From a virus (Duplodnaviria > Caudoviricetes): a DNA stretch of 64,000 nt. The stretch's first letter is position 1. The number at the start of each line of letters is the position of its first letter. The translations under genes and the position numbers were made by a program. The notes under the pieces are model-generated. The model did no database searches. It was given only the letters and a program-made list of their open reading frames with translations, and was not told the origin of the DNA. Shown piece after piece: positions 1-64,000 of the stretch. The stretch lies in the IMG/VR virus record IMGVR_UViG_3300025121_000014, positions 128,001 through 192,000 of that record, one strand, 5' to 3'.

Positions 1-627
1 TTAAAAGTAGATTATATTATTGATTCATCATTTAATAAAAAAATACAAGACGATATTATATCTTATTCTAAAGATAATAATATTAAAAAAATTATTTTAT
101 TAAATCATTGGAAAAGAGATATTGAAAAAATAGATGGATTAATTCTAATTCAGGCAATAGTTCCAGATGTATATGGTAATGAACATATGAGTTTTTATCG
201 ACCAGGTTTTGGTAATTGTGATGATTCTGAAATAAATTATTGTACATTAATATGTGAGGGAATAAGAAGAATTCACGAATCAAAAATAGGATTTATTCCT
301 ATTACACATATATCATATGGACATGATAAATTAAAATTTATTTTTATTGAAAATTTATATAACCCATTAGAATATATTTTAAAAGAAATTAATATAACAT
401 CAGAATACGAAATATATGATGATGAAAAAAATTCTAATTATGTTCTAAATGTTATAAGAGATATTATAGAATATAGAGGAACAATTTCGTTTGATAATAC
501 TCATTCTATTTACAATAAACCAATAAAAAGATTAGATTTTTATCAAGATAATAAATCACTTTATTATTATATTCGAAAAATTTATAATAATTTAATTCGT
601 AATAACGAAAGATTCATTAGTAATTAA
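1..627 (+). CDS. Hypothetical protein, 5'-truncated by window edge
   Basis: The frame of ORF 187..627 is open from base 1 (LKVDYIIDSSFNKK...), so the gene starts upstream of the window. Confidence 0.75.
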   Translation, partial: LKVDYIIDSSFNKKIQDDIISYSKDNNIKKIILLNHWKRDIEKIDGLILIQAIVPDVYGNEHMSFYRPGFGNCDDSEINYCTLICEGIRRIHESKIGFIPITHISYGHDKLKFIFIENLYNPLEYILKEINITSEYEIYDDEKNSNYVLNVIRDIIEYRGTISFDNTHSIYNKPIKRLDFYQDNKSLYYYIRKIYNNLIRNNERFISN

Positions 628-659
628 TTTTTATATATAATTAAAAAACCAAATAAATT

Positions 660-968
660 ATGAGACATTTAAAAACACCACATGAGTTTAATGATTTATC
701 AGAAAGTTTTAATGTATCTGATGATAATGAAAGTAAAATTTTATATAAAGTTGAAATAAATGGTGATATATATCAATTGTTAGAAGTAAAAGAAACAGAA
801 TTTACTGATGGTGAATTAATTATGGTAGTATATAAAAATGATGAAGAAATTGATATTGATGAAGAATTAGATAATCTTTTAAAACAATTCAGAACATTAA
901 AATTAACAGATGAAAATATGTGTAAATATATACTTTTCTATAATAGATTTAATGAATTATGTTATTAA
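660..968 (+). CDS. Hypothetical acidic protein with N-terminal MRHLKTPHEF leader (T4 capsid-targeting-like)
   Basis: ORF track; preceded by TTTTTATATATAA motif; leader resembles MKHIKKFENF of 26102..26578. Confidence 0.7.
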   Translation: MRHLKTPHEFNDLSESFNVSDDNESKILYKVEINGDIYQLLEVKETEFTDGELIMVVYKNDEEIDIDEELDNLLKQFRTLKLTDENMCKYILFYNRFNELCY

Positions 969-970
969 AA

Positions 971-1002
971 TTTGTATATTAGAAATAAAAGTAGTATCTT
1001 TG
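971..1002 (+). promoter_or_regulatory. Bacteroidota sigma-A-type promoter
   Basis: TTTG (971-974) - 20 nt - TATCTTTG (995-1002), matching the -33 TTTG / -7 TAnnTTTG consensus. Confidence 0.7.
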
Positions 1003-1058
1003 ACATATATTTATAAAGCAAAACGATTATAAGATGATTCATACTATATAACATTTAA

Positions 1059-1457
1059 ATGAATAAAAACAAAAAACTTATAAATTGGCAAGAACTTAGC
1101 AACGCTTTATTACATATTGTTAGTGAATATTTTATTTGTCACATTTCAGAAGATGATGGGTTTGGTTATGTTCTTGTTATGGAAAAAAGTGGGAAAGCGT
1201 TTGCAAGAACATACTGGTTTGTTGACCATACTGATACTATTTATTTTGACTGGTTAAGTGTTGATGAAAAATATCGAGGAAAAGGTATTGCTACAGAACT
1301 ACTGAACTATCATATAAAAATAGCAAAAATGTTTGGAGTTGAAACAATGCTTTGGGTAAAAAAAGATACTTGGATACACGAATGGTATAAACGTAAAGGA
1401 TATAAAGATTATAAAGATTACGATAAAGAAAACATTTGGATGCAAATGCTATCTTAA
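1059..1457 (+). CDS. GNAT family N-acetyltransferase
   Basis: Motif A LSVDEKYRGKGIATELL and motif B WYKRKGY. Confidence 0.85.
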   Translation: MNKNKKLINWQELSNALLHIVSEYFICHISEDDGFGYVLVMEKSGKAFARTYWFVDHTDTIYFDWLSVDEKYRGKGIATELLNYHIKIAKMFGVETMLWVKKDTWIHEWYKRKGYKDYKDYDKENIWMQMLS

Positions 1458-1493
1458 TAATTATATATGCACATAATCAAAAATTAAAATAAA

Positions 1494-1769
1494 ATGAAAA
1501 AATTTAAAATTATAACATTAGTAACTATTGTAATATTAATAGTTGGGCTTTCTTCTTGTAATGAAAAACAAGAAAAATTAAAATATCCAACAACACCTAC
1601 TAAGTGGGTAGTTGATCGTATTCGACAAAATACAAATGAGATAAGTTTTTATCATGTTTGTTCAATTGAAAAAGAAGATATTAATTTTAGAACAAACTCT
1701 ACTTGGTTTGTGGATAGTGTTGGTAAATTTACTGTCGGTGATACAGTATCTTTCTATACTTGTCATTAA
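1494..1769 (+). CDS. Putative lipoprotein
   Basis: Basic N-terminus, hydrophobic core, LSSC lipobox followed by charged NEKQEK. Confidence 0.65.
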   Translation: MKKFKIITLVTIVILIVGLSSCNEKQEKLKYPTTPTKWVVDRIRQNTNEISFYHVCSIEKEDINFRTNSTWFVDSVGKFTVGDTVSFYTCH

Positions 1770-1798
1770 CATTTATTAAAATTAAAAAATATAATTAT

Positions 1799-2068
1799 AT
1801 GGAAAATAAAGAATTAAAAACTATTATTTATAGTAGAATTGATTTAAAAGAAAATGAAAATAAAAGAATTGAAGATATTCATATTAAAGATTTTAGAATA
1901 ATTAGTGATATTTTTTCAGAAGATTTATATATTTTTGTTGATGATGATTTTACAACAAAGATATTAAAAAGTAGATTTACTGATAGTGAAATAATTAAAA
2001 ACTATGATTTTAAAATAATTAAAAAATATGATTTTAAAAAAAGATTTTTTAATTTTTTTCGGTTTTAA
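1799..2068 (+). CDS. Hypothetical protein
   Basis: ORF track 1760..2068; ATG at 1799 (MENKELK) preferred to avoid overlap with the upstream gene. Confidence 0.6.
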   Translation: MENKELKTIIYSRIDLKENENKRIEDIHIKDFRIISDIFSEDLYIFVDDDFTTKILKSRFTDSEIIKNYDFKIIKKYDFKKRFFNFFRF

Positions 2069-2131
2069 TTTTTAAATATAAAGGTTTGTATAATACCTGT
2101 AAAGAAATTTGAAATACTTAATTGTTGATAT

Positions 2132-2458
2132 ATGAAAATGTTAAATATAATTACAAACACATTTAACTCTTTAACGACTTTCATATATAGTATGTTAGAT
2201 TGGATTGTTTATTTATTTTGGGAAATAGGGTGGATGACTATTCAATTACTAAAAGGCAACATAAACGGTACAATAGAAATGTTATATTGGATAAGGATAC
2301 ATTTGACATATGATGGGAAATATATAAGTAAAACAAAATTATCATTAACACAAATAATTAAAAATATTTGCATTGAGATAGTGGGACTTATAGTGACATT
2401 AGGAATTTTATTTTTAACTATTATGTTCATTTTATTGATTATGACTATGAACTACTAA
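2132..2458 (+). CDS. Hypothetical membrane protein
   Basis: Hydrophobic C-terminal segment IVGLIVTLGILFLTIMFILLIM. Confidence 0.6.
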   Translation: MKMLNIITNTFNSLTTFIYSMLDWIVYLFWEIGWMTIQLLKGNINGTIEMLYWIRIHLTYDGKYISKTKLSLTQIIKNICIEIVGLIVTLGILFLTIMFILLIMTMNY

Positions 2459-2517
2459 AATTAAAATTTAATATTTAATTATAAATATTTTATATATAAA
2501 ATAAAATATTTATTAAT

Positions 2518-2943
2518 ATGGAACACGACAAAAAACTAAAAAATTTCATTAAAACTAATATTAAAGATTTTTTGAATGAACAAGTTGTGATGAAAAAACC
2601 TATCATAATTAAATCAAAAAAGAATGATTTGATGTATATTAAAATTAGCTTTGATGAAAAAGGTAGAGTTGATAAAATTGAGAATAAATGGGATGTTAAA
2701 ATACCCGAATATTATGGTTTTGATATTAATGAAATTGAAATAAATAATTGGATTAGAAGAAAAGAACCAGATTTATACATTGAAAAAGAAATAAACGAAA
2801 ATACATATAAAATAGCGTTTGATGATGAAATTAAATATGAACTTAAACGTTATTTACAGAATACAATATGGAATAAAGTTGGTGGAATTGACGAAAGAGC
2901 TGATAAACTAATGGAATTACATAATGAACTACACATCAAATAA
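2518..2943 (+). CDS. Hypothetical protein; last codons supplied by inserted mini-element
   Basis: ORF track; ORF reads into the element right end at 2924. Confidence 0.7.
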   Translation: MEHDKKLKNFIKTNIKDFLNEQVVMKKPIIIKSKKNDLMYIKISFDEKGRVDKIENKWDVKIPEYYGFDINEIEINNWIRRKEPDLYIEKEINENTYKIAFDDEIKYELKRYLQNTIWNKVGGIDERADKLMELHNELHIK

Positions 2944-3276
2944 ATATTAATGTGTTTCAACGTTTCATAGACTTGACTATTGTCAACGCCTCACCGTCTT
3001 TTTGTTTATACTACGAAATCAGTCCCTGACCCACAGTTTAAAAATATTTTTAAACATTTTTAATGACACTTAACTTGGTTTTCGTTAAATGTTTGACTAT
3101 CAAGTATTTACATACTTGAACCTCAATGATTTTACTTGATCTAGGTTTGTAGATCAAAACCATTAAATCATTTCAAAGAACTTTTATTTAATTATTATAT
3201 ATATTAAATAATGAAAGCCAAAAAAGTCAAATTCATCACATAACTAAAGGTTTATGTGTTTTCTTTGATGGCTCAT
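2924..3276 (-). mobile_element. ORF-less IS200/IS605 mini-element A (left end + promoter + structured RNA + right end)
   Basis: On the minus strand: TTTAT then LE hairpin (atgagccatcaaag...gaatttgac); ends in hairpin + GTAGTTCAT; ends homologous to the intact tnpB element at 14510..15969. Confidence 0.85.
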
Positions 3277-3295
3277 ATAAAAAAAAGTTTTTAAA

Positions 3296-3976
3296 ATGTG
3301 GAGTTATTACGGAAGAAAAAGTAAAGTAGTTAAATATTACCCTAATCCAATACACGACAAAATAATAGAACCTTTTGCAGGAACCGCCGTTTATTCGTTA
3401 TATGAAAATAATTGGGAAAAAGAAGTATTGTTAGTTGATAAATATAATGTTATTGTTGAATTATGGCATTATTTACAACAAGCAACAGCAAAAGATATAT
3501 TATCATTACCTGATATGGAATATCATGATAATGTTGATCAACATACACAATTATCAAAAGAAGAAAAATGGTTAATAGGTTTTAATATAAACGGTGGTTC
3601 ATCTCAACCAAAAAAAACTACTATGAAATATAATGTTTGGAATAATATTAAACCTGTTATTGCAGAAAATCTTTATAAAATTAAACATTGGAAAATTATA
3701 GAAGGTGATTATAGAGATATTAAAAATGAAAAAGCAACCTGGTTTATAGATCCACCTTATCAAACTGGTGGAATTTATTATAGACACAATAATTCTAAAA
3801 TTAATTTTCCAGAATTATCAGATTGGTGTAAAAGTAGAAATGGTCAAATTATTGTTTGTGAAAATACTAAAGCTGATTGGATGGATTTTAAAGCATTAAA
3901 AAAAATGAGAGGTTCTTTACATACAACAACTGAAGCAATTTGGTATCGCGAAAATAATGAAATACTTATTAACTAA
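3296..3976 (+). CDS. dam: DNA adenine methyltransferase (Dam/D12 class)
   Basis: YYGRKSK start, EPFAG SAM-binding motif, DPPY catalytic motif. Confidence 0.85.
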   Translation: MWSYYGRKSKVVKYYPNPIHDKIIEPFAGTAVYSLYENNWEKEVLLVDKYNVIVELWHYLQQATAKDILSLPDMEYHDNVDQHTQLSKEEKWLIGFNINGGSSQPKKTTMKYNVWNNIKPVIAENLYKIKHWKIIEGDYRDIKNEKATWFIDPPYQTGGIYYRHNNSKINFPELSDWCKSRNGQIIVCENTKADWMDFKALKKMRGSLHTTTEAIWYRENNEILIN

Positions 3977-4000
3977 AACACGTTATTGTAAAGAAAATAT

Positions 4001-4033
4001 AAAACCAAATATTTCTATTAAATATTTGGTTTT
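4001..4033 (+). terminator. Inverted repeat, probable intrinsic terminator
   Basis: aaaaccaaatattt-ctatt-aaatatttggtttt directly after the methyltransferase gene. Confidence 0.6.
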
Positions 4034-4096
4034 GTTGTTTATTATGCTTATATTAGATTTAAAATATAATAATTTGAAACATTAAACAAAATTAAT

Positions 4097-4456
4097 ATGG
4101 AAAAATTTATAATTATAACAGCAGATACAAACGATGGTGATTATATTACTGAAAGATACAAAATTACTGATGAACAAATTGCAAAAATAATTCCAGTTGT
4201 AGAAGCAATAAAAAAAATTAAATTTGAACCTTATATCGTAACAAAACCTGGATATTGGTCACATAAACAAAACAGTAATTACCCTACTGGTGAAATGCAT
4301 AGAAGTGATTTAGGTGAAAAATCTGCAAAAGATTTATACGGGCATCTTGAAGGATTTGAATTATTTAATAGTTTTTGTCCTTTGGGAGAATATGGTATTC
4401 ATACTATAGTATCAGTTGAAATTATTCAAGTTGCAGAAACAATTAATTTATTATAA
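4097..4456 (+). CDS. Hypothetical protein
   Basis: ORF track, phage-like codon usage. Confidence 0.7.
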   Translation: MEKFIIITADTNDGDYITERYKITDEQIAKIIPVVEAIKKIKFEPYIVTKPGYWSHKQNSNYPTGEMHRSDLGEKSAKDLYGHLEGFELFNSFCPLGEYGIHTIVSVEIIQVAETINLL

Positions 4457-4457
4457 A

Positions 4458-4874
4458 ATGAAAAATTTAAAAGAAATATTAAGAGAAAAAACAATTAAAT
4501 ATTACAATAGTAAATCTTGTAATAGAAATATGGAAAATTTTCATATGGGTGATTTATTTTATATATTATTTAATGATGTAAATAATTGGCCAGACGTATC
4601 ATATTGTTGTGGTTGTGAAGATTGTAATTGTGATGATAGTGAAAAGATAAAAGAAGAATTAGATATGGAAAATAATGAAATATTAGAAATAAATGATAAT
4701 TTCATAACTATTGCTTGTGGTGGTGATTGGCAAAATCCTTTAACTTTAACAATTAAAGCTATTGATGATAAATTAACAGTAGTCAATATCAAAAATGGTT
4801 ATGATGATGGAAAATATTGGAATAAATCGGAACTTTTTTTAAAAGATATTGGATTAGATATAACAACAATTTAA
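4458..4874 (+). CDS. Hypothetical protein with small Cys cluster (CCGCEDCNC)
   Basis: ORF track 4416..4874; ATG at 4458 (MKNLKEIL) abuts the upstream stop. Confidence 0.7.
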   Translation: MKNLKEILREKTIKYYNSKSCNRNMENFHMGDLFYILFNDVNNWPDVSYCCGCEDCNCDDSEKIKEELDMENNEILEINDNFITIACGGDWQNPLTLTIKAIDDKLTVVNIKNGYDDGKYWNKSELFLKDIGLDITTI

Positions 4875-4891
4875 AATTAAAAATTAAAAAA

Positions 4892-5170
4892 ATGAAAAAA
4901 AATTTAACATTAAAAAAACTCTTGAAACTAGGTTTTAAAGAGAATGTAGTTACAAAAGAAGAATCTGGAGATAATGAATATAGATATTATTCATTAGAAT
5001 TAAATGATGAAAACGATGATTGTCTTATTAGTGATTCAGATGATGAAATAAAAGATGGTTTATACACAGTTAATCTATTTAATTCGGAAATGGGTTATTG
5101 TTACAATACAAAACAAATAAAAAAGTTATATAAAGCATTAAAAGGTGTAAAATTAAAAAAAAATAAATAG
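4892..5170 (+). CDS. Hypothetical protein
   Basis: ORF track. Confidence 0.7.
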   Translation: MKKNLTLKKLLKLGFKENVVTKEESGDNEYRYYSLELNDENDDCLISDSDDEIKDGLYTVNLFNSEMGYCYNTKQIKKLYKALKGVKLKKNK

Positions 5171-5176
5171 TTAATT

Positions 5177-5416
5177 GTGATGCAATTTTATATAATAAAA
5201 ACAGAAACTATACAAGTTGGGTATGAAAATGCATCTAATATTAGTTTTATTGCTTGGGATGATAATAAAAAACCAATAAAAGTAAATGCTGCAACTGCAT
5301 ATAGATACTACACAGAAGAAGGTGTAAAACAAGCAATAAAAAATGGGAATATAAATAATGAAAATTGGATACCTCATTTATTAGTTATGGATACCTACGA
5401 TGTAAAATTTAATTAA
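5177..5416 (+). CDS. Hypothetical protein
   Basis: ORF track. Confidence 0.65.
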   Translation: MMQFYIIKTETIQVGYENASNISFIAWDDNKKPIKVNAATAYRYYTEEGVKQAIKNGNINNENWIPHLLVMDTYDVKFN

Positions 5417-5457
5417 ACCTAAAAAAATTATTTATAATATGAAACACATTAAAAAAT

Positions 5458-5742
5458 ATGATTTGGTTATTTAGAGTTGACAATGTATTTTGGGACAACA
5501 AACCAAAAGTTAATGAACATTATTTATTTGATAGTAATGATACGGAGTTTGATATAACTCAATATGACATTTCTTTATATTTTAGCACGTCTGATTATTA
5601 TTTGTTGGAAGAATCTAATGATACGGAAATATATAGTTTACTATTTGTAGGATTAAATCATAATCCAAAGAGATTATCTGTATCAGATGGTTCTGAAATT
5701 CATAATATCATTAGATACTTTTATATGGAAAAATCAAAATAA
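5458..5742 (+). CDS. Hypothetical protein (out-of-frame MKHIKKY leader at 5439)
   Basis: ORF track; ATG AAA CAC ATT AAA AAA TAT begins 19 nt upstream in another frame. Confidence 0.55.
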   Translation: MIWLFRVDNVFWDNKPKVNEHYLFDSNDTEFDITQYDISLYFSTSDYYLLEESNDTEIYSLLFVGLNHNPKRLSVSDGSEIHNIIRYFYMEKSK

Positions 5743-5895
5743 AAATAAACTTGAATATAACGTCTGGAAATATCGTTTTAATACAATATGTTTGTTATTT
5801 TTAAAAATTATGTTTAAATTTGTATATTAAAAATTAATTAACAGCACGGATTATTAATACAAAAGTTTAAAATATGAATAGTTAAATTTACAAAG

Positions 5896-6207
5896 ATGAT
5901 TAATAAAATAATTGAAGATAGTATTAAAATTGGTATTCCAGTAAAATGTGAATATGTTCCAAATATCGGTTTTGTATATGAAATTGATGATTTTTATAAG
6001 AGTGGAACAATATCAATTAAAGAAGAAAATGGAAAATTAATTGCAACAGCAAGATATAATGAAAAAACTGAAATAGAAGAACCGATAGATATTGTGAATT
6101 TGAATTACCGATGGTGGGTATATTCTAAAGATATGTATGAAGATTGGAAGTACCCATCTGAAATTTGGAAAAAGTTATTTGATATATACAAACTTAATTA
6201 TGCATAA
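5896..6207 (+). CDS. Hypothetical protein
   Basis: ORF track. Confidence 0.7.
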   Translation: MINKIIEDSIKIGIPVKCEYVPNIGFVYEIDDFYKSGTISIKEENGKLIATARYNEKTEIEEPIDIVNLNYRWWVYSKDMYEDWKYPSEIWKKLFDIYKLNYA

Positions 6208-6439
6208 TATAATATATTTACAAATTAAAAAAATTTATAGTGGTTTGAAAGACTCTGTTCTTAACGATGTTGCGAAAAGGAAAGAAGATTTTAATGATAG
6301 TTGGATGGGATATATTGAATATGAACAACAATCTTTTATTGAAGATTGTGTTGATAATTTTGAAGATAGTGAATTTACAGAAGATGAAGTTAGGAAGGTC
6401 GCTAATCAAGTTATAAAAGATTTACCTCTTGATATTTAA
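6200..6439 (+). CDS. Hypothetical protein
   Basis: ORF track 6137..6439; ATG at 6200 gives only a short overlap with the upstream gene. Confidence 0.55.
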   Translation: MHNIIYLQIKKIYSGLKDSVLNDVAKRKEDFNDSWMGYIEYEQQSFIEDCVDNFEDSEFTEDEVRKVANQVIKDLPLDI

Positions 6440-6484
6440 AATGTTGTCTAATGGTTGGGTATTATTTAATTAAAAGAAATAAAG

Positions 6485-6772
6485 ATGAATAACTTACAAA
6501 ATAATGAAAAAAGTGATGCACCACCAATAGGGTATGACACACTGTTAGTCGCTATTAAAAATAGACGGTTAAAAGAATGGTTCTATTATTTTAAAAACGG
6601 ACACGAATTTCTTTTAAATGAAGAGGTGGATATTATTTGCAATACCAGATATGAAGAAAAATATAAATGGATGAATGATGGACAAATACAAAAACTTATA
6701 CGTGTTAGGGTAAAAGAAATGTACAAAAAGAAATTCCCTAATGCAAAACGATGGTCATTAGCTTGTTTTTAA
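6485..6772 (+). CDS. Hypothetical protein
   Basis: ORF track. Confidence 0.65.
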   Translation: MNNLQNNEKSDAPPIGYDTLLVAIKNRRLKEWFYYFKNGHEFLLNEEVDIICNTRYEEKYKWMNDGQIQKLIRVRVKEMYKKKFPNAKRWSLACF

Positions 6773-6814
6773 TTGTAGTTAACAATTACCGATGAATTAA
6801 AACAAAGTTAGATA

Positions 6815-7155
6815 ATGAACTACCATTAATTTAAAAATTTAATGGTTTCTTTGTATATTTATTTACAAAAACTCCGTAGAGGCTCGTCCATTGAAGCAAA
6901 AGTAGATGTTTTTTAAAAACATATTTAAACTACAAAAAACTTGTTCGTCAAACAAGTTATCTGGTTGAAACTGAACCAGTTCAGTAATATGACGAAAACT
7001 ACTTTATTGATTTTACATCACTTAAGATTTAAAGTGATAACCAAATATATCAAAGAACTTTTATTTAATTATTATATATATTAAATAATTAAAGACTGTT
7101 TTTGTCAAATTCATCCTTTAAACTAAAGATTTAACGGTTTTCTTTGACTGGTCAT
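6815..7155 (-). mobile_element. ORF-less IS200/IS605 mini-element B
   Basis: Minus strand: TTTAT then atgaccagtcaaagaaaaccgttaaatctttagtttaaaggatgaatttgac LE; RE gaaaccattaa...ttaatggtagttcat. Confidence 0.85.
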
Positions 7156-7177
7156 ATAAAAAAAAATAAAAATAAAA

Positions 7178-7765
7178 ATGAAAACTAAAGATTTTATAAA
7201 AATGTTACAAAAAACTGATCCAAGTGGAGAAGCATATATTAGAATTGGTGGTGCAATTATAGGTGCAGAATTAAAACCGGGGTATTGGGATGGTCCTTAC
7301 GAATATATGGATGAAAATGGTATTTTTGTTAGTAGTATAAAAGGACAAAAAGTAGATATTCATACAGAAAATATGGAAGATATAGTTTATGAATTAGATG
7401 GAGATATGGATAAAGTAAAAGAAAAGATACGATTTGAATATGATGGGTATGTAAATAATGGAAAAGATAGAATAGAAAATATATGGAAAAATCTTGAAAA
7501 AGTAGCTGAAAATGCAAGAGAATTTCATAAAAAATCGTTAATAAATTTTACTAAAAAAATAAAAGAACGTTATAAAAAAGGTGAATTTATAATTGAAAAA
7601 ATAAATAATGAACATCCATTACATATGACTAATTTTTATTGGAAAAATAAATTAAGTAAAAAAGGAGGAATATGTGGTGGAGAACATGATGTAATATTTA
7701 AAACAGATTTATTTGAAAAAATAAAATATGAAGAAGGTTATAATAAATTAATAATTAAAAAATAA
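7178..7765 (+). CDS. Hypothetical protein
   Basis: ORF track; GYWDGPYEY motif, function unknown. Confidence 0.75.
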   Translation: MKTKDFIKMLQKTDPSGEAYIRIGGAIIGAELKPGYWDGPYEYMDENGIFVSSIKGQKVDIHTENMEDIVYELDGDMDKVKEKIRFEYDGYVNNGKDRIENIWKNLEKVAENAREFHKKSLINFTKKIKERYKKGEFIIEKINNEHPLHMTNFYWKNKLSKKGGICGGEHDVIFKTDLFEKIKYEEGYNKLIIKK

Positions 7766-7881
7766 AAAAAGGAGGGAATCATGACATAGATTAAACAACC
7801 ACCATAACATAATTATTAAAAATGTTCTACATAGAATGAAAAATTAAAAATTAGTATAAATAAAATAAATAAAAAATAATT

Positions 7882-8331
7882 ATGAAAACAATGGAAATAA
7901 TAAAAACAGAAAAAATAGAATCTAATAATGTAAATGAATTAGTTAAAGCATTCAACAATTTTGTTGAAGAATTAAAAGAAACGATGGAAAGTAAAACATA
8001 TCAAGGAGAACCAATATATCGTTTTACAACAGAACCAAAAGAAATAAATATTTCTAATTTAAAAGAATTGGGTATTAGAGATATTAAAAGATTTAAAAGA
8101 TATTTAAATAAAGCAATTTTATATAAATCAGAAAAATCAATAAATCGTTTATTTAACTTAGTATATAAAAGATTTTTAAAATTAGAAAATATACCAAGAT
8201 TTGTTTGTGATAAGCATGAAATAATACAAAAATTAAGAAAAGAATGGAAGATTCAACAAAAAATTGCTAATCAAATGTTAAAACAATACAAATTAGAAAA
8301 AGGTAATTTTTATAAAACAATAAAAGTATAA
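7882..8331 (+). CDS. Hypothetical basic protein
   Basis: ORF track. Confidence 0.7.
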   Translation: MKTMEIIKTEKIESNNVNELVKAFNNFVEELKETMESKTYQGEPIYRFTTEPKEINISNLKELGIRDIKRFKRYLNKAILYKSEKSINRLFNLVYKRFLKLENIPRFVCDKHEIIQKLRKEWKIQQKIANQMLKQYKLEKGNFYKTIKV

Positions 8332-8334
8332 TAT

Positions 8335-8374
8335 TTAAAATGCAAGGATATTTAAAAATATCCTTGCATTTTAA
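8335..8374 (+). terminator. Perfect 19-bp-arm inverted repeat overlapping the tRNA promoter
   Basis: ttaaaatgcaaggatattt-aa-aaatatccttgcattttaa. Confidence 0.65.
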
Positions 8375-8393
8375 AAAATTTTATTTATCTTTG
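8364..8393 (+). promoter_or_regulatory. Bacteroidota-type promoter for tRNA
   Basis: TTGC at 8364 and TATCTTTG at 8386-8393, 12 nt upstream of the tRNA 5' end. Confidence 0.6.
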
Positions 8394-8405
8394 TAAATGA
8401 AAAAT

Positions 8406-8480
8406 GGCCTCATAGTTCTAATTGTGCAGAATAGCGGGTTCTAACCCCGAAGGTTGTAGGTTCGAATCCTACTGAGGTCA
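8406..8480 (+). tRNA. tRNA with CTA anticodon (amber suppressor-like, tRNA-Arg(TCT)-like scaffold)
   Basis: Acceptor GGCCTCA/TGAGGTC, D stem GTTC/GAAT, anticodon stem CGGG/CCCG with loop TT-CTA-AC, variable loop AGGTT, T arm GTAGG-TTCGAAT-CCTAC; followed by CAA, not CCA. Confidence 0.75.
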
Positions 8481-8568
8481 CAAATTATAATTTAAATCGA
8501 CTAATAAAATACAAAAATTTGAATATCATCATCCGTATCGTTATATTAATTTTTAAATATTTAAATAA

Positions 8569-9459
8569 ATGACAGCATCAAAATTATTATTTGATTTTAC
8601 AAATAAATTTCAAAATAAATATCGATTTAATCCGGTTTTTAATACTTTTGTAGATTTTATGTATAGATTAGACGATTATAATTATTTAAAATTGAATTTT
8701 CCTAACGTATATAAAAATTTCTTTAAAAATAATAAAAATTGTGAAATTAAAAACGGAGATAATGGTTATTTATTATTTGATAATGAAAAACAAAAAATTA
8801 AATTAGGTAAATTTTTATCAAGTTTACGACAAGATTCAACTAAACGCAAACTTGATAAAAGTGAAATATATTCAATAGAAAATATAGTAAATTCGTATAA
8901 ATCTTGGGCAAATATAAATAATAAATTTAAATTTGTAGAATTAAAAGGTCGTGAAATTGTTACCAAAGGATATAATACACGATATTATTATATAAAAATG
9001 GGAACATTGCTTAGATCTTGTATGAATAATAAAAAATTATTTATAGGTTTATATAAACGAAATAAGAAAAAAATATCTTTATTGACATTGCAAGATAATA
9101 ACGGCAAAATTCACACAAGAGCATTAGTATGGAAATTAGATAGACCATTTAATACAATATTAATGGATCGTGTTTATTATATAAGTGATTATATGATAGA
9201 TATGTTTCAAGAATATGCTAAAGAAAACGGTTGGTTATATAGATCAAATTATAATACAGGAATTACTAATAAAGAATATACTAATTATAATAATAAAGAG
9301 TTATTACAAGTACAATTAAATACTTGGGGAAATATTTTTCATCCATATATGGATACTATGATTTATAGAACTGGTTTAGATGGCATTTTTACAAATAAGA
9401 AAATATTTAATACTAAATGGAAAATGACACGCACAGATGGTTTAATGACACGAATATGA
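8569..9459 (+). CDS. Conserved-looking phage protein (SCM...RALxW...MDRxY...PYMDT motifs), function unknown
   Basis: ORF track; recognisable motif series typical of large-phage hypothetical proteins. Confidence 0.6.
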   Translation: MTASKLLFDFTNKFQNKYRFNPVFNTFVDFMYRLDDYNYLKLNFPNVYKNFFKNNKNCEIKNGDNGYLLFDNEKQKIKLGKFLSSLRQDSTKRKLDKSEIYSIENIVNSYKSWANINNKFKFVELKGREIVTKGYNTRYYYIKMGTLLRSCMNNKKLFIGLYKRNKKKISLLTLQDNNGKIHTRALVWKLDRPFNTILMDRVYYISDYMIDMFQEYAKENGWLYRSNYNTGITNKEYTNYNNKELLQVQLNTWGNIFHPYMDTMIYRTGLDGIFTNKKIFNTKWKMTRTDGLMTRI

Positions 9460-9530
9460 AAGGTACATTAAATGAACATTAAGAACTTAAACAATTTTTT
9501 TCTATTTCAACTTTTCATAAACTATACCTT

Positions 9531-10121
9531 TTAATTCATTTGTAACTGAGCTGATTTAATAGATTGTGTATATTCATTTTCAATATATTCTATTATATCT
9601 TTTATAATAATATCTAAATTTTTTCTATTTGTATTTAAAGTTTCCATTTTTCTAAAAATATCATTTATTACTTCACCTTTATTAAAATCTTTTATATATT
9701 TAGATAATTTATTAGTATTAAAATATATTCTACTTAATATAAGTATATCGTCATCATATTGTGTATTTATTACATTTCTTATTTTAGAATATATAATTGA
9801 TTTTCTATAAGTATCTGATATATCATCATTAATAATAATATCTTTAATTTGAATCATCACTATAAATTTAGATTTTTTTAGTGCAATATCTATAACATCC
9901 ATACTACTTTGTAAATCAAGAACATTTTTAAACCTATTAATTTCTTCAATTTTTGTCAATAATTTGGTATTTTGTTCATCAAATTGTTTTATTAATTCAC
10001 TATGTTGTTTTTTACGACTTCTATGATTTACTACAAATGGTACTATATAAACAATTGAAGCTATAAAGAATGCAATTAATGTATAAATGTTTGTAACATA
10101 TTTTACTATTTCACCGTCCAT
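9531..10121 (-). CDS. Hypothetical protein with single N-terminal transmembrane helix
   Basis: IYTLIAFFIASIVYIVPFVV followed by a basic stop-transfer segment and helical soluble domain. Confidence 0.65.
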   Translation of the reverse strand: MDGEIVKYVTNIYTLIAFFIASIVYIVPFVVNHRSRKKQHSELIKQFDEQNTKLLTKIEEINRFKNVLDLQSSMDVIDIALKKSKFIVMIQIKDIIINDDISDTYRKSIIYSKIRNVINTQYDDDILILSRIYFNTNKLSKYIKDFNKGEVINDIFRKMETLNTNRKNLDIIIKDIIEYIENEYTQSIKSAQLQMN

Positions 10122-10206
10122 AAAAATAAGATACTTTTATATCTATATATTCTTATTCTTAATCTTATTTTTTAATATATAATATAAGAAAAAATTATTT
10201 TTTTAA

Positions 10207-12657
10207 ATGTATTATTTATTAGATAAAAGTTATGATGAAACATTAACCATTAATTTTATAGGATCAGAACAATTCACATATTCTGGAAATACTTTAATTT
10301 TGGTAACACCTTGTATAAGTGGAGTTACAGATATAACATCATATTCTGATACTATATCTGGTGAAACATCTAATGTATATTTAGAAAAATATTTCAGATA
10401 TAAAAATTGCATTAATCAAGTATGGTCTGATGTTATGCCTATGTCAGCAATAACAAGTCTAGAATTTTGTTCTGATAAACCACTATTATTAGAATTAAGA
10501 TATTATAGAGTAGATAATACTGGAATTAATTCAGGAGTAACTATAACTTTATCAAATGTTTCCATTAGTGGAACTTATGATTTAACAATGTCTGATAGTG
10601 AAATTATTTTAGTAACAGGAGATCCTGCACAAATTTTAGAAGTAGGAGATATTTTAAAAATATTTTCAATAACCGATTTTACTGTTATATCTACTGATCC
10701 AACAAATGAATCTTTTACTATTAAATATAGATATTCACAAAATGATAAATTAACTTGGACAGAATGGGAACCTTTAACAAAACCTAACATTACAACTGTT
10801 CGTTGGGATAAATTACGTTTTGTTGATTTACAATATTTATTTATTTTAAATCCTGGATATACAACACCAGTTAAAATTTATGAAGTTCTTTTATACGGTG
10901 ATTTTCAAAACGTTACATTAAATTCTACTAAATTAAACATGTTTGGTTTAAAAGAAAATTGTATTAATATCGCATTTCCGCCTGCTAATATAACAGATAT
11001 TACAAGTGGAATAAATGAAAATGAAACATTAAGTGCTAAAACGCCAGATTCAAATACATTAAGTTTAATTACAGAATCATCTGAATATCAATTAAGAATG
11101 AATTTTTTAACACAAGGTTTGAATTGTTATTCTGATCCAGAAGGAATATCACAAATTGATTTACTTAAAGCTGAAAATGAATCTAATAAAGCTAATTTTT
11201 GGAATCCTTATGATTTTAATAAAATAATTGATTTTCATAATATGTTATCTACACAAATATCAGAAATGTTAGGCATGGTTGTTGATTATCATTTAGCTGA
11301 TGTAGATGGAAATGGTATTGATAAAATATTAAATGAAATACAATTGTTTAATATTGTTGCATATAAAACAATTAAAGTTGTAGTTCCAGAAAATCAATTT
11401 CCAGATAATCAAATAGTAATAAATCAATTTAATTTAGATTTATTTGACACATTTAAAGTACATATAGTTAAAGAAGATTTTAAAAAAGCATTCGGTATTA
11501 ATAAAAGACCTGGACAAGAAGATATATTATATTTTTGTCAAACTAATAGAATGTATATTGTTAAACATGCGCAAATTCATAAAGATGTTATGAATGCAGG
11601 TGTTTATTATAATGTTATTCTTGAAAAATACGAACAAAGATCAAATGTTCTTAATAGAATTGAAGAATCAAGAAATAAAATTGAAGAACTTACACGTAAT
11701 ACTACAATAGATGAATTATTTGGAATAGAACAAGAAGATGATTTCAAACAAATAGCTAATAAAGAACAAATGAAACCTCATTCATTCGATTTTAATAGAT
11801 TAATTATAAACTCAAATACTGTAATAATTAAAGAAGCTGTTTATAATGGTGATATTAAAATTATTGAAAGTGTTTATGATTTAGCTAATGTACCTGGAAC
11901 AACAAAAGCAATAGAATATACAAAACTTGATAATGTATTATTAGAATCGGATAATAGATCATTTATTGTATGGTTTAATATTCCTAGTAATTTTGATGAA
12001 AATAACGCTATAACTAAAAGAGTTATTGCTAATTATGATATAGACGATAGTAAATATTATTTTATAAATAATAGAACTGAAGATGGTTTAGGATATGATA
12101 TTTGGTATCAACAAGATAAAATATGGTTGATGATTAATGATACAATTCATAGTATGAACGCTGATGTTATGAAAGATGTTTGGTTTGCAGTATTAATTAA
12201 TATTGACCAAAGACAACGTACAGTTGAAATGTCATTATTAAGAAGAAATTCTACAGTATATGTAACTCTATTCCATCCAACTACTTATGAAAAAATGGTA
12301 TTAGATTTAGAAACAGATATATCTGATATAGAATATGAAATGGAAGTAAATGGATTTAGAGCTGTTCATAACGAAGAAATTGTTTCAACACAATCTAATC
12401 CTTCTTTTAAAGAAATGAATACGTATTTCGCATCAGGAACAACACCATTAACATTTGAACACAATATGAATTTATCTGTTAATGGTTCTAAAATGTATTT
12501 AACCAATATTAGAATATTAAATGATTTAGTCAGATCTGACATAAAACAAGTAGTTCTTAACGAATTAATTATAAAAAATGCACAACATTTAATATTAGCA
12601 GATAATGCAATTAAAAAATTACAAACTACAAATTATCCTAATAAACAATGGAGATGA
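10207..12657 (+). CDS. Virion structural protein with T4 gp14-like neck (head-closure) domain plus N- and C-terminal beta-rich extensions
   Basis: Central RPGQEDILYFCQTNRMYIVKH...YYNVILEKYE resembles the gp14 RPxEGDLIYFP motif; C-terminal segment looks LamG/ConA-like; TATATA motif upstream. Confidence 0.6.
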   Translation: MYYLLDKSYDETLTINFIGSEQFTYSGNTLILVTPCISGVTDITSYSDTISGETSNVYLEKYFRYKNCINQVWSDVMPMSAITSLEFCSDKPLLLELRYYRVDNTGINSGVTITLSNVSISGTYDLTMSDSEIILVTGDPAQILEVGDILKIFSITDFTVISTDPTNESFTIKYRYSQNDKLTWTEWEPLTKPNITTVRWDKLRFVDLQYLFILNPGYTTPVKIYEVLLYGDFQNVTLNSTKLNMFGLKENCINIAFPPANITDITSGINENETLSAKTPDSNTLSLITESSEYQLRMNFLTQGLNCYSDPEGISQIDLLKAENESNKANFWNPYDFNKIIDFHNMLSTQISEMLGMVVDYHLADVDGNGIDKILNEIQLFNIVAYKTIKVVVPENQFPDNQIVINQFNLDLFDTFKVHIVKEDFKKAFGINKRPGQEDILYFCQTNRMYIVKHAQIHKDVMNAGVYYNVILEKYEQRSNVLNRIEESRNKIEELTRNTTIDELFGIEQEDDFKQIANKEQMKPHSFDFNRLIINSNTVIIKEAVYNGDIKIIESVYDLANVPGTTKAIEYTKLDNVLLESDNRSFIVWFNIPSNFDENNAITKRVIANYDIDDSKYYFINNRTEDGLGYDIWYQQDKIWLMINDTIHSMNADVMKDVWFAVLINIDQRQRTVEMSLLRRNSTVYVTLFHPTTYEKMVLDLETDISDIEYEMEVNGFRAVHNEEIVSTQSNPSFKEMNTYFASGTTPLTFEHNMNLSVNGSKMYLTNIRILNDLVRSDIKQVVLNELIIKNAQHLILADNAIKKLQTTNYPNKQWR

Positions 12658-12742
12658 AACATTTAAACAATTTATAAAATAAAAAATGATAAATAATGAA
12701 TTAAAATTTTCTATTTTAATTTATTTTACTTATCTTTGTGTT

Positions 12743-13165
12743 ATGTATACAAAAGTAATATTTGAATTTTATATAAAAGATACACCTAATAATAAAATAT
12801 TTACGTGTCGTAGATGGTTTAATGATTGTCGTAATCTTATTAATCTTAGAAGTACATTTAGTCGAGATATGAATTATAAAATGTATTATTATGAAATATT
12901 TGGATTTAATATATTAAAATTTACTTATCATAATAATATTGATGATGGTGATATCATAAATTCAACTAAAATAATAAACAAAAGAGATTATGACCTCCAT
13001 ATTACTAAAGAAGAAAAACCTAAACATATTCCTGAATATGTAGAAAAATATATTGATGATTGTAATATGCCTAAAAAAATAGATACTAATAGTATCGATG
13101 ATATTAAAGAAAAGAAAAATAAAATAAGAGAAAAATTATTCTCAAATAAAACAAAAACAATATGA
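12743..13165 (+). CDS. Hypothetical protein, paralog family TKVxxxFYxKxxP (copy 1)
   Basis: ATG at 12743 follows TATCTTTG (12731-12738); shares motifs with the two downstream ORFs. Confidence 0.65.
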   Translation: MYTKVIFEFYIKDTPNNKIFTCRRWFNDCRNLINLRSTFSRDMNYKMYYYEIFGFNILKFTYHNNIDDGDIINSTKIINKRDYDLHITKEEKPKHIPEYVEKYIDDCNMPKKIDTNSIDDIKEKKNKIREKLFSNKTKTI

Positions 13166-13518
13166 AATACACAAAAGTAGAACTTGATTTTTATATAAAA
13201 GAATTTCCTATTGGACAAATTTTGAGATGTATAATATGGTATGATGATAGTTTATTAGAATATGAAATAAAAGAAAATTTAGATAATTATCAAAAAAATA
13301 ATCATAAAAAAATTTCTAAATATGTTATAGCAGGATTTAAAATAATAAATTGGTCATATCATAATGAAAAAGAAGAAAAATATATGTCTAATAGTGCATA
13401 TATTCAAAATAAAAAATATTACGATATTAAAAAAGACAATATAACAAATTTTATAAATGATAATTTATTAGATGATTTAAGTTTTAGAAAAATGAATATA
13501 AGAAATAGACTATCTTAA
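13162..13518 (+). CDS. Hypothetical protein, paralog family copy 2
   Basis: YTKVELDFYIKEFPIGQILRCIIWY...IAGFKIINWSYHN. Confidence 0.7.
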   Translation: MKYTKVELDFYIKEFPIGQILRCIIWYDDSLLEYEIKENLDNYQKNNHKKISKYVIAGFKIINWSYHNEKEEKYMSNSAYIQNKKYYDIKKDNITNFINDNLLDDLSFRKMNIRNRLS

Positions 13519-13519
13519 T

Positions 13520-13550
13520 TTTGTAATTTAAAATATATTAATTATTTTTG
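13520..13550 (+). promoter_or_regulatory. Bacteroidota-type promoter
   Basis: TTTG (13520-13523) - 19 nt - TATTTTTG (13543-13550). Confidence 0.55.
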
Positions 13551-13569
13551 TATGACAAATTAAAATTTT

Positions 13570-14538
13570 ATGACACAAACTAAAGCATTTATTGATATTT
13601 ATACAAAAGACTATCCAGTAGGAAAAGTTTTGAAATGTAATATGTGGTTAGAAGGAGAATATACTGATAATATGGTATGTGAATTATTATCTAATGGATT
13701 AAGTGATTATGTGAATGGTATAAAAAAATTCAGAAATAAATATATTGTAGCTGGTTTTAAAGTTAATTTTACTATGTATTTTAAAAATAAAGATGAAAAT
13801 AATAGTTTTAATGAAATTATAATAATGGACGAAAGAGATTATAAACAGAACAATACTATATTATTAAATAATAATCGATTAAATAATAATCGATTAAATA
13901 ACATATCAATTACTAAAGTTGATGGTCGTGTTATAGTTGAAGGATCTGAAAATTCACAAAAAGTAGAACTTACATCCGATTTAAAAATAGCTACTGATGG
14001 TGGTTCGACCATAAATATTAATGATAAAACAACTGAAAAAAAGAAATTTGTAAAAGCTAATTTAAAAAATCTTAGACTATATTTATACAATAATGAAGAA
14101 TTAACCGAATTAAAACATAAATTAGAAATTGAATTTTTTAAAAGAAAATATAAATTAAGTGATGATGAATTTACATATTATTTAGAAAATAGAAATATTA
14201 TAAAACCCGAAAATATTAAAAAATCATTTAAAAGAAATGGTGGAGATGCATTTAAAATTAAAAAAAATAGAATTAGAAAAAAATTATTCCCACTTGATAA
14301 AAATGATAAAATAATTGATACTACTATAAAAAATGATAGTGAAAATATTGTTGAAAAAAAAAGTCCAATAATCCCTGAATTATCTCCTGATGCGATTAAA
14401 ATTGCATCTGAAATTAAACCAAAATCAAGAATTAAAATTATTAAACCTAAAACAACAAAATATAAAAAAATGAATGGAAAAACAACACCAGTATCAAAAA
14501 CAACAATTAATGAACTACCAACTACACTAAAGATGTAG
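13570..14538 (+). CDS. Hypothetical protein, paralog family copy 3 with C-terminal extension; 3' end supplied by IS right end
   Basis: TQTKAFIDIYTKDYPVGKVLKCNMWL...VAGFKVNF; reads into the IS at 14510. Confidence 0.7.
   Translation: MTQTKAFIDIYTKDYPVGKVLKCNMWLEGEYTDNMVCELLSNGLSDYVNGIKKFRNKYIVAGFKVNFTMYFKNKDENNSFNEIIIMDERDYKQNNTILLNNNRLNNNRLNNISITKVDGRVIVEGSENSQKVELTSDLKIATDGGSTININDKTTEKKKFVKANLKNLRLYLYNNEELTELKHKLEIEFFKRKYKLSDDEFTYYLENRNIIKPENIKKSFKRNGGDAFKIKKNRIRKKLFPLDKNDKIIDTTIKNDSENIVEKKSPIIPELSPDAIKIASEIKPKSRIKIIKPKTTKYKKMNGKTTPVSKTTINELPTTLKM
13864..13901 (+). repeat. In-frame 15-bp tandem repeat (about 2.5 copies; LNNNR)
   Basis: ttaaataataatcga x2 + ttaaataa. Confidence 0.85.
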
Positions 14539-15969
14539 TGGTTTCTGAATCGAACTGATTCATCTCTTTAAGCACTTCATTGCCGTTGCCTAATTTCTTA
14601 GGTCTTATTTTTGCTCCATGCTCGTAATCAGACGTTCCATCTGATATATTTTTTCTATATCCTTCATTGAGGATATTGATTGCTGCATTTACATCTCTGT
14701 CTTGTTTTTCACCACACTTACAATCCCAAGTTCGGTCTTTTAATGTTAAACCATTATTGATCCACCCGCACTTACTACAAGTCTTACTTGAAGGAAAAAA
14801 TCTATCTATGTGTATGACTTGTTTATCATTCCATTCAGCCTTGTATTCAAGGATATTAATGAAAGTTGACCAAGCAACATCTAAAATTGATTTGTTTAAT
14901 CCTGATTTAGCAGACTGACCATTTGGAAGATATTTACCATTTTCATCTTGTTTTGATTTACACCTATGAGACATACCTTTAACATTTAAGTCTTCAAGGT
15001 AAATCACATCAAATTGTTTTATTAAATCTAAAGCGGTTTTATGTATTAAATCCATTCTTGAATTACTTATCTTTTCATGTATCCTTGCAACTTTAATTCT
15101 TTGCTTTTCATAACGAATTGATTGTTTTACTTTTCTTGATAGAGATTGTTGATTTAATTTTAATTGATGTTGATAGTGTTTTAAAAATCTATGGTTCTTG
15201 ATTTTCGTTCCATTAGATAACACTAAAAAATCTTTTAATCCTAAATCTATTCCTACTGATAATCCACTTTTATTCATTGATATGTATTCCATTTCAGTTA
15301 AAATAGAAACAAAATACTTACCAGTAGGTGTTTTTGATATAACACAGTGTTTTATAACACCATTTATTTTACGTTCCATAATCATTTCAATACCATCTTT
15401 TCTAAACTTTGGTATGTAAAGTTTATTTTTCTTTACAGATACAAATTGTGGTATGGTAAATGAATTTTTTGATTTTCTTGACTTAAATTTTGGAAATTTT
15501 GTCCTCTTTTTAAAAAATCCATCATATGCAGTATCTAAACAATTTAAAGAAAATTGAAGTGTCTGACTATTAATTTCTTTCAACCATTTTTTATCTTCAA
15601 GTTTTTTAATTTGAGTTAATTCTTTTGATTGGTCATAATAATTTAAAGTTTTCTTATTGTTTAAATATTCATTTTTTCTTTGATTTAAAAAATAATTATA
15701 CACAAACCTCACTGAACCAAAATGTTTATTCAATAACACTTGTTGTTGTTCTGTTGGTTCTAATCTAAACTTATATGTATATCTAATTATTTTCATTTTT
15801 TATGTCAAAGTTTTTTCTTAACATAAGTATATATTAAAAGAAAAATGTCTGTTTTTCCATTTTTGAATTATTTATTAAAACTTTTAACTATTTTCAAAAT
15901 AATTAAAACCCGTTTTGGTCAAATTCATCCATTAAACTAAAGATTTAACGGTTTTCTTTGACGGTCAGT
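14510..15969 (-). mobile_element. IS200/IS605-family element, tnpB only (IS1341-like), no tnpA
   Basis: TTTAT target motif, LE hairpin at about 15917-15969, intact tnpB, RE hairpin ending GGTAGTTCAT at 14510. Confidence 0.9.
14522..15796 (-). CDS. tnpB: RNA-guided endonuclease TnpB
   Basis: N-terminal YKFRLEPT HTH; RuvC I GIDLG, RuvC II LED, Zn finger CSKCG...CKCG, RuvC III DRDVNAAINI all intact. Confidence 0.95.
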   Translation of the reverse strand: MKIIRYTYKFRLEPTEQQQVLLNKHFGSVRFVYNYFLNQRKNEYLNNKKTLNYYDQSKELTQIKKLEDKKWLKEINSQTLQFSLNCLDTAYDGFFKKRTKFPKFKSRKSKNSFTIPQFVSVKKNKLYIPKFRKDGIEMIMERKINGVIKHCVISKTPTGKYFVSILTEMEYISMNKSGLSVGIDLGLKDFLVLSNGTKIKNHRFLKHYQHQLKLNQQSLSRKVKQSIRYEKQRIKVARIHEKISNSRMDLIHKTALDLIKQFDVIYLEDLNVKGMSHRCKSKQDENGKYLPNGQSAKSGLNKSILDVAWSTFINILEYKAEWNDKQVIHIDRFFPSSKTCSKCGWINNGLTLKDRTWDCKCGEKQDRDVNAAINILNEGYRKNISDGTSDYEHGAKIRPKKLGNGNEVLKEMNQFDSETTTSLV

Positions 15970-15987
15970 ATAAAACAATAAAAATCG

Positions 15988-16018
15988 AAAACCCCCTTAA
16001 AAATTAAGGGGGTTTTTT
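15988..16018 (+). terminator. Intrinsic (likely bidirectional) terminator
   Basis: aaaacccccttaa-aaa-ttaagggggtttttt between convergent genes. Confidence 0.8.
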
Positions 16019-16021
16019 GTT

Positions 16022-16507
16022 TTACAATGTTAAACATTTTTTGATATCTTTAGATTTAAAATAAATAAATATTTTTTCTCGTTGTTTAACATTAGTCGTT
16101 TCAATATTATTTAATTTTTTCTCTATGTTTTTAATATAAATAATTAAATCATCTATACCTTGTCTATAATTAAATGGTGCTTTATAATATTCTGGAAATT
16201 TATTCATATAAGTTGTTACATCTTTTAGAATAGTATTTTTATTTATATAAAGTTCATCTTTTATTACATTACTTTTTATTTGTAATGAATCTAATACATT
16301 TTCATTAAATCTATGAATTAAATTATCAGTCTCTATAACTTTCAATAAACCAATTGCAAATGCATCTTCTTCTGACAAAGATATAGGCTTATTATCTTCT
16401 ACTATTTTTTTAATTTCTTCTTCATCATTATTATATAAACAGAATTTTTTGTATTTATCCCATAAACATCTTTGTATAATATCATTTGGTGTTATGATTA
16501 TTTGCAT
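16022..16507 (-). CDS. Hypothetical protein
   Basis: ORF track. Confidence 0.75.
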   Translation of the reverse strand: MQIIITPNDIIQRCLWDKYKKFCLYNNDEEEIKKIVEDNKPISLSEEDAFAIGLLKVIETDNLIHRFNENVLDSLQIKSNVIKDELYINKNTILKDVTTYMNKFPEYYKAPFNYRQGIDDLIIYIKNIEKKLNNIETTNVKQREKIFIYFKSKDIKKCLTL

Positions 16508-16830
16508 ATTTTTTCATTATTTTTTGCTAAATTTTCCTGTATCATTTCATATTTTTCGCATAATTTATTAAAATTGAATTCATCTGTTGAAGATAATTCA
16601 AACCATTCCCCCCAGGTGTGTTTATGTGAAAACATGTTATGTAAAGTTTTTTCAATTTTTCTACTATGTTTTGATGAATATGTATCTGCTATTTTTATTT
16701 CATACGGACATCCGGTTTGTAATTCTTTAATTCTTTTTTGAACCGAAACACCAGTATATCCAATTTTATATAGCGTTTTATCATCATTAACAATTTTTAA
16801 AAGATAAATAGTAGGACCAATTTTGACCAA
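16498..16830 (-). CDS. T5orf172/MUG113 GIY-YIG-like nuclease
   Basis: IYLL...YKIGYT...RIKELQTGCP...IEKTLH...GEWF. Confidence 0.85.
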   Translation of the reverse strand: MVKIGPTIYLLKIVNDDKTLYKIGYTGVSVQKRIKELQTGCPYEIKIADTYSSKHSRKIEKTLHNMFSHKHTWGEWFELSSTDEFNFNKLCEKYEMIQENLAKNNEKICK

Positions 16831-16878
16831 AATATATAAATTTTTATTTTTATATATTTAAAAAATTGATCCTAAATC

Positions 16879-17199
16879 TTATTTTTCTTCTTTTTCTTCT
16901 TTTTCTTCTTTAATTTCTTCTACATCAGTATAATTTTCTAGCATAGACTCTATATCTGGATCAACATCAACATCTTCGTTAATTTCGATATTCAAATCAT
17001 CATAATCAATATCAACATCAATATCAGAATTCGTAATTATTTCACCAATATCTTGCCTTTTTAAATCTTGATTTGCTCTCATTTTTTCATTGAAATCGTT
17101 TATTAATTTTTCTCGTGTTAAACGATTTGCTATTTTAACGTTCTGTTTATAAGCATTTACTTTTTGCTTATGATTTTTTCTATTTTTTGATTTTGGCAT
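16879..17199 (-). CDS. Hypothetical protein (basic N-terminus, acidic C-terminus)
   Basis: ORF track. Confidence 0.7.
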   Translation of the reverse strand: MPKSKNRKNHKQKVNAYKQNVKIANRLTREKLINDFNEKMRANQDLKRQDIGEIITNSDIDVDIDYDDLNIEINEDVDVDPDIESMLENYTDVEEIKEEKEEKEEK

Positions 17200-17203
17200 A
17201 ATT

Positions 17204-17848
17204 TTAAATATTTTTTTTTATTTTTTTTATTTTTTTTAATCTTTCAAATAAAATATTAGGATTTTCATATAGTTCAAAAACTTCTTTAAGTTGATTTTCA
17301 TCTTTAATATCATATGTATGTTGCCACACAAGACCTTCTAAATGTATATCTGTTTTATCCCTTTCAGTTTGAACTACATCAATATAAAATGATTTAGGTG
17401 TAAATGGAAAATTCCTAATATATTGACGACTTGATAATGTTTTTCCATTTTTTAACTTAATACCACCACCTTGGCTATTAGAACATATACCATTATTATC
17501 TTTAAATATAATAGCATTTATATAATAAGCTTTACCATCTTTACCTTCTTTAAATACAGCACTATTTCTATTATTTTGATATACATGTGTTTTATGTACT
17601 GTATAATTAATATCCCATTCATCATCTTCGCCTGTTAATGGTGACAATGTATTTTGTAAACATAATGTTTTTACTGCTTGGGATATTATAGAAGCCGTAT
17701 AAGGAGTTGAACCACCACTTTGTCCACTATTACCAAACTTATCTATTAATGCTAAAATTTCGTCTTTAAACGGTAAAATAATTGAATCTTGTTCTGTATT
17801 TTCAATAATTTCGAATTCCCTTATTGCTTTATTTTTTGTATAGTTCAT
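17204..17848 (-). CDS. Conserved-looking hypothetical phage protein
   Basis: SGQSGGS...LSPLTGEDDEW...YQNNRNSAVFK motifs. Confidence 0.7.
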   Translation of the reverse strand: MNYTKNKAIREFEIIENTEQDSIILPFKDEILALIDKFGNSGQSGGSTPYTASIISQAVKTLCLQNTLSPLTGEDDEWDINYTVHKTHVYQNNRNSAVFKEGKDGKAYYINAIIFKDNNGICSNSQGGGIKLKNGKTLSSRQYIRNFPFTPKSFYIDVVQTERDKTDIHLEGLVWQHTYDIKDENQLKEVFELYENPNILFERLKKIKKIKKNI

Positions 17849-17886
17849 ATTTTTTTTAAAAACCTTTTTTATTTATATAAAAAATA

Positions 17887-18183
17887 CTATTTTTTGTTTA
17901 AAAATTCTTTTAATATCTTATCAGTATCAGGCAAACTATTATGAATAAAATGAATCAATTCATTTATTTTATCATATTTATAGATATCATCTATATTTAA
18001 TTTTTCTAATAATCGTTCTTCTGGAACAATTTTTATATGTCCTTCTTCATTAAACCAATATGCTATTTCATATGTAGTTTCATCTGCAACCATATTTAAC
18101 AAAATTCCCACACCATTTCCAATTTGCCCTAGATAATCAATTACAGATATACTTAACAATGTTGAATCTATGAATTCTTTCAT
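17887..18183 (-). CDS. Hypothetical protein
   Basis: ORF track. Confidence 0.7.
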   Translation of the reverse strand: MKEFIDSTLLSISVIDYLGQIGNGVGILLNMVADETTYEIAYWFNEEGHIKIVPEERLLEKLNIDDIYKYDKINELIHFIHNSLPDTDKILKEFLNKK

Positions 18184-18299
18184 TTTTATTTGATTCTTTT
18201 TATTTAATATATATTGAAAATATGATTTTGTCTAATCAAAGAAGAATTGATTTTAAAAGATAAATATATTTTATATATAATAAAAAGATATAGTTATTC

Positions 18300-18671
18300 A
18301 TGCCTAATGCAGATATAAGAGATTACAATATTAGATATGTAGGACATCCTAAATATAACAGTAAAAGAGTTATAGAAGATCGTACTATTGAATTTGTTGT
18401 ACAAAAATTAGAAAATTTATTATTTACAAATAAAGGAGATGATTTAAGCGATCCAGAATTTGGCGCTAATATCGAATATTATTTATGGTCTACAAAAGTG
18501 CCAGTTGAAAAAATTAAAAAAGAAATTGAAAATCAAATAAATAAATATATATCAGAGCTAAATATAATGGGATATTCATTAAATCTCGAATTATATAAAG
18601 GTACTATTAGGGATATACTTTATATTAATATTAATATTAAAGATACTATTGTAAATTTTGTAATAAAATAA
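18300..18671 (+). CDS. Baseplate wedge gp25/GPW-like protein
   Basis: LENLLFTNKGD...DPEFGANIEYYLW motif of the gp25 family. Confidence 0.75.
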   Translation: MPNADIRDYNIRYVGHPKYNSKRVIEDRTIEFVVQKLENLLFTNKGDDLSDPEFGANIEYYLWSTKVPVEKIKKEIENQINKYISELNIMGYSLNLELYKGTIRDILYININIKDTIVNFVIK

Positions 18672-18682
18672 TAAAATAAACA

Positions 18683-19207
18683 ATGAAGTTAACAGATAAG
18701 CAAATAAAGGAAACATATATAAATGTATTAACTAGTACAAAAGTTAATGATATAATTAAGAAAAATAGCCAGGGACTTAAACTTGCGCTAAATGAACATA
18801 TATGGTTTGAAAAACAATTTGGTGTGAGAAAAGCAAATCTTAATTTTGCTATGACAACAGGTGAAATAGATGAATATGCCAAATGTAAAATGGATGTTCA
18901 TTACTTTGCAAATAAATATTGCCACATTAAAAGAGAAGACGGTACAATTGGACCAATGCAACTAAGAGATTACCAGAGAGATATTATAGATTTATATGTT
19001 AATAATAGATATTCTATATTAATGACTAGTAGACAATTAGGTAAGTGCAACTCCTTGGTAACCAGATTGTTAGTAAAATTTGACAATGGTGATGAATATG
19101 AAATTACTATGGGAGAATTATATTATACTTACATTCAACAAGAAAGAAAACTAACAATCATAGAAAAAATTAAACTTTTTCTATATAAAGCACTATCTAA
19201 ACTATAA
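18683..19207 (+). CDS. terL: Terminase large subunit N-extein (121 aa) + short split-intein N fragment (53 aa, 19046..19204)
   Basis: T4 gp17-like LRDYQ...MTSRQLGK, followed by Cys-initiated intein block A CNSLVTRLLV. Confidence 0.9.
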   Translation: MKLTDKQIKETYINVLTSTKVNDIIKKNSQGLKLALNEHIWFEKQFGVRKANLNFAMTTGEIDEYAKCKMDVHYFANKYCHIKREDGTIGPMQLRDYQRDIIDLYVNNRYSILMTSRQLGKCNSLVTRLLVKFDNGDEYEITMGELYYTYIQQERKLTIIEKIKLFLYKALSKL

Positions 19208-20827
19208 TATTTGATTATAAATATATTTTAAATTACCAGAATTATATATTCTATAAATTTTTCTTTCTAACATAATTTGATGTTCAGTTTTGTTAACATC
19301 ATAACCTTCTTTAATTAATTTATCTTTTCTGAAATTAAATCTATGGTGTCTAATTTGGTCAATAATATAATAATAATTAGGTGATGTTTTATGTATAAAA
19401 TCAAATCCTAAAACTTCATATAATTTTCCATTAGAATGACTTCTATCTGCATATGTAGTTATATTATCAAATTTATAATTTCTAATAAAATACTTAAATA
19501 ATTTACTAGCACATCCTATTACATTTGTATTAAGTTTATTACAAAACCTTAACATTTCATATTGTCCTTCGGTTTTTGAAGATGAATTCATAGATTTTCT
19601 TAATTTTCCAAAAGTCATTAATGAAATTAATTCATTTTCATAAAATAAACCTAATTTAATTTTACTTCCTACAAAACCTTGAATATGATTTTCATCTAGA
19701 AATTTTCTAACTAATTTATTATCAATTATTTCTTTAACTTCTGTTTTTCTAGCGTATATTTTGTTTGGTGTTCTACCTAACTTATTCAATATCATTGATT
19801 TAACTATATCTTGTTTATATACCCAATCATCTTCATATATATGAATTAATTGAATATTTTTTTTATCACATAATTCAGTTTTATCTAAATGATAATTATT
19901 CGGTCTATATAATTCATTATGCCAATAAACACCATTAAATTCAAATGCTAATTTTAAATCAGGGATATAAATATCTAATTCTTTTCCATCTAATATTTTT
20001 CTATCATTTGTTATTATTAAATTATTATAATTTTCTTTTATAAAATCTAATAATTTATTTTCTTTGTCAGAACCAGGATCATTAATAGGATTACATATTG
20101 TACATAATGTAGTATTAGTTTCTAATCTATTATAAAAAATTGTTTTAGGTATTTTACTTATATGATTATTACATTGATATATATAAGTATAATCTTCATA
20201 ATCAATATCAATAATATTGTTATTTTTATATTTTTGGATTAATTTATTTTTTTTATTAATTGTTTTTTTTTCTTGGGTAGATTTTAATTTTGATATATTA
20301 TCAACACCATATAATTTTAAATTAGTTTCTCTATATTTTTCTAAATTATTATAATTTTCATCACCATATTTTTCTTTTTTAGTAACTAACGATTGTTTAT
20401 GATTATTATAATTTTCATCACCATGTTTTTCTTTTTTAGTTTTTTTAATTTTTTCAATATGTTTTGTTGTTTTTGATGGGTGAGTCGTACCATATTTATC
20501 TAAACATGTTTTTATATATTTTTTACTATTTGTATAATTTTCATCACCATATCGTTCTTTTTTAGTTTTTTTCATTTTAATATATTTACATTTATTACAA
20601 TAATATAAGCCATCATCATATGTATTATTAATATATGTTCTATACTCCATATTTTTAATATCTCCACATATATCACATTTAACATCAATTTTAATTGGAC
20701 TGCCTTTAATTAAATCTTTTATATTTATATTTATAGTATCTCCTTTTTTGGCATCATAATTTTTATTTTTATAAAATGTAATATTTCTAGTACTTATATT
20801 CATTTTTACTTGTTCAGTTATAATCAT
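19202..20827 (-). CDS. Free-standing homing-type endonuclease (KYGxEN repeats + Vsr-like/PD-(D/E)xK nuclease + GNAT-like C-terminal domain)
   Basis: ELDIYIPDLKLAFEFNGVYWH; start set at MIITEQVK (20827) by comparison with paralog 27660..29276 and the upstream TATATA motif. Confidence 0.8.
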   Translation of the reverse strand: MIITEQVKMNISTRNITFYKNKNYDAKKGDTININIKDLIKGSPIKIDVKCDICGDIKNMEYRTYINNTYDDGLYYCNKCKYIKMKKTKKERYGDENYTNSKKYIKTCLDKYGTTHPSKTTKHIEKIKKTKKEKHGDENYNNHKQSLVTKKEKYGDENYNNLEKYRETNLKLYGVDNISKLKSTQEKKTINKKNKLIQKYKNNNIIDIDYEDYTYIYQCNNHISKIPKTIFYNRLETNTTLCTICNPINDPGSDKENKLLDFIKENYNNLIITNDRKILDGKELDIYIPDLKLAFEFNGVYWHNELYRPNNYHLDKTELCDKKNIQLIHIYEDDWVYKQDIVKSMILNKLGRTPNKIYARKTEVKEIIDNKLVRKFLDENHIQGFVGSKIKLGLFYENELISLMTFGKLRKSMNSSSKTEGQYEMLRFCNKLNTNVIGCASKLFKYFIRNYKFDNITTYADRSHSNGKLYEVLGFDFIHKTSPNYYYIIDQIRHHRFNFRKDKLIKEGYDVNKTEHQIMLERKIYRIYNSGNLKYIYNQIL

Positions 20828-20884
20828 ATTATTAGTTTTTATTTTATATATAAAAAGGTCAAAGTGTAAAATATCATTATTTAT

Positions 20885-21736
20885 ATGACCCGTCAAAGAA
20901 AATCGTTAAATCTTTAGTTTAAAGGATGAATTTGACATACCAAAATTAAAATTTACTGATATAGATTTACACAGAGAATTTAAAGGTGATATAAAAACTA
21001 TAACTATTTCAAAAACAACAACAAATAAATATTATATAAGTATTTTAGTCGATAACAAAAAAGAATTGCCTGAAAAACAACCAATTAAATTAGAAACAAC
21101 CGTTGGTGTCGATTTGGGAATTAAAGATTTTGTTATCACTTCAGATGGAAAGAAATTCAAGAACCAAGATTTCTTTAAATCTGCTTTAAAGAAACTAAGA
21201 GTTGAACAGCGTTCCCTTAGTAGAAAACAAAAAGGATCAAACCATTATTTAAATCAAAAATTAAAGGTTTCATTATTTCACGAACACATTAAAAACCAAA
21301 GAGAAGATTACTTACATAAAATAACTAAATACCTTGTAGATAATTATGATACAATTTGTATAGAAAATCTTGGTGTTTCTAATATGATGAAAAACAATAA
21401 GTTAAGTCGTGCTATAAGTGATATGGGTTGGTTTAAATTTAAATCATTTCTTGAATATAAATGTGAATGGTATGGAAAGAATTTAAGTGTGATTGGTAGA
21501 TTTGATCCTTCATCAAAAACATGTTCTGTTTGTGGAAAAATAAATAAAGAATTAACATTAAAAGACAGAAACTGGAAATGTAATTACTGTGGAACAGAAC
21601 ATGATAGAGATATAAATGCTGCAATTAATATAAGAAATTTTGGGTTGAGGAACCAACCTAGCGTTACACAAAGTGAATGGTTGCATTGTGCTTGTAGCGT
21701 AGAAACACACAAATCTTCAGTTTGTGCGTAGTTCAT
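20885..21736 (+). mobile_element. Internally deleted IS200/IS605 element
   Basis: TTTAT then LE atgacccgtcaaag...gaatttgac fused directly to mid-tnpB; RE ends GTAGTTCAT at 21736. Confidence 0.9.
20937..21731 (+). pseudogene. tnpB: 5'-truncated tnpB (RuvC and Zn finger retained, N-terminal lobe and start codon lost)
   Basis: Frame IPKLKFTD...VGVDLG...IEN...CSVCG...CNYCG...DRDINAAINI; in-frame TAA at 20907 and no in-frame ATG ahead of RuvC I. Confidence 0.85.
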
Positions 21737-21776
21737 ATATTTTTAATTTGAATTAGTTTATTTAATATATAATGTT

Positions 21777-24026
21777 ATGATTAAATTATTTATAAAACAG
21801 ATAATATATTTAATAATAGAATTATTAGAAAAAATGGAATATAAAAATAATTCATTTGATGAAAATAATCCATTAAAAAAAATTATTAATACTATTCCTA
21901 TTGATAATGTTTCTATTGAAACCGATTATGGGTTTGTTCCTATAACTGAAATGAATTTAACTGCGCCATTATCATTATATAGATTAGAATTAGATAATGG
22001 AGATTGGTTAGAATGTGCAGATGATCATATAGTATTCACAGAAGGACATCAACAAAAATTTGTTAAAAATTTAACAACAGATGATAAAGTATTATGTAGA
22101 GAAAATTATATTGAAGGTATAAAAGTTAAATCAGTTAAAAATCTTAAAAGAAAAGTTAGTTTAATGGATATTACAGTAGATACTAATGAAAAAAGTTATT
22201 TTGCTAATAATATCTTAAATCATAATACAGTTTCAGCCGCAATTGTAATATTGCATTTTTGTTTATTTAAAGAAAATAAAGGTGTTATGGTTGTAGCAAA
22301 TAAAGGAAAAACAACAATAGAAATTATAGAAAAAATAAAAAGTATTTATAAATTATTACCATTCTTTTTAAAAGCGGGTATTATTAATTGGAATCAATCA
22401 AGTATTACTTTTGACAATGGTTGCCAAATTAAAACGGAAAAAAGAACTAAGGAACCTGCAATCGGTTTTACAATAGATCTCCTTTATCTTGATGAATTTG
22501 CTCATATACCTGAGAATTATATTGTACCGTATTATACTGCGGTTGTACCAGTTGTATCTAGTATTGAAAATTCAAAAATTATTATCACATCTACGCCAAA
22601 AGGATTAAACTTATTTCATAAATTATTAATAGAATCTGAATTACCAGAAGATGATCCTAATTGGAATGGTTATCGTTCTTTAAGAGTATACTGGTGGCAG
22701 GTAAAACATAGTAGAGATACAAAAATATTCTTTAACGAAAAGAAATTAAGAAAATATAAATTAAATAAAACTGAATTAAAACAATTCTTAATTGAAAATA
22801 AATATAACATTTATGAAAAAAACGAAAATAATTTAAATGGTATATTTATAAATTATGAACCAAATGAAGAAAGTACTCAGATTGATTATATAAGAAACTT
22901 AAGATATAACGAATTACCTTTATCTGAATTAGGTATGATTACTAATTGGGAGGAACAACAAACTAAATTGATTGGCGGAGAAGATGGTTTTAAACAAGAA
23001 TATGATCTTCATTTCTTAACAGGTAATAAAATGTTATTTGATAGTGTTCTTCTAGAAAAAATGATGGAAGACAAATTACCATTTGAATATTATAGTATTC
23101 CTATATTTAATGAAAAATTAAAAATACCTTATAATAATTTAACATTTGTTAAAGGACAACCAGAATTATTTGATATGAAAAAAGTAAAAGATTATCATAT
23201 TTTTATATCAATTGATTTAGGTGAAGGATTAGGTCAAGATTATAGTGTTATTAATATATTTAGAGTAATGCCAAAAACATCAGAAGAATTAAATTATTTT
23301 AAAAAACGAATTGATGGATTGTATGATTATTTTAAACTTGAGCAAATCGGTATGTTTAAATCAAATATTTATTCAGTTAAAGAAGTATCATTAATATTAT
23401 ATATGATTACTTTCGAATTATTTAATGATAATAAAGTAAGAATAGCACTTGAAAGAAATGTATATGGTGATGAACTTATTGCTCATATGCCACATGTTTT
23501 TGACGATAACAATAATTATTCTAGTCACGTATTTTTAAGATATAAACATAATTTAGAACAAAAAACATCTAGAATGGGAATAAAAGTTAATAGGAATAAA
23601 TTATCATTAATAAAAGATTATCAAATACAAACGAAAAAGGGAAATATTGTTATTCGTCATTTAAATACTATTACCGAATTAAGTACATTTACTAAAAAAG
23701 AAACTCCTAGTGGTGGAATTACATATCAAGGAGAAAGTGGTCACGATGACCAGGCAATGACGGTTATTGTTTTAGCAACAATATTTAATCATGTAGGATG
23801 GAAAAATTGTATTGAAGAATTTATGAAAGAAAATAAAGATAATAGAAATCTAATACATAATGATTTTAACAAAATTGTTGATGAATATCAAGCAGATATT
23901 GGTGATATTAAAACGTTTCAAATTTCATATAAAAAGATTTATAATAAAAATTACAATCCTAAAAATCAAAAACAAGTTGGATATGGTGGTAAAATAGCAC
24001 CTCCCATTTTTCCAACAAGAAGATAA
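21777..24026 (+). CDS. terL: Long split-intein C fragment (150 aa, 21777..22226) + terminase large subunit C-extein
   Basis: Block B LECADDHIVF, block G YFANNILNHN/T; then Walker B LLYLDEFAH, TSTP coupling motif, nuclease SIDLGEG...HDDQAM. Confidence 0.92.
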   Translation: MIKLFIKQIIYLIIELLEKMEYKNNSFDENNPLKKIINTIPIDNVSIETDYGFVPITEMNLTAPLSLYRLELDNGDWLECADDHIVFTEGHQQKFVKNLTTDDKVLCRENYIEGIKVKSVKNLKRKVSLMDITVDTNEKSYFANNILNHNTVSAAIVILHFCLFKENKGVMVVANKGKTTIEIIEKIKSIYKLLPFFLKAGIINWNQSSITFDNGCQIKTEKRTKEPAIGFTIDLLYLDEFAHIPENYIVPYYTAVVPVVSSIENSKIIITSTPKGLNLFHKLLIESELPEDDPNWNGYRSLRVYWWQVKHSRDTKIFFNEKKLRKYKLNKTELKQFLIENKYNIYEKNENNLNGIFINYEPNEESTQIDYIRNLRYNELPLSELGMITNWEEQQTKLIGGEDGFKQEYDLHFLTGNKMLFDSVLLEKMMEDKLPFEYYSIPIFNEKLKIPYNNLTFVKGQPELFDMKKVKDYHIFISIDLGEGLGQDYSVINIFRVMPKTSEELNYFKKRIDGLYDYFKLEQIGMFKSNIYSVKEVSLILYMITFELFNDNKVRIALERNVYGDELIAHMPHVFDDNNNYSSHVFLRYKHNLEQKTSRMGIKVNRNKLSLIKDYQIQTKKGNIVIRHLNTITELSTFTKKETPSGGITYQGESGHDDQAMTVIVLATIFNHVGWKNCIEEFMKENKDNRNLIHNDFNKIVDEYQADIGDIKTFQISYKKIYNKNYNPKNQKQVGYGGKIAPPIFPTRR

Positions 24027-24041
24027 TGTAGTTCATTAAAC

Positions 24042-24160
24042 AAAAAATATCTATTTTTTCATTTTTGAAAAACTTATAATTATTTTCGAAATATAAGGTA
24101 TAATTGAAATAAATCCACCTAAATTAAAGATTTACTGGTTTTCTTTCAAAAAATTTATAA
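24042..24160 (-). mobile_element. Decayed IS200/IS605 left-end relic
   Basis: aaaaaatatctattttttcatttttgaa...aaatccacctaaattaaagatttactggttttctttc aligns by eye with 15841-15960 (tnpB upstream region + LE). Confidence 0.6.
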
Positions 24161-24175
24161 ATAAATTTAAAAAAA

Positions 24176-24958
24176 ATGGGAGAAATTAAATATAAAATTA
24201 CAAGTGATAATTTAACAAAAATAATAGATACAGTCAGAGATTTAAGCGTAATAGATAAAAAAGGTGTTATACGATTTAATAAAAAATATGTACTTATTTA
24301 TTCCTTAATAGGAGAAGGTGATGTTATAAATGTGTTTAAAAGTTTTGTATTTAAAACAGAAGAACTTTTTACAAATATAGATGAATTTGATGAAACAATA
24401 AATTTTGTCGTAAAGGATATGAAGAATCTTTATAGAACACTTAAAATAATGGCAGATTTAGGTGATAATGTAGACGGAAAAATATTTTTTGATGAAATAG
24501 GTAAACTATTTTTTTCAGATCGTTTATATTTTAAATCTACTAATAAATTAAAATTGAATTTTTATGGTAATGATCCTACTAAAACAAATACAAGAATAAC
24601 ATTAGATCAAATTAAAAAAATTGCTAATGTAGATAATTCGTCTTTTAATTTTAATTTAAAAAGTGAAGATTTTGTCAATATTAAAAAATTAGCATTACCA
24701 GATGATGAAATGGATATTTTTTATATGAATACATTTGAAAAAGATGGTGATTATTTTGTATCTATTGGGGAAACTAATTGGAACTTAACATTAGATCAAA
24801 TAGATCTAAAAGAAGAAAGAACACTAGCATTTCCAAAAAAGTATTTTAAAACTATTAATATAGATAAAGAAAATGTAAAAGTATATGTATTTGATACGTT
24901 TTTATTAGTATCTTCTGATAATTCTAATTTAATCATATCAATAGAAATAACTGTTTAA
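24176..24958 (+). CDS. Putative DNA sliding clamp (gp45/PCNA-like)
   Basis: 260 aa, two-domain alpha/beta pattern; FNLKSEDFVNIKKL and FPKKYF...VKVYVFDTFLLVSS resemble clamp domain 2. Confidence 0.5.
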   Translation: MGEIKYKITSDNLTKIIDTVRDLSVIDKKGVIRFNKKYVLIYSLIGEGDVINVFKSFVFKTEELFTNIDEFDETINFVVKDMKNLYRTLKIMADLGDNVDGKIFFDEIGKLFFSDRLYFKSTNKLKLNFYGNDPTKTNTRITLDQIKKIANVDNSSFNFNLKSEDFVNIKKLALPDDEMDIFYMNTFEKDGDYFVSIGETNWNLTLDQIDLKEERTLAFPKKYFKTINIDKENVKVYVFDTFLLVSSDNSNLIISIEITV

Positions 24959-25104
24959 CCATTAATATGAATATTCAAAAAAGTGGATATTAGTAGACGA
25001 ATATAATAACAATATAGAATTTAATAGTTTGTGTATAGTTCATCTAACAATGATTTTATATTAAAAGAACGATTTAAAAAAATTAAAAAAATACAAAATA
25101 AAAT

Positions 25105-26062
25105 ATGAATAGAAAACTAAATGTATTTTCCGCATTTGATGGAATAGGAACTGGATACCAAGTCTTAAAAGAATTAGGTTATGATTGCAATTATTATGCA
25201 TCAGAAATAGAACCAAATTCTATTGCCATTGCTATGAAAAATCATCCTGATATAATACAATTAGGCGATATAGAAGAAATTACAAAAGAAAGTTTTAATC
25301 ATGATATAGATTTAGTTATTGGTGGAAGTCCTTGCCAAGATTTATCAACTCTAATGCGAGAAGGCGAAGGTTTAAAAGGTAGTAAATCAAGATTATTTTT
25401 TAAATATTATGAATTATTACAAAAATTAAAACCTAAATATTTCCTATTAGAAAATGTTAAAATGAAAAAGGAATATGAAGAACAAATTACAAATTTATTA
25501 GGTATTCAACCATTGAATATAAATTCTAATTTGGTTTCGGCACAAAATAGAAATAGATTATATTGGACCAATATTCCAGTTGCATCTATTCCGGAAGATA
25601 AAGGAATTTTATTAAAAGATATTATAGAAGATGGTTATGTGAATAGATATAAATCAAATTGTATAACTGAAAGCACATGTAGAGCTTGTAATACTCCATC
25701 TGGTTTTCGAAGATATATTGCAAAAAAATATGGCACAATTTGTATTTAAAGATAAAGACGAATATCAAAAAATAGTCGGTATAACTGATGAAGATAGGAT
25801 TAAATATTCTAAATGGATATGGAAACAAAAAGCATCTGATTTAGTAGATGGTATTGATACACCACGAATTAGGAAAATGACTCCTAATGAAGTAGAAGCA
25901 TTACAAACTATGCCCAAAGATTATACTTATATAGAAAAATTATATTTAAATTCAAAAGGAATATATAATCAAAATAGTGGTGATTATATTAGAATATCAG
26001 TATTAGGAAATGGATGGACTAAAGATGTAATTAAACACCTTATGAAAAATATGAAATTTTAA
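25105..26062 (+). CDS. dcm: C5 cytosine DNA methyltransferase in two overlapping ORFs (25105..25749 and 25718/25730..26062)
   Basis: Motif I FDGIG, IV GGSPCQ, VI LENV, VIII QNRNRLYW in ORF1; IX RKMTPNEVEALQ and X LGNGW in ORF2; frames join at A7 run 25722-25728. Confidence 0.85.
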
Positions 26063-26101
26063 ATATTATTTTTAATATATATTATTAAAAAAATATTTAA
26101 A

Positions 26102-26578
26102 ATGAAACATATTAAAAAATTTGAAAATTTTAACAATAATATAAAAGAAGAACTCGATATTTCAACTTATACACGAGCGGCTGAAAAATTAAGAGGAAAA
26201 GGACACAATAGTAGAGCCGATGTATTAGATGCACACGCTAAAGAAAATATACAACCAGCAGAAGTAACCATTGATAATCAAATAGAACTAGTATTTCCAG
26301 AAAATATTAAATTATATAGTATTGAAAAAGATTGGTTAGGAATTTGGATTACTATTAAAGAAGAAGATATAGATGACGAAATAGGTATTAATATAGATTT
26401 TATTAAAAAAGGAGACGATTGGGAAATTGAGGTATCTGGTTTGATATTACGAGATAGAAAAAATGCTCGAAGTATTCATAGATTAATAACACAATGGGCA
26501 AAAATACAAAATAATGAAATTTTAAAAGATAATATACACAAATTGACAGTAAATGATTTATATGAATCTTTAATTTAG
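26102..26578 (+). CDS. Hypothetical protein with MKHIKKFENF capsid-targeting-like leader
   Basis: ORF track; TATATA motif upstream. Confidence 0.7.
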   Translation: MKHIKKFENFNNNIKEELDISTYTRAAEKLRGKGHNSRADVLDAHAKENIQPAEVTIDNQIELVFPENIKLYSIEKDWLGIWITIKEEDIDDEIGINIDFIKKGDDWEIEVSGLILRDRKNARSIHRLITQWAKIQNNEILKDNIHKLTVNDLYESLI

Positions 26579-26600
26579 TGGTTTTTTAAAAATATTAAAA

Positions 26601-27215
26601 TTACTTAATGAATTTTACTTCTGATTTTGGTTCCCATGTTTTAACATAAACGTTTCTTTCTTCATCAATTAGATGAGATAAATCTTCATTTTCGAAACTT
26701 TCGCCCCAACCATCTGAACACTGATTATCTAAATATTTTCTAATTAATTCTATTTGTTCATCTGTTATTTTATCATAAGTTTCAATTTCAACAATAAATT
26801 GACTATTTTTATCATCAACATCTATCATTTTAATATTAGATATTAAAGAATTATTCCATTTTTCTATAGAATTAAAATTATTACTAGTAGCTTCATAAAT
26901 TTTTAAAATATCATCTTGATTAATTTCGTCTAATTTTACATTTACCTTAAATGATTCTGATATTTCATTCCACAAATCTTCAATTACACTATCAAAAACC
27001 TCAATACTATTTAAAGCGATATAATCATCATCTTCGTCTTCTAATTCGTGTTCCGTTTCCATTTTATATTCATACTCATCTATAACATATTGTAAATCTA
27101 TACTATATTTTTTCTGTAATTTTTTTAAATCTTTTATACTTTCTAATGATACATTTGATTCGTCTATACAAAATGTTATGTAAGCTGGTATTGCAAATTT
27201 ATATTTATAACTCAT
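26601..27215 (-). CDS. Hypothetical acidic protein
   Basis: ORF track; QCSDGWGESFE motif. Confidence 0.7.
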   Translation of the reverse strand: MSYKYKFAIPAYITFCIDESNVSLESIKDLKKLQKKYSIDLQYVIDEYEYKMETEHELEDEDDDYIALNSIEVFDSVIEDLWNEISESFKVNVKLDEINQDDILKIYEATSNNFNSIEKWNNSLISNIKMIDVDDKNSQFIVEIETYDKITDEQIELIRKYLDNQCSDGWGESFENEDLSHLIDEERNVYVKTWEPKSEVKFIK

Positions 27216-27238
27216 AATTTATATTTTTTGAATATATA

Positions 27239-27652
27239 TTATACTTTATTTCCTAAAAGTTTAATATTTTTTTGAATATTATTTATTTTTTTTATTCTTT
27301 TTATATTTAATGGAGTTAACGATTCAACTAACCATAGATAAAATTTAACAAAATCGTTATTTTTAATAGTTAATTGAATTTCAGGTGAATTATGTTTAAT
27401 ATTCATATATCTTTTATTAGCATCAATATAAACACTATCTACATCAATAAATTCATCGCTTATTGAGTATATACTATTTGTTAATAATTTTAACATATGT
27501 AATCTTCCAAAACTACTATTAGCAATTATTTTATTATTTAAAAATAATATAACTTGTTGGAATATACCCTCGTCATCAAATCTACTACTTTCAAAACCGA
27601 TTACTAATTCGAATTTATATTCATCATAAATCCAATAATATTTTTCTACCAT
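27239..27652 (-). CDS. Hypothetical protein
   Basis: ORF track. Confidence 0.65.
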   Translation of the reverse strand: MVEKYYWIYDEYKFELVIGFESSRFDDEGIFQQVILFLNNKIIANSSFGRLHMLKLLTNSIYSISDEFIDVDSVYIDANKRYMNIKHNSPEIQLTIKNNDFVKFYLWLVESLTPLNIKRIKKINNIQKNIKLLGNKV

Positions 27653-27659
27653 TATATTT

Positions 27660-29276
27660 TTATTTTAAATTCTTTAAATATTTAAATTTTAAATTACCAG
27701 AATTATAAATTCTATAAATTTTTCTTTCTAACATAATTTGATGTTCTGATTTATTAGCATCATAACCTTCTTTAATTAAAACATCTTTTCTAAATCCAAA
27801 CCTGTGATATCTAATACCATCAACGACATAATAATAATTTGGTTTAGATGTATGTGAATATATGAATCCTAAATATTCATATAATTTTCCAGTTGAATGG
27901 CTTCTATCTGCATACGTAGTTATTTCTTTAAATTCATAATTTCTTATAAAATATTTAAATAATTTTGAAGCACCACCTATTACATTAGTATTTAATTTAT
28001 TACAAAATCTTAACATTTCGAACTGCTTTTCTTTTGAAACTGAATTCATCATTTTTCTTAATCCACCAAAAGTCATTAAACTAACTAATTCATCTTTATA
28101 AAATAATCCTATTTTAATAGATGATCCCATAAATCCTTGAATATGATTTTCAGCCAAAAAGTTTCTGACTAATTTATTATCTGTTATTTCTTTTACTTCT
28201 GTTTTTCTTGCATATATTTTATTTGATGTTTTACCTAACTTATTTAAAATCATTGATTTAACTATATCTTGTTTATAAATCCAATCATCTTCATAAATGT
28301 GTATTAATTGAATTTTTTTTTCATCACATAAATCAGATTTTATTTTATGATAATCGTTTGATTTATATAATTCATTATGCCAATAAACTCCATTAAATTC
28401 AAATGCTAATTTTAAATCAGGTAAATAAATATCTAATTCATAAGGATTTATTATATTCCTATCATTTGTAATAATTTCTTCTTTATAGTTTTCTTTTATA
28501 AAATCTGATATTTTTATTTCAGAATCAGATTTAAAATTGAAACCTATTGAATTACACTTAGTACATAACGTAGAATTTAAAATTAATCGATTTTTTAATA
28601 ATCCTTTATTTATTTTAAAAATTTGGTTACAATTATTACATTTAATAAAATAATCCGGATTATTATAATTTATAACTATAATATTATATTTATCTTTATA
28701 GTATTTGATGGAATTTTTATTTTTAATATTTTGTATTTTTTTATATAATTCTTGTTGTATTTCTTTAGATTTTAATCTATATTCAACTCCATATTTTTCT
28801 AAATTTGTTATTTTAATTTTATCCCATACTTCTTCTGTTTCTAAACCATATTTCTTTCCGTATTTACTTAAATTAGTATTTTGAAGTTTTTTAATTATTG
28901 TATTTGAATGCATAGGGTGATCAACACCATATTTTTTTAATAATGTATTTTTAGATTTTTCTTTTATTTTATCTAATTGAAAAATATTTTCAACATTATA
29001 TTTATCATTTAATCTTCTAATACATTTATCATTAGAACATTTTTTAGAGCAACAATATTCTTCTGTTAAATTATTAGTATTTTTGATATATTGGAAATAT
29101 TTTAATTTTTTTTCTAATCCACATATATCACATTTTACTTTAATTTCAACATGACTATTTTTTGATAAATCTGTTGGTTTTACCAATGAATATTTTAATA
29201 AAACATCATACCCTAATTGTTCATAATGTTTTTTTAATTTTCTATTATTAATTTTTACTTCTTTTGTAATAATCAT
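27660..29276 (-). CDS. Free-standing homing-type endonuclease, paralog of 19202..20827
   Basis: Same architecture: CDICG, KYGVE repeats, ELDIYLPDLKLAFEFNGVYWH, near-identical C-terminal ~290 aa. Confidence 0.8.
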   Translation of the reverse strand: MIITKEVKINNRKLKKHYEQLGYDVLLKYSLVKPTDLSKNSHVEIKVKCDICGLEKKLKYFQYIKNTNNLTEEYCCSKKCSNDKCIRRLNDKYNVENIFQLDKIKEKSKNTLLKKYGVDHPMHSNTIIKKLQNTNLSKYGKKYGLETEEVWDKIKITNLEKYGVEYRLKSKEIQQELYKKIQNIKNKNSIKYYKDKYNIIVINYNNPDYFIKCNNCNQIFKINKGLLKNRLILNSTLCTKCNSIGFNFKSDSEIKISDFIKENYKEEIITNDRNIINPYELDIYLPDLKLAFEFNGVYWHNELYKSNDYHKIKSDLCDEKKIQLIHIYEDDWIYKQDIVKSMILNKLGKTSNKIYARKTEVKEITDNKLVRNFLAENHIQGFMGSSIKIGLFYKDELVSLMTFGGLRKMMNSVSKEKQFEMLRFCNKLNTNVIGGASKLFKYFIRNYEFKEITTYADRSHSTGKLYEYLGFIYSHTSKPNYYYVVDGIRYHRFGFRKDVLIKEGYDANKSEHQIMLERKIYRIYNSGNLKFKYLKNLK

Positions 29277-29280
29277 AATA

Positions 29281-30213
29281 TTATATTTTTATTTTAAATT
29301 CTGTTAATGGAAATTCTTGTGGTTTATAAATTTTTTCTCTTCTTGATATATATTGATTATATATAATATTTTTATAAGATGGATGATATTGATCAACTAT
29401 ATCAAACACAACTAACTTTTCTTTATCTGCATGTAATCTTAATCCACGACCAATTGATTGTCTAATTATTTGATCTGATTTAAAACTGTCAGCAAAAACA
29501 ACATTCATTAAATTTTTAACATTTATACCTGTTGAAAATGTTCCAAATGACGCAATTAATATTTTTGGTTTATTATCCGATATCTCCATTATTTTTTTAA
29601 TTTTTTCTCTTTTATCTTTATTAGTACCACCGTCAATATAATAAAAGAATTTATCTGTAATATTATCTCTAAGATATTCATATAATTCTGTACCATATAT
29701 TATATTATGAAATAATATTAATGAATTGCTTGTAAACTTATCTACTAATTTTTTGAAGAACATTTTCCTTCTTAATGATTTTTGAGCAAATTCTTTTTCT
29801 AATAAATATGCTTCTTTTCCTTGACCTCTTTTTTTAATAGCATACATTTTTTGTGAGAAATCTTCTTCATCATGATTTAATATCATAGCATTAATTTTTA
29901 CCTTAGATACTAGACCTTTATCCATTAATTCTTTAGCTTTAACAGTCATTAATTTAGGTCCCATTAAAGATTGAATAGTAAGAATTTCGGCTGAACTATT
30001 CGGTGGATATGTTCCAGATAACCCCAATCTATAAATAGCATTACCAAATGTTTTAGATAGTATTGTATCTAAACTTTTTGCTTTTGCTACGTGGCAATTA
30101 CTAACACATATTCCATTAGCAAAATAATTATTATTTATATCATTTCCTTCTTTTATTCTTATATTATAAACGTCACCAGTATAATCTATTTTTTTAATTG
30201 ATTTAATTTTCAT
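29281..30213 (-). CDS. uvsW: Split-intein C fragment (39 aa, 30097..30213) + UvsW helicase C-extein
   Basis: MKIKSIKK...VYNI...YFANGICVSN/C, then CH (completes DECH), LSGT motif III, ASFGTFSTGINV motif V, QSIGRGLR motif VI. Confidence 0.9.
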   Translation of the reverse strand: MKIKSIKKIDYTGDVYNIRIKEGNDINNNYFANGICVSNCHVAKAKSLDTILSKTFGNAIYRLGLSGTYPPNSSAEILTIQSLMGPKLMTVKAKELMDKGLVSKVKINAMILNHDEEDFSQKMYAIKKRGQGKEAYLLEKEFAQKSLRRKMFFKKLVDKFTSNSLILFHNIIYGTELYEYLRDNITDKFFYYIDGGTNKDKREKIKKIMEISDNKPKILIASFGTFSTGINVKNLMNVVFADSFKSDQIIRQSIGRGLRLHADKEKLVVFDIVDQYHPSYKNIIYNQYISRREKIYKPQEFPLTEFKIKI

Positions 30214-30237
30214 TATAATTTTTTATCATTTTTATTT

Positions 30238-31293
30238 TTACATATTAAAATCTATAATATCATCATTTTCTAATAAATTGTCTACTCTTTTCCATATACC
30301 ATTTTTTAATAAAACTTTATGATTTCCTGTAATATAGATAAATTCACCATTTTCTAATTCTAATTCATACATATTTTCAAATTTAGATAAGTTTTTGTAA
30401 ACATAATCAACCTGTTTTATTTCTTTTTCTTTTGTTAATTCATTAAATGTCCATACTTCATCTCCTATATTAATATTTTTTATCATTTCTTTATTACCAG
30501 ATCCCATTTCTATTAAAGTATTAGGGTGTAAACATTCATCTGTGACAACAATATCAAATTTTTTGAAATAATTGATATCATATTTATCCGATGATAAACT
30601 TTGATAAGTTCCAATATAAATATTAGGTTCTTCACCATCTCTTACTTTTCTTGGCTTATCAGAAAATACTTCTTCTATTTTCAAATTAAATGGATTTGTT
30701 TGTTCTTTATTAAATCCTAAATTATAATCTAATATTTCATCGTAAAATTGAGTTACTAAACTCATTCTAGGTACAATTAATAGAACTTTAATATCAGGAT
30801 TGATAAACTTCATTATGTAAAATATAAACGTTGAAAATATAAGAGATTTTCCACCAGCAGTTGCTACTTCAATTAAACCAAATTTATATTTCAACATTTG
30901 AAATACAGCATCTATTTGATGTTCATAAGGCATAAATAATCCTAATGGATTATCTTTAGTTGGAGGAACTCTATAATTTTTAAAAAATTCTTCAACAAAT
31001 TCTTTAACATCTTCTAATTTGATATTTAAATCAAATGGAAATGATGTCTTATCGACATCAAATTTATAATCATGATTCCGACAACATTTATATACTTCTT
31101 TCCAAAGACCGTATCTTATAATACCATTATGAAAATGATCAATAGAACCATCCCAAACTCCTAATTTATGTCGTTTTTTAAAATGATATCCTTCTACTTT
31201 TCTAGTAAGATGTAATTTTAATTGATGATATTCTTCATGAGTAGATTCTTTAATTATTATCTTATTTTTGTCGTCTGTTATTACTAATTTCAT
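30238..31293 (-). CDS. uvsW: UvsW helicase N-extein + split-intein N fragment (98 aa, 30241..30534)
   Basis: PYEHQ Q-motif, ATAGGKS Walker A, IVVTDE then intein CLHPNTLI...ITGNHKV (TxxH block B). Confidence 0.9.
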   Translation of the reverse strand: MKLVITDDKNKIIIKESTHEEYHQLKLHLTRKVEGYHFKKRHKLGVWDGSIDHFHNGIIRYGLWKEVYKCCRNHDYKFDVDKTSFPFDLNIKLEDVKEFVEEFFKNYRVPPTKDNPLGLFMPYEHQIDAVFQMLKYKFGLIEVATAGGKSLIFSTFIFYIMKFINPDIKVLLIVPRMSLVTQFYDEILDYNLGFNKEQTNPFNLKIEEVFSDKPRKVRDGEEPNIYIGTYQSLSSDKYDINYFKKFDIVVTDECLHPNTLIEMGSGNKEMIKNINIGDEVWTFNELTKEKEIKQVDYVYKNLSKFENMYELELENGEFIYITGNHKVLLKNGIWKRVDNLLENDDIIDFNM

Positions 31294-31294
31294 A

Positions 31295-31771
31295 TTAATT
31301 CGTTCCTAAAATATCCATTAATTGAATTCTGTTTTTAACAGCATAATTCATTGTAATAAAATTACTTGATGTATCTCTTAAAAATTTTATATGATTATCT
31401 AATAAATCTATTCTATATTGAAATTTTGCTATATCTGCTTCAATTAATCCGTTTTTATCTGATCCACTAGTTACCTTTATCTGGTATTTTGTTGAGTAGA
31501 ATTCAAATCTTTTCTTTTTTGCTTGTTTAATAGATGGCATATTTTTATACAAAATCAAAGAATATTTTCTAACCTGTTCAAGAACAATCTGTTGATAACT
31601 AATTATATCGGCTTGTACTTCTACAAGTTTTTTTACATCACCTTTAAGTGTAAATGAAATAGTTTTAACTAAATTATTCCAATAATTAACTTCCTTTTCT
31701 AAATCTATTTCAATTTTTTGAGTTTCGTTATCATATAATTTTGCTTTATCTAGTTCTTGTTCATCTGCCAT
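31295..31771 (-). CDS. uvsY: UvsY-like recombination mediator
   Basis: Helical 158 aa, C-terminal YAVKNRIQ motif, adjacent to uvsW as in T4-like phages. Confidence 0.6.
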   Translation of the reverse strand: MADEQELDKAKLYDNETQKIEIDLEKEVNYWNNLVKTISFTLKGDVKKLVEVQADIISYQQIVLEQVRKYSLILYKNMPSIKQAKKKRFEFYSTKYQIKVTSGSDKNGLIEADIAKFQYRIDLLDNHIKFLRDTSSNFITMNYAVKNRIQLMDILGTN

Positions 31772-31969
31772 ATTATTAAATCTTTTTTCTTTATATATTA
31801 ATAAGATATATTTGTTTATCTAAAAATAATTTTTAATATATTTTTACAAGTTTCATATGAATATTCAAAAAAAACATTGAAAGCTTTAGGTTTAAATTAT
31901 TGAGTTATCTTTCCAAAAATTATATATTTCAAATATTTATATATAATATAAAAATAAAGAATTGTTAAA

Positions 31970-32563
31970 ATGGTACAAAAATTTTCTAATATTCAAAAAA
32001 ATGAACAAAAACCTGAAGAAAAAAGTGAAATAATTTTTACTGGTAATCATCTTAAAATTGTTGATTATAAAAATCAAGAATTTGTTCTTGAACCTCATAT
32101 GGTTATAATGTTACCTTATTTACGTGACGAAAGTCATATTTTATTAAGACATGAATATATTCCTACTTATCAATATTTTTATAAAAATATTGATGATTTT
32201 AAAGGAGTTACACATTTTTTAACAGCTATATCAGGTACAGTTGAAAAAGGAGAATCATTAAATAATGCTATTAGAAGAGAATTGTATGAAGAAACAGGAA
32301 TAATTTTATCAAGTGGATATAATATTGACGTTCAAAAAAGTTTATTTTTAAATAAAGGAAATGTATCACAATATCATATATGCATCCTAGAATTAAAATA
32401 TAATGACTTTAAATTAACTACACCAAAAGGAGATGGAACTTATAATGAAACTGTATCTAAAACAATAAAAGTTAGTTTAGGGGATTTAAATAATTTAAGA
32501 ACACATGATTTAATAACAGAATATATCTTGACAAAATTCAAATTAGATTACGATTTAAAATAA
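31970..32563 (+). CDS. Nudix hydrolase
   Basis: Complete Nudix box GTVEKGESLNNAIRRELYEETGI. Confidence 0.9.
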   Translation: MVQKFSNIQKNEQKPEEKSEIIFTGNHLKIVDYKNQEFVLEPHMVIMLPYLRDESHILLRHEYIPTYQYFYKNIDDFKGVTHFLTAISGTVEKGESLNNAIRRELYEETGIILSSGYNIDVQKSLFLNKGNVSQYHICILELKYNDFKLTTPKGDGTYNETVSKTIKVSLGDLNNLRTHDLITEYILTKFKLDYDLK

Positions 32564-32652
32564 CGAAAAGAGTTAAAAAATTTATTAAAAGCCTATTAAA
32601 TTTTTAAACATTTCTATATTAATTTCATATATAAAGAAAAAATAAATTAATA

Positions 32653-33174
32653 ATGCCATTTTCTATTATTTCTGCTATGGATTCCAAACGAGGCATAGGC
32701 AAAAACAATTCTATTCCCTGGCATATTCCAGAAGATTTTCAATGGTTTAAAAAACAAACTACAAATAAAATAGTTATAATGGGTGATACTACATATTATT
32801 CATTGCCTGAAAAAACAAGACCGTTACCAAATAGAATAAATATTGTTTTAACTCTTGATGACGAGAAAGTAAAACCATTAGAAGACGAAGGTTGCATTGT
32901 TATGCGTTCAGTTAAAGAAGTTTATGATAAATATAAAAATGAAGATTGTTTTATAATTGGAGGTGGAAAAATATATTTAGAATTTTTAAGTTTATCTGAT
33001 AAAATGTATTTAACTTTTATAAAAGGAAATTTTGAATGTGATACATTTTTCCCTTTATTTGATAAAAAAATTTGGAAAATTATTTATAGAACACAATATG
33101 GTGTTAGCAAAAAAGGATATAAATATTCTTTTAATATAATAGAAAGAATGAACTACACATTAGCTAAAGACTAA
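32653..33174 (+). CDS. folA: Dihydrofolate reductase; last 8 residues supplied by mini-element C
   Basis: GIGKNNSIPWHIPEDFQWFK, IVIMG, RPLPNRINIVL, IIGGG, CDTFFP. Confidence 0.95.
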   Translation: MPFSIISAMDSKRGIGKNNSIPWHIPEDFQWFKKQTTNKIVIMGDTTYYSLPEKTRPLPNRINIVLTLDDEKVKPLEDEGCIVMRSVKEVYDKYKNEDCFIIGGGKIYLEFLSLSDKMYLTFIKGNFECDTFFPLFDKKIWKIIYRTQYGVSKKGYKYSFNIIERMNYTLAKD

Positions 33175-33496
33175 ATATGTTTCTTTCAAAATAATTTGAA
33201 AAACTCTTTTTACAGAGGCTCGTTCATAAAAGCAAGTGTTAGATGTTAAAAAACATATTTAAACTAACAAGACTTGTTAAAAACAAGTCACTAGTCAAAA
33301 ACGGACTAGATCGTTTTTAAAAACTTAACGTGTTTAACCTCAATGATTTTACTTGATCTAGGTTTGTAGATCAAAACTATTAAATCATTTCAAAGAACTT
33401 TTATCTAATTACTATATATATTAAATAATTAAAGACTGTTTTTGTCAAATTCATCCACTAAACTGAAGATTTGGTGGTTTTCTTTGACGGGATCAT
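33148..33496 (-). mobile_element. ORF-less IS200/IS605 mini-element C
   Basis: TTTAT then LE atgatcccgtcaaag...; RE gaaacatatttag...ctaatgtgtagttcat; mosaic of elements A and B. Confidence 0.85.
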
Positions 33497-33554
33497 ATAA
33501 AATTAGAAGATATATGAAACTATATGTTTCATAAAAAAAATAATAAAATAAAAA

Positions 33555-34088
33555 ATGAATGTAACAAAATTAAATGCAGACCAACTTATACATAAATGGA
33601 AATCTATTTTAATTACCAAAAATATTCCAGAAAAATATCATTTAAATGTAGCGTTTTATGTAGAAATTTTAAGTATTATGGAAACTGTAAATACATTATC
33701 ATCAATAAACAATAGATATACTACATTAGTTCCATTGAATATTGAAATTATTTCTAAAATAATAGATTTATCTAAAGTTTATTTTATGGATAAACCAGCA
33801 CAAGAAATATTAGGAAAATATATTCAAGTTTCAGAAGTTATGTTTAAATGTGATTTAACTTTAAATGATTTACAGTATTTAGAATTAACTGATGATATTG
33901 TTAAATATAATGTATTTTCTGATAGGATTGTAGAAAAAATAACTAATCGTATAAATAAAGAAATCGAAGAAGGTAAAAATATATACATTTATAATCTTTG
34001 CCAAACTCTGAATATATTGAAGGATAATTCTAATTCTGATTTACCTATACCTATATTAACCATTGTTTCAAGATTTGCTGCAATATAA
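33555..34088 (+). CDS. Hypothetical protein, N-terminus weakly reminiscent of T4-like major capsid N-terminus
   Basis: LIHKWKSIL...TLVPLNIEIISKI. Confidence 0.55.
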   Translation: MNVTKLNADQLIHKWKSILITKNIPEKYHLNVAFYVEILSIMETVNTLSSINNRYTTLVPLNIEIISKIIDLSKVYFMDKPAQEILGKYIQVSEVMFKCDLTLNDLQYLELTDDIVKYNVFSDRIVEKITNRINKEIEEGKNIYIYNLCQTLNILKDNSNSDLPIPILTIVSRFAAI

Positions 34089-34164
34089 TAACAATTAGTA
34101 ATATTATTAATAATATAAACTTTTATTAATTATATAAATAAACAATAAAAATAATTAAATTAAA

Positions 34165-34473
34165 ATGAGCCAAATAAAAAAAATTGATATTAAAGAGTTT
34201 CGTGAAAAAGGATATTTACAAGAATTAAATAGACAATTTTTACATCCACTTGGATTAGCATTAGAAATAGTTCAAGAAAACGATGGTGAAGAAAAATTAG
34301 GTGGTATATGGGATTATCGTGATGACGAAGAAGGAATATACTATGATATTAAAAACTCTGATGATGACCGTATAAATAGGTTTAAAACTAATAAAGATTT
34401 TATTGATAATGAATTAAATAAACGTTTTAAAAAACGTAAAAAAACATTAGGTTTTGATATAGAACCAATATAA
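34165..34473 (+). CDS. Conserved-looking hypothetical phage protein
   Basis: EFREKGYLQELNRQFLHPLGLAL. Confidence 0.7.
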   Translation: MSQIKKIDIKEFREKGYLQELNRQFLHPLGLALEIVQENDGEEKLGGIWDYRDDEEGIYYDIKNSDDDRINRFKTNKDFIDNELNKRFKKRKKTLGFDIEPI

Positions 34474-34490
34474 AAATAATAAATTGAATA

Positions 34491-35477
34491 TTGAGAACAA
34501 ATTTAATAATTGATGGGAATTACTTATTACACAAAGATGTCTTTATTTTATATGATACAAAGACATTATATTCTGACCTACCAGTTTTAATGAGAAACGA
34601 TTTAGATCGTTTAACTAAAATGTATGCATACGATAATATCTATTTTGTATCCGATTCTAAAATGCGTTGGAGACAAGATTATTTTGAAGAATATAAACAA
34701 AATAGAAAACATGATGAAAATATAGATTGGGGTTTTGTTTATAATGAATATGATAAACTAAAAGAAGAAATAAAAAGTAGACCAAATTTTTTTTCTTATG
34801 AAATAGATTGGGCAGAAGGTGATGACGTAATTGCTTATATTGTAAAAGAAACTAATAAATTAGGATCAAGTAATGTCATAATGGCAGCAGATAGTGATTT
34901 ACATCAATTATTAAAATTCGATTTAAGTCAAGAATATATTAATATTATTTATAATTATAAATTAAGTGATGAAAAAACTTACTTCCCTAAAAATTATCAA
35001 ATATTTTTAAGTGAAATGTCTAAAGTATCAACAGCTAATTTATTTGATATGAATGAAGATGATGATTTATTAGAATTTTTAGAATATTTAGATACTAGAA
35101 CTAAAACAGTAGAAGTAATAAGTGAAAAATCGTTATTTTGTAAATTAATATCAGGTGATAAAAAAGATAATGTACCATCAGTTTATATAACACAAACTAA
35201 AAATGGAAAAGAACGAGGTATAGGAATTACTGGTGGAGAATCTATATATAACTTATATAAAGAAACTAATGCTGATGAAATTAATTTTGATGCTGATGAT
35301 TTTATTGAAAAAACCGCTGATGTAGTTTATTACAGTCGAAAAATTACAGATAAATCACATTTAGATATTATCAAAGAAAATATTAAAAGAAATATGATAT
35401 TATTAACATTAGATGAAAAATATTTACCTAAAAATATATCAGATAATATGAAAAATACTGTAAAAATAAGATATTAA
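34491..35477 (+). CDS. rnh: T4-type RNase H / 5'-3' flap exonuclease
   Basis: LIIDGN, WRQDYFEEYKQNRK, EGDDVIA, AADSDLHQL, GDKKDNVP; TTG start. Confidence 0.85.
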   Translation: MRTNLIIDGNYLLHKDVFILYDTKTLYSDLPVLMRNDLDRLTKMYAYDNIYFVSDSKMRWRQDYFEEYKQNRKHDENIDWGFVYNEYDKLKEEIKSRPNFFSYEIDWAEGDDVIAYIVKETNKLGSSNVIMAADSDLHQLLKFDLSQEYINIIYNYKLSDEKTYFPKNYQIFLSEMSKVSTANLFDMNEDDDLLEFLEYLDTRTKTVEVISEKSLFCKLISGDKKDNVPSVYITQTKNGKERGIGITGGESIYNLYKETNADEINFDADDFIEKTADVVYYSRKITDKSHLDIIKENIKRNMILLTLDEKYLPKNISDNMKNTVKIRY

Positions 35478-35480
35478 TAT

Positions 35481-35693
35481 ATGATTTGGTCAAGAAAAGA
35501 CAAAAATAATAAAATATATTTTTGCACGGCTGATAGTATGAAATTTAACACGATTTCAGAAGCTACACACTATTTAATTATTTTTTCAAATTATCAAAGA
35601 TGTATACAACTATATGCACATTTCCAAAAAACCTTAGATAGAAAAGATAAATTAGAAGATTTAATAGAAAAAATCAACCAACGATGTAACTAA
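35481..35693 (+). CDS. Hypothetical protein
   Basis: ORF track. Confidence 0.5.
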   Translation: MIWSRKDKNNKIYFCTADSMKFNTISEATHYLIIFSNYQRCIQLYAHFQKTLDRKDKLEDLIEKINQRCN

Positions 35694-35958
35694 GTTTTCC
35701 AATTCCTGGAACATTTGTACCATTATCATAAGTATAAAGAATATGAATTTTCTTTAATCCTTCTAATTTTTCCTCATCACCTGTATCTTCATTTAACATA
35801 TAATCAACACCATATTCAAAATCTATACCTGGTGTTTCACCACCTAAAATAGTTTTAAGACCTTCAGAAATAACATCTACTGTTACGTCATTTAAATTAT
35901 CAAATTGTGCCATAAAATTATTTATTTGTTGTGTTCTTAATTGTTGAATTTCGTTCAT
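35674..35958 (-). CDS. Hypothetical acidic protein
   Basis: ORF track; TATATA motif upstream. Confidence 0.7.
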   Translation of the reverse strand: MNEIQQLRTQQINNFMAQFDNLNDVTVDVISEGLKTILGGETPGIDFEYGVDYMLNEDTGDEEKLEGLKKIHILYTYDNGTNVPGIGKLSYIVG

Positions 35959-35985
35959 TTTTTATTATTGTTTTTTATTTATATA

Positions 35986-36447
35986 TTAAATTGTTATAGT
36001 TGTATAGCAATTATTAGGATCTGTTGATGTTGAATAATTATTTTTTCTAATTGCTAAATTGTATTTCCTTCTTGTTAATCCGGCTGGATAACCAATTGAT
36101 ACACCATAATTCCCTGTTGTTGTTGAATAACCAGCATAATATCCTATAAAAACATTACCACTAAATGTACCATACATTCCACTATTTTTCCAATAGTAGT
36201 TATATAATACTTTGCCCTGATATTTTTTATCAATAAATTTCTTATTCATTAATTTAAATATTTTTAATTCTCTTAAAAATATATGAATTGCTCTAATTTC
36301 TTGTAATCCTAGTTCTTTATAGTATTCATTTTCGATTTCTTTTATATTTAAATATCTATATTCAAGAATATTGTTTTTTTTATCGATATATTTATAATCA
36401 CCAACTTTAAATTTGTAATCTTTATAATATGTAATTGTATCTATCAT
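35986..36447 (-). CDS. Hypothetical protein with one NVFIGYxAG (adhesin/fiber-like) repeat pair
   Basis: GNVFIGYYAGYSTTTGNYGVSIGYPAG. Confidence 0.55.
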   Translation of the reverse strand: MIDTITYYKDYKFKVGDYKYIDKKNNILEYRYLNIKEIENEYYKELGLQEIRAIHIFLRELKIFKLMNKKFIDKKYQGKVLYNYYWKNSGMYGTFSGNVFIGYYAGYSTTTGNYGVSIGYPAGLTRRKYNLAIRKNNYSTSTDPNNCYTTITI

Positions 36448-36453
36448 TATGTT

Positions 36454-36759
36454 TTATTTTTTATCAATCATTGTTGTACCTAAACTTAAACTAAACAAAT
36501 CAAACCATTCGTCATTTATGTCATCTCTAATTTCTTCTTTATAAACTAAATCATCATAATAAATAGCATCATCAAAATTTTTATCTTTTAATTTTTGTAT
36601 TTTTATTTTTCTTAAATATGTATTTATCCAATGTAAATAAGTACTTGTACTACCATAAGTAAGTTCAAATGTATCTATATTAAAAATTATTTCTTTATTA
36701 TCATATATGACTTTAAAAAATCCTTTTTTATAATATCGTATTTCTTTTAATTTATCCAT
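36454..36759 (-). CDS. Hypothetical protein
   Basis: ORF track. Confidence 0.6.
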   Translation of the reverse strand: MDKLKEIRYYKKGFFKVIYDNKEIIFNIDTFELTYGSTSTYLHWINTYLRKIKIQKLKDKNFDDAIYYDDLVYKEEIRDDINDEWFDLFSLSLGTTMIDKK

Positions 36760-36865
36760 TTTTTTAATATTAATATATAATATATATTATACATTAAATT
36801 TAATAAAGTTTATTTTTAATGATTTTTAAATTTTTATATATAAAGAAAAAAAATAATTCACAAAA

Positions 36866-37924
36866 ATGAAAAAATTCTCTGAACTAAACAAAGAAAATAC
36901 TAAAGTAGAAGAATCTACAAATAAAGCAGATTTCATAAAAAATCTTATAAATGAAACATTAAGTATCGAAGAAGGAAAAATTAAAGGAATTGATATTTTA
37001 GCTAAAACATTAAATTCTATTATGGATTTAAATGAATCTAAAACAAAAGTTCAAGTTTTAGAAAATGTTAAAGCAATGTCTGCTCATTCATTTAATTTTT
37101 TAAAAATAAACGAAGCAATAGAATTAGAAAAAACTATAATTAAAAATTATGCTTTATTTATAAATGAAGATGGTTCAGAAGGTACAATTGCTGTAGCTAA
37201 TATAGAAGAAGTTGGTGCATTAGTTTCTGAATCAGTACATTCAAAATGTAAATGTGGTGATGATTGTAAATGTGATGACGAATGTGATTGTGAAAAAATA
37301 AATGAATCAGAAAAAACTATAATTAAAAATTATGTTTTATTTAAGTCAGATGATAAAAATGTTCAGGATGGTATAGCACTTGCATCTGTTGAAGATGTTG
37401 ACCAAGCTATTATTGATGGTTCAGTTGAAGAAACATTTAAAGAAATTAAAGAATCAGTTGAAGAAAGAAATGAAGTAATTAAAAAAAGAAATGAAGAAAT
37501 TAGAAAAAGAAATGAATTAAATCCTGATGAAGAACAAGAAGAATTAGAAGAATTAGAAAACGAAGATGAAGAAAAAGGAGAAGATGCAAAAGATATAGAA
37601 GAACAAGAAGTTTTTGAATCATTTGTAACAAAAGTTCAATTTCTACAAGATCCTAGTAAATTAGAAATTGACGAATTATATAAATTAATGGAAAATATTA
37701 ATACCGAAGAAGTATTGAATGAAGATCATTTAACTTCAAAAGATGATAGAATTAAATATATTCTAGATTGTGTTGATAAAAAAGAATGTAAAAAAACAAT
37801 TATAGATTTTATTAGCAAATTACCAAGTTATGTAAAAGATGGTAGTATTAATAAAACAGTTAAACAACTTTCTGATAAAGAAGTTGAGAAATTGTACAAA
37901 AAATGTGAAGAATGTTGTAAGTAG
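36866..37924 (+). CDS. Putative prohead core/internal head protein
   Basis: Very Glu-rich; many (I/L/V)xE sites (LINE, LNES, INEA, INED, VSES, INES, IKES, LNED); TATATA motif upstream. Confidence 0.55.
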   Translation: MKKFSELNKENTKVEESTNKADFIKNLINETLSIEEGKIKGIDILAKTLNSIMDLNESKTKVQVLENVKAMSAHSFNFLKINEAIELEKTIIKNYALFINEDGSEGTIAVANIEEVGALVSESVHSKCKCGDDCKCDDECDCEKINESEKTIIKNYVLFKSDDKNVQDGIALASVEDVDQAIIDGSVEETFKEIKESVEERNEVIKKRNEEIRKRNELNPDEEQEELEELENEDEEKGEDAKDIEEQEVFESFVTKVQFLQDPSKLEIDELYKLMENINTEEVLNEDHLTSKDDRIKYILDCVDKKECKKTIIDFISKLPSYVKDGSINKTVKQLSDKEVEKLYKKCEECCK

Positions 37925-37945
37925 GATAATTTAGTGGATTAAGGG

Positions 37946-37976
37946 AAGGGTTAATAGAAAATATTAACCCTTTTTT
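37946..37976 (+). terminator. Intrinsic terminator
   Basis: aagggttaata-gaaaa-tattaaccctt followed by T-run, between convergent genes. Confidence 0.8.
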
Positions 37977-37985
37977 GTTTTTTAA

Positions 37986-38183
37986 TTAATTTTGTATGAA
38001 TAAGTATTGTTTCCATTTTTGAAAGACTCCACTATTTTCAATTAACTCTATTTCGTCTTTAGCATCATAATCTAATCCCCAACCACTATCCAACATAATA
38101 GGTGCATCTTCATCAAAATTATCTTGTAGATATTTAATCAAATGTTTAACTGTTGGTTCTAATTCTTTTTTCGTGTTTGCCAT
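37986..38183 (-). CDS. Hypothetical protein
   Basis: ORF track. Confidence 0.6.
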   Translation of the reverse strand: MANTKKELEPTVKHLIKYLQDNFDEDAPIMLDSGWGLDYDAKDEIELIENSGVFQKWKQYLFIQN

Positions 38184-38186
38184 AAT

Positions 38187-38738
38187 TTATTTATTAAATT
38201 TATTTTGTAATTTTGTTTCTGTTTCTAAACTTTTCCCTTTAATTTCTTCAACTATTTCAGGTGTAAGTTTATTTTTTATAAGAAAATCATTTACTGTTTC
38301 GTCTGATAATGAATCAGATAATGAATGTAAAACTATCGATTTATTTTCATTTGCTAAAATATGTAATTTACCTTCAACTTTGTGCCAATCAAGAACTCTA
38401 TGCCAACCTTTTATTGGTTTTAAAAATATATCATTTTCTGCTATTTTTTTAATCTTATTTTTAATTTTATTTCCTTTATAAAATTCAATTGTTGGCCAAC
38501 CTACATTACCACTAATAGAAGCAATTAACTTATCATCGTTATAAACTTCTGAATATATGGTATATTTACTACGTGCAAAAGTTTTTCTTTCTGTTCTATA
38601 TCCAGCATCTTCACAAATTTTTTCTAATTTAGATATATTTATAACATCAATAATTAAAAAATATAGAAATGCACCAAGCCTATCACAAACCCTTGTTGAT
38701 ATTTCATCATGTCTTGTTTTTAATTCTTCTATTGTCAT
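38187..38738 (-). CDS. Hypothetical protein
   Basis: ORF track. Confidence 0.65.
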   Translation of the reverse strand: MTIEELKTRHDEISTRVCDRLGAFLYFLIIDVINISKLEKICEDAGYRTERKTFARSKYTIYSEVYNDDKLIASISGNVGWPTIEFYKGNKIKNKIKKIAENDIFLKPIKGWHRVLDWHKVEGKLHILANENKSIVLHSLSDSLSDETVNDFLIKNKLTPEIVEEIKGKSLETETKLQNKFNK

Positions 38739-38752
38739 AATTTATTTATTAA

Positions 38753-39004
38753 TTATTTATAATGTATCGGGTTTTTACAATTTCCTTTATGTGTTAAATA
38801 ATCTTCTCTGTATCCAGTTATATTTCCTATATATTCACAAGAATCTATAATATAAACAGGCAATTTCATCATATAATCATCGGTGTTAAGAACTTCTATA
38901 TAATATGCTACTTTAGCATTATCATTTGTTTTTTTCCCATCTTCAATTATTTTTTCACAGGAACTAAATAATGCTATAATCAATATCAATAATAATTTTT
39001 GCAT
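38753..39004 (-). CDS. Putative lipoprotein
   Basis: MQKLLLILIIALFSSC-EKIIEDGKK lipobox and charged downstream residues. Confidence 0.7.
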   Translation of the reverse strand: MQKLLLILIIALFSSCEKIIEDGKKTNDNAKVAYYIEVLNTDDYMMKLPVYIIDSCEYIGNITGYREDYLTHKGNCKNPIHYK

Positions 39005-39114
39005 AATTTTAATTTTTAAGATTGGTAAGTTGCTAATTCAATTCTTTTTTGTCTAATTTGTTTCTTTTTAAAAGGGATTCTTCGTATTAGAAAATCAGAT
39101 AATTCCATAGCCTT

Positions 39115-39627
39115 TTATTTATTTGTTTGGTAAATTCTTTGATGATTGTAAATTATAACAGGGTTAGTATCACTATTATAAGCTTCCTTAACTAATGTTG
39201 CAATATCTTCACTATCAATAACATCTTTAACAATTCTAGGAAGTAATTCATTTGAGTATAACAAATCTTCATCTGATATTTCAATATTTTCCATCCAAGC
39301 TTCCCCCTGTTCTGAAATAATCATTCCTGTATAAAATCCTTTTAATCCGTATTTTTCAACAAATTGATCAGAATTACACCATATACAAAAACAAACTTTA
39401 TCACGTAATAAATATACGTGTTCAGAATTAATGACAAATCTACCGTATCCAATAAGACCTGAAGGTGTGCCGTGACCTAACATAACAATTCGATCATGTG
39501 CTTTTATTTGTTCTTTTAATTCTTTATTAGATGGATTATGGTTAATTACAGTCCAATCCCTACCAACATAAATTTCTGTTAAAAAACGAGTTGAATAATC
39601 AGTTGGATGTATTACTAATGTTTTCAT
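39115..39627 (-). CDS. Hypothetical protein, possible caspase/gingipain-fold His-Cys hydrolase
   Basis: IVMLGHG and FCIWCN motifs; start set at ATG 39627 (MKTLVIHP) because the track's TTG start lies inside the promoter. Confidence 0.5.
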   Translation of the reverse strand: MKTLVIHPTDYSTRFLTEIYVGRDWTVINHNPSNKELKEQIKAHDRIVMLGHGTPSGLIGYGRFVINSEHVYLLRDKVCFCIWCNSDQFVEKYGLKGFYTGMIISEQGEAWMENIEISDEDLLYSNELLPRIVKDVIDSEDIATLVKEAYNSDTNPVIIYNHQRIYQTNK

Positions 39628-39648
39628 AAACTGAGTTTTAATTAACCA

Positions 39649-39680
39649 CAAAGGTAAACATAATTTCTTAAACTACCAAA
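39649..39680 (-). promoter_or_regulatory. Bacteroidota-type promoter
   Basis: Minus strand TTTG (39680-39677) - 20 nt - TACCTTTG (39656-39649). Confidence 0.7.
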
Positions 39681-39909
39681 TATAAGGATCGTGGAGATAT
39701 GCATTTGGAAATTCTTTAATAAAGATTTTTCTTAATTTAATATAAGAAAACTTAACCAATTTATTTTTATTATATTTTTCCAATTGTTCTAATTGTTGAA
39801 TATGATGCATCCTAATCAACATCTTATGAAAAGATATTTCTCTATTCTTAACTAAGTACCTTAATATTTTCCACTTGCATTTAATTAGTATTTTTTTAAT
39901 TAAAAACAT
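39673..39909 (-). CDS. Hypothetical basic protein
   Basis: ORF track. Confidence 0.55.
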   Translation of the reverse strand: MFLIKKILIKCKWKILRYLVKNREISFHKMLIRMHHIQQLEQLEKYNKNKLVKFSYIKLRKIFIKEFPNAYLHDPYIW

Positions 39910-39923
39910 ATAATTTATTTTTG

Positions 39924-40937
39924 TTATTTTATAATATATTTTTTAGATAGTTCTATATCAAATTTTGCTAAATTTCTAATTGCAGATGAACTAATATGTT
40001 CAAATTGTTTGTCACAAGTAAAATAAACTATTTGTGTATTCGGTCTTAAATCTTGTATAAATTGTGATTGGACTAATTCATAATTTAAATCATTCCCATT
40101 TCTTAATCCTCTAATTAAACTAACATCAGCACCATAATTTTTTATTTTATCTAAATATGTGGTAATCAACACATTGTAAGTATCAGTTTCTCTAAATCTT
40201 AAACCTTCAATTGATTCTACTTTTCTTTCTAATTTATCAGGATTATTTCCATATGCAATAATTACTTTATCAAATAACTTTTCAGCCTGTTGCAAAATAT
40301 TCATATGTCCTATATGGAAAGGGTTAAAACTACCTGCATATACACCAATTTTTGGTTTAAAATTTTCAACATAGTTTATTAAAAATTCTATTCTTTCTTT
40401 AGGAAATACATCGATATTTAATCTTGTTTTTAAAAATTCAATTCTTCCACTTTTATATAATTCATAACTAGCATATTGATATTCTTTAAAGATTGCTTTT
40501 TCATAATTTATTAAATCAATATAACTTCCTTTAAAAAATATATTATTATCTAATGTCCAAAATAATTCAGATAATTTATCTCGTGGATGGACATTAAGTT
40601 TTGTTCCTTTAATTATTTCAATAATTGTTTTTATAAGTGTTCCAGGTAATGTATTAGGTTGTTTTAAAAGAAAATAAACAGATTCTTCTTCATTATCATT
40701 TTTATCTGGAAAATAAATTACATCGTGAAAATAAGCAGCAATTAAAAGTGCTTCATATCGATCATTAGTTAAATAATATTGATGTTCTTCTATATTTTTA
40801 AGTAAAAAATTTAAATGTGATATACTATGCCAGTATCTATGTGATTCTGTCCACATATTATATAAAACATCACTTAAATCAGGATTTTTAAAATATTTTT
40901 CAATAATATCTAAATGTTTAAAGAAATATTTTGCCAT
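39924..40937 (-). CDS. coaD: HD-domain / phosphopantetheine adenylyltransferase fusion
   Basis: N-terminal HRYWH...AAYFHDVIY; C-terminal YAGSFNPFHIGH, LIRGLR, ISSSAIR. Confidence 0.85.
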   Translation of the reverse strand: MAKYFFKHLDIIEKYFKNPDLSDVLYNMWTESHRYWHSISHLNFLLKNIEEHQYYLTNDRYEALLIAAYFHDVIYFPDKNDNEEESVYFLLKQPNTLPGTLIKTIIEIIKGTKLNVHPRDKLSELFWTLDNNIFFKGSYIDLINYEKAIFKEYQYASYELYKSGRIEFLKTRLNIDVFPKERIEFLINYVENFKPKIGVYAGSFNPFHIGHMNILQQAEKLFDKVIIAYGNNPDKLERKVESIEGLRFRETDTYNVLITTYLDKIKNYGADVSLIRGLRNGNDLNYELVQSQFIQDLRPNTQIVYFTCDKQFEHISSSAIRNLAKFDIELSKKYIIK

Positions 40938-40941
40938 TTAA

Positions 40942-41424
40942 TTAAATTTTAAAAGTTTTATTAATTGCTATAAATGTATTTTTATATTCTTTTTTATTTG
41001 TAATTTCTTCAGTAAACCATTTTTCTATTGGTAGCGTATCAATTAATACTTCTGTTTCTGCTTCATATTCACAAACAATTAATTCAGTATCGTAATAAAC
41101 AATAACATTCATAATTCGTTCAGGATCAATAGAATTAGGTACAGTATATATTTTTCTATTTAATACTTTTCTACCTGCCAATACTATTGATAAATTAAAT
41201 TCATCTTCTGATATTTTATAAATAACTTCTTTTTTAAATTTACTATTTTCGTCTACTAATATTAGTTGAAAATCCATATCATTAGTAGATTTAACTAAAA
41301 CAGATAAACTATCGTGCAATTGACTAAGATAACCTATTGTAGTTTCTACAAAATTGTAATTTTGTAAATCAGGTAATTTTGATTTATCAACTAAATATTT
41401 TTTATTTATTGATTTTTTAAACAT
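40942..41424 (-). CDS. Hypothetical protein
   Basis: ORF track. Confidence 0.7.
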   Translation of the reverse strand: MFKKSINKKYLVDKSKLPDLQNYNFVETTIGYLSQLHDSLSVLVKSTNDMDFQLILVDENSKFKKEVIYKISEDEFNLSIVLAGRKVLNRKIYTVPNSIDPERIMNVIVYYDTELIVCEYEAETEVLIDTLPIEKWFTEEITNKKEYKNTFIAINKTFKI

Positions 41425-41433
41425 TGGTTTAAA

Positions 41434-41613
41434 TTATTTTTTTTCTAATATTATCCACAATATGACATATATAAAAAATATTGGAAATATAATAGTGTTG
41501 ATAACACCAAAAAGTATTCTCCATATAATAGGATCTATATCTGTATATTCACCTATACCTTCACATACACCACCTATCCAACTATTTTTTTCTATTCTAT
41601 ATAATTTTTTCAT
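41434..41613 (-). CDS. pspC: PspC-domain membrane protein (59 aa; not in ORF track)
   Basis: Hand translation MKKLYRIEKNSWIGGVCEGIGEYTDIDPIIWRILF...YVILWIILEKK. Confidence 0.85.
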   Translation of the reverse strand: MKKLYRIEKNSWIGGVCEGIGEYTDIDPIIWRILFGVINTIIFPIFFIYVILWIILEKK

Positions 41614-41617
41614 TTTA

Positions 41618-41648
41618 CAAATATAATAAAAAATAGTAATATAACAAA
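41618..41648 (-). promoter_or_regulatory. Bacteroidota-type promoter
   Basis: Minus strand TTTG (41648-41645) - 19 nt - TATATTTG (41625-41618). Confidence 0.65.
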
Positions 41649-41649
41649 A

Positions 41650-41862
41650 TTATTTAGTAGGTAAAATAGCCCAAAGAATTATATAAGTTAATGCAAAAGG
41701 AATCCAAGTAAATATAGTTCCTAATATGAATATCAATCTCCACATCATAGGATCTGTATTTGTATATTCACCTATACCTTCACACACACCACCTAATATT
41801 CCTGGGGTTATTCTTCTTAATTTTCTTATCATTTTAAAATAATTATTTTTTAAATTTATCAT
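41650..41862 (-). CDS. pspC: PspC-domain membrane protein
   Basis: LGGVCEGIGEYTNTDPMMWRLIF...YIILWAILP. Confidence 0.85.
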   Translation of the reverse strand: MINLKNNYFKMIRKLRRITPGILGGVCEGIGEYTNTDPMMWRLIFILGTIFTWIPFALTYIILWAILPTK

Positions 41863-41878
41863 AATTTTTCATATCAAA

Positions 41879-42742
41879 TTAGTTAGAAAGCTTATCATAG
41901 AAATCTTTCATCTCTTGAATTTGAATACTTAATTCTGGAATAGTTAAATCTATATCAGTTTCATTAAGAGTACTTAATGTTCTATTACACATAGATGACG
42001 CTTCTTTAGGTTCTACTTCTATGTTTAGTTCATAAATATTCGATATCATATTAACTAATTCTTCTTTTGTTACACTATTAGGTGAATATACGTGTTTAAC
42101 ACCTTCCCAATATAAATCATTTTTGATAATATATTCACATACTTTTGCAAATTGTAGACAAGTAATACCATTCCATGAATGATTAGTATAACCAAATACT
42201 TTTTTATCTTTATTCGATTTTATCCATTCAACTAATGATCTAGCTTGATTAACTTCTTCACCTATAATAGAAGTTCTAACAACAGTCGTATTTGCTGGTT
42301 CTCCTAATGATTTAGTTCTACCATAAATATCTGTTACATCATGTTCAGCATCTTCTTTATAATTACCGTTATTACCACTATATACACAATCCGTAGTTAT
42401 ATGAATTAATTTATAACCTAAAAAATCACAAGCATCTTTTAAATCGTATGGGAATAATGAATTGATTTTAATTGCATTTTTCACACCTAATTTATCTACT
42501 TGTGGTTTTATAGTACCTATACAATTTATAACAATAACTTCATCTGTGTTTATTAATTTCATATTATCTAATTTTATCTTTAAGTCGTTTAGAGCGTCTT
42601 TTGATGCATCTAATATTGTTCTATCTGTTCCAATAACATCTATACCTTTATTTAAAAAATATTTATAAACATATCTTCCTAACATTCCATTCTTACCTAA
42701 TACTATAATTCTTTTTTTCATTTTATTTGTTTTATTTTTCAT
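41879..42742 (-). CDS. rmlD: dTDP-4-dehydrorhamnose reductase-like SDR
   Basis: GKNGMLG, IHITTDCVY, YGRTK, RTSIIG. Confidence 0.85.
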   Translation of the reverse strand: MKNKTNKMKKRIIVLGKNGMLGRYVYKYFLNKGIDVIGTDRTILDASKDALNDLKIKLDNMKLINTDEVIVINCIGTIKPQVDKLGVKNAIKINSLFPYDLKDACDFLGYKLIHITTDCVYSGNNGNYKEDAEHDVTDIYGRTKSLGEPANTTVVRTSIIGEEVNQARSLVEWIKSNKDKKVFGYTNHSWNGITCLQFAKVCEYIIKNDLYWEGVKHVYSPNSVTKEELVNMISNIYELNIEVEPKEASSMCNRTLSTLNETDIDLTIPELSIQIQEMKDFYDKLSN

Positions 42743-43149
42743 CTATATTCAATATCCCATATATCCCATTTATTATATGATTCTCTAAAATCATCGCCTT
42801 TACCTTCTTCCATAGTAACAGTTGAAAAGAATATTACAATTGTATCTTCTTCTAATGTTTTAAATCCGTTATAATTTCCAGGTGGAATCCATAATATTTT
42901 AGGTGATGTATCACTTAAAACGAATTTATTAATTTCTTCTGTTTCCATATTAACTATACCTAATGATATAGAACCTTTTGGAACATAAACATATTTTCCT
43001 TCTTTTTTATGACCGTGCCAAGCTCTTATAAATCCTTTTTCATGATTTTCTACTTGATAAAATCTTTTAACTCCTTCGAAGTTAAAATCATTTACAAATC
43101 TTAATGTTCCTCTATCATCCGTAAATAATGCGCCTTTTATTTCTTTCAT
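42739..43149 (-). CDS. RmlC/WxcM-like cupin (sugar epimerase/isomerase)
   Basis: FTDDRG, IRAWHGH, LWIPPGNYNGFKTL. Confidence 0.8.
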   Translation of the reverse strand: MKEIKGALFTDDRGTLRFVNDFNFEGVKRFYQVENHEKGFIRAWHGHKKEGKYVYVPKGSISLGIVNMETEEINKFVLSDTSPKILWIPPGNYNGFKTLEEDTIVIFFSTVTMEEGKGDDFRESYNKWDIWDIEYR

Positions 43150-44114
43150 ATTTTCTTTAAATTGTTTTTATATTTTAGTTTATTTTTAATAAATTGTCCA
43201 TTATAATATGTATTTTCTTTTACATCACTTATTCTTTTTTCTTTAAAAATTTTAATCATATTTTTTACTTCTGATTCAATAGTATATAATGGTCGATATT
43301 CAAAATTATCCAATAATTTTTTATTACTAACTTTATAATTTCTTGCATCTTCAAAAGATATTTCAGTATAATTTATTTTAGTTTCAGGAATTACTTTAAC
43401 TACTCTTTCACCTAATGATTTCATAGTTGTATTTTCTTGAGATAATATAAATGTTCCTCTAATATCTTTTCTTACTGCTTCTTCTATATATCCAGCTATA
43501 TCTTTTATACAAATTAATGGTCTCCATTGTTCTCCACCAAATATATTTATTTCACCATCAAATATAGATTTCATAGTAATCACATTAACTACCAAATCTA
43601 ATCTAATTCTAGAATAAGTATCTCCAATTCCATAAACAGTTCCTAATCTAAATATTGTTCCATTTTTATCGGTAATATATTGTTCAGCTTTTAATTTAGT
43701 TGAAGCATAAGCTGATAATGGATTTGTAGGACTATTTTCATCTAACATATTATTTTGAGCACCATAAACAGAACAAGTACTCAAAAATATTAAATGTTTA
43801 TCATCAGATATATTATCACATATATTTCTGACAGCTTCATGGTTTATTTCATTTGTCAGTTCTAAATCAATAGAACAAGCTGGATCACCAACTAATGCGG
43901 CCATTATTATTATTACTTCAAAATTTTCTGATAATTCTACTATTTTGTTAGTATCTCTAATATCACCATATATAAAATTTACATTTTTTAAATATCTAGT
44001 TTCATAGACTAATTTATCAAAAATTGTAACATCATAATCTTTATCTGTTAGGTAATCGGTAGTATATCCTCCAATATAACCTGCCCCACCTAAAATTAGT
44101 ATTTTTTTATTCAT
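43146..44114 (-). CDS. NAD-dependent epimerase/dehydratase
   Basis: GGAGYIG, STCSVYG, YASTK, RLGTVYG. Confidence 0.9.
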   Translation of the reverse strand: MNKKILILGGAGYIGGYTTDYLTDKDYDVTIFDKLVYETRYLKNVNFIYGDIRDTNKIVELSENFEVIIIMAALVGDPACSIDLELTNEINHEAVRNICDNISDDKHLIFLSTCSVYGAQNNMLDENSPTNPLSAYASTKLKAEQYITDKNGTIFRLGTVYGIGDTYSRIRLDLVVNVITMKSIFDGEINIFGGEQWRPLICIKDIAGYIEEAVRKDIRGTFILSQENTTMKSLGERVVKVIPETKINYTEISFEDARNYKVSNKKLLDNFEYRPLYTIESEVKNMIKIFKEKRISDVKENTYYNGQFIKNKLKYKNNLKKI

Positions 44115-45205
44115 TATAAAAGTTGATTTAATTTTTCTATAATTAAGTCTGATGTATTACCATTACCTAACCAATCAGAATTAATTTTTATTTTACCATT
44201 TAGTATATCAATTATATACATTGTAGCTTGTGGCCAACTATCATCATATTTATTAACATTTAACATTACTGAACAATTATTTTCAACTGATTCTGGTCTT
44301 TCAGTAAAATCCCTTGGTACGATAACAGGGGTGTTAAATAACGAAGGTTCTTCTTGTGCAGTTCCACTATCGGATATAATGAATAAACTATGGTAAACAG
44401 CTTCTAAATAGGTTTTAAAAGACATTAAAGGAACAAGTTCTATATTTTTTTTATCTAAATCGATATTAAATTTTTTTAGCATTTGTTCAGTTCTACCAAA
44501 ATTTAACATTTTAATAGGTAAATTAAAAAATGTTTTTGACATATCATTAGCATAATTAATAATATTAATTAATCTATGTGGATATTTGAAATTTTCTGGC
44601 CTATGAATATCTAATATAATTTGATTATTGCGTTTAGGTGTTTTAAATATTTCTTCTTGATATTGTTTTGCTACTTCCACAATTGTATTACCGACAACGA
44701 ATATTTGTTCTTCTTTTATATTTTCTTGTAATGCTTTCTGTTTGTAATTTTCGTGATATACAAATAAATAATCTGAACAATGATCACAAACAACTCTATT
44801 TATTTCTTCTAACATTCTTTTATCATAACTTCTCATACCAGCTTCAATATGACCGATAGTATATCCTTCTTTTTTCAAAGATACAGCACAAGCTGCCGAA
44901 TTAGAATCACCTAAAAATAATATCATATCAGGTTTTAAATTTTCATTTCTAATTAATTCTATTATTTTAATTGATAAATCACCTAATTGATGGAAATGTT
45001 CTTTTCCTTTACCACCTATTTCTAAATTATAATCAGGTTTTCTAATTTTTAGTTCATCAAAGAATACATCAGATAATAATTTATCATAATGCTGTCCACT
45101 ATGAATTAAAATATGATTAAAATTATCATCTAATTTTTTAAAGATTGTAGACATTCTAATAAAGTCTGGTCTTATTCCTGTTATTGTTATTATAGTTTTT
45201 TTCAT
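44114..45205 (-). CDS. wecB: UDP-N-acetylglucosamine 2-epimerase (non-hydrolysing)
   Basis: GIRPDFIR, HSGQHYD, GDSNS, HIEAGMRS, ISDSGTAQEE, ERPE. Confidence 0.9.
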   Translation of the reverse strand: MKKTIITITGIRPDFIRMSTIFKKLDDNFNHILIHSGQHYDKLLSDVFFDELKIRKPDYNLEIGGKGKEHFHQLGDLSIKIIELIRNENLKPDMILFLGDSNSAACAVSLKKEGYTIGHIEAGMRSYDKRMLEEINRVVCDHCSDYLFVYHENYKQKALQENIKEEQIFVVGNTIVEVAKQYQEEIFKTPKRNNQIILDIHRPENFKYPHRLINIINYANDMSKTFFNLPIKMLNFGRTEQMLKKFNIDLDKKNIELVPLMSFKTYLEAVYHSLFIISDSGTAQEEPSLFNTPVIVPRDFTERPESVENNCSVMLNVNKYDDSWPQATMYIIDILNGKIKINSDWLGNGNTSDLIIEKLNQLL

Positions 45206-45227
45206 ATTGTTTATATATGAAAAATCA

Positions 45228-46271
45228 TTAAAAGTTATTTTTTAAATCAAATTTCATTATAATTTCAACTAATTCTTTAAATTTAACTTTTGGTTCCCAT
45301 CCTAATATATTTTTAGCTTTTGAATAATCACCGATTAAAATATCTACTTCTGCTGGTCTAAAATATTTAGGGTCAATTTCTATAATAATTTTACCTGTTT
45401 TTTTATCTATTCCTTTTTCATCTAATCCTTCCCCGAACCATTCAATATTAAACATTGTATATTTATCTGTTTCTTTTATAAATTCTCTTATAGAATGTGT
45501 TTCGTTAGTTGCTAAAATAAAATCGTCAGGTTTATCTTGTTGTAACATTAGCCACATACCTTCTACATAATCCGGTGCATAACCCCAATCTCTTTTTGAA
45601 TCCAAATTACCTAATTTTAATGTATTATATTCTTCATTATTTTGAATAGATTTTTGTATATTTGATAATGTAGTAGTAATTTTTCTAGTTACAAATGTTT
45701 CACCTCTACGTTTTGATTCGTGGTTGAATAATATTCCATTAGATATAAATAAATTATAACTTTCTTTATAGTTTTTACAAATCCAATATGAATATAATTT
45801 AGCTACACCGTAAGGACTTCTTGGATAAAACGGAGTAGTTTCTTTTTGTGGAATTTCTTGTACTAAACCAAATAATTCTGAAGTCGTAGCATTATAAAAT
45901 TTACAATTAGGTGTGTGTTTTTTCATTGCTTCTAATAATTTCAATGTTCCTAAAGCATCTACTTGACCAGTGTATTCAGGTATTGAAAAAGATACATGAA
46001 CGTGTGATTGTGCTGCAAGATTATAAATTTCATCTGGTTTAGTTTTAAATATAATATTATCTAATGATAACGAATCGCTCATATCACCGTAATGTAATTT
46101 TAAATTTGGATTATTGTAAATATGATTTATCCTACCTGTATTAAATGAACTAGAACGTCTTATTATACCGTGTACTTCATATCCTTTATTAAGAAGTAAT
46201 TCTGCTAAATAACTTCCATCTTGACCTGTCACACCCGTAATCAACGCTATTTTTTTTCTTTTATTTTTCAT
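45228..46271 (-). CDS. gmd: GDP-mannose 4,6-dehydratase
   Basis: [43 protein letters not shown]. Confidence 0.97.
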
Positions 46272-46300
46272 TTATATATTTTATTTTTTTGATATATAGT

Positions 46301-47161
46301 TCATAAGTTAAATTTATCACCAATCATCATTTTAAGATTATCTTCATACCACATTTCATGATTTGTTTTTTCAAATTTATGGTTAGCTATTTTTTCTGGT
46401 ATTTCGTTTGGATTATTAAAATAAATACAATCTTCAAATTGCAATTCTTCATAATATCTTTCCATTCCTGGTTTTATTTGTTGAATTGGTATCGAACCTA
46501 CAAATAAAATTTCCCAAAATCTAGGAGGAATAGATATTGCTGTACTAATAGGGGCAACTACATATTTGTACTGGCTTATTAAATTAATATAATCTTCTGT
46601 ACTTCTTTTATTATCATCTCTTTTAAAAACATCTACTTCAATAACTTTACTAACTTTTTCTAAAATATCTTTCCTTTCCTTATGCCATGAAGCTTCATAT
46701 TGTCCAACAAAAACCGCTTTATTTATTTTTGTTTCTGATATATTAAATTTATTTTTAAAATTTTTAGAAATTAAACATTTATTTAAATATTTATGATTAT
46801 ATCTTGCTGCATCTTCAATATCAATAAAAAACTGTGTAACATTTTTCATATTATCAATAGTTCTTTGATAATCTTCATTCCAAGGAAATGCAGAATTCCA
46901 AACTTTTTCGACATTTAAAATAACTACTTGAATATCACTATTATCTAATCTTTTAATAAAATCTGAATAATTCCATTGTTCATTATTAGGAATAAAATGT
47001 TCATCTAATATAAATAATATATCAACTTTATCTAATGTAGATATATTTTTGTCATATATAAATACATTATCATTTGGAAACAAATTTATAATTGCATAAT
47101 ACCAATTTTGTATTATCATACAATAGGTATAATTACTACTTATTATGCATATATTTCTCAT
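46301..47161 (-). CDS. Putative GT-B glycosyltransferase (CgeB/exostosin-like C-terminus)
   Basis: AVFVG...ERKDIL...YKYVVAP...RFWEILFVGSIPI; paralog of 49419..50264. Confidence 0.55.
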   Translation of the reverse strand: MRNICIISSNYTYCMIIQNWYYAIINLFPNDNVFIYDKNISTLDKVDILFILDEHFIPNNEQWNYSDFIKRLDNSDIQVVILNVEKVWNSAFPWNEDYQRTIDNMKNVTQFFIDIEDAARYNHKYLNKCLISKNFKNKFNISETKINKAVFVGQYEASWHKERKDILEKVSKVIEVDVFKRDDNKRSTEDYINLISQYKYVVAPISTAISIPPRFWEILFVGSIPIQQIKPGMERYYEELQFEDCIYFNNPNEIPEKIANHKFEKTNHEMWYEDNLKMMIGDKFNL

Positions 47162-47164
47162 ATT

Positions 47165-48334
47165 TTAATTTATTTTTTTATTTACAATATCACATATAAA
47201 TAATATTTCATCTTTTGTTATTTGATGATTATTAGGTAAATACAATCCATATTTATCTACGTTATCAGCAAAATCAAATGATTGTTTTCCGTACATATCT
47301 ATCCAAAATGGTTGATTTCCTATATTGCCACATATTAAAGGTCTATTATCAATATTATTATTATTTAATTCTTTTACAATATCATCAATTTTAGGTGATA
47401 TAATTGGATAAGCAAAATTAGAAATATAATTATAATCATAATCAGTTATTTTCCAATAATCATTTTTTATATTTTTTTGATATAATTTATAATTTTTATT
47501 TCTAATTTTATTATGTTTATCTATTTTATTTAATTGATTAATTCCTATGAAAGCCTGTAAATCTGTTGACCTAAGATTAAAACCAGGTACAAAAAAAGAA
47601 TACAACGATTTAAAATCAGTAATATTATAATTGTTTTTTAATTTAGTTTGTTCATTTTCTTCTAAATCTCTAGACCAACCATGACTTCTTATAGATAATA
47701 GAATATTATATAATTCTTCATTATTTGTAGATACCATACCACCTTCTATAGTTGACATATGATGTCCAAAATAAAAAGAAAAAGAACTCATTAAACCAAA
47801 TGTTCCTGTTTTATTTCCTTTATATTCTGTTCCAATACTTTCACAAGAATCTTCTAATAATTGTACATCATATTTATTACAAATTTCTAATATTTCATCC
47901 ATTTTATTAGGAAAGGCTAATGCATGAACAATTATTAACGATGATGGATTTTCTGTTTTACATAAATATTCTAAATGTTCTAAATCTATACCTAGTGTAT
48001 CTTTATCACATTCACATAAGATCGGGGTTAATCCTAAATGTATAGTCGGGGAAACCGTTGTTACCCAAGATACACTAGGAACTACGATTTTATTATTTTT
48101 TAATCGTTTTGATAAAATCAAAGAATATACCATTGCTAAATTAGCTGATGATCCCGAATTTAAATATACAGAATATTTAACTCCTAACCATTTTGACCAT
48201 TTTTTTTCAAATTCTATTGTTAAACTTCCTTTCGTCAATTTAGGATTTGTTTTTAACCACTTTCTTAATAATTTTATATCTTTCTTATCTATTGTATCTT
48301 TAACTAGCGGAATATTTAAATTTTTTAATGTCAT
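47165..48334 (-). CDS. DegT/DnrJ-family PLP enzyme, ColD-like GDP-4-keto-6-deoxymannose 3-dehydratase
   Basis: NSGSSANL, EDSCES; SFYFGHHMSTIEGG has His at the usual PLP-lysine position. Confidence 0.8.
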   Translation of the reverse strand: MTLKNLNIPLVKDTIDKKDIKLLRKWLKTNPKLTKGSLTIEFEKKWSKWLGVKYSVYLNSGSSANLAMVYSLILSKRLKNNKIVVPSVSWVTTVSPTIHLGLTPILCECDKDTLGIDLEHLEYLCKTENPSSLIIVHALAFPNKMDEILEICNKYDVQLLEDSCESIGTEYKGNKTGTFGLMSSFSFYFGHHMSTIEGGMVSTNNEELYNILLSIRSHGWSRDLEENEQTKLKNNYNITDFKSLYSFFVPGFNLRSTDLQAFIGINQLNKIDKHNKIRNKNYKLYQKNIKNDYWKITDYDYNYISNFAYPIISPKIDDIVKELNNNNIDNRPLICGNIGNQPFWIDMYGKQSFDFADNVDKYGLYLPNNHQITKDEILFICDIVNKKIN

Positions 48335-49085
48335 CTATTGTATCATCCATTATTTTTTGATATTTATATTTAGTACTATTTAAATAAAATATTTTTCTTT
48401 TTAATAATAAATTATGATCAAAATTTTCTGTAACTAATTCATTATAATTTAAATCGAATTTATTATATAATTCTCTAATAAAATCATTAATATATATTAA
48501 TCTACCTGAGCCTACAATTTCATCATCTAATGCTATTATTGATTTTTCTATAATATATTTTGGATGAATTATATCTCTATAAAAATACGTATTGCCTATT
48601 TCTATTGAACTTTCATTAATTATAGAATCAAAAATTTTACTAAATAAAAATCCTTTTTTTCTATATGGACTATTGAAATTAAACGGATAAATTATAATGA
48701 CATTATTATAATTTTCTTTTATATAATTACTAATCATTTCTTTTGATTTTATATAAGGTGAATAATTATAACTATAATTTAGACTTAAATCAATAGGACC
48801 TTCACAATTATTCCATAATTCACACGTAGAATAATAAACTATCTTATTACATCTATCTTTAAAAAAATCAATCACTTTAATAGTATAATAAAAATTTATA
48901 TTAATAAATAATTGATCGTCATTTTCTATAAATGTTCTTTGCTCTGCAAAAGTGATATATACTCTGTCAAATTTATCATTTTTATATTTATCAAAATCTA
49001 TATTACGTGATGATATTTTTATATAATCATCTGGAAAATAATATGATAATTGTGATGTATTACCTATTACTAAGTTATTCTTCAT
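48300..49085 (-). CDS. Divergent NAD-dependent epimerase/SDR-like protein
   Basis: GNTSQLS, STCELW, YIKSK, FNFNSP, RDIIHP. Confidence 0.6.
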   Translation of the reverse strand: MKNNLVIGNTSQLSYYFPDDYIKISSRNIDFDKYKNDKFDRVYITFAEQRTFIENDDQLFININFYYTIKVIDFFKDRCNKIVYYSTCELWNNCEGPIDLSLNYSYNYSPYIKSKEMISNYIKENYNNVIIIYPFNFNSPYRKKGFLFSKIFDSIINESSIEIGNTYFYRDIIHPKYIIEKSIIALDDEIVGSGRLIYINDFIRELYNKFDLNYNELVTENFDHNLLLKRKIFYLNSTKYKYQKIMDDTIDDIKKFKYSAS

Positions 49086-49422
49086 GTCCTTTATATAATT
49101 TTACTGAATCTTCAATTAAAGATTTATTTTGTTTTATTGATTTATCAATCATTCTATTTATAGCTTCTACATATTTAGGTCTTTTTTGTTTAAAACAAAT
49201 ATCTATTTTCTTTTTATATTTAGCTATATCTTCATCATTTGTTGATTCACCTATAACATCTTCTAGATACCACATTCTACAATGAAGTATAGATAATTTT
49301 TCTATTACTTCTCCTATATTATCAGTTTCTATTAAATCGTTTGGTAAATCAACTTCTTTACTATTATTCAATGTTTCATGAACTATATTTTTTATTACTT
49401 CTTCTATTTTTTCTCCTATCAT
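49075..49422 (-). CDS. Small helical protein (DUF4254-like)
   Basis: IGEVIEKLSILHCRMWYLED. Confidence 0.55.
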   Translation of the reverse strand: MIGEKIEEVIKNIVHETLNNSKEVDLPNDLIETDNIGEVIEKLSILHCRMWYLEDVIGESTNDEDIAKYKKKIDICFKQKRPKYVEAINRMIDKSIKQNKSLIEDSVKLYKGHEE

Positions 49423-50264
49423 AACAAATTATCATTTTTTAATAATTTACCTATTGTATCTTCTAGCCATATCATATTATAACTATTATTTAATTTGCAA
49501 TTATTTATTTTGTTTTTTAATTCAGATATATTTTCAAAAAATATACAATCATCAAATTGTGATTCTATATCATAATATTTTAATGTATTATTTTTTACTT
49601 CTTGTATAGGTATTGATTTAGCTAATAATATTTCATAAAATCTCATTGGAAAAAAATGTGCATTACCAAAAGGTGAAATAACAAATTTATATTTTGCTAA
49701 TTTATGAATATATTCTATCCAAGTCATATTATTACTTTCAATTATATCTATTGGTATAATATTACTTATATGATTTAAAAGATTACGTCTTTTTTCATAA
49801 CCTACACTACCTATAAATATTGCTTTATTTAATTTATCTTGTTCTTGAATTTGCCCCAAAAAACTTTGAACATACTTTGATGGTGGCATTCTATTAAATC
49901 TTTTATTTAATTTTATGACATCATCTACATCAGACACATATTGATAAACATTATTAAATTTATTTACATATTCTTGATTTTCAACATTCCAAAAATAATC
50001 TGAATCCATAATACGTTCATTATTAAATATAATAACAATTATGTTGTTATTATTACATTCATTTATAAATTCTATATTCTTCCATATTTCTTTATTTTGT
50101 ATATGGTGTTCATCTCCTATACACAATATTTCTATATCATTTAAATCATTTATATTTTTAACTATTGTTAAATTTTTATAATGATACAGTATCGAATGAT
50201 AATAACTTTGAAATAATGGATGTTTTTGGAAATTTAAATCACATATTATACCTACATTTTTCAT
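49419..50264 (-). CDS. Putative GT-B glycosyltransferase, paralog of 46301..47161
   Basis: AIFIGS...EKRRNLL...YKFVISPFG...RFYEILLAKSIPI. Confidence 0.55.
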   Translation of the reverse strand: MKNVGIICDLNFQKHPLFQSYYHSILYHYKNLTIVKNINDLNDIEILCIGDEHHIQNKEIWKNIEFINECNNNNIIVIIFNNERIMDSDYFWNVENQEYVNKFNNVYQYVSDVDDVIKLNKRFNRMPPSKYVQSFLGQIQEQDKLNKAIFIGSVGYEKRRNLLNHISNIIPIDIIESNNMTWIEYIHKLAKYKFVISPFGNAHFFPMRFYEILLAKSIPIQEVKNNTLKYYDIESQFDDCIFFENISELKNKINNCKLNNSYNMIWLEDTIGKLLKNDNLL

Positions 50265-50272
50265 TTAATTTA

Positions 50273-50953
50273 TTATTTTTTAGCTAATATCCAAGTTATT
50301 ATTGGACAATCTATTTCATTAAATCCTGGTCTACTACTATAATTATAATCTGACCAACCACTTGTAAATAAAGTATTTAAATATTGTCTATTTCCCCATT
50401 GACCAATTTCTAATATTTCAAAACCAGCTAATTTTGTCATAACTCCTAATCCTGATGGTGTTATACCAGTATAATAATGTTCGGGTGTACTATGTGGAAT
50501 ATTATTAGCTGGAACATTAGCATAAAAAATACCACCATCACATAAATGGTTATAAATATTTTTTAAACATAATATGGGATTATATAAATGTTCTATTGTT
50601 TGATTTATCATCAAAAAATCAAAATCTTTTTTATCTAAATTTAAAGTATGTAAATCATTATTAATAATATCTTCCGAATAATTATAATTAGTTATATTTT
50701 CGTAATTCATATACTCATATTCTGGATCAGAAGAACCATTAAATGATAAAACATTTTTGAAAAAAAATCCATATTTTATCATATATCGTTCAAATTCTAA
50801 AAGTGATATAACTCTTGGAAAATCTTTACCTTCCCATTTCCATTTTTTAGTTGGTTTTTGTGGTGGTAAAGGAACATATCTATTTTTATATTCTTCTGTC
50901 TCATTTATTTTGATATATTTATTATAAATATCATAAATTTCATTTTGATTCAT
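50273..50953 (-). CDS. Class I SAM-dependent methyltransferase
   Basis: FDFLMINQTIEHLYNP...LCDGG. Confidence 0.7.
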   Translation of the reverse strand: MNQNEIYDIYNKYIKINETEEYKNRYVPLPPQKPTKKWKWEGKDFPRVISLLEFERYMIKYGFFFKNVLSFNGSSDPEYEYMNYENITNYNYSEDIINNDLHTLNLDKKDFDFLMINQTIEHLYNPILCLKNIYNHLCDGGIFYANVPANNIPHSTPEHYYTGITPSGLGVMTKLAGFEILEIGQWGNRQYLNTLFTSGWSDYNYSSRPGFNEIDCPIITWILAKK

Positions 50954-50969
50954 AATTTATTGTTATTTT

Positions 50970-51743
50970 TTAACTATCACCCCATTCTACTTCCCAATAG
51001 TGTATAGCATATGAACAATTTTTAATATATTTTGATATATCTTTTTCTTTTCTAGAATCTGGTGGTAATGGATAAAAATAATCCACAGGAAAACATACAA
51101 CACCATTTGTTTTATCATTTACATTTTCAAAAAATTTTTTAGTATAAAAATATGTACCAGTAGTATCAAAAACATCTTTCCAATAACTATATGCAACTCT
51201 ATTCATTTTGTGTATACAATCATGTAATATTGGATGATTTGGAACACTTGCTATTATACCAATATTTAACTCTATCCATTTACTATTATACCCTATACCT
51301 GTAAAAAAATCTAAATATATTAAATCATCAAATGATTTTAAACATTCAAAATCAGTATCTATATATAATCCACCATATTTATATAGTAATTCATATCTTA
51401 ATATATCAGATTTTTGTCCAAAATGATTTGTTTGTTCATATAAGTTTCTATTAATCATATCTAATTTATCTACATCATCATTTGTCCATAATTTATATTC
51501 CCAACCTGGATTATATTTTAACCAGGATTCTTTTAATCTATTATGATATTTAGGTACAGGTTTAGTACCTACCCAAATTTGGTGTATTATTTTAGGTATT
51601 TTATCTACCTTATCTTTATTAATAATATTATAATAATTATTATCATATAATGTTTCTAATATTTTCCAATTAGGATATCTATTAAAATAATTTGTCCAAT
51701 TATCTGAATTAGATTTTTCTAATAATTCTTTGAAATCACTCAT
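50970..51743 (-). CDS. GT32-family (DXD) glycosyltransferase
   Basis: IPKIIHQIW, SDILRYELLYKYGGLYIDTD, YAIHYW. Confidence 0.9.
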   Translation of the reverse strand: MSDFKELLEKSNSDNWTNYFNRYPNWKILETLYDNNYYNIINKDKVDKIPKIIHQIWVGTKPVPKYHNRLKESWLKYNPGWEYKLWTNDDVDKLDMINRNLYEQTNHFGQKSDILRYELLYKYGGLYIDTDFECLKSFDDLIYLDFFTGIGYNSKWIELNIGIIASVPNHPILHDCIHKMNRVAYSYWKDVFDTTGTYFYTKKFFENVNDKTNGVVCFPVDYFYPLPPDSRKEKDISKYIKNCSYAIHYWEVEWGDS

Positions 51744-52549
51744 CTAATTTTTAACTTTTTTTCCCAATAATTAAATAACAATTTATCCATATTCCAGTTA
51801 TTATTATTATTAATTCTTATGTATTCTTTTTCAAGAAAATCTTGTGTAATATCTTCCCATTCATTAACAAAACAAATTGGTAAATCTGTATAAAATTGAT
51901 TATTTATGTTAATTTTTTCAATAGGTATTGTATTAAGATATAAACATTCCCATGTTCTATGTGTATCTATTCCATTTCCTTCTGGACATATTACAAATTT
52001 ATGATTGTAAATATTATCTAAATAATTTTCAAAATTAGTACCATTTGCACCATATTCTAAATTAACCCAACTTAAATTTTTAAAAATTTCATATGGTTTT
52101 AATCTTTCTTTCCTATTGGTATCAATATGGTGATTAATATATAATAAATTTTTATGATTTTTATTTTCATTTAATTTATTAATCATTTTACTTTTTTTAT
52201 CTATATCCTTAAACCATCTATTATTTTCTAAACCGATAGGAATAGATTCTATTCTATCACTTTTAAATTTTACATTTTGTGAATACCATTTAATAACATT
52301 TTTATGTGGTTCGTCACATATATTATAATCACTATTATGTGATATTAATATTATTTTTTTATTTGTATTATTTAATTCATTAAATAAATATTCTACATGA
52401 TGTGTATGAGCATATATTAAATCATTATCTTGTAATTTATCTATATTAAAAGTATTTGTATATATATTAAATTCTGTACCTTTACGATTGTAAAAATATA
52501 TGTAATCTGCTAACTGTACAAATTTTTCACCTTGTATAAAATCTATCAT
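51740..52549 (-). CDS. Exostosin-like (GT47-type) glycosyltransferase
   Basis: HKFVICPEGNGIDTHRTWECLYLNTIPI. Confidence 0.75.
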   Translation of the reverse strand: MIDFIQGEKFVQLADYIYFYNRKGTEFNIYTNTFNIDKLQDNDLIYAHTHHVEYLFNELNNTNKKIILISHNSDYNICDEPHKNVIKWYSQNVKFKSDRIESIPIGLENNRWFKDIDKKSKMINKLNENKNHKNLLYINHHIDTNRKERLKPYEIFKNLSWVNLEYGANGTNFENYLDNIYNHKFVICPEGNGIDTHRTWECLYLNTIPIEKININNQFYTDLPICFVNEWEDITQDFLEKEYIRINNNNNWNMDKLLFNYWEKKLKIR

Positions 52550-52550
52550 A

Positions 52551-53264
52551 TTATTTTACTAAATTTCTTTTTAAATAACAACTATTAGGTAAACCGTGAT
52601 CATCATTAATTGGACATAATAATTCTTTTTTTGGTAGTAATAATGTATATTCAAAAAAATCACTATAATGTATTAATTCAAATTTATGAGGAGAATAAAC
52701 ATTTAGATTTCTACCCCAGTATTTATATGCATATTGCTTATTAAATATACAATTTGTCCCTAGATAATATCTTATCCATTTTTTATTAATTAATCTAAAA
52801 TTATTAGATGTCATTCTCATTATTTTACAATTATTATCTTCATAAATAGATGGTACAGTCGAATGATCACTTTTTTCTATTTCAAAAAATGATGTTTTTA
52901 TTATATCAACACCATATTGTTCACATTTATTTATTAAATATTTTATATAATTTATATCATTACATATAGATATATGATCTTCCTCAAAATGTTGAAAATA
53001 ATTCTTTTCTGATTTATTTATAAATTCAATATAAATTTCATTAAAAAAGTTTATTTCGTTTGTTAATTCAAAATCAAAATTATGTTCTGTTAATTTTGAT
53101 TTAATAATATCTATATATTCGGTATTTTCTACATTTAAATAAAATTTAGATATTTCTGATAAATATGAATAACTATCTATTGTCAATAATAAATATTTTA
53201 ACCTATCATCTATACTTTCATTTATTGTTGATTTTAATTTAATATTTCCTATTATATCTATCAT
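52551..53264 (-). CDS. Hypothetical protein, possible GT-A glycosyltransferase
   Basis: QHFEEDH acidic motif; operon context. Confidence 0.45.
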   Translation of the reverse strand: MIDIIGNIKLKSTINESIDDRLKYLLLTIDSYSYLSEISKFYLNVENTEYIDIIKSKLTEHNFDFELTNEINFFNEIYIEFINKSEKNYFQHFEEDHISICNDINYIKYLINKCEQYGVDIIKTSFFEIEKSDHSTVPSIYEDNNCKIMRMTSNNFRLINKKWIRYYLGTNCIFNKQYAYKYWGRNLNVYSPHKFELIHYSDFFEYTLLLPKKELLCPINDDHGLPNSCYLKRNLVK

Positions 53265-53650
53265 TATTTATTTTTTATTTTAATAAATTCGTCTATATCA
53301 AATATATAATCATTTGGATCATAATTTGTATTTGACATGACAAAAAGAATAGCATCATCAGTAATAAATTTTTGAGAATCCCATATTAAATTATCCACAT
53401 AAACATATTCGTTTTTATTTAATATTTGTTTTTCTTCATTTATCCCATCAAATAATATAACTTCGATTTGTCCACTTATACAACAAAGTATTTGTTTAGT
53501 TTTATAGTGTGCATGATTACCTCTTATTGTATTAATTGGTACATCTTTTACAAAAAAAACTCGTTTTATATAATATTGAAAATCAGTTAGTTCAAAAGGA
53601 ATTAAACTTCCTAATTTACCATCAAATGATTTAAATTTGTTCACATTCAT
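53264..53650 (-). CDS. dTDP-4-keto-6-deoxyglucose 3,4-ketoisomerase (FdtA/QdtA/WxcM cupin)
   Basis: RVFF...RGNHAHYKTKQ...ISG...W...Q. Confidence 0.85.
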   Translation of the reverse strand: MNVNKFKSFDGKLGSLIPFELTDFQYYIKRVFFVKDVPINTIRGNHAHYKTKQILCCISGQIEVILFDGINEEKQILNKNEYVYVDNLIWDSQKFITDDAILFVMSNTNYDPNDYIFDIDEFIKIKNK

Positions 53651-54677
53651 AATTACTATATTTTTTTAAAAATTCTTCTATTTTTCTTATATCTTCTTCT
53701 TTAAGAAAAGGATGAATAGGTATAGATATTATTTTATCATTAACTCTAAAATCAACTTTATTATATATTCCTTTTAAAGAATCCATTTCACTCACATGAT
53801 ATGGATAATGTATCATATATGGAATATTATTTTCTTTCATTTTTTCTATTATAAAATCCCTATTATTAAACATTATAACAAATTGATGATAAACAGAATA
53901 TGAATTTATTTTTATTCCTTTTACTATTTTTTTATATCTATTTGCTATTTTAATTCTTATATCATTAAATTTATAAAATTGATTAAATTTTATATTTAAA
54001 ATAGATGATTGTATTTCATCCATTCTACTATTAACACCTATAAATTCTATATTATTATTATATTGACCATAAAATCTTAACTTTTTAAAGTATTCATAAT
54101 CATCAATATTATTACAACATATCATCCCCCCATCTCCCATACTTGCTAATGGTTTTGTTGGATAAAAACTAAATACAGAATATTGACTATATATTCCTGA
54201 ACCTGATCCAGTAGATTGAGCACAATCCTCAATAATAATATGATTATTCTTAAGTGCATATTCATTTATAGCTTCCATATCACAATTATTACCAAATAAA
54301 TGAACTGGTATTATAATACCGTTTTTAATGTTTTCTGGTAATTTCTTTGGATTAATAGTCATACTATAATCAACATCAATATAATATAATTTGTCTGTTA
54401 TATTTTTACAAGCAACCGCTGTTGGATATGCACCAAAATTTGGTAATATTATTGTCATACCATTTTTATAAACTCTTTTTAAAACTAACATTATAGCATC
54501 AGTACAATTTTTAACAGATATAGCATATTTTTTACTAGTCAATTTAGTAAAATTTTCTTCTAATTTACTAGTTTCATTTCCAAATAAAAACCACCCTTTA
54601 TTTCCTATATTATTTAATGAATTTACTATATCATCTTTATAATATTCATATTCTTTACTTAAATCTAAAAATTTCAT
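53631..54677 (-). CDS. DegT/DnrJ sugar aminotransferase (FdtB/QdtB-like)
   Basis: VHLFG, EDCAQS, SFYPTKPLASMGDGG (PLP Lys present), NSRMDEIQ. Confidence 0.85.
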   Translation of the reverse strand: MKFLDLSKEYEYYKDDIVNSLNNIGNKGWFLFGNETSKLEENFTKLTSKKYAISVKNCTDAIMLVLKRVYKNGMTIILPNFGAYPTAVACKNITDKLYYIDVDYSMTINPKKLPENIKNGIIIPVHLFGNNCDMEAINEYALKNNHIIIEDCAQSTGSGSGIYSQYSVFSFYPTKPLASMGDGGMICCNNIDDYEYFKKLRFYGQYNNNIEFIGVNSRMDEIQSSILNIKFNQFYKFNDIRIKIANRYKKIVKGIKINSYSVYHQFVIMFNNRDFIIEKMKENNIPYMIHYPYHVSEMDSLKGIYNKVDFRVNDKIISIPIHPFLKEEDIRKIEEFLKKYSNYECEQI

Positions 54678-54687
54678 TTTCTTTTAA

Positions 54688-55422
54688 TTATTTTAATTCA
54701 ATATAACATAACCAAGTATATCCTTTACTTTCATTGAAAAATAAAGGATATTTATCTTTTTGGTCAATTTCCAATAATGGTGATACTGTCGGATATTTTT
54801 CATCCCATAAAGTATTCCATCTAGTTTTTTCATCTTTAAAAATAGGTGGCATTTCCTGATATATATCTATAATATTATTTAAATAATCAAAATTTTCTTG
54901 AATAGGTTCATATATCATTTTACCATAATAATATTTTTCATTTGATAATATTATTTTTGGTGAATAACATCCACAATTAGGATTTGGATAATTATCTTCT
55001 ATTATTATTTTTTTAAATCCTAAATTATAACAATGTTTAATTCTTTCTAATGAATCTTGATGGTCATCTAAAAAAATTAACGTATCATTTTTTGGCAAAT
55101 CTGACCAATTACTTTCCAAAAAATCTTCTGTTTGATAAATAACTTTTTCACTTTTATATTTTAAATTACTCATATCTGGATCTATAGATATTATCTTAGA
55201 ATAATGATGAGCTTGTTCAAAAAACCAAGTACCTAAACCATACCATACTCCACTTTCTATAATATATTTAGGTTTAAGTTTTTTTATAATATACCATACT
55301 GGAAATAAATGAGATGATGTCATTCCTCCATTATTATTTTTAATAGGTCTTTTTGAATATAATGTGTTAAATTCATCTATATAATTTAAAATATCTTTTC
55401 TATCCCATTTAATGTATTTCAT
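54688..55422 (-). CDS. Putative SAM-dependent methyltransferase
   Basis: IIESGVWYGLGT, LIFLDDHQ. Confidence 0.6.
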   Translation of the reverse strand: MKYIKWDRKDILNYIDEFNTLYSKRPIKNNNGGMTSSHLFPVWYIIKKLKPKYIIESGVWYGLGTWFFEQAHHYSKIISIDPDMSNLKYKSEKVIYQTEDFLESNWSDLPKNDTLIFLDDHQDSLERIKHCYNLGFKKIIIEDNYPNPNCGCYSPKIILSNEKYYYGKMIYEPIQENFDYLNNIIDIYQEMPPIFKDEKTRWNTLWDEKYPTVSPLLEIDQKDKYPLFFNESKGYTWLCYIELK

Positions 55423-55423
55423 A

Positions 55424-56044
55424 TTAATTTAATGTTTTTTTTAAAATTAAACTTCTCCATTTTATATCATTTAATCCTGCATCTACATTTTCTATTAAAT
55501 CAAATCCTGTTTTATCTAAAATTATTTTTAAATCATTTATATTTATTATAGAATGATAAGTCCAACCACCATAAGATGGATTTAATATAACAGATGTATT
55601 ATCAGTTGTAATATCTTGTCTATGTATAATAATATAATTATTAGCATAACTTAATATTTTTTCTAATATTATTAATGGGTATTGCATAATATCAATAAAT
55701 GCATTCATAATTATAATATCATAATTACTAATAAATGATAAATCTTCATCATTTATAACATCAGATATGACATAAGTTAAATCACTAAAACATACTTTAG
55801 ATACATACTTAATTATATGTTCCATATCAGAACCAGTATATTCACCTTTAATTATGGTATTTATTAATGCTCCTCCACACCCTAAATCTAATACCCTACT
55901 ATATTCTGTTTGTATTTTATCAAGTAAATTAATTAATACTTTACCATGTTGAACTTCATTTAATGGTAAATGTTTTTTAATAGAATTTATCATTTCATCA
56001 TAAACTTTTGGGATATACCAACAAGTTGTAGTATCTATTTCCAT
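55424..56044 (-). CDS. Class I SAM-dependent methyltransferase
   Basis: VLDLGCGG motif I. Confidence 0.75.
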   Translation of the reverse strand: MEIDTTTCWYIPKVYDEMINSIKKHLPLNEVQHGKVLINLLDKIQTEYSRVLDLGCGGALINTIIKGEYTGSDMEHIIKYVSKVCFSDLTYVISDVINDEDLSFISNYDIIIMNAFIDIMQYPLIILEKILSYANNYIIIHRQDITTDNTSVILNPSYGGWTYHSIININDLKIILDKTGFDLIENVDAGLNDIKWRSLILKKTLN

Positions 56045-56045
56045 T

Positions 56046-56939
56046 TTAAATATATTTTTTTAATTGGTTATCAAATTTTAATTTAAGATTATTCATATTT
56101 TCTAATATTATATTTGGGTGAATACCATTAAATTTCCTAGTAAATGTTGGTGTTCTTTTATGTGGTTTAAATTCATGAACTCCTGCATATTGCTGTTCTA
56201 TTTTTAATTTATCTTCGTTTGTTTTTGCTAAAACCCAAGGTAAATATATAGTATCAAAATAATTATCTATACAAATATCTTTACTAACCGCTCCTTTATA
56301 ATATTTTATTTTTTGATATACTTGATCTGGAAATACATATGAATAATGATACATTCTTATACCATAAGTATGTGCTAATGTATTAAAATCTAATAATTTT
56401 TCAGGAAATATATGTGCGCCAACTCTAGGATTATGTGCAATTATAGGTGGTCTATGTCTTTCCCAATACGACCCTGGATATATTTTTCTAATTCTTATAA
56501 ATGGTGCATTTTCTTCAAACCCACTTATAACATCATCAAATCCACCATAAAATGATAAACTTTTAAAAGCAACGGTTGTATATCTATGTGTTTCTAATAA
56601 TTCTAATATTTTTTGAATATCTTCTGGTTTAAATACTTCATCACTATCTAAATTCCATATATAATCATTATCATCTTTTAAATATTGCATATATGCTTGA
56701 CATTGTTCATCTTTCTCTTTGTATATAGAATGTACAATTGATATCTTATTTTCTGGATCAGGAAAATTATCAAGAATTTCATTTGTTCCATCATCTGATG
56801 TTGTCATACCTTGTTCTTGCCACCAAGTAACAGGTCCTTCTGCTATTAATATTTGATTAGCAAATGGATAAATATTTTTTAATGTTTCTTCTAAAACATA
56901 ATTTCCATTTAAAACTATTATACCAAATGCTATTTTCAT
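56046..56939 (-). CDS. GT-A (GT2-like) glycosyltransferase
   Basis: ILIAEG...SDDGT, IWNLDSDE, HYSYV. Confidence 0.7.
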   Translation of the reverse strand: MKIAFGIIVLNGNYVLEETLKNIYPFANQILIAEGPVTWWQEQGMTTSDDGTNEILDNFPDPENKISIVHSIYKEKDEQCQAYMQYLKDDNDYIWNLDSDEVFKPEDIQKILELLETHRYTTVAFKSLSFYGGFDDVISGFEENAPFIRIRKIYPGSYWERHRPPIIAHNPRVGAHIFPEKLLDFNTLAHTYGIRMYHYSYVFPDQVYQKIKYYKGAVSKDICIDNYFDTIYLPWVLAKTNEDKLKIEQQYAGVHEFKPHKRTPTFTRKFNGIHPNIILENMNNLKLKFDNQLKKYI

Positions 56940-57847
56940 ATCTTATATTTATCTTTTATTTGTTTAAGATGATTAAAATAATCATCATAATATTTTTGTA
57001 TTTCACCTTTAAAAAATGGACGTAAACAACTACCCCATTCTCCTTCTTTATCTATTTTATAAGTATCATTTTCATAATTTTCATCGAAATGAGAAAAATG
57101 ATTAAATAATAAATTTTGTTGTTTATTTTTCCATATAATTTTATTATCTCCTAAATATTGATATAATCCTAAATTCCAAGGAGCACCATGACCTATATCA
57201 TCATCAAATATTTTTATATTTTCATCACCAAATAACAACCCAAATGCTTCTAAATATTTTTGATCACCACAAGTACCATATTCTTTTGCCCATTGATTAT
57301 CTTTATCAATCATACAATCTCTCCACCATTTTAAACAATTTATACCAGGAACATCATTTCTAAAATATATTATACCCACGTTATATGCTCCTACATAACA
57401 ACCAAAATTATTATGTCTATGTAATATTAATCCTATACTTTTACCAATCATAATATCAAATAAAATATTAAAATCGCCATAAAATTTAATATCTGAATCT
57501 ATATAAATTAATTCTGGTAAATCAAATTTTTTCATTAAATGATAAGTTATATAAGGCGCAGATGCATAATGATAAGTAGAAACATAATCTGGTCTACCTT
57601 TCATATTATCATCAATAGATTTACTACTTTTCATTAAAATTTTAAATTCATCGTCTTCAATAATATTATTAGCATGATATGGTATTAATTTAGGATTATT
57701 TATATTTTGTATTATATTATATGTTTTATCATCTAAACATAAATAATATAATTTAAAATCTATATTTGATGTACTTTCTAAACTATCAAACAAAACTAAT
57801 CCTTTATCAATATATTTTATATCTGATAATGTAACTAAATATTTCAT
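56936..57847 (-). CDS. GT-A glycosyltransferase
   Basis: LIYIDSDI, YNVGIIYF, GDQKYLE, FNHFS. Confidence 0.7.
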   Translation of the reverse strand: MKYLVTLSDIKYIDKGLVLFDSLESTSNIDFKLYYLCLDDKTYNIIQNINNPKLIPYHANNIIEDDEFKILMKSSKSIDDNMKGRPDYVSTYHYASAPYITYHLMKKFDLPELIYIDSDIKFYGDFNILFDIMIGKSIGLILHRHNNFGCYVGAYNVGIIYFRNDVPGINCLKWWRDCMIDKDNQWAKEYGTCGDQKYLEAFGLLFGDENIKIFDDDIGHGAPWNLGLYQYLGDNKIIWKNKQQNLLFNHFSHFDENYENDTYKIDKEGEWGSCLRPFFKGEIQKYYDDYFNHLKQIKDKYKI

Positions 57848-58507
57848 TTATTTTATTTTATTTTTTATATACAATGCATCACCCCAAGTATAATCACTAT
57901 GCCAAAATGTATCATATCTATTAAAACCAAAACTATATAAAAAGCTATCTAATTCTTCAATAATTACACAATTTTTATATAATTCTACTTTATTAACTTC
58001 ACTCATTATATAATCAATATTTTCTAACGTATCAACAGAACCTTTAAATACTTCTAATTCATATCCTTGAACATCAATATTTATAAAATTATAATTATTT
58101 TTTTCAAATTTGATATTATCTAATTTTTGAATATCAATTTCTATTTTATCATTAAAAACAATAAATGGATATTGTGTTGCATGTAACAATGGTTCTAGTA
58201 AAGAACTAGATTGACTTTCATTATCATATTCAACATACATTTCTGCTTTTCCTATTTTATTACCTAATGCCATATTATATAGATTAACATTATCATCATT
58301 GATATTTATTTTTAATTTTTCAAAAGTATGTGGTAATGGTTCAAAAAACATTAAATTATTTATATTTAAATTTTTATAAACTGAATATTCACTACCTATA
58401 TGCGCACCAATATGAATAACACCTTTAATATTCATATTATATTTATTTTTTAATTGTGCTAAATTCATTTTCATTTTATTATTTTTATTTTTTAGTATTC
58501 TATCCAA
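57848..58507 (-). CDS. FkbM-family methyltransferase
   Basis: HIGAHIG, FEPLP, INIDVQGYELEVFKG, WGDALY; true start probably slightly downstream (MKMNL). Confidence 0.9.
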   Translation of the reverse strand: MDRILKNKNNKMKMNLAQLKNKYNMNIKGVIHIGAHIGSEYSVYKNLNINNLMFFEPLPHTFEKLKININDDNVNLYNMALGNKIGKAEMYVEYDNESQSSSLLEPLLHATQYPFIVFNDKIEIDIQKLDNIKFEKNNYNFINIDVQGYELEVFKGSVDTLENIDYIMSEVNKVELYKNCVIIEELDSFLYSFGFNRYDTFWHSDYTWGDALYIKNKIK

Positions 58508-59181
58508 TTATATTTTGAACTAACTCTTATATTTTTAGGATAATTTCTTACATATGTATGATAATATAAATTATTTGTTTTTAAATTTAAATGTTCTACT
58601 AAACATTTATAAGACGATTCCATTAAATGTATTTCTTTAGCATTTTCTATTATATAGGAATAATCAAATAAACCATATGTTTTTAACGGTCTAATTATTT
58701 TAATATTTTTAGGCAATAAATCTTCTTTTATTTTAAACCCTCTATCTATATCATCATGTACAAAAACATATTCATTTTCATTTAATCCTAATTCATTAAA
58801 AACAAATTTTTCTTTATCTATATTTCTTTCCATATAAAAATTATCCCATTTTTTATTAAAAACTATTCCTGCTAATTTATAGAATTGCATATCAAAATTA
58901 TCAGCATTTACATCACTTAATTGTAAATCACCAAATCCTATTTTTTTAAAATTTTTAATTTTATTATTTCTTATAAATGGTTCTATTACATATTCACCAT
59001 CTAAATCTATTGGGAATAATTCTACATTTATATCTAAATACATTTGTTTAACATTTTCTAAATATACTTTAAAACAAAATATATGAATTTTATCATAACT
59101 TTTATATAATTCTCTTACCATTCCGTTACATATGATATTATCACCTAATCCCATATGATGATATAAGTATAATTCTTCCAT
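58492..59181 (-). CDS. Putative GT-B glycosyltransferase
   Basis: HHMGLGDNIICNG, AKEIHLMESSY. Confidence 0.55.
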   Translation of the reverse strand: MEELYLYHHMGLGDNIICNGMVRELYKSYDKIHIFCFKVYLENVKQMYLDINVELFPIDLDGEYVIEPFIRNNKIKNFKKIGFGDLQLSDVNADNFDMQFYKLAGIVFNKKWDNFYMERNIDKEKFVFNELGLNENEYVFVHDDIDRGFKIKEDLLPKNIKIIRPLKTYGLFDYSYIIENAKEIHLMESSYKCLVEHLNLKTNNLYYHTYVRNYPKNIRVSSKYNWIEY

Positions 59182-59993
59182 TATTTATAATATTGATTAT
59201 ATTTTTTAACATCATATTCATTAGTTCTTTTAGTAACCTGATTATATAATCTGTAATTTACTTGTGTTATTTCATATGGTACTGTTTTATCAATATATGC
59301 ATCAACATGACATTGATGTATAACTGATGGATTATCAATTATTTTTATATTCATTCCTTTTTTATGAATACGTTCTAAAAATTCATTATCATCCCAAGCT
59401 AAACCATTAGCATATCTTTCGTCAAATCCACCTAAATCATATAAATCTGATCTTGTTATAGCTGAACAAAAATGTAACATACTACGTCTATAAATTGAAT
59501 GGTTATACCAACCATTAGTTCTATTATCACATGATATATTATTATAAGGTTCTATAACATTTTTAATATTTTCTACGTAATTTTCTTCTTTATCAACATT
59601 ATTTATTAATTCAGTTAAATTTTTATCTACTGAATAACAAGCATAAGTTAAATATGTATTACCTTCTATATTTTTTTTAACAGATTCTATAATATTACCC
59701 ATATGAATACATTCTGGATTCTGTATTATAATTACATCATTTGTAATTTGATTAAATCCTATATTATATGGTATACATGGATTCATCCAATGTTTTTTAT
59801 CTTTATCTATTTTAATAATTTTAATATTCAAATCAAAAATATCTTTAAACTCAGTTATATCTTCATAACTCGCATCATCAATAATTAAAATTTCTATATC
59901 TTCATCATATTTCATATATGATGACATAGATTTTAATGTATTAAATAATATACTTTTCCTATTATAATATGACATTATTATTGTTATGCTCAT
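59181..59993 (-). CDS. GT2-family glycosyltransferase
   Basis: IIMSYYNR, IIDDAS, YNIG, GGFDERY...WDDNEF. Confidence 0.85.
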   Translation of the reverse strand: MSITIIMSYYNRKSILFNTLKSMSSYMKYDEDIEILIIDDASYEDITEFKDIFDLNIKIIKIDKDKKHWMNPCIPYNIGFNQITNDVIIIQNPECIHMGNIIESVKKNIEGNTYLTYACYSVDKNLTELINNVDKEENYVENIKNVIEPYNNISCDNRTNGWYNHSIYRRSMLHFCSAITRSDLYDLGGFDERYANGLAWDDNEFLERIHKKGMNIKIIDNPSVIHQCHVDAYIDKTVPYEITQVNYRLYNQVTKRTNEYDVKKYNQYYK

Positions 59994-60002
59994 AATCTAT
60001 TT

Positions 60003-60695
60003 TTATTTTTTATAATATTTTTCAATTATAGGTGAACGCTGATCACCTAACGGTAAATCATTTTCAGCAATTGCTTCTCCAATAAAAGCAAAATTATCTA
60101 TTTTTCTATCTCTTTTTATGGGTATACCTATATTTTCATAATTATAATATTCATCATGTATTAGACAATCATTTTTAATAATCGGATATAAAATATCTCT
60201 TAGAAACATTTGATCAGTCGTTCTATTTCTATTATAATTAGCCGAATTTTTAATATAATTGTCCATTAATTCCTTTATATTAGTAATAATTCTGCCTTTT
60301 CCTCCCCACATACCAGCATTTATTACCCAACTATGACCAACTGGATGATCCCTTATTATATGAAAAGATTTATTAGATTCTATCCATTCACTAACAGCAA
60401 TTTCATCTCTTTCACTTATTCTAGAATCACAATCCCTTGATATAAAATAATCTACATTTTCACTTAAAGGAAAAAATCGCCAAGTTGAATTAATAAATCC
60501 TCTATCTTCATTAGTATTTATCAAATTAACACCATTATCTTTTAATTCATTTAAAATATTTATAGAAGTGGTATTATTATGATAAACTCTCATTTCCCAA
60601 TCAGTAAAAAGTTTTTTATGAAGCTTTGAATTATTTATAGCACCTATTGTATATTTTGATTCATTTCCATATAAAGAAAAACTTATTACTTTCAT
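60003..60695 (-). CDS. Putative GT-A glycosyltransferase-like protein
   Basis: ISFSLYG, WRFFPL, FISRDCDSR, FHIIRDHP, DQMFL. Confidence 0.55.
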   Translation of the reverse strand: MKVISFSLYGNESKYTIGAINNSKLHKKLFTDWEMRVYHNNTTSINILNELKDNGVNLINTNEDRGFINSTWRFFPLSENVDYFISRDCDSRISERDEIAVSEWIESNKSFHIIRDHPVGHSWVINAGMWGGKGRIITNIKELMDNYIKNSANYNRNRTTDQMFLRDILYPIIKNDCLIHDEYYNYENIGIPIKRDRKIDNFAFIGEAIAENDLPLGDQRSPIIEKYYKK

Positions 60696-60696
60696 T

Positions 60697-61506
60697 TTAT
60701 ATAATTTGTAATTTTTTTAAAGTATTATAAATATTATCTTCTGATATTAAATATTTTTTGGCTTTTTCAAAATTTATTTTAACATATTCAAACACTTCAT
60801 TATATTTATTTTCATTTAATGTATTTATAATATTATTTAAGTCTAAATAAGAATCAATTTGAATTATACCTCTATTATCAAAAAAATCATTAATACTTGG
60901 ACAACCGTAATATATAGGTATAGTCCCCGTCATAAAACAGTCAATTAATTTTTCTGTAAAATAATAATCTTTTTTAGTATTTTCTATTGCAACAGAAAAT
61001 CTATAATCTTTTAACCCATCTAACTTATATTCTATGTTATTAAACCCTCTTCCATATATTTCTAAACCTTTACAATTTTTAATTACATCATGTCTTAATT
61101 TATGACCAATTGTAAAATTTTTATCTGATGATATAATTGATATATTTTTTGTTTTATCATAAATTAAATGATCTTCTGGTTTTATCCAACAACCACCTAC
61201 AGGATTTAATTTAAATTTATCATTTAAATCTAATAAATCTTTATCGAATGTTAAAATTAAATCAAATTTATCATAATTATTAGCTATCCATTCGTATGAA
61301 CTTTTAGTAATAACAGGTGATTCTAATAACCAAGCTATTTTAGTTTTTATATTTAAATTAACACTTTTAAGATTATTATCAGTAAATATAACTATATCAT
61401 CAATAGAATATGGTGTTCTGTCCCATTTCATTTTTGATGATTTATTGAATAATGTGCTATATTCTACATGATTAAATATACTATCTTGTATCTTTATATT
61501 TACCAT
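60697..61506 (-). CDS. GT10-family (alpha-1,3/4-fucosyltransferase-like) glycosyltransferase
   Basis: YRFSVAIEN...YFTEKLIDCFMTGTIPIYYG. Confidence 0.85.
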   Translation of the reverse strand: MVNIKIQDSIFNHVEYSTLFNKSSKMKWDRTPYSIDDIVIFTDNNLKSVNLNIKTKIAWLLESPVITKSSYEWIANNYDKFDLILTFDKDLLDLNDKFKLNPVGGCWIKPEDHLIYDKTKNISIISSDKNFTIGHKLRHDVIKNCKGLEIYGRGFNNIEYKLDGLKDYRFSVAIENTKKDYYFTEKLIDCFMTGTIPIYYGCPSINDFFDNRGIIQIDSYLDLNNIINTLNENKYNEVFEYVKINFEKAKKYLISEDNIYNTLKKLQII

Positions 61507-62255
61507 ATTAAAATTGAATTATTTTTATGTGTTTTTGGTTCTTCTTCTTTCATTGATATATTATTATTAATTAAATTAATTAATTCGTCTAAATTATAAG
61601 AATTTATATTAAATTTATCACTTATAAAATTGGCTGTTATATATCCATTTTTACAATTATTCAATATTTTATTTATATAAATATCTTGAATATTTTTATC
61701 ACACTCTGTAAATGCATAATTAGATATAACCAAATCATAATTTTCAATATCTTTTAATTGTGTTATGTCTTTAAAAAAAACATTATTTATATTGTTTAAA
61801 CTTAAATATTTTTTTGATAAATCTAATGATTCTTCTAAATCAATTAAAGTATATGAATTAAATTTAAAATATTTAGAAAAAATTAAACATTGTCCACCAT
61901 ATCCACCACCAATTTCAACTATATTTTTATTATTAAAATCCCCTAATATTATTAAATCAGATAAAACTTTAACATATCTTAATGTACTTGGTGATATATA
62001 TCCTATATTTTCAAATAATATTTTATTTGGTGTACCAAATTCATCATTAACTTTAAATTTATTAATATCATTAATCAATTGATTATTATCACGTTCTATT
62101 ACTTTTAAATATTCTTTTGCTTGACTTTCAGATGTATGTTCTAATATTTCTGTATAATCTGGCAATTGTTTAAATTTATTAAATAAAGATTGATTAATTA
62201 AAATTTGTTTAATAATATTTTTATATTTATCTGTATCACTTATACTACTTTTCAT
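61500..62255 (-). CDS. Putative sugar O-methyltransferase
   Basis: SPSTLRYV, VEIGGGYGG, DLVISNYAFTEC. Confidence 0.75.
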   Translation of the reverse strand: MKSSISDTDKYKNIIKQILINQSLFNKFKQLPDYTEILEHTSESQAKEYLKVIERDNNQLINDINKFKVNDEFGTPNKILFENIGYISPSTLRYVKVLSDLIILGDFNNKNIVEIGGGYGGQCLIFSKYFKFNSYTLIDLEESLDLSKKYLSLNNINNVFFKDITQLKDIENYDLVISNYAFTECDKNIQDIYINKILNNCKNGYITANFISDKFNINSYNLDELINLINNNISMKEEEPKTHKNNSILIW

Positions 62256-63042
62256 TCAATTTTAAATTTATTTTTATTTCTTGATGACAAGATATATTAT
62301 TAATATTATCAAAATCTTTCATATCTATAATATAATCATCTAAATATTTATCATTTAATTCGTCAATATTTTCATTGCCATGTTTATTTGGATTATTATT
62401 TTGAACTATATTACAAGGATTATTAATTATAATTGATTTTTGATAACATATCATTTTTGGTAAATTTATTGGTTTAACTGCCATATTTCCTTCAAACGAA
62501 TTAGGATTTGTATAATTCATATATAATATATATGGTAATATTTCATTAGTTCTAAATATATTACCATCTACTGACATAGGATAACCATAATCTCCTTTTT
62601 GATTTCTCCAATAAAATATATTATCATTATCAAAATCTGGATTAGAAATAGGAATAGATGCAGCATAACAATAAGTTAATCCAGGTTGTAATCTTAAACT
62701 TCTACATAATATTTCTTTATCATTTTTAAAAATATTCATTTGATTATCAAAGAAATCAAAATCATTTTTAAAAACAATATCATCAACAAAAAATGTAGTA
62801 AATTCATTTGATTGATTAACTAAATTAATTAAATCTAATTTAAAATACTTTTCTATTACAAAATTAATATGATGGAATTTATTAATTAATTTATCATATC
62901 CATTCTTAAAAGAATCATTTGAATATGTATATAATACATTAATAATATATTTATCATAATCTTTAACATATTTAATAAAACTTCTAATAAATAAATCTAA
63001 TTGCAATGCTCTATCTTTACTGAATACTATTATATTTATCAT
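62245..63042 (-). CDS. Putative GT-A glycosyltransferase-like protein
   Basis: IVFSKDRALQL, FFVDDIVF, YPMSVDG, NPNSFEG. Confidence 0.55.
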   Translation of the reverse strand: MINIIVFSKDRALQLDLFIRSFIKYVKDYDKYIINVLYTYSNDSFKNGYDKLINKFHHINFVIEKYFKLDLINLVNQSNEFTTFFVDDIVFKNDFDFFDNQMNIFKNDKEILCRSLRLQPGLTYCYAASIPISNPDFDNDNIFYWRNQKGDYGYPMSVDGNIFRTNEILPYILYMNYTNPNSFEGNMAVKPINLPKMICYQKSIIINNPCNIVQNNNPNKHGNENIDELNDKYLDDYIIDMKDFDNINNISCHQEIKINLKLNEK

Positions 63043-63968
63043 TTTATATTTTCTTCATAAATTTTTATAGTCTGTTTAATTCCATCATCTAAATTAATTT
63101 TAGGTTTCCAACCTAAATTATTTATTTTAGAAGTATCTAATTGTTTTCTAAATGTACCATTTGGTTTACTATCATCCCATATTATATTACCTTTAAAATC
63201 ATAAGCTAATGCTATTTTTGTAGCTAATTCTTTTATTGTTAAATCTATACCAGTACCAACATTTAACGGAATAACACCATCATAATTTAACATTAAAAAT
63301 AACATAGCATCAGATAAATCATCAACATGTAAAAATTCTCTATAAACAGAACCATCACCCCATAATGTTACATCACTTTTATTTATTTTTGCTTCATAAA
63401 ATTTTCTAATTAATGCAGCAAATACGTGTGATTTATTTAAATCATAATTATCTTTTATTGATCCATATAAATTAGTTGGCATAACTGATATGAAATTACA
63501 CCCATATTGTTTTTTATAACTTTCTGCCATTTTTAAACCAGCAATTTTTGCAATAGCATATGGTTCATTTGTTTGCTCTAATTCACTAGTTAATAAATAT
63601 TCTTCTTTTATTGGTTGTGGGCAATTTTTAGGATATATACAAGAACTTCCTAATAATAATAATTTTTTAACTCCAAATTCTTTTGAATTATGAATAATAT
63701 TAGATTGCATCATAATATTATTATAAATGTAATCAGCTCTACGAATATTATTATCATAAATTCCACCTACTAAACCAGCACACATAAAAATATATTCAGG
63801 CATCATACTATTAAAAAACATTTTTGTTTTATATTGATCAGTTAAATCTAATTCATTACTAGATAGTGTTATTAAATTACTATAACCTTCTTGTTTTAAT
63901 TTATTGACCATTGCAGATCCAACTAAACCATTATGCCCTGCAATATAAATTCTACTATCTTTATTCAT
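63039..63968 (-). CDS. fcl: GDP-L-fucose synthase (Fcl/WcaG; could also act as ColC)
   Basis: GHNGLVGSA, AGLVGGI, GSSCIYPK, YAIAKIAG, MPTNLYG, REFLHVDDL. Confidence 0.95.
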   Translation of the reverse strand: MNKDSRIYIAGHNGLVGSAMVNKLKQEGYSNLITLSSNELDLTDQYKTKMFFNSMMPEYIFMCAGLVGGIYDNNIRRADYIYNNIMMQSNIIHNSKEFGVKKLLLLGSSCIYPKNCPQPIKEEYLLTSELEQTNEPYAIAKIAGLKMAESYKKQYGCNFISVMPTNLYGSIKDNYDLNKSHVFAALIRKFYEAKINKSDVTLWGDGSVYREFLHVDDLSDAMLFLMLNYDGVIPLNVGTGIDLTIKELATKIALAYDFKGNIIWDDSKPNGTFRKQLDTSKINNLGWKPKINLDDGIKQTIKIYEENIK

Positions 63969-64000
63969 TATTATATTTTATTTTTTAATTCATCATATAA

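Follow-up and report, generated by a model that had tools for sequence, protein, structure and literature searches.

Three Elements without Genes and Their Relatives in the Window

Three copies of an IS200/IS605 element, each about 350 bp long and free of open reading frames (ORFs), lie in the 64-kb stretch of groundwater phage DNA analyzed here (the window). All are on the minus strand, at the coordinates given in the initial annotation:

2924..3276, minus strand: mini1, type A scaffold, IS200/IS605 ends
6815..7155, minus strand: mini2, type B scaffold, IS200/IS605 ends
33148..33496, minus strand: mini3, type B scaffold, 5′ domain like that of mini1

The IS200/IS605 origin proposed for them is borne out by their ends, their target and the absence of an ORF, which mark them as non-autonomous derivatives. 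As claimed, they lack a tnpB ORF: none of the three contains any ORF of at least 60 aa, and tblastn with five TnpB lineages and TnpA as queries found no match inside them. TTTAT precedes each element as described (plus-strand ATAAA at 3277-3281, 7156-7160 and 33497-33501), and each terminates in the reported hairpin followed by GTAGTTCAT. A left end of about 100 nt, whose hairpin had been noted, is common to the mini-elements and a tnpB element at 14510-15969, and the last ~40 nt of mini1, mini2 and mini3 are likewise shared with this element. The two internal motifs singled out earlier, TTTAATATATATAAT (TAGT in mini3) and AAGTTCTTTGA, were also found. The family in the window is larger than first counted, with a truncated tnpB element and a left-end relic to be added:

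14510..15969, minus strand: tnpB-only IS200/IS605 element with the same ends as the mini-elements
14522-15796, minus strand: TnpB ORF of 424 aa (Pfam OrfB_IS605, Cas12f1-like_TNB, HTH_OrfB_IS605)
about 14510-14660, minus strand: omega-RNA region of the intact tnpB element, type C, with scaffold covariation
20885..21736, plus strand: N-truncated, internally deleted tnpB element with TTTAT and GTAGTTCAT
about 24037-24156, minus strand: degenerate left-end-proximal relic of a tnpB-type element

The truncated element fuses a left-end hairpin to the C-terminal 221 aa of another TnpB, which is 45% identical to the intact one. In the relic, two 27-nt segments match the left-end region of the intact tnpB element at 89%; its right end and tnpB are both gone. 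For GTAGTTCAT the window has 7 copies where 0.5 would be expected, and the left-end word GATGAATTTGAC has five exact copies, or eight matches with one mismatch allowed (0.67 expected). Ends and target are common to all five window elements, in each of which TTTAT directly adjoins the left end. Like PATEs, the mini-elements carry subterminal imperfect hairpins at both ends with no terminal inverted repeats, contain no internal protein gene, and are inserted 3′ of a fixed pentanucleotide without target duplication. The hairpins at the two ends resemble each other in their stems, carry a CTTTAG-type loop and are shared with the tnpB elements, and the right-end stem covaries.

Within each mini-element a phage-type promoter comes after the left end; next are the conserved 5′ hairpin domain and a scaffold of 100-150 nt that reaches to the right end. 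The parts are as follows:

2904..2923, minus strand: mini1 predicted guide, the flank 3′ of the right end
2924-2965, minus strand: mini1 right-end hairpin and GTAGTTCAT
about 2924-3045, minus strand: mini1 scaffold
3103-3190, minus strand: mini1 5′ hairpin domain
3194-3207, minus strand: mini1 promoter-like TTAATATATATAAT
about 3209-3276, minus strand: mini1 left end
3277..3281, minus strand: mini1 TTTAT target/TAM, abutting the left end
6795-6814, minus strand: mini2 predicted guide
about 6815-6935, minus strand: mini2 scaffold
6984-7067, minus strand: mini2 5′ domain
7071-7084, minus strand: mini2 promoter-like motif
7156-7160, minus strand: mini2 TAM
33128-33147, minus strand: mini3 predicted guide
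about 33148-33270, minus strand: mini3 scaffold
33320-33407, minus strand: mini3 5′ domain
33497-33501, minus strand: mini3 TAM

Insertion Sites and Uninterrupted Alleles

The elements had been described as intergenic, which fails for mini1 and mini3, whose right ends are overlapped by the 3′ ends of genes. An ORF at 2518-2943 extends 20 nt into the right end of mini1, and the DHFR gene (32653-33174) extends 27 nt into that of mini3, which sits in the last DHFR codons; the tails of both genes have thus been replaced by the insertions. Excising 33148-33496 in silico restores the DHFR tail IERIKLEDI-stop found in orthologs, and the restored tail agrees with the uninterrupted DNA of a related contig (L302), where the allele has TTTAC instead of TTTAT. 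For mini1, the ortholog L329 has an uninterrupted site with a TTTAT TAM and an intact junction (CATA/ATAAA), and it matches the predicted guide at 17 of 19 positions; the flank of mini1 past the TAM is non-homologous to this ortholog. Uninterrupted orthologous alleles therefore bear out the predicted TTTAT/TTCAT junctions for both elements, with cut positions that are ambiguous by 2 nt (AT). Among near-identical contigs there was no element-free allele, as each carries the elements or breaks inside them, and DHFR relatives in IMG/VR were too distant to be of use. Copies of mini1 occur in two relatives, at 86% identity in L011 and nearly identical in L014. The guide predicted for mini1 runs antisense to the tail of ORF 2518-2943. 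Apart from their own flanks, the mini1 and mini2 guides have no second site in the window with fewer than three mismatches among the matches listed.

Scaffold Types, TnpB Lineages and the 5′ Domain

The initial annotation treated the mini-elements as a single family of stand-alone omega-RNA genes. Their common ends fit a single family; their interiors differ, with one scaffold type in mini1 and another in mini2 and mini3, and mini3 is a mosaic of mini1 and mini2 sequence types. On the structural side the omega-RNA proposal stands, since the 3′ halves of the mini-elements are homologous to the 3′ ends of tnpB genes (the omega-RNA regions) and compensatory changes preserve their helices. The type A scaffold of mini1 aligns with the tnpB 3′ ends of L307 (397 aa) and L306, and 16 of 34 pairs show a compensatory change. 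The type B scaffold of mini2 and mini3 aligns with the 3′ ends of TnpB genes of 402-413 aa (L321, L322 and L327; compensatory pairs, 14/29). Types A and B thus both show the omega-RNA arrangement of a tnpB 3′ end joined to the right end. A third scaffold, type C, is that of the tnpB element in the window and is kept, with the ORF absent, by mini-elements of the relatives L006 and L017 (15 compensatory pairs in 39). The covariance analysis that had been suggested as a check accordingly supports a conserved structure in types A, B and C. Across the whole RNA of the type A mini-elements (set A4), 98.5% of cells are paired, compared with 36-44% when partners are slid, and 13 pairs have changed on both sides; none of 500 shuffles reached the observed values.

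All scaffold-matching tnpB ORFs that were tested contain Pfam TnpB domains. In TnpBs of type B the RuvC-II is rearranged and the zinc-finger cysteines are missing; a homolog search gave more than 600 relatives in metagenomes. Related contigs hold several TnpB lineages each, and INPHARED phages gave only distant TnpB matches. At the gathering score, Rfam matched only a tRNA over the window, and nothing credible was found over 2800-7300 with E up to 10. A group I intron or IStron was considered and dropped: the Rfam scans showed no intron family, and every interior can be aligned to the 3′ end of a tnpB gene.

It had been proposed that the intact TnpB at 14522-15796 is guided by the RNAs of the mini-elements, which would amount to use of non-cognate scaffolds across lineages. 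This protein is the sole intact TnpB in the window, and its element has the TAM, right-end hairpin and terminal motif in common with the mini-elements. In types A and C the motifs also come in a similar order, with a stem-loop and then an A-rich stretch before ATGAAACG, and GAAAC with the right-end hairpin last. However, the scaffold of this TnpB is type C, and beyond the last ~40 nt the mini-element scaffolds fail to align with its omega-RNA region. The protein is 49-53% identical to the TnpBs that match the mini1 scaffold (type A) and 25% identical to those of type B, which further differ in the RuvC-II and zinc-finger features given above. Because the scaffolds match other lineages, the TnpB of the window is, judged by sequence, probably not the partner of the mini-element RNAs, and we hold the proposed pairing to be very unlikely. 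A tblastn search of the 64-kb window found no cognate TnpB; its sole matches were the type C protein and the truncated TnpB. TnpA was likewise not found within the window; a related 421-kb phage contig carries a frameshifted Y1 TnpA (PF01797, 69 bits) beside a left end of the same type.

Upstream of the scaffold, the motif that had been called promoter-like turned out to precede many phage genes. At least ten phage ORF starts have TTWATATATAR 20-35 nt upstream, and each mini-element holds one near-consensus copy with a different last base. In a sigma-70 promoter scan, sites were no more frequent than in shuffled sequence. The 5′ hairpin domain that follows is ~70 nt long and was found in gene-less elements only. 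Its covariance model gave 23 matches in 60 sources, and every match inspected was in an ORF-less element and none in a tnpB-bearing one. About 21 non-identical loci with this mini-element architecture turned up in the related phage and metagenome contigs that were searched.

These observations bear on the possibility that the elements are selfish or decaying mini-transposons with functionless RNA, in which the hairpins are single-stranded DNA signals for TnpA or leftovers of tnpB deletion. In IS200/IS605 both end hairpins are transposase signals and would covary for that reason too. The window does contain products of decay (20885-21736 and about 24037-24156), and the partner TnpB and TnpA are both absent from it. 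Covariation, however, extends to helices that are not terminal, in the 5′ domain and the internal stems of the scaffold. The promoter and 5′ domain are absent from tnpB-bearing elements and are therefore additions rather than leftovers, and the recurrence of one architecture at so many loci also speaks against decay. We consider this explanation unlikely.

Another possible explanation is a small RNA that works independently of TnpB, either as an antisense regulator of gene tails or through an RNA function of the 5′ domain itself. The promoter points at the converging upstream gene, its transcript would overlap the 3′ ends of ORF 2518-2943 and DHFR in antisense, and the 5′ domain is conserved whatever the type of scaffold. 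In relatives, by eye, the AAGTTCTTTGA leader is also seen ahead of a tRNA gene and of a sequence whose termini look like those of a tmRNA. Against this, in the contigs searched the 5′ domain is always accompanied by IS ends and a TnpB-type scaffold, and the insertion sites are in unrelated genes, which leaves such a role improbable to a high degree.

Predicted Function and Relation to Known Systems

On balance, we favor the reading that the mini-elements are PATE-type non-autonomous IS200/IS605 transposons whose sole cargo is a predicted guide-RNA gene. It is based on their anatomy and insertion junctions, on scaffolds that covary and are homologous to tnpB 3′ ends, and on a promoter motif that phage genes share. 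From these we infer transcription, TnpB loading, cleavage and homing. On the minus strand, TTTAT is followed by the left end with a hairpin for transposase binding, the phage-type promoter, the 5′ domain, a scaffold presumably descended from a tnpB 3′ end, and the right-end hairpin with GTAGTTCAT. A minus-strand RNA is predicted to start just downstream of the promoter or a few nucleotides past the AAGTTCTTTG box and to run through the right end, gaining about 16-20 nt of flank as its guide, with its own end expected 15-25 nt past GTAGTTCAT. A TnpB of the matching lineage would load this RNA in trans, a type A TnpB in the case of mini1 and a type B TnpB with rearranged RuvC for mini2 and mini3. 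Such a complex may cut alleles in which TTTAT is joined directly to a flank that matches the guide, whether at donor sites after excision or in co-infecting relatives whose genomes lack the element, and recombinational repair would then restore or spread the element. Mobilization would depend on a Y1 TnpA supplied in trans.

The basic phenomenon is already published, and the locus is mostly a well-documented example rather than a discovery. PATEs of IS200/IS605 encode omega-RNAs, for example in Geobacillus stearothermophilus (Meers et al. 2023; preprint PMC10055086). Like these PATEs, the mini-elements encode no protein, have IS200/IS605 left and right ends, are inserted 3′ of a TTTAT-type TAM, carry an omega-RNA scaffold and, by our analysis, would need both TnpB and TnpA in trans (PMC10055086). 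Unlike those PATEs, which are in a bacterial chromosome, they reside in a phage of virulent type (T4-like terminase), they have an added promoter and 5′ hairpin domain missing from tnpB-bearing elements, and scaffolds from at least three TnpB lineages are carried between the same set of ends. Stand-alone omega-RNAs are reported, in the summary of Altae-Tran et al. 2021 given by PMC10691335, to work in trans with compatible effectors and so to add target sites. The stand-alone omega-RNAs of OMEGA systems are likewise mobilized guide loci without effector or transposase; the mini-elements differ in being borne by a phage, in the absence of a compatible effector from the 64-kb window, and in being known here from sequence. 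The phage setting looks new, as does a common cassette of promoter and 5′ domain joined to three types of scaffold.

The concept of homing into co-infecting phages is likewise published, under the name ‘transposon non-restorative homing’ (PMC13565253). As with the Seg and Mob homing endonucleases of T4-like phages, the predicted outcome is that the element-free allele of a relative is cut and repaired from the element-bearing genome. The comparison is one of mechanism and claims no membership: unlike Seg and Mob, recognition by the mini-elements would be through an RNA guide and TAM rather than a protein, and guide and nuclease would be at separate loci. Virus-borne mini-CRISPR arrays are also guide-only loci against related viruses, with effectors encoded elsewhere. 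The guides of these arrays are acquired spacers, whereas the guide of a mini-element is fixed by its insertion site.

If the RNAs are used as predicted, the phage would spread and protect several loci by means of guide-only transposons, an RNA-programmed counterpart of the T4 Seg and Mob endonucleases, with a bearing on how guide and nuclease became separated into distinct loci between TnpB and CRISPR. A broader and more speculative reading, which we rate as possible at best, is a modular network of RNA-guided homing in AT-rich phages. Here a mobile cassette of promoter and 5′ domain would have been joined to scaffolds of at least three TnpB lineages, including that with the rearranged RuvC, and guide-only elements scattered at gene 3′ ends would let a few nuclease genes drive many loci in the course of co-infections. 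On this reading the 5′ domain would be a new functional part of stand-alone omega-RNAs, with a role for example in stability, processing or loading. In practical terms, the family may offer natural omega-RNA scaffolds that have their own promoters, serve three TnpB lineages and have structures supported by covariation, and the conserved 5′ domain is a candidate for effects on guide-RNA stability. In a loose-pattern search of genome and metagenome contigs, about 5 of 240 loci were real members of the family, and the phage population, which appeared in no RNA run, was found in groundwater assemblies from at least six studies.

Anatomy of the mini-elements and their family

The three ORF-less IS200/IS605 mini-elements proposed in the initial annotation were borne out, all on the minus strand. 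Each starts directly after TTTAT, the TAM (3/3), and alignment reveals a common left end of ~105 nt followed by TTTAATATATATAAT (TAGT at this position in mini3) and then AAAAGTTCTTTGA. The right terminus is a hairpin plus GTAGTTCAT, and no ORF of at least 60 aa was found inside any of them (0/3). The left end and last ~40 nt also occur in the element at 14510-15969, which encodes a TnpB with all three Pfam TnpB domains. In shuffles, GATGAATTTGAC (a left-end word) and GTAGTTCAT (a 9-mer) are both much rarer than in the window. The proposed intergenic location did not hold strictly for mini1 and mini3: ORF 2518-2943 extends 20 nt into the right end of mini1 and the DHFR gene 27 nt into that of mini3. 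Mini3 is a mosaic, with a 5′ domain 96% identical to that of mini1 and a mini2-type scaffold.

Members and relics of the element family in the window
2924-3276, minus strand: mini1, IS200/IS605 mini-element
6815-7155, minus strand: mini2, IS200/IS605 mini-element
33148-33496, minus strand: mini3, IS200/IS605 mini-element
14510-15969, minus strand: intact tnpB element
20885-21736, plus strand: N-truncated tnpB element, found by motif searches
~24037-24156: left-end relic, from motif searches
24028-24036, plus strand: extra GTAGTTCAT copy, no clear element
2447-2455, minus strand: extra GTAGTTCAT copy, no clear element

At 20885-21736 the left-end hairpin is joined directly to mid-tnpB, leaving 221 C-terminal residues of a TnpB that differs from the intact one (45% identity). 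Its RuvC part, zinc-finger part and the right end are all intact, and a terminase gene lies just downstream. The extra GTAGTTCAT copies could be chance occurrences or solo right-end relics. The plus-strand copy lies 1 nt past the terminase stop and adjoins the left-end relic. The other sits where ORF 2132-2458 stops, and a weak, AT-only hairpin comes before it on the minus strand.

Pattern scans of IMG/VR, together with loose-pattern scans of genome and metagenome collections, found the mini-element architecture in many AT-rich viral contigs. In every case the left end is followed by a promoter-like motif and AAGTTCTTTGA, then by a hairpin that GGTT...GTAAAATCA closes; after a variable middle come the scaffold and the right-end hairpin with GTAGTTCAT. 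Searching with a covariance model built on the 5′ hairpin domain gave 23 matches in 60 sources (~21 non-duplicate), and every match that was inspected lay in an ORF-less element. The same model found no 5′ domain in ~25 tnpB-bearing loci, which argues that the domain and promoter are additions specific to gene-less elements rather than leftovers of internal deletion.

Scaffolds and candidate partner proteins

The family has three scaffold types (A, B and C), each tied to its own TnpB lineage. Mini1 has the type A scaffold, as do copies in related contigs (L011, L012, L014, L015, L019, L135, L187, L253). This scaffold aligns with the 3′ ends of the L307 TnpB gene (397 aa) and of a tnpA-adjacent TnpB gene (L306/L304), with 16 of 34 pairs compensatory. 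Over the whole type A RNA, 98.5% of cells are paired, versus 36-44% with partners slid. Both sides had changed in 13 pairs, and the observed values were reached in 0/500 shuffles. The type B scaffold of mini2 and mini3, with further copies in L020, L267 and L325, aligns to the 3′ termini of ORFs 402-413 aa long (L321, L322, L324, L327, L328; compensatory pairs 14/29); L321, the one scanned, has Pfam TnpB domains. The gene-less type C scaffold occurs only in relatives (L006, L017) and shares 76% identity with the final ~145 nt of the tnpB in the window. Together with five copies from tnpB elements it folds into four helices, in which 15 of 39 pairs changed on both sides. Two broken members were seen in relatives (L009:150-720 and L320:4485-4610): a mini-element keeping the 5′ domain without a right end, and a type B scaffold that still has the right end but neither 5′ domain nor left end.

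These 3′-end alignments and compensatory pairs indicate that each mini-element contains, without the ORF, the omega-RNA region belonging to a real TnpB lineage, maintained under structural constraint. The description as stand-alone omega-RNA genes is well supported in homology and structure; expression, TnpB loading and inter-phage targeting are predicted. PATEs often encode omega-RNAs, which require use in trans by the TnpBs of other elements (Meers et al., PMC10055086), and mobilised stand-alone omega-RNAs work with compatible effectors (Altae-Tran et al. 2021, summarised by PMC10691335). Homing into co-infecting phages is a listed type of transposon homing (2026 review, PMC13565253). We found no literature description of the phage setting with shared promoter and 5′ domain, of this promoter/5′-domain cassette on scaffolds of three TnpB lineages within one set of ends, or of mosaicism between copies as in mini3.

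The intact TnpB (14522-15796), suggested initially as the trans partner, is probably the wrong one. It has 49-53% identity to type A TnpBs and 25% to type B TnpBs; for mini2 and mini3 it is therefore an unlikely partner, and its pairing with mini1 is uncertain. Type B proteins have VVGDL at the RuvC-II position that is usually Glu and no zinc-finger cysteines, which makes them the rearranged-catalytic-site kind described in PMC10691335. A tblastn search of the window with five TnpB lineages had no matches other than the intact type C gene and the truncated one. Related contigs hold several lineages each, with up to ~ten matches in a 421-kb contig. No TnpA was found within the 64-kb window; the 421-kb phage contig has a frameshift-split Y1 TnpA beside a TnpB and the same left-end type.

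IS605-type full unit in the 421-kb contig
L304:115-1760: 386-aa TnpB, divergent frameshifted Y1 tnpA and left end

Insertion junctions

The anticipated empty sites were found as uninterrupted orthologs for mini1 and mini3, but no element-free allele was found among near-identical contigs. Many of those assemblies break inside the elements, as expected of repeats. In-silico removal of 33148-33496 gives DHFR the tail IERIKLEDI-stop; orthologs (73-80% identity) end in ERKKLTEI or EKVKPEDI. In the related locus L302, DNA is continuous across the mini3 junction, with four substitutions nearby and TTTAC at the TAM position. For mini1, orthologs of ORF 2518-2943 are ~25 aa longer, and in L329 GAATTACATAATAAA is uninterrupted, its opposite strand reading TTTAT and then a sequence matching the predicted mini1 guide (the flank 3′ of the right end) in 17 of 19 positions, among them all ten closest to the TAM. 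Beyond the mini1 TTTAT the window flank is unrelated to the ortholog (3277-3300 versus L329:1600-1700), which places a recombination boundary at the element. Past it, ~25 codons are missing, followed by a D12-methyltransferase-like gene. Cut sites are ambiguous by 2 nt (AT), since TTTAT and TTCAT both end in AT.

Putative transcription signals and genomic setting

At least 10 ORF starts have TTWATATATAR 20-35 nt upstream on the correct strand.

Copies of TT(T/A)ATATATAA 20-35 nt upstream of starts, strand matching the ORF
Window 630, 2489, 10172, 18270, 21762, 31791, 31936, 35979, 36833

The phage probably uses this motif as its own promoter consensus, which may be of late type; a sigma-70 consensus scan was uninformative. 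The mini-elements have a near-consensus TTWATATATAR copy differing in the last base, and the tnpB element left end a looser one. Motifs of the TTWATATATAR and AAGTTCTTTGA types are both candidates for setting the mini-element transcription start. In relatives, the AAGTTCTTTGA leader, which would head the mini-element RNA, also precedes a tRNA, a tmRNA-like gene, with tmRNA terminal features by eye, and another T-loop RNA.

AAGTTCTTTGA before non-element RNA genes, by eye
L007 near 3367, L013 near 1929, L016 near 1393, minus strand

RNA gene in the window
8406-8481, plus strand: tRNA, anticodon CTA (ARAGORN, tRNA-Pyl; Rfam tRNA, 55.6 bits)

This tRNA is a predicted amber suppressor and hints that some phage genes may be TAG-recoded. 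Ahead of it stands TATCTTTG, which resembles the Bacteroidota -7 box.

At 22% G+C, the window has genes for a T4-type large terminase and DHFR, along with many small ORFs; near-identical DNA is present in metagenome runs of groundwater and soil from six studies. The terminase (21777-24026, plus strand) has a weak sub-threshold match to an intein splicing domain. Paralogous genes at 19202-20896 and 27660-29276 (both minus strand; 81-84% nucleotide identity over 300-nt blocks) have DUF7487 and Mom-like matches, and related copies flank mini-elements in the related contigs L003 and L004.

Follow-up and report, generated by a model that had tools for sequence, protein, structure and literature searches.

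Fractured genes, in which the product of one essential phage gene is divided between two ORFs with intein halves and a homing-endonuclease gene lies between them, were described by Dassa et al. 2009 (PMC2677866); the intervening endonucleases are free-standing and Vsr-like or GIY-YIG, and one of the loci is a gp17-like terminase locus from Lake Gatun. Atypically split inteins of the large terminase subunit (TerL) are represented by AceL-TerL (25 and 104 aa, Cys1 and Cys+1), GOS-TerL (37 and 115 aa, Ser1 and Cys+1), and the consensus Cat (PMC11766414; PDB 6dsl). Contiguous mini-inteins in the P-loop of TerL are found in cultured phages, an example being Vibrio phage VAP7 (Ackermannviridae, MK795384.1). 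The locus described here is thus of a kind that is already known, that is, a fractured gene with an atypically split TerL intein.

The window (the entire 64-kb stretch of DNA that was analyzed) is from a groundwater huge phage, and its ORF list contains TerL as two separate genes (Table 1); the sequencing runs that contain window DNA are all DNA metagenomes, from groundwater and soil. The first-pass annotation had read the N-terminal half as ending at SRQLGK and continuing into a fragment that starts with Cys, and the C-terminal half as opening with a second intein fragment (CADDH, ILNHN) followed by Thr; the ORF list and translations agree with both. We infer, with a probability of roughly 0.85, that the two fragments form a functional, naturally split class 1 intein that rebuilds the large terminase after translation.

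Table 1. Positions of the TerL halves and of the features between them (window coordinates).
Feature	Position	Strand	Description
TerL-N half	18683-19207	+	174 aa = 121 aa extein + 53 aa IntN; ORF list, translation
TerL N-extein	18683..19045	+	121 aa, ends with Walker A SRQLGK (T4 gp17 K166); matches phrog_5989, terminase large subunit
IntN	19046..19207	+	53 aa plus stop, C-N-S-L... directly after SRQLGK; translation
Homing-endonuclease gene	19202..20827	-	Free-standing, antisense to TerL; 541 aa from ATG at 20827
61-nt repeated element	20877..20937		Between endonuclease start and TnpB relic; blastn
TnpB relic (IS200/IS605 OrfB)	20910..21731	+	5'-truncated; 273 codons open, first start codon TTG at 21066
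Promoter-like motif TTTAATATATAA	21761-21772	+	Ends 5 nt before the TerL-C ATG
TerL-C half	21777-24026	+	749 aa = 150 aa IntC + C-extein; ORF list
IntC	21777..22226	+	150 aa, ends I-L-N-H-N; translation, alignments, PDB matches, complex model
TerL C-extein	22227..24026	+	599 aa plus stop, first residue Thr+1 (T4 gp17 T167)

The C-extein contains the remainder of the ATPase domain and the C-terminal domain, with matches to Pfam Terminase_6N, gp17 (E 8e-29), and phrog_2. The N-extein aligns with T4 gp17 residues 93-166, and residue 3 of the C-extein aligns with gp17 residue 169 (3ezk numbering), so Thr+1 corresponds to T167; because the alignment has neither gap nor overlap at K166|T167, the joined exteins would rebuild SRQLGK|T completely, as the first-pass annotation had predicted for the Walker A motif. 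Both junctions between the halves and the gap are bridged with zero differences by Logan contigs from a groundwater run (18488-19817 and 21648-23216). Logan 'joints' considered as an endonuclease-less allele were rejected (short sides of 20-44 nt, in low-complexity or paralogous sequence).

The pair contains the nucleophiles of a class 1 intein (Cys1 and Thr+1), and IntC contains the class 1 blocks, that is, block B C-A-D-D-H, block F D-I-T-V-D, and the terminal H-N. In the family alignment, A126, D127, H129, and D173 are invariant across 32 members, and Cys1 is present in 26 of the 26 IntN examined; the block B Ala replaces the usual Thr throughout the family, and Ala likewise is found in the VidaL sequence. 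In some relatives the C-terminal junction reads Leu-Asn or Ser-Gln in place of His-Asn; judged from these residues, the splicing chemistry need not be identical in every member of the family. Solved inteins were matched by IntC (NrdJ-1, E 8e-4; gp41-1, E 8e-3) and by the family profile (gp41-1, E 3e-10; VidaL, 1e-9; CatC, 6e-9); the Pfam Intein_splicing match is below its cut-off (22.9 vs 35.8 bits).

IntN consists of Cys1, a beta-hairpin and a short helix (approximately residues 1-29), and then an amphipathic helix (approximately residues 33-53); alignments show that this tail is kept in relatives. IntC begins with a head helix (approximately residues 1-19) and a conserved E-Y-[KR]-N..D-E-N linker that precede the HINT core. 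In the AF2 model of a natural cis relative, L014 (pLDDT 83, pTM 0.72), a hairpin is built from helices 30-41 and 46-64, and its loop corresponds to the split position; when this model was used as a Foldseek query, the best 50 PDB hits were all HINT-fold domains, nearly all inteins, with E ~1e-7 to the GyrA, VidaL, gp41-1, and DnaB inteins. The split site is topologically of the AceL/GOS/Cat type and not a new position; at this site the family has its own insertion, which comprises the helical hairpin and a linker and measures very roughly 60 aa, and the break falls in the hairpin loop. The 53/150 fragment sizes, singled out as unusual by the first-pass annotation, are explained by this loop position, the helical hairpin being specific to the family, and they do not make the position of the split novel.

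The predicted IntN+IntC complex (pLDDT 84-86) has a score of 0.77 vs 0.01 for the best control, although the score may partly stem from the model's memory of solved split inteins; of the solved complexes, 51 of 78 attained that mark, vs 2 of 108 mismatched pairs. In the model, IntN residues 37-53 contact the IntC head helix in a helix-helix arrangement with i, i+3/4 spacing. Predicted binding is also what would be seen if the fragments associate without splicing, with TerL acting as a noncovalent two-chain enzyme or the association being regulatory, and the relatives that lack the penultimate His or terminal Asn fit that reading. However, the window pair holds every canonical catalytic residue, and, in addition to Cys1, the block F Asp, the block B His, and Thr/Ser at +1 are kept family-wide; also, without splicing, the P-loop would be interrupted by ~200 residues between its Lys and Thr. 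We consider association without splicing to be improbable and trans-splicing to be the better explanation.

As in AceL, GOS, and Cat, the intein is split near its N-terminus, and its host protein is the T4-type TerL of an uncultured phage; the start of CatC coincides with the start of the beta-core of the window IntC (profile position 39). Unlike these inteins, the family has 53/150 fragments, an extra helix in each half, and a conserved linker in IntC, and, unlike AceL and GOS (Cys+1), it has Thr+1, at the Walker A GK|T site (the comparison is of the +1 residue). Cat shows 28% identity in the Foldseek alignment, and the match of the family profile to CatC is no stronger than its matches to gp41-1 or VidaL. 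With the AceL-TerL type, which the first-pass annotation had named for comparison, the family shares the split topology; in sequence and insertion chemistry the family is not of that type. The VAP7 intein has the same insertion point (..SRQSGK|C...SHN|T) and shows 49% identity across 102 aa at the C-terminal end of the HINT core; however, VAP7-type inteins are contiguous and without an endonuclease gene, and in the stretch that leads from their first hairpin to the core, no similarity to the helical hairpin of the huge phages is detectable.

The huge-phage TerL intein family is apparently large and undescribed (our literature searches did not find a description, which does not prove that none exists). 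IntC is encoded at 50 IMG/VR loci, the N-half matches 41 protein clusters (167-180 aa), and IntN varies from 42 to 73 aa; the family also occurs in the 735-kb and 462-kb LR7565xx genomes, and TerL is intein-less in LR756504 and LR745206. The intein genes occur in four states: contiguous (cis), separated by a same-strand Vsr-like endonuclease gene, adjacent without an endonuclease, and ~12 kb apart. The endonuclease-separated state is the majority (21 distinct related gaps, including that of the closest relative); in a TerL tree, this state is widespread, with the adjacent, cis, and dispersed states nested inside. The relatives' endonucleases contain a Ros-type zinc finger and a putative Vsr/I-Bth0305I-like core; the best PDB match of their profile is I-Bth0305I (3r3p; E 0.064), followed by Vsr (E 0.26), and the Pfam MTES_1575 and DUF559 matches are both below cut-off. 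In LR756501.1 (the 735-kb phage), the halves are 12.4 kb apart, with radical-SAM, GT2, methyltransferase, and opposite-strand gp32 genes in the interval; in another contig they are ~12 kb apart.

A near-identical pair of alleles, one cis (L014) and one split (L012), pins the endonuclease insertion to 71 nt: the flanks are 98% and 95% identical, and 71 nt in the cis allele are matched by a 1209-nt cassette exactly at the hairpin in the split allele. The pair is consistent with the insertion model of Dassa et al. The family differs from the loci of these authors in that it includes endonuclease-free adjacent forms and forms ~12 kb apart, and in that a helical hairpin close to the N-terminus, instead of the canonical endonuclease-domain site, is where the intein is split.

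The range of states also bears on whether the 2.6 kb between the window halves could be taken out of the transcript by a group I or group II intron to give an mRNA with a contiguous cis-intein, the outcome named in the first-pass annotation as one that would overturn its reading. There is precedent in Jug huge phages, whose terL is interrupted by group I introns, as RNA reads support (PMC12880540), and small intron ribozymes can evade covariance models. However, no Rfam family matches positions 18000-24500 at E<=1, and an Rfam scan of seven related loci found no intron at gathering score; wherever both ORFs are visible, a stop codon follows IntN and an ATG opens IntC, and this ATG is conserved in the split forms only (the two cis forms do not have Met at the split position). 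The gene between the window halves is antisense, and unrelated genes on both strands lie between the halves that are 12 kb apart. An intron is exceedingly unlikely.

Because the window is a part of the phage genome, a second, intact TerL could lie elsewhere and package the DNA, with the fractured TerL a decaying pseudogene; LR756501.1 and another contig do encode an additional TerL-like, ATPase-only ORF (~390 aa). These extra ORFs are without the nuclease half, the copy in L058 does not have the Walker A Lys, and in a 363-kb relative that is 96% complete the split TerL is the sole TerL found. Both window half-ORFs are intact, are exactly equal in length to those of a 69%-identical relative, and are under purifying selection (dN/dS vs relative L054 of 0.18 for IntN, 0.24 for IntC, and 0.15 for the N-extein, that is, ~0.2). 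The replacement of the gap contents (vide infra) also spared the half-genes, ending no more than 18 nt from the stop codon of the N half and 2 nt from the start codon of the C half. Decay is very unlikely, and the computational evidence as a whole supports an essential TerL trans-splicing pair, as the first-pass annotation had surmised.

In the mechanism that we propose for trans-splicing, TerL-N-IntN and IntC-TerL-C would be made as separate proteins; IntN would dock on IntC, its first ~29 residues completing the HINT beta-fold and its C-terminal amphipathic helix packing on the N-terminal helix of IntC. Cys1, the block B His, the block F Asp, the terminal His-Asn, and Thr+1 would then perform standard protein trans-splicing, with Lys joined to Thr and the Walker A GKT restored. 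The ancestor would have been a contiguous intein at the TerL site that already had the helical hairpin; a free-standing Vsr-like homing-endonuclease gene would have entered the DNA for the hairpin loop, bringing a stop codon and a start codon. In the lineage of the window, an antisense endonuclease of another lineage would later have replaced the resident one, and the TnpB insertion sequence beside it would have lost its 5' part, with the half-genes left intact to the codon.

Tentatively, and short of an even chance, the two amphipathic helices that flank the break may be a built-in zipper that provides high fragment affinity; a zipper would explain the tolerance of endonuclease loss, of turnover of the gap, and of halves at least 12 kb apart in the largest phage genomes. 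In that case, engineered coiled-coil-assisted split inteins would have a parallel in nature, and the family would offer a fresh scaffold (Cys1/Thr+1, atypically split) with a natural series that covers all forms between cis and dispersed. An atypically split Thr+1 intein with possible affinity helices is a candidate tool for protein engineering. The family presents one homologous intein at every stage: contiguous, invaded by an endonuclease, with the endonuclease lost, dispersed, and with the gap re-invaded by a different endonuclease and an insertion sequence. Protein trans-splicing appears to be required for the packaging motor of the largest phage genomes known, the 735-kb record holder among them; a trans-spliced TerL is unmentioned in the papers that describe these genomes.

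The antisense endonuclease and the IS relic reported in the gap by the first-pass annotation are both present, with the start of the former and the frame of the latter corrected (Table 1). The endonuclease ORF is open to a TTG at 20896 (19202-20896, 564 aa), but ATG at 20827 is the most likely start, a call that rests on a paralogue at 27660-29276 (58% identity) and on L054. The ORF matches phrog_3339 'homing endonuclease' over its full length (E 2e-115) and combines a putative Vsr-like nuclease core with DUF7487 repeats and, at the C-terminus, a Mom-like domain; the Pfam DUF7487 match is 20.7 bits, under the 27-bit cut-off, and there is a Mom match too. Its core aligns with the profile of the relatives' endonucleases with an hhalign probability of 81.5%; single-sequence PDB searches with the window and relatives' endonucleases gave nothing significant. 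The junction with TerL-N is tail-to-tail, the endonuclease stop codon sharing nucleotides with the final sense codon of TerL-N. Unlike the loci of Dassa et al., the window has an antisense endonuclease of another lineage (DUF7487 + Mom-like) beside a TnpB relic. No remnant of the relatives' 352-aa endonuclease was found in the gap by tblastn, and a search of the gap for direct and inverted repeats gave AT-rich chance matches only, with no target-site duplication; the content of the gap appears to be derived, the usual same-strand endonuclease gene having been replaced by the antisense one.

TerL-C was also proposed to have its own promoter; this is plausible in that the motif recurs upstream of other genes, but its position is unusually close to the ATG. 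TTTAATATATAA has three exact copies, and 44 sites with <=1 mismatch vs 26 expected; a TATATAA-type core is upstream of ~10 other ATGs, where it usually starts 25-32 nt before the ATG, and at TerL-C it starts 12 nt before. A sigma-70 and terminator scan gave 48 sites vs 43.6 expected and no terminators.

The TnpB relic matches Pfam OrfB_IS605 (9e-27) and Cas12f1-like TNB (2e-24), with RuvC and zinc ribbon retained. It corresponds to approximately residues 122-395 of an intact 424-aa TnpB at 14522-15796 (42% identity); ~117 N-terminal residues and the start codon are missing, so we regard it as a relic. The adjacent 61-nt element holds a 25-nt motif, CTAAAGATTTAACGATTTTCTTTGA (minus strand, 20893-20917), that has three copies in the window vs 0 expected; other copies of the element were located by blastn at 7103-7163, 15918-15974, and 33443-33501, and one is upstream of tnpB in L054.

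The large terminase (TerL) is encoded in the window by two genes that each carry a piece of an intein; this claim of the first-pass annotation is borne out by the ORF list and the translations (see the table). In an alignment with T4 gp17, the last residue of the N-extein is K166 and the first residue of the C-extein is T167; splicing would therefore restore the Walker A motif exactly. IntC by itself matches the NrdJ-1 and gp41-1 inteins, and a profile of the family matches gp41-1 (E 3e-10), VidaL (1e-9), and CatC (6e-9), in agreement with the proposed intein identity; the Pfam intein model matches only below its cut-off. The window has a G+C content of 20-25% throughout, and its DNA is contained in groundwater and soil metagenome runs; the nearest relatives of its TerL (44-49% identity) are encoded by 'uncultured phage' genomes of 460-735 kb (LR7565xx), which Al-Shayeb et al. 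2020 (PMC7162821) described as huge phages.

Coordinates of the features discussed (in the window unless another sequence is named)
Feature	Position	Strand	Description
TerL-N + IntN	18683-19207	+	121 TerL residues to SRQLGK, then Cys-started 53 aa
IntC + TerL-C	21777-24026	+	150 aa with block B A-D-D-H, block F D-I-T-V-D, end H-N; then Thr, remaining TerL
TnpB relic	open from 20910; first start codon 21066		~117 N-terminal residues missing vs intact TnpB
Intact TnpB	14522-15796	-	424 aa; 42% identity to relic
61-nt repeated element with CTAAAGATTTAACGGTTTTCTTTGA	7103-7163, 15918-15974, 20877-20937, 33443-33501; L054 231-285
DUF7487 endonuclease paralogue	27660-29276		directly downstream of UvsW halves
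UvsW-type helicase, both ORFs	29281-31293	-	second split intein
UvsW ORF with IntN	30238-31293	-	351 aa; ~99-aa IntN at end after ..VVTDE
UvsW ORF with IntC	29281-30213	-	310 aa; opens with 39-aa IntC ending VSN, then Cys-His
C5-cytosine methyltransferase	25105-26062	+	two overlapping ORFs, 214 aa and 114 aa, each with Pfam DNA_methylase match
TerL C half with second intein	L040 10001-13345; L044 9008-12418		about 1115-1137 aa
tmRNA gene	L017 1242-1656		62 bits
Extra TerL-like ORF	LR756501.1 699893-700732; L058 1453-2622		intein-less, ~390 aa, ATPase part only

Two related IMG/VR loci, L014 with a contiguous (cis) intein and L012 with a split intein, have flanks that are 98% and 95% identical; the sole difference is a 71-nt segment (L014 9933-10003) in the former versus a 1209-nt cassette in the latter. 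In the cis protein, S-R-K-N joins two helices directly; at this position the split form ends one ORF with a stop and opens the next with an ATG, with the endonuclease gene in between. As the cis forms have both helices too, these need not be an addition made after the split. In the AlphaFold2 model of the cis intein (pLDDT 83, pTM 0.72), a hairpin made of helices 30-41 and 46-64 precedes the beta-core, and the 50 best Foldseek hits of this model in the PDB are all HINT-fold domains, nearly all of them inteins. The alignment of the family profile with CatC begins only at position 39, so the split is located topologically at the 'atypical' site of AceL, GOS, and Cat. The unusual sizes of the fragments (53 and 150 residues) are explained by an extra helix on each half and, in IntC, an additional conserved E-Y-R-N..D-E-N-D-I-S-K-K linker.

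The split is not peculiar to the window phage. The N half is matched over most of its length by 41 protein clusters (167-180 aa), with an identical end point in the loci examined, and IntC is encoded at 50 IMG/VR loci; we assigned genomic states by reading every locus. Contigs on which the N-half protein of the window is recorded are as long as 232,944 bp. In the majority state, the halves are 0.98-1.24 kb apart (21 distinct gaps) and are separated by one same-strand gene of 320-420 aa; this state includes the huge-phage genome LR756500.1 and the closest relative of the window, L053-L056 (N half 69% identical, synteny kept). At L019 the gap is 589 nt and contains a truncated endonuclease gene; at L015, L020, L029, and L036 the halves are adjacent (60-224 nt between them); in L014 and the L027 group the intein is in one piece. 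Dispersed halves are separated by 12.4 kb in LR756501.1 (735 kb), ~12 kb in the contig of L005, and ~11 kb in that of L003; ordinary phage genes occupy the interval in LR756501.1, among them radical-SAM, GT2, and methyltransferase genes and, on the opposite strand, a gp32-like SSB gene. In the TerL tree, where L054 is the sister of the window, the endonuclease-bearing state is found across the whole tree and encloses the cis and dispersed states, and adjacent halves have arisen on four separate occasions. The C halves of L040 and L044 are longer because a second, contiguous intein (with a LAGLIDADG domain in L044) is located deeper in TerL (~residues 665-1066). In L017, a related viral contig, the split TerL has a tmRNA gene ~3 kb upstream.

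The same-strand gap genes of the relatives are one family. Its members have a zinc finger of the Ros type, and the solved structures that match their core best are I-Bth0305I and Vsr; the matches are weak but coherent, and the family is probably the one described by Dassa et al. 2009 (PMC2677866). In the gap of the window (19.2-21.8 kb), the antisense ORF is matched along its full length by a homing-endonuclease PHROG (E 2e-115). It contains DUF7487 repeats, its C-terminal domain is Mom-like, and its E-F-N-G-V-Y-W-H core can be aligned with the nuclease core of the endonucleases from the relatives. Comparison with the paralogue (58% identity) and the L054 homologue puts its probable start at the ATG at 20827, and its stop codon overlaps the final sense codon of TerL-N. 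One copy of the 61-nt element separates this gene from the TnpB relic, and another is located ~120 nt upstream of the intact TnpB; three of the five copies precede a tnpB gene or relic, with the same relative orientation each time, and the element is possibly the end of an IS or a promoter. Both junctions between the halves and the gap are crossed by Logan contigs with zero differences, and a repeat search around the gap identified no meaningful flanking repeats.

The predicted IntN/IntC complex has a score of 0.77 (best control 0.01), a mark that 51 of 78 solved complexes attained, as did 2 of 108 mismatched pairs; the model supports binding of the two pieces, and likeness to solved split inteins may add to the score. 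The modelled contacts, including residues 37, 39-40, 42-43, 46-47, 49-50, and 53 of IntN and 3, 6-7, 10-11, 13-14, 17-18, and 20-21 of IntC, involve a single face of each helix (IntN tail, IntC head). Between the window and L054, dN/dS is alike for IntN (0.18), IntC (0.24), and the N-extein (0.15), with dS near saturation; the boundaries of the replaced gap lie no more than 18 nt from the N-half stop and 2 nt from the C-half start, and the lengths of both halves are the same as in L054. A pseudogene is at odds with this selection signal and with the exact preservation of both halves, and we consider it very improbable; only marginally more credible is non-covalent complementation, in which ~200 residues would remain inside the P-loop. 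No other TerL was found in a 96%-complete 363-kb relative; the extra TerL-like ORF of L058 has lost the Walker A lysine (S-R-Q-V-G-I-N-V-T).

About ten genes have a T-A-T-A-T-A-A(A/T)-type motif, reminiscent of a T4-type late promoter, 25-32 nt ahead of their ATG, including those with ATGs at 2518, 10207, 18300, 26102, 31771(-), 31970, 32653, and 36866; the gp25-like gene, which lies 11 nt upstream of TerL-N, is one of them. TerL-C does have the promoter motif attributed to it previously (TATATAA-type), but a mere 12 nt before its ATG instead of the usual 25-32 nt. With motifs upstream of both the gp25-like gene and TerL-C, separate transcription of the halves, with similar timing, is plausible, no more than that; a sigma-70 scan was uninformative either way. 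Removal of the gap from the RNA as an intron, yielding a contiguous message, is reported for terL of Jug phages (PMC12880540); it is unlikely here because Rfam found no intron in the TerL stretch (no RNA family matched at E<=1) or in 7 related loci, the start and stop codons of the halves are conserved, the gap gene is antisense, and the halves are dispersed in relatives.

Fractured genes (PMC2677866) and atypically split TerL inteins (PMC11766414) are established, and the split TerL of the window is the same kind of system. However, the window family has a Walker A GK/T site with Thr+1, is split in the helical hairpin, and extends over all the genomic states described above; in the window, the resident endonuclease gene is replaced by an antisense one and an IS relic. 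Vibrio phage VAP7 has a contiguous P-loop intein with 49% identity in the core that does not share the hairpin. A literature search for descriptions of this huge-phage family found none.

The window contains a second split intein, in a UvsW-type helicase. The UvsW halves are separated by 24 nt, and splicing would restore motif II (DECH). In L054, UvsW is uninterrupted (522 aa); in L053, a DUF7487 gene is immediately upstream of a 310-aa Helicase_C ORF. The two-ORF C5-cytosine methyltransferase may reflect a frameshift, a pseudogene, or some further interruption.

Follow-up and report, generated by a model that had tools for sequence, protein, structure and literature searches.

A conserved two-helix insert at the break of a split phage terminase intein and its possible role in fragment association

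We analyzed a 64,000-nucleotide stretch of a Caudoviricetes genome (positions 128,001 to 192,000 of IMG/VR record IMGVR_UViG_3300025121_000014), referred to below as the window. Its gene for the large terminase subunit (TerL) is broken by a split intein, and each intein fragment carries an additional conserved and probably helical segment at the break. Comparison with contiguous relatives indicates that these segments are the two arms of a single helix-turn-helix insert broken at its tip. We consider it somewhat probable that the arms of this split TerL intein re-pair in trans and thereby aid capture and docking of the fragments before splicing. Split terminase inteins with an endonuclease gene between the halves are already known, and the hairpin insert at the break, as read from the sequences, appears to be the new part. 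A literature search, largely without subscription-journal papers, returned no description of this insert and no helical or coiled-coil module in natural split inteins. The locus is composed of the following features:

18683 to 19207, plus strand: open reading frame of the N-terminal TerL half (174 aa; C-terminal end ...ERKLTIIEKIKLFLYKALSKL; stop codon TAA at 19205-19207)
18683 to 19045, plus strand: TerL N-extein, aa 1-121, closing with SRQLGK, the opening residues of Walker A (phrog_5989, terminase large subunit, E = 1.1e-19)
19046 to 19141, plus strand: Hint core of the N-terminal intein fragment (IntN), aa 122-153, with Cys1, the first beta strands and the block A helix (ELYY)
19142 to 19204, plus strand: IntN tail helix, aa 154-174, the putative outer arm of the hairpin
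19202 to 20896, minus strand: free-standing homing endonuclease gene (phrog_3339, E = 1.9e-115; C-terminal Mom-like domain PF25680, E = 3e-6)
20898 to 21737, plus strand: 5'-truncated remnant of a tnpB (IS605-type OrfB) gene (PF01385, E = 8.8e-27; PF07282, E = 2.4e-24)
21777 to 24026, plus strand: open reading frame of the C-terminal TerL half (749 aa; N-terminus MIKLFIKQIIYLIIELLEKMEY)
21777 to 21842, plus strand: head helix of the C-terminal intein fragment (IntC), aa 1-22, the putative inner arm
21843 to 21893, plus strand: IntC linker, aa 23-39, with the conserved FDEDN..KIIN, running back into the Hint core
21894 to 22226, plus strand: IntC Hint core, aa 40-150, with block B His84, block F Asp131 and the terminal His149-Asn150 (phmmer matches to the NrdJ-1 and gp41-1 inteins)
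22227 to 24026, plus strand: TerL C-extein, beginning with the Walker A Thr as +1 nucleophile (PF03237, Terminase_6N, E = 1.5e-11)

Judged by its motifs, the element that interrupts the TerL Walker A sequence (SRQLGK|T) is a class 1 intein. The codon of its nucleophile at intein position 1, Cys1 (C122 of the reading frame), lies at 19046-19048, directly after SRQLGK; the block B His is present, and the terminal His-Asn (22221-22226) is followed immediately by the codon of the +1 Thr (22227). An intein-free relative, LR756504, has SRQSGK-T uninterrupted. Across 41 clusters of N-terminal halves C122 was invariant and Y147/Y148 nearly so, and H84, H149, N150 and T151 were invariant among 13 IntC sequences. 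We infer that the halves in the window splice in trans. These halves were tied to gp41-1 and NrdJ-1 by sequence alignment, and the Hint horseshoe fold itself was found in the AlphaFold2 model of a contiguous relative (pLDDT 94.8). A Foldseek search with a contiguous-relative model gave 66 PDB matches at E <= 0.001, and the best 50 of these 66 were all inteins or Hint-type (BIL) domains.

The break falls after block A, leaving blocks B, F and G, that is, all motifs but the first, on IntC. By this arrangement the intein is an atypical, naturally split one, broken at the same place as the AceL/GOS-TerL type. The fragments measure 53 aa (IntN) and 150 aa (IntC); the Hint part of IntN comprises only 32 aa and aligns with the helix-less IntN pieces of two related loci, L006 and L007. 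Consistent with a fractured gene, the N-extein with IntN and IntC with the C-extein are two separate genes, between which lie the free-standing endonuclease gene and the tnpB remnant. The true start of the endonuclease gene is likely the ATG at 20827, based on comparison with a paralogue at 27660..29276. In the tnpB remnant, the phrog_506 match begins only at profile position 177, and the right end is kept (...TAGTTCAT).

The initial annotation had described hydrophobic helices at the end of IntN and the start of IntC, outside the Hint core. Both peptides were found at these places and are kept as proteins, and their position outside the core was borne out on both sides of the break. In phmmer searches against the PDB, the IntC alignment started at residue 40 (gp41-1) or 51 (NrdJ-1) and never earlier, and the IntN of helix-less relatives stops 34-56 aa past Cys1. 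The linker that follows the head is kept in helix-less relatives too (..RKF[IV]..), and its K35, I36 and I37 were invariant among the 13 IntC sequences.

We then analyzed how these segments are conserved. The tail was kept in 41/41 N-half clusters (cluster lengths 167-180 aa), with the consensus ERKLTxxEKIKxFLYKxLxKL and with K164 and L167 invariant. Its entropy was 1.24 bits, against 1.96 bits for the IntN Hint core in the same 41 clusters, so that the tail is less variable than the core. The head was kept in 13/13 of the closest IntC sequences, with the consensus MxKxxxRxIIYxIIExIEKxEYRN and with I10, I14, E18 and E21 invariant. Of the 55 paired loci, all 55 have E18, 53 have I14 and 50 have E21, and K164, L167, I14 and E18 were invariant or nearly so across these pairs. 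A hydrophobic stripe with a spacing of 3-4 residues runs along both segments (157/160/164/167/171/174 in the tail and 3/6/10/14/17/21 in the head). The conserved positions lie on one helical face; a conservation moment at 100 degrees as high as the observed one arose in 0.2% of permutations of the head and in 5.7% of those of the tail. Amphipathicity was modest, with hydrophobic moments of 0.44 and 0.49 that were matched by 6% and 3.5% of shuffled sequences.

One might suppose that the helices arose by chance from reading through AT-rich DNA, or as scars of endonuclease insertion, given that a genome with 22% G+C yields frames rich in I, K, L, F and Y and that amphipathicity alone exceeds shuffled sequences only modestly. 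These two features leave chance open, and it is because of conservation that tail and head can be taken as real. The presence of the tail in every N-half cluster and of both helices in 53 non-redundant paired loci, together with dN/dS values below 1, refutes an origin by chance or scarring, to which we attach practically no probability. It is also very unlikely that what is conserved is a DNA element, such as an endonuclease target, a promoter or a terminator, instead of the peptides. The two segments do flank the insertion point of mobile genes, and their dS (0.74 for the tail and 0.81 for the head) is somewhat below that of the exteins (about 1.2). However, synonymous change is abundant while amino acids are kept: dN/dS is 0.47 for the tail and 0.34 for the head, where the Hint cores have 0.55 and 0.37. 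In addition, conservation shows a period of 3.6 residues, and contiguous genes encode the same peptides.

To survey related loci, we used the IntC alignment as query and obtained 80 viral and 13 metagenome loci; a single-protein query had found no related loci in viral contigs. The profile search gave 1246 matches, of which the best 150 were listed. Tail and head were both present in 53 non-redundant loci and both missing in 8, in agreement with the co-conservation that the initial annotation had proposed as a check in homologous split TerL loci. Two further loci were borderline, L067 with a short tail and L090 with a tail-like end but no head. Because the hairpin arose about once, the contrast of 53 to 8 represents few independent events; since the hairpin falls in roughly one clade of the tree, counting the loci as independent events was abandoned. 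The DNA between the halves varied from 21-44 nt to 1-4.5 kb with differing endonucleases on either strand, and reached 12.4 kb in LR756501. The helices were retained whatever the intervening DNA, including where it held no endonuclease.

This retention bears on the idea that the hairpin serves another purpose, such as binding the homing endonuclease, DNA or a partner of the terminase, or making splicing conditional. A conserved charged face (R155, E161 and K164 in the tail; E18, E21 and R23 in the head) would be superfluous for a purely hydrophobic zipper and speaks for such a purpose. On the other hand, the helices persist in loci with different endonucleases, in loci that have none, and even where 12 kb separates the halves, and a domain search matched neither half to a DNA-binding or other family. 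We therefore regard this alternative as improbable.

The most informative comparison came from contiguous natural TerL inteins, which have both helices linked by 2-17 residues. AlphaFold2 models of residues 132-335 of P0071 and 114-328 of P0063 showed a helix-turn-helix beside a Hint domain, with helices assigned by DSSP. In P0071 (pLDDT 94.8, pTM 0.90), a helix at 42-57, corresponding to the tail, is followed by a 2-residue turn and a helix at 60-73, corresponding to the head. In P0063 (pLDDT 93.6, pTM 0.88), the tail counterpart at 34-51 is followed by GKG and by helices at 55-60 and 64-82, the latter being the head counterpart. The high pLDDT and pTM and the 2-residue turn imply a hairpin in these models, although packing along the whole length is not thereby proven. 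A mixed alignment of N-terminal halves and contiguous inteins was discarded before folding; MAFFT had aligned the tails of IntN with the columns of the head helix, a result of the resemblance between the two helices.

The insert, of about 40-60 residues, follows the block A helix and precedes the first strand of the large fragment. Hairpin-bearing inteins group in essentially a single clade of the tree (SH-aLRT 98), and the insert is the hallmark of this large clade of TerL P-loop inteins from huge and T4-like uncultured phages. The interpretation of the initial annotation stands in part: the segments are helical and co-conserved, but they were not appended to the intein halves and are the arms of one clade-wide insert broken at its tip. 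Within the clade we counted 9 changes between split and contiguous states, every one at the hairpin tip; well-supported branches require at least 6 of these changes. In a sample drawn with a split-IntC profile, 65/76 members of the hairpin clade were split.

How, then, might the arms act in the window? Most likely, the IntN tail (aa 157-174) and the IntC head (aa 2-22) would pair antiparallel as the two arms after separate translation. In the register taken from contiguous relatives, L167 would lie with I14, K164 with E18, and position 171 with 10/11. The Hint piece of IntN has only 32 residues; such pairing would give it a further hydrophobic interface of about 20 and may aid capture and correct docking, whereupon the Hint fold would close and trans-splicing would rebuild GKT to give an active terminase. 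The helices probably help the halves find each other. Tail position 171 and head position 11 lie opposite one another, 3-4 residues from the turn on either side, and an aromatic swap between them was distributed as 25/25/5/0 among the 55 pairs; with relatedness taken into account, just 4-5 independent changes stand behind the swap, too few for a sign test to reach significance. A complex prediction, with the IntC 1-40 and IntN 141-174 segments alone as alignments, gave an ipSAE of 0.07 against a mark of 0.32, which counts neither for nor against binding.

A further alternative is that the break site is tolerated and not clamped. The hairpin would be a surface insert of the clade, for example a stabilizer of the fold or a tuner of splicing; homing endonuclease genes would land in its exposed tip, where a break is harmless, and the ordinary Hint interface would join the halves. 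Contiguous inteins have the insert as well, and because they do, trans association cannot be its role there. Helix-less relatives are broken at the same site (9 split and 8 contiguous in the sampled set), which means that the helices are not required for a working atypical split; the helix-less split inteins presumably function without them. Likewise, the AceL, GOS and Cat TerL inteins splice with an IntN of 25-37 aa that has no such helices (PMC11766414). A merely tolerated site is harder to reconcile with a tail less variable than IntN's own catalytic core, with the near-invariance of the charged K164 and E18 in the paired loci, and with the prevalence of split members in the hairpin clade, as sampled with the split-IntC profile. 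We consider this alternative unlikely, while giving it more weight than the others. Returning to pairing arms, a broader proposal is that these terminase inteins form a large natural family with its own two-helix zipper at the break, in which the arms hold the fragments and the intein is indifferent to cutting. Such indifference would explain at least 6-9 splits or losses of endonucleases at the hairpin tip. We put forward this broader proposal tentatively, with slightly less than even confidence.

If the arms do pair in trans, they would represent a natural design for strengthening fragment association at an atypical split site. They would also offer close series of split and fused forms (for example P0062, which is fused, and L049, a split locus), in which the cost of the break could be gauged, and a view of how an essential phage gene withstands repeated invasion by endonuclease genes. 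Should the zipper proposal hold, the family would supply an atypically split Cys1/Thr+1 intein that associates by itself and is ready for use, and dozens of its natural versions, split and fused, would be available for comparison. If the arms are irrelevant to association, the finding would reduce to a fractured terminase gene of a known kind with an insert specific to one clade.

Among known systems, AceL-TerL, GOS-TerL and the consensus Cat-TerL (PDB 6dsl) are likewise natural split inteins of phage large terminases. They are broken shortly after block A into a short IntN and a long IntC with most Hint motifs (PMC2677866; PMC11766414). The AceL, GOS and Cat fragments measure 25/104, 37/115 and 30/104 aa, with Cys+1 and, in GOS-TerL, Ser1; the GOS IntN can be trimmed to 27 aa, and fragment affinity is low to medium for AceL-TerL and GOS-TerL (PMC11766414). 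The intein of the window differs in having fragments of 53/150 aa and Thr+1 in place of an IntN of 25-37 aa and Cys+1, and its roughly 20 extra IntN and 39 extra IntC residues form the conserved helices. The sole link to AceL/GOS/Cat kinship is a distant structural one, the occurrence of 6dsl among the Foldseek matches of the contiguous-relative model. The best of these matches was the atypical split intein VidaL (6vgv; E = 2e-11, TM 0.87 on the target, rmsd 2.8). VidaL, with 145 residues, matches the 204-residue model over the Hint part alone (TM 0.63 on the query), and by this coverage it has no counterpart to the helix-turn-helix insert.

Dassa, London, Stoddard, Schueler-Furman and Pietrokovski (2009; PMC2677866) described fractured genes, conserved genes for phage enzymes that are interrupted by a split intein and have a free-standing endonuclease gene between their two parts; a single terminase locus is among them, and its break is also at an unusual point. 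In those loci all three genes lie on the same strand, whereas in the window the endonuclease gene is antisense and accompanied by a tnpB remnant, and in relatives of the window the halves may be adjacent or 12 kb apart. Charge complementarity, not helices, was noted at the broken ends (PMC2677866). For Aeromonas phage Aeh1, Crona et al. (2011; PMC3045599) report a split NrdA with C- and N-terminal tails at a mobile-endonuclease break that are interaction domains needed for enzyme assembly. Those tails came with the insertion, and the halves, with no intein, associate non-covalently, whereas in the window the arms are older than the break and the catalytic residues of the intein are intact. An engineered parallel is given by split inteins such as Sce VMA with FKBP/FRB, in which dimerization domains added at the broken ends raise the effective affinity of weak halves (PMC11766414). 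Those are man-made fusions, whereas the module in the window, if it is one, is natural and part of the family's own fold.

The window is 21-25% G+C throughout, and it is best matched by huge uncultured phages (LR756500-LR756504, 460-735 kb). The gene for its terminase large subunit (TerL) is laid out as follows:

18683..19207, plus strand: TerL N-half, 174 aa; the first ~120 residues match terminase large subunit profiles (phrog_5989, E 1.1e-19)
19202..20896, antisense, between the halves: homing endonuclease gene (phrog_3339, E 1.9e-115) whose C-terminal domain is Mom-like
20898-21737, between the halves: tnpB remnant missing its N-terminal part (the first ~175 profile positions)
21777..24026, plus strand: TerL C-half, 749 aa; Terminase_6N match from residue 153 onward

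The N-half reads SRQLGK followed by Cys (codon 19046-19048), and the C-half contains His-Asn (22221-22226) followed by Thr, its residues 115-150 matching the end of an intein splicing domain. Since the intein-free relative LR756504 reads SRQSGK-T uninterrupted, the intein lies inside Walker A, whose threonine serves as its +1 nucleophile. The two intein halves, IntN and IntC, comprise 53 aa (C122-L174) and 150 aa, respectively.

Several further features of this region were recorded. The endonuclease ORF as listed, with a TTG start, probably begins too far upstream, and an ATG at 20827 is likelier (the interval concerned being 20827-20896), because a paralogue at 27660..29276 starts MIIT.., matching that ATG. 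The tnpB remnant retains a 3' region that is richer in G+C and ends in ...TAGTTCAT, 39 nt upstream of the IntC start; a minus-strand ORF of 424 aa (14522..15796) has a length typical for tnpB, and tnpB genes also occur near the terminase loci of two relatives (L008, L010). Most window genes lack an upstream Shine-Dalgarno sequence and have A-rich upstream regions, and many, the IntC gene among them, carry TATATA(A) 5-30 nt ahead of the start, which fits the Bacteroidetes hosts predicted for related huge phages (PMC7162821).

The initial annotation had described the end of IntN (residues 154-174 of the N-half, here the tail) and the start of IntC (residues 1-22, the head) as amphipathic helices appended outside the Hint core. 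Both peptides are present exactly as quoted there, and their position outside the core was borne out: in sequence comparison IntC aligns with solved inteins only from residue 40 (gp41-1) or 51 (NrdJ-1), and the IntN of helix-less relatives ends 34-56 residues past Cys1, which together place IntN 154-174 and IntC 1-39 beyond the Hint core. The hydrophobic moments of 0.44 and 0.49 are matched by 6% and 3.5% of shuffles, so in such an AT-rich genome composition alone would not be noteworthy; conservation decides where composition cannot. A word-indexed search grouped relatives of the N-half into 41 clusters, all 167-180 aa long and ending in ERKLTxxEKIKxFLYKxLxKL with K164 and L167 invariant, and variability was lower in the tail than in IntN's own Hint core (1.24 vs 1.96 bits). 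All 13 of the nearest C-halves start MxKxxxRxIIYxIIExIEKxEYRN, with I10, I14, E18 and E21 invariant. Across 55 non-redundant paired loci, K164 was retained in 54, E18 in 55, I14 in 53 and L167 in 50. Conserved residues cluster on a single face of each helix, the 100-degree conservation moment being reached by 0.2% (head) and 5.7% (tail) of permutations; that the helices are read-through junk is scarcely conceivable. The dN/dS values of 0.47 (tail) and 0.34 (head) resemble those of the catalytic cores (0.55 and 0.37) at a tail and head dS of 0.7-0.8, indicating constraint on the protein, and it is very improbable that selection acts on the DNA instead.

The tail (..IKxFLYKxL.., 19142-19204) and head (..IIYxxIExIEK.., 21777-21842) are also alike, closely enough that MAFFT stacked IntN tails onto head columns in one alignment (A4). 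Either an old internal duplication or convergence between two packing helices could account for this likeness.

Searching exhaustively with a profile of IntC 1-155 yielded 1246 proteins at E <= 0.001. The matches include split C-halves that begin at the head and contiguous terminases in which the head starts at ~residue 160-215 (among those listed, P0062, P0063, P0071, P0078, P0095, P0106, P0115, P0131 and P0181); in the latter, a link of 2 to ~17 residues joins the tail motif to the head motif. We modeled two of these natural contiguous inteins using AlphaFold2 with a 63-row alignment. The P0071:132-335 model (mean pLDDT 94.8, pTM 0.90) has the block A helix at 26-37 followed by helices at 42-57 and 60-73 separated by a two-residue turn, and the P0063:114-328 model (pLDDT 93.6, pTM 0.88) has a helix at 34-51, Gly-Lys-Gly, a short helix at 55-60 and a helix at 64-82. 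The top Foldseek match in the PDB was the atypical split intein VidaL (6vgv, E 2e-11; TM 0.87 on the target and 0.63 on the model, covering the Hint part only), and the consensus atypical intein Cat (6dsl) was also matched. The tail-link-head sequences and the predicted helix-turn-helix identify the two helices as arms of one insert, a hairpin, with the break in the window's intein at the hairpin tip. Mapped onto P0071 by sequence position, the turn falls after tail residue 174 and before head residues 6-7, a register that would set L167 facing I14, K164 facing E18, and 171 facing 10/11.

To assess co-occurrence, we used the IntC alignment to gather 93 more loci, added several by exact protein look-up, scored all stop-to-stop frames against profiles of both halves, and counted non-redundant loci with both halves. 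Head and tail were both present in 53 loci, both absent in 8 and borderline in 2; such co-occurrence was a check proposed in the initial annotation. One borderline locus (L067) has a tail shortened below the detection threshold; the other (L090, IMGVR_UViG_3300026518_000006) combines a helix-less type of IntC, starting MKLSDKINRKF, with an IntN that ends tail-like and hydrophobic, the only locus seen to carry just one arm. Helix-less pairs include a second terminase (L007) and an SbcC-like protein (L006), and all 10 head-bearing C-halves sampled were terminases. Both helices are kept when the halves adjoin (gaps of 21, 36 and 44 nt), around a same-strand Vsr-like endonuclease gene (L002, L008), around an antisense endonuclease (L012 and the window), and with the halves separated by 12.4 kb of other genes (735-kb phage LR756501). 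The observation of the two helices was confirmed and its interpretation partly supported: the helices and their co-occurrence stand, but they are arms of one shared insert rather than separately appended modules.

Some C-halves are unusual in architecture. Those of ~1070-1120 aa include P0065 and P0105, with a second, contiguous intein further along TerL (Pfam Hint and intein-splicing domains, plus a LAGLIDADG domain in P0065), and L026, L055 and L056, in which a second Hint domain is matched only weakly, near residue 1000; terminases with a second intein would need two splicing events. In P0069 (592 aa), a head-bearing C-half, a response-regulator receiver domain (PF00072, E 5.8e-12; residues 469-588) replaces the usual C-terminal region, perhaps through gene fusion or as an artefact of assembly.

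In a tree of 93 sequences (IntC core plus 230 extein residues), every hairpin-bearing intein fell within one supported group (SH-aLRT 98), which also takes in two contiguous members with other inserts at that site. Within it we counted 9 changes between split and contiguous states, of which well-supported branches require at least 6; the fused pair P0062/L058 adjoins the split L049, with nearly identical arm sequences. Breaks or re-fusions are therefore recurrent at the hairpin tip, and the insert predates any single break or, at the least, does not depend on one. In the helix-less sister group, 9 of 17 sampled members are split at the same site, so the hairpin is no precondition for a working atypical split. 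That helix-less relatives split as well, and that contiguous members carry the hairpin too, would suit a tip that is merely a harmless place to cut, the leading alternative explanation, which we consider possible but doubtful, as the tail is very strongly conserved, charged residues included.

The likeliest reading, which we rate somewhat better than even, is that the arms come together in trans as the hairpin; this would give a very short IntN an extra hydrophobic interface and thereby assist docking, after which the Hint fold would close and splicing would rejoin Walker A. Positions 171 (tail) and 11 (head), expected to face each other beside the turn, show an aromatic on one side paired with a non-aromatic on the other, and vice versa (25, 25, 5, 0 across 55 pairs). 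Counted on the tree, the swap comes down to no more than 4-5 independent changes; independent pairs showed the second trait shifting in the same direction in 1-2 cases and in the opposite direction in none, numbers that put significance out of reach and leave the swap suggestive only. Another partner or function for the hairpin seems unlikely.

The window carries a second fractured gene, for a DEAD/UvsW-like helicase (29281..31293, minus strand), within the region 27660-31293:

30238..31293, minus strand: helicase N-half ORF, IntN ~100 aa
29281..30213, minus strand: helicase C-half ORF, IntC ~39 aa
27660..29276, minus strand: paralogue of the TerL-locus endonuclease, directly downstream of the helicase C-terminal half

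Charge-complementary acidic and basic broken ends are the classical split-intein arrangement. The helicase intein, split at the canonical site, has such ends (acidic ...ENDDIIDFNM, basic MKIKSIKKI...) and no helices there, whereas the ends of the TerL intein are helical.

A 2009 study described genes fractured by split inteins together with endonuclease genes, among them one terminase with an unusual break point (PMC2677866). The characterised atypical terminase inteins AceL-TerL (25/104 aa), GOS-TerL (37/115 aa; IntN trimmable to 27 aa) and Cat-TerL (30/104 aa) all have Cys+1 (PMC11766414). The window's intein resembles them in kind of host, kind of break and fold, but differs in its Thr+1, probably in its position inside Walker A, and in ~60 extra residues that form the conserved hairpin. 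The literature searched, in which subscription journals were thinly covered, yielded no description of a natural split intein with helices inserted where it is broken, so an earlier description may exist. The nearest functional analogy is found in phage Aeh1, where a pair of tails reportedly assembles the endonuclease-split NrdA (PMC3045599); no intein takes part there, and the tails came with the insertion, unlike the arms of the TerL hairpin.

Follow-up and report, generated by a model that had tools for sequence, protein, structure and literature searches.

A Canonically Split, Endonuclease-Free Mini-Intein in the UvsW Helicase Gene of a Groundwater Huge Phage

Introduction

In a groundwater huge phage with a G+C content of 22%, the gene of the helicase UvsW is represented by two open reading frames, and the break falls within helicase motif II. 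Is this gene an artifact of assembly, a relic in decay, or a gene whose two products are joined again by an intein? The initial annotation of the locus, made from the sequence alone, favored the last answer and placed a canonically split intein in the DECH motif of UvsW. Here we consider this possibility in the window (the whole stretch of 64,000 nucleotides analyzed, positions 128,001 to 192,000 of the IMG/VR record IMGVR_UViG_3300025121_000014), together with the relatives of the intein in public data.

Results

Organization of the uvsW Locus

The two parts of uvsW are adjacent, retain their order and strand, and are separated by 24 nt (Table 1). The N-side frame (30238-31293, minus strand) encodes 351 amino acids; in it the sequence ...VVTDE closes at residue 253 and is followed by Cys254, which is Cys1 of the intein (codon 30534-30532) and opens the N-terminal intein half, IntN (CLHPNT...TGNH...). 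The C-side frame (29281-30213, minus strand) encodes 310 amino acids, starts with MKIKSIKK and, after the 39 residues of the C-terminal half, IntC, which end in ...CVSN, continues with CH. The sequence motifs, the fragment lengths, the gap between the frames and the rebuilding of DECH had been described in the initial annotation, and all are present on the minus strand as it had placed them. The N-extein matches the Pfam families UvsW_N (PF21241, 40 bits versus a cut-off of 25.3), ResIII and DEAD, and aligns to residues 20-232 of T4 UvsW (1RIF/2OCA, E = 5e-16), while the C-extein matches Helicase_C and aligns to residues 234-458 of 2OCA, exactly from C234 (E = 2e-27). Both extein parts are thus collinear with T4 UvsW, which consists of the UvsW N-terminal domain and two RecA-like domains; the extein junction corresponds to E233/C234, and ligation would restore the DECH of motif II. 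The spacer contains neither an ORF nor a Shine-Dalgarno motif; as motifs of this kind accompany just 2 of the 78 ORFs of the window, their absence before IntC is the norm here.

Table 1. Features of the uvsW locus and the second intein found in the window.
Feature	Position	Strand	Remarks
UvsW N-extein, 253 aa	30535..31293	-	UvsW_N and RecA-like domain 1 with Walker A; ends with D-E of motif II
IntN, 98 aa	30241..30534	-	Cys1; block B TGNH; net charge -7
TAA stop closing the UvsW-N/IntN ORF	30238..30240	-	
Spacer, 24 nt	30214..30237	-	A+T-rich; three further in-frame stops
IntC, 39 aa	30097..30213	-	Blocks F and G; Ser-Asn end; net charge +2
UvsW C-extein, 271 aa plus stop	29281..30096	-	Opens with Cys+1-His; RecA-like domain 2
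Free-standing homing-endonuclease gene, 538 aa	27660..29276	-	Starts 4 nt after UvsW-C
TerL split intein	18683-19207 and 21777-24026		Atypical split

The endonuclease gene that follows UvsW-C matches phrog_3339 ("homing endonuclease") over its full length (E = 8e-121) as well as DUF7487, has a syntenic copy in the closest relative, L003, and is paralogous to the endonuclease located in the break of the terminase (58% identity). It is associated with the UvsW locus and is no part of the intein. A free-standing endonuclease gene also abuts uvsW in phage T4, where SegE targets uvsW itself (PMC2988022); SegE is, however, a GIY-YIG enzyme, is encoded upstream and accompanies no intein, whereas the gene discussed here is of the phrog_3339 type and lies downstream.

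Reality of the Split

In the frame of IntN, the spacer adds TAA, TGA and TAA to the ORF's own TAA, giving four in-frame stops in a span of 27 nt, and both remaining frames across it are likewise closed; given the three further stops, a single base error cannot explain the split. Another groundwater sample (X5) yielded a 701-nt Logan contig that covers positions 30162-30862 with zero differences, and a 2768-nt contig of X1, which is possibly the source sample, covers 29764-31400, also with zero differences, both comparisons being made with assembled contigs rather than raw reads. At the level of contigs, the closing TAA stop proved to be genuine, being unchanged in the sequence from another sample, and an assembly error can be dismissed as the source of the split. 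A joint between 29241 and 30190, whose shorter side measured just 21 nt, was taken as a match by chance or to another organism, and so were numerous 35-nt pieces of unrelated contigs that fell on this A+T-rich locus.

Contiguous alleles are known at the same site (L048, L143, and L156), IntN and IntC share one frame, and AUG serves both as the final sense codon of the former and as the opening codon of the latter, a formal resemblance to a take-off/landing pair. One could suppose on these grounds that the intein is actually contiguous here as well, the split being an artifact of sequencing or assembly or else bypassed in translation. We find this hardly credible in view of the stops, the closed frames and the identical contig from a different sample. 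As to bypassing (AUG-UAA ... AUG), it was rejected, since the IntN tails of the relatives end in differing codons and the AUG match, unconserved as it is, should be a coincidence; inspection of the sequence also revealed no G+C-rich hairpin at the stop.

Intein Signatures and Catalytic Residues

IntN is recognized by the curated model of the intein N-terminal region (TIGR01445, 27.9 bits versus a cut-off of 24.5, residues 254-328) and IntC by that of the C-terminal region (TIGR01443, 17.1 versus 15.6, residues 14-40 of the second ORF), while the matches to Pfam Intein_splicing (E = 2.7e-8 and 1.6e-3) both remain under the gathering score (34.2 versus 35.8). Among the structures in the PDB, IntN resembles the DnaB mini-inteins 4O1R and 1MI8, its TGNH being aligned to their TGNH/TANH; the search with IntC alone gave a marginal match to PI-PkoII and nothing else. 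Besides the curated profiles, the features of a class 1 intein are found, namely Cys1, Thr-x-x-His in block B, and a terminal Asn followed by Cys+1. Cys1 and the block B TGNH (residues 322-325) are invariant in 17 aligned sequences (the window and 16 relatives), and Asn39 and Cys40 (Cys+1) in 18 (the window and 17 relatives), the end of the intein in our phage being ...VSN/CH. The break lies between blocks B and F, i.e., at the position of endonuclease insertion, and the resulting fragments of 98 and 39 amino acids correspond to a canonical split.

None of the three residues that usually assist splicing by promoting Asn cyclization and the coupling of its steps (F:4 Asp, F:13 His, and G:6 His) is present, their places being occupied by Asn, Asn and Ser, respectively. 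The positions were set by the 7-residue spacing of the shorter family members and by block F of Npu DnaE, VYD...DHNF. The Asn at F:4 is invariant across the UvsW intein family, Ser at G:6 is the family norm, and Asn at F:13 occurs in our phage and in L003, with His in most relatives. The initial annotation had singled out the penultimate Ser as a departure from the usual His; the residue is indeed there, but unusual it is not, as 66 of 70 family members end in SN/CH, and ...IASN/CF is the end of Npu DnaE, which serves as the model of canonical split inteins (PMC6086869). All three assisting residues are common in class 1 inteins rather than obligatory, and the histidines F:13 and G:6 are dispensable in some inteins (PMC4031507). 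With three non-canonical residues at these positions, splicing could be slow or conditional.

Predicted Association and Selection

In structure prediction IntN and IntC docked with an ipSAE of 0.82 (0.81-0.82 in three runs), the best of three controls reaching 0.01; pLDDT of the partner was no lower than 76, and contacts agreed to 94% or more. Of 78 solved complexes 51 attained the mark used, as did 2 of 108 mismatches. Split-intein complexes are already among the solved structures, so the pass may reflect likeness to them and not the pair's own binding; with this reservation, the prediction supports the association of IntN and IntC.

Docking of this kind speaks for association and not for chemistry, and, considered together with the three missing assisting residues, it would suit non-splicing intein halves that act merely as a tight non-covalent dimerization module of a two-chain helicase. 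Such behavior is reported for a ribonucleotide reductase of a phage, which an endonuclease gene has split and which is reassembled via interaction domains with no splicing; it might serve as a precedent. We nevertheless regard such a two-chain enzyme as improbable. The break is located inside motif II, and about 137 extra residues would remain in the ATPase site; Cys1, the Thr and His of block B and the terminal Asn, unneeded for pure dimerization, are invariant; and fast splicing is known from Npu DnaE, whose end is likewise ...SN.

In comparison with L003, the closest relative (extein identity of 73%), dN/dS amounts to 0.20 for IntN and 0.14 for IntC, and to 0.21 and 0.16 for the exteins, values that are approximate because dS between the two phages is near saturation (0.55-1.19). 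The intein halves are under purifying selection as strong as that acting on the helicase. These data bear on one more explanation, according to which uvsW is a decaying pseudogene with an intein broken by stops and neither half yields a working helicase. UvsW of T4 is dispensable for plaque formation, and selfish elements do crowd the locus. Decay seems very improbable to us, though, as all four segments are of full length and have dN/dS of 0.14-0.21 against L003, the IntC frame keeps the Met-Lys-Ile-Lys start conserved in the family, and the two-ORF layout is common to dozens of phages, the cultivated Salmonella phage S16 among them.

The UvsW Intein Family

At least 68 distinct alleles occupy the same site (DE/CH) in phage S16, in Lak megaphages and in many metagenomic phages. 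The relatives from IMG/VR were recovered by an alignment-based scan (a single-protein scan gave none), and megablast of positions 27600-31800 against GenBank phages gave no match. In most family members the intein halves are separated by a gp114.1-like endonuclease gene. An endonuclease gene is situated exactly at the split in 47 relatives, and among the loci with full endonuclease genes 45 of 46 carry one homologous gene of this type, while six remnant loci retain its fragments. Its product shows weak TnsA-like and NUMOD3 matches in Pfam, under the cut-offs. Spacers of the relatives range from 54 to 1716 nt, as compared to 24 nt in our phage. Short endonuclease-free spacers were found at five to seven other loci, and L106 and L151 are split alleles with a short spacer. 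In L112, the endonuclease is joined in frame to IntN, and IntC remains a separate piece. A truly contiguous intein is present only in L048 (with its duplicates), L143, and L156, and in intein-free relatives (L015, L016 and about 40 others) DECH is read straight through.

In the intein tree our phage groups with L003 and L086 (SH-aLRT 94). The gp114.1-like gene is present in L086 and the neighboring L084 and L087, and its remnants in L083 and L096; the tree is short (131 columns), with many forks unresolved, so the direction of change, presumably a loss of the endonuclease, rests on parsimony. In L020, which belongs to a distant phage, the intein is 66-69% identical to ours and the exteins 31-36%; such conservation of the intein above that of the exteins in distant phages is expected of a horizontally moving element. 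As its spacer is only 24 nt long and has no ORF, the intein described here is an endonuclease-free derivative.

Discussion

The curated models, the family comparison, the docking prediction and the selection analysis agree with one another, and the canonically split intein proposed for the DECH motif in the initial annotation is borne out. In our opinion, uvsW of this phage is very probably a fractured gene with a split mini-intein in its DECH motif that has lost its endonuclease, the halves being spliced to whole UvsW; it is a real and probably working representative of a kind of selfish element already known. The two ORFs would be co-transcribed and both translated from one transcript, after which the acidic IntN and the basic IntC would adopt a joint Hint fold. 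Formation of a thioester at Cys1, attack by the extein's Cys+1 and cyclization of the terminal Asn would then give a 524-aa UvsW with DECH intact, and the two intein pieces would be set free. The dN/dS of 0.14-0.20 in the intein halves is consistent with such trans-splicing. In the ancestral state of the family, a free-standing gp114.1-like homing-endonuclease gene would have been present between the halves; the split of the intein and its dissemination through widely differing phages are likely to be due to this gene. In the lineage of our phage it was apparently deleted as a whole, with the stop-containing spacer left in its place. With the endonuclease gene gone, the intein should now be immobile and still be an obligatory splicing element.

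Fractured genes with split inteins were described by Dassa et al. (2009; PMC2677866), including one endonuclease-free locus, gp41-7. There, too, a split intein interrupts a phage gene of DNA metabolism, and the halves lie side by side in one orientation; the free-standing endonuclease gene found between the halves in that arrangement is missing here, as it is in gp41-7. The eight host enzymes listed in that work do not include UvsW, and the inner endonuclease of the UvsW family is gp114.1-like and not Vsr-like or GIY-YIG. The same intein family, insertion site and two-ORF layout are shared by S16 (gp114/gp114.1/gp115, NC_020416) and the Prevotella megaphage Lak-B4, whose IntN and IntC are 45-57% and 46-59% identical to ours. 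In contrast to our phage, they have an endonuclease gene between the halves (291 and 413 aa); the S16 intein ends in AHN instead of VSN, and Lak-B4 requires TAG = Gln. The S16 record labels the parts "DNA helicase" and "hypothetical protein," and not intein. Our literature search for UvsW with a split intein found none, and PMC3322345 and PMC2988022 do not contain this intein.

The inteins of Npu and Ssp DnaE have the same B/F split, an acidic IntN of about 100 aa, a basic IntC of 35-39 aa, and Cys1/Cys+1. Their halves are, however, far apart in a cellular genome, they have Asp at F:4 and His at F:13 where our intein has Asn at both, and there is no close sequence relationship. The atypically split terminase inteins AceL-TerL and GOS-TerL (PMC11766414) differ from the UvsW intein, which is of the canonical type, in both host protein and split point; with their short N piece and block B on the C piece, they are the model for the TerL intein of the window. 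As had been supposed initially, the phage does carry two differently split inteins. The UvsW and TerL inteins are only weakly alike and cut at different places, and their mutual orthogonality, which the initial annotation took for a necessity, is plausible.

In the clade of our phage and L003 all three usual assisting residues are replaced, yet the intein is under strong purifying selection. It is conceivable, although we consider it rather unlikely, that this clade has a different catalytic arrangement, or else a trans-splicing switch that is slow by design or responds to conditions and so sets the moment at which active UvsW appears, with the intein forming an orthogonal pair with that of TerL. 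If true, such a switch would govern when replication passes from the origin-dependent to the recombination-dependent mode.

For other phage genes the arrangement has already been published, an example without the endonuclease included, and the current understanding is unchanged. SegE shows that uvsW is regularly targeted by homing endonucleases of phages. The DE/CH family in public data covers most stages of the endonuclease life cycle: the empty site, the contiguous mini-intein, the split with a full endonuclease gene, the in-frame IntN-endonuclease fusion, the decaying remnants of the endonuclease, and the endonuclease-free split halves. Our phage represents the last of them, the endonuclease-free end of the series, for which gp41-7 is the precedent, and lends support to the model of gene breaking put forward by Dassa et al. 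It also adds a compact canonical split intein of the Cys1/Cys+1 type (98 + 39 aa) with unusual block F residues, which together with the co-resident, atypically split TerL intein makes a candidate natural orthogonal pair. For the phage itself, it means that a key recombination and repair helicase would need two polypeptides to meet and splice.

Anatomy of the split uvsW locus

The gene uvsW is carried by two ORFs lying head to tail on the minus strand. The upstream one encodes, according to Pfam, the N-terminal domain and the first RecA-like domain of UvsW; its N-extein (one of the two flanking UvsW halves to be rejoined on ligation) ends with ...VVTDE at residue 253, and the N-fragment of the intein (IntN) opens with Cys254 (codon 30534-30532), spans 98 residues and carries TGNH close to its end. 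The C-fragment (IntC) accounts for 39 residues of the downstream ORF, ends with ...CVSN and is followed by CH and the helicase domain; the predicted ligation product is a 524-aa helicase. The values given in the initial annotation for both fragment lengths and the spacer length, its penultimate Ser and its stop position are all of them correct. IntN is acidic (net charge -7) and IntC basic (+2), the same polarity as in the DnaE split inteins.

Features of the UvsW and terminase (TerL) loci in the window
Feature	Position	Strand	Remarks
Full-length IS605-type TnpB	14522-15796	-	424 aa; OrfB_IS605 and Cas12f1-like TNB domains
TerL N piece	18683-19207	+	short; begins with Cys after Walker A lysine
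Endonuclease gene in TerL break	19202-20896	-	564 aa; phrog_3339; strand opposite to TerL
Truncated TnpB-like ORF in TerL break	21066-21731	+	
TerL C piece	21777-24026	+	block B on 150-aa C piece of intein; ends NHN/T
Endonuclease gene abutting UvsW-C	27660-29276	-	538 aa; phrog_3339, E = 8e-121
IntC + UvsW-C ORF	29281-30213	-	310 aa; starts MKIKSIKK...; Pfam Helicase_C
Spacer between ORFs	30214-30237	-	24 nt
Stop TAA of UvsW-N/IntN ORF	30240-30238	-	
UvsW-N + IntN ORF	30238-31293	-	351 aa; Pfam UvsW_N, ResIII, DEAD

The split is real. Three further stops (TAA, TGA, TAA) follow in the IntN frame of the spacer, and the other two frames are closed too; with four in-frame stops, the split does not stem from one base error. 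Over 30162-30862 the window is identical to a 701-nt Logan contig assembled from a different groundwater sample (X5), and over 29764-31400 it matches a contig from a possible source sample (X1). The stop, for which confirmation in raw reads had been advised, is thus matched by contigs from both samples, these being assemblies rather than reads.

The IntC ORF lacks an upstream Shine-Dalgarno motif, which is normal for the window, where an SD-like 4-mer precedes only 2 of the 78 ORFs of at least 100 aa. This scarcity, together with the G+C content (22.4%) and the use of TAA as terminator by 60 of the 78 ORFs, suggests SD-independent initiation in the host or the phage.

Evidence for a probably functional intein

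As judged from its sequence, the element is an intein, split at the canonical point and inserted in motif II of UvsW, as initially proposed. The NCBI curated models of the N-terminal (TIGR01445, 27.9 against a cut-off of 24.5, residues 254-328 of the first ORF) and C-terminal splicing regions (TIGR01443, 17.1 against 15.6, residues 14-40 of the second ORF) both pass, and IntN is similar to DnaB mini-inteins of known structure, whose block B aligns with TGNH. Residues 20-232 of T4 UvsW (2OCA) align to the N-extein and residues 234-458 to the C-extein; since the latter begins exactly at T4 Cys234, the intein interrupts DECH between E233 and C234.

No aligned family member departs from Cys1, the block-B Thr and His, the terminal Asn or Cys+1. 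Between the window and its closest relative, L003 (a uvsW locus from another contig), dN/dS is 0.20 for IntN and 0.14 for IntC, the exteins giving 0.21 and 0.16, with dS near saturation; the intein halves are therefore protected as much as the helicase. Docking of VVTDE plus IntN with IntC plus seven extein residues gave an ipSAE of 0.82 (0.81-0.82 in three runs), as compared with 0.01 for the highest-scoring of three controls, a partner pLDDT of at least 76 and contact agreement of at least 94%. This mark is attained by 51 of the 78 solved complexes and by 2 of the 108 mismatched pairs. The prediction supports, rather than demonstrates, IntN-IntC binding, and the pass may reflect likeness to split-intein complexes already solved.

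Full confidence in splicing is tempered by three non-canonical assisting positions in blocks F and G, usually Asp (F:4), His (F:13) and His (G:6). Asn at F:4 is shared by the whole family and Ser at G:6 by 66 of 70 members. At F:13, Asn is found in the window and L003 but His in most relatives, which makes this the only change peculiar to the clade. The F:13 and G:6 histidines are dispensable in some inteins, and the latter is missing in about 5% of functional ones (Mills, Johnson and Perler, PMC4031507). The penultimate Ser, initially pointed out as a departure from the usual His, is indeed present; it is nevertheless ordinary for the family and for a split intein, as Npu DnaE ends with ...NGFIASN/CF (PMC6086869). 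All in all, the element is well supported as real, and we predict that it is very probably a functional trans-splicing intein.

The wider UvsW intein family

In tblastn against GenBank phages, Salmonella phage S16 with its relatives and the Prevotella megaphages Lak-B matched right through IntN. The gene order in S16 is gp114 (UvsW-N and IntN), gp114.1 and gp115 (IntC and UvsW-C), gp114.1 being a 291-aa "hypothetical protein" with NUMOD3 and TnsA-like Pfam matches below their cut-offs. The Lak-B4 genes are arranged alike, the intein halves being separated by a gene of 413 aa, given TAG = Gln; the fractured frames (L002, 2953-6250) are open only with this reading, one TAG lying within IntC. An exhaustive profile-free search with IntN gave 142 clusters (50% identity level, E < 1e-10), mostly proteins of 310-350 aa with a C-terminal IntN, and some of 590-750 aa with an internal one.

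Scans of IMG/VR and JGI metagenomes yielded 160 loci, from which 68 distinct alleles were taken. A full-length endonuclease gene separates IntN and IntC in 47 alleles: free-standing and gp114.1-like in 45, fused in frame in L112, and different in L003. Spacers of 167-530 nt occur in 11 alleles, with gp114.1-like fragments still recognisable in six. Eight have a short or no spacer (24-77 nt) and no endonuclease, the window's spacer being the shortest, and three (L048 with its duplicates, L143 and L156) are truly contiguous mini-inteins. In some 40 related phages uvsW lacks the intein, DECH being read straight through.

The metagenomic allele L112 (3016-4333) has IntN and the gp114.1-like endonuclease in one continuous reading frame, which runs for 439 codons before its first stop. 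Its IntC is still encoded by an ORF of its own in a different frame, and the arrangement resembles an intermediate on the way to an intein with a fused endonuclease. L103 and L106 (IntN at 3016 in each) share the IntN tail and are 56% and 62% identical to the window in IntN and IntC, respectively; the former is a contiguous mini-intein, whereas the junction of the latter is longer by about 77 nt, which close the IntN frame and leave IntC in another. The difference may reflect a recent split or re-fusion event. In the uvsW relatives L066 (4630-6137) and L067 (4555-6116), an insert of about 1.5 kb that does not match the DE/CH intein breaks the same gene at a different site, some 40-60 codons upstream of DECH.

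Endonucleases and history of the locus

The identity of L003 (on the same contig as locus L085) to the window is 73-74% for the exteins, 74% for IntN and 87% for IntC. A 571-aa endonuclease gene of the phrog_3339 family with DUF7487 repeats, not gp114.1-like, lies between its intein halves, and a second family copy directly downstream of UvsW-C; only the downstream copy is retained at the UvsW locus of the window. Its 58% identical paralog resides inside the terminase break. Both window paralogs have DUF7487 repeats and a C-terminal domain; in the copy of 564 aa, this domain scores 27.4 bits against Pfam Mom, whose cut-off is 27.1. A putative Vsr-like nuclease core can be read from conserved motifs of the phrog_3339 endonucleases, including the L003 gene.

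The intein tree places the window in one group with L003 and L086 (SH-aLRT 94). L086, L084 and L087 carry a gp114.1-like gene, and L083 and L096 its remnants. The most economical history is a clade ancestor with a gp114.1-like gene, lost completely in the window and now replaced by a phrog_3339 gene in L003. Alleles that are endonuclease-free or contiguous occur in different parts of the tree beside endonuclease-bearing sisters (e.g., L127 with L122 and L152 with L069, SH-aLRT 98 each). Judging by the branches with strong support, the short-spacer state must have arisen at least three times independently; the tree being short (131 columns), finer statements are unjustified.

The terminase intein and orthogonality

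The intein of the window's terminase large subunit (TerL) is an atypical split of the AceL-TerL/GOS-TerL type (PMC11766414). The truncated ORF in its locus is related to the 424-aa TnpB. The profile of the UvsW intein family detected only two Hint elements in the window, UvsW and TerL; the latter matches the IntN profile weakly (E = 5e-5), and similarity in local alignments is confined to blocks F and G. The genome thus does carry two structurally different split inteins, as first noted. Cross-splicing is unlikely because the split points differ and similarity is low, and the two would probably be mutually orthogonal, as several phage split inteins are (PMC11766414).

Relation to known systems and significance

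The window locus has the "fractured gene" arrangement of Dassa et al. (2009; PMC2677866), who described it for eight host enzymes, the gp41 helicase and terminase included and UvsW absent, with one locus, gp41-7, devoid of an endonuclease gene. T4 SegE shows uvsW to be a habitual endonuclease target (PMC2988022). Our literature searches on UvsW and inteins found no description of the UvsW DE/CH intein; GenBank phage genomes, that of S16 among them, contain it without annotation. The window locus represents the endonuclease-free end state of an already known arrangement. It is chiefly valuable as a single member of an unusually broad evolutionary series; besides, the UvsW and TerL inteins make a candidate orthogonal pair.
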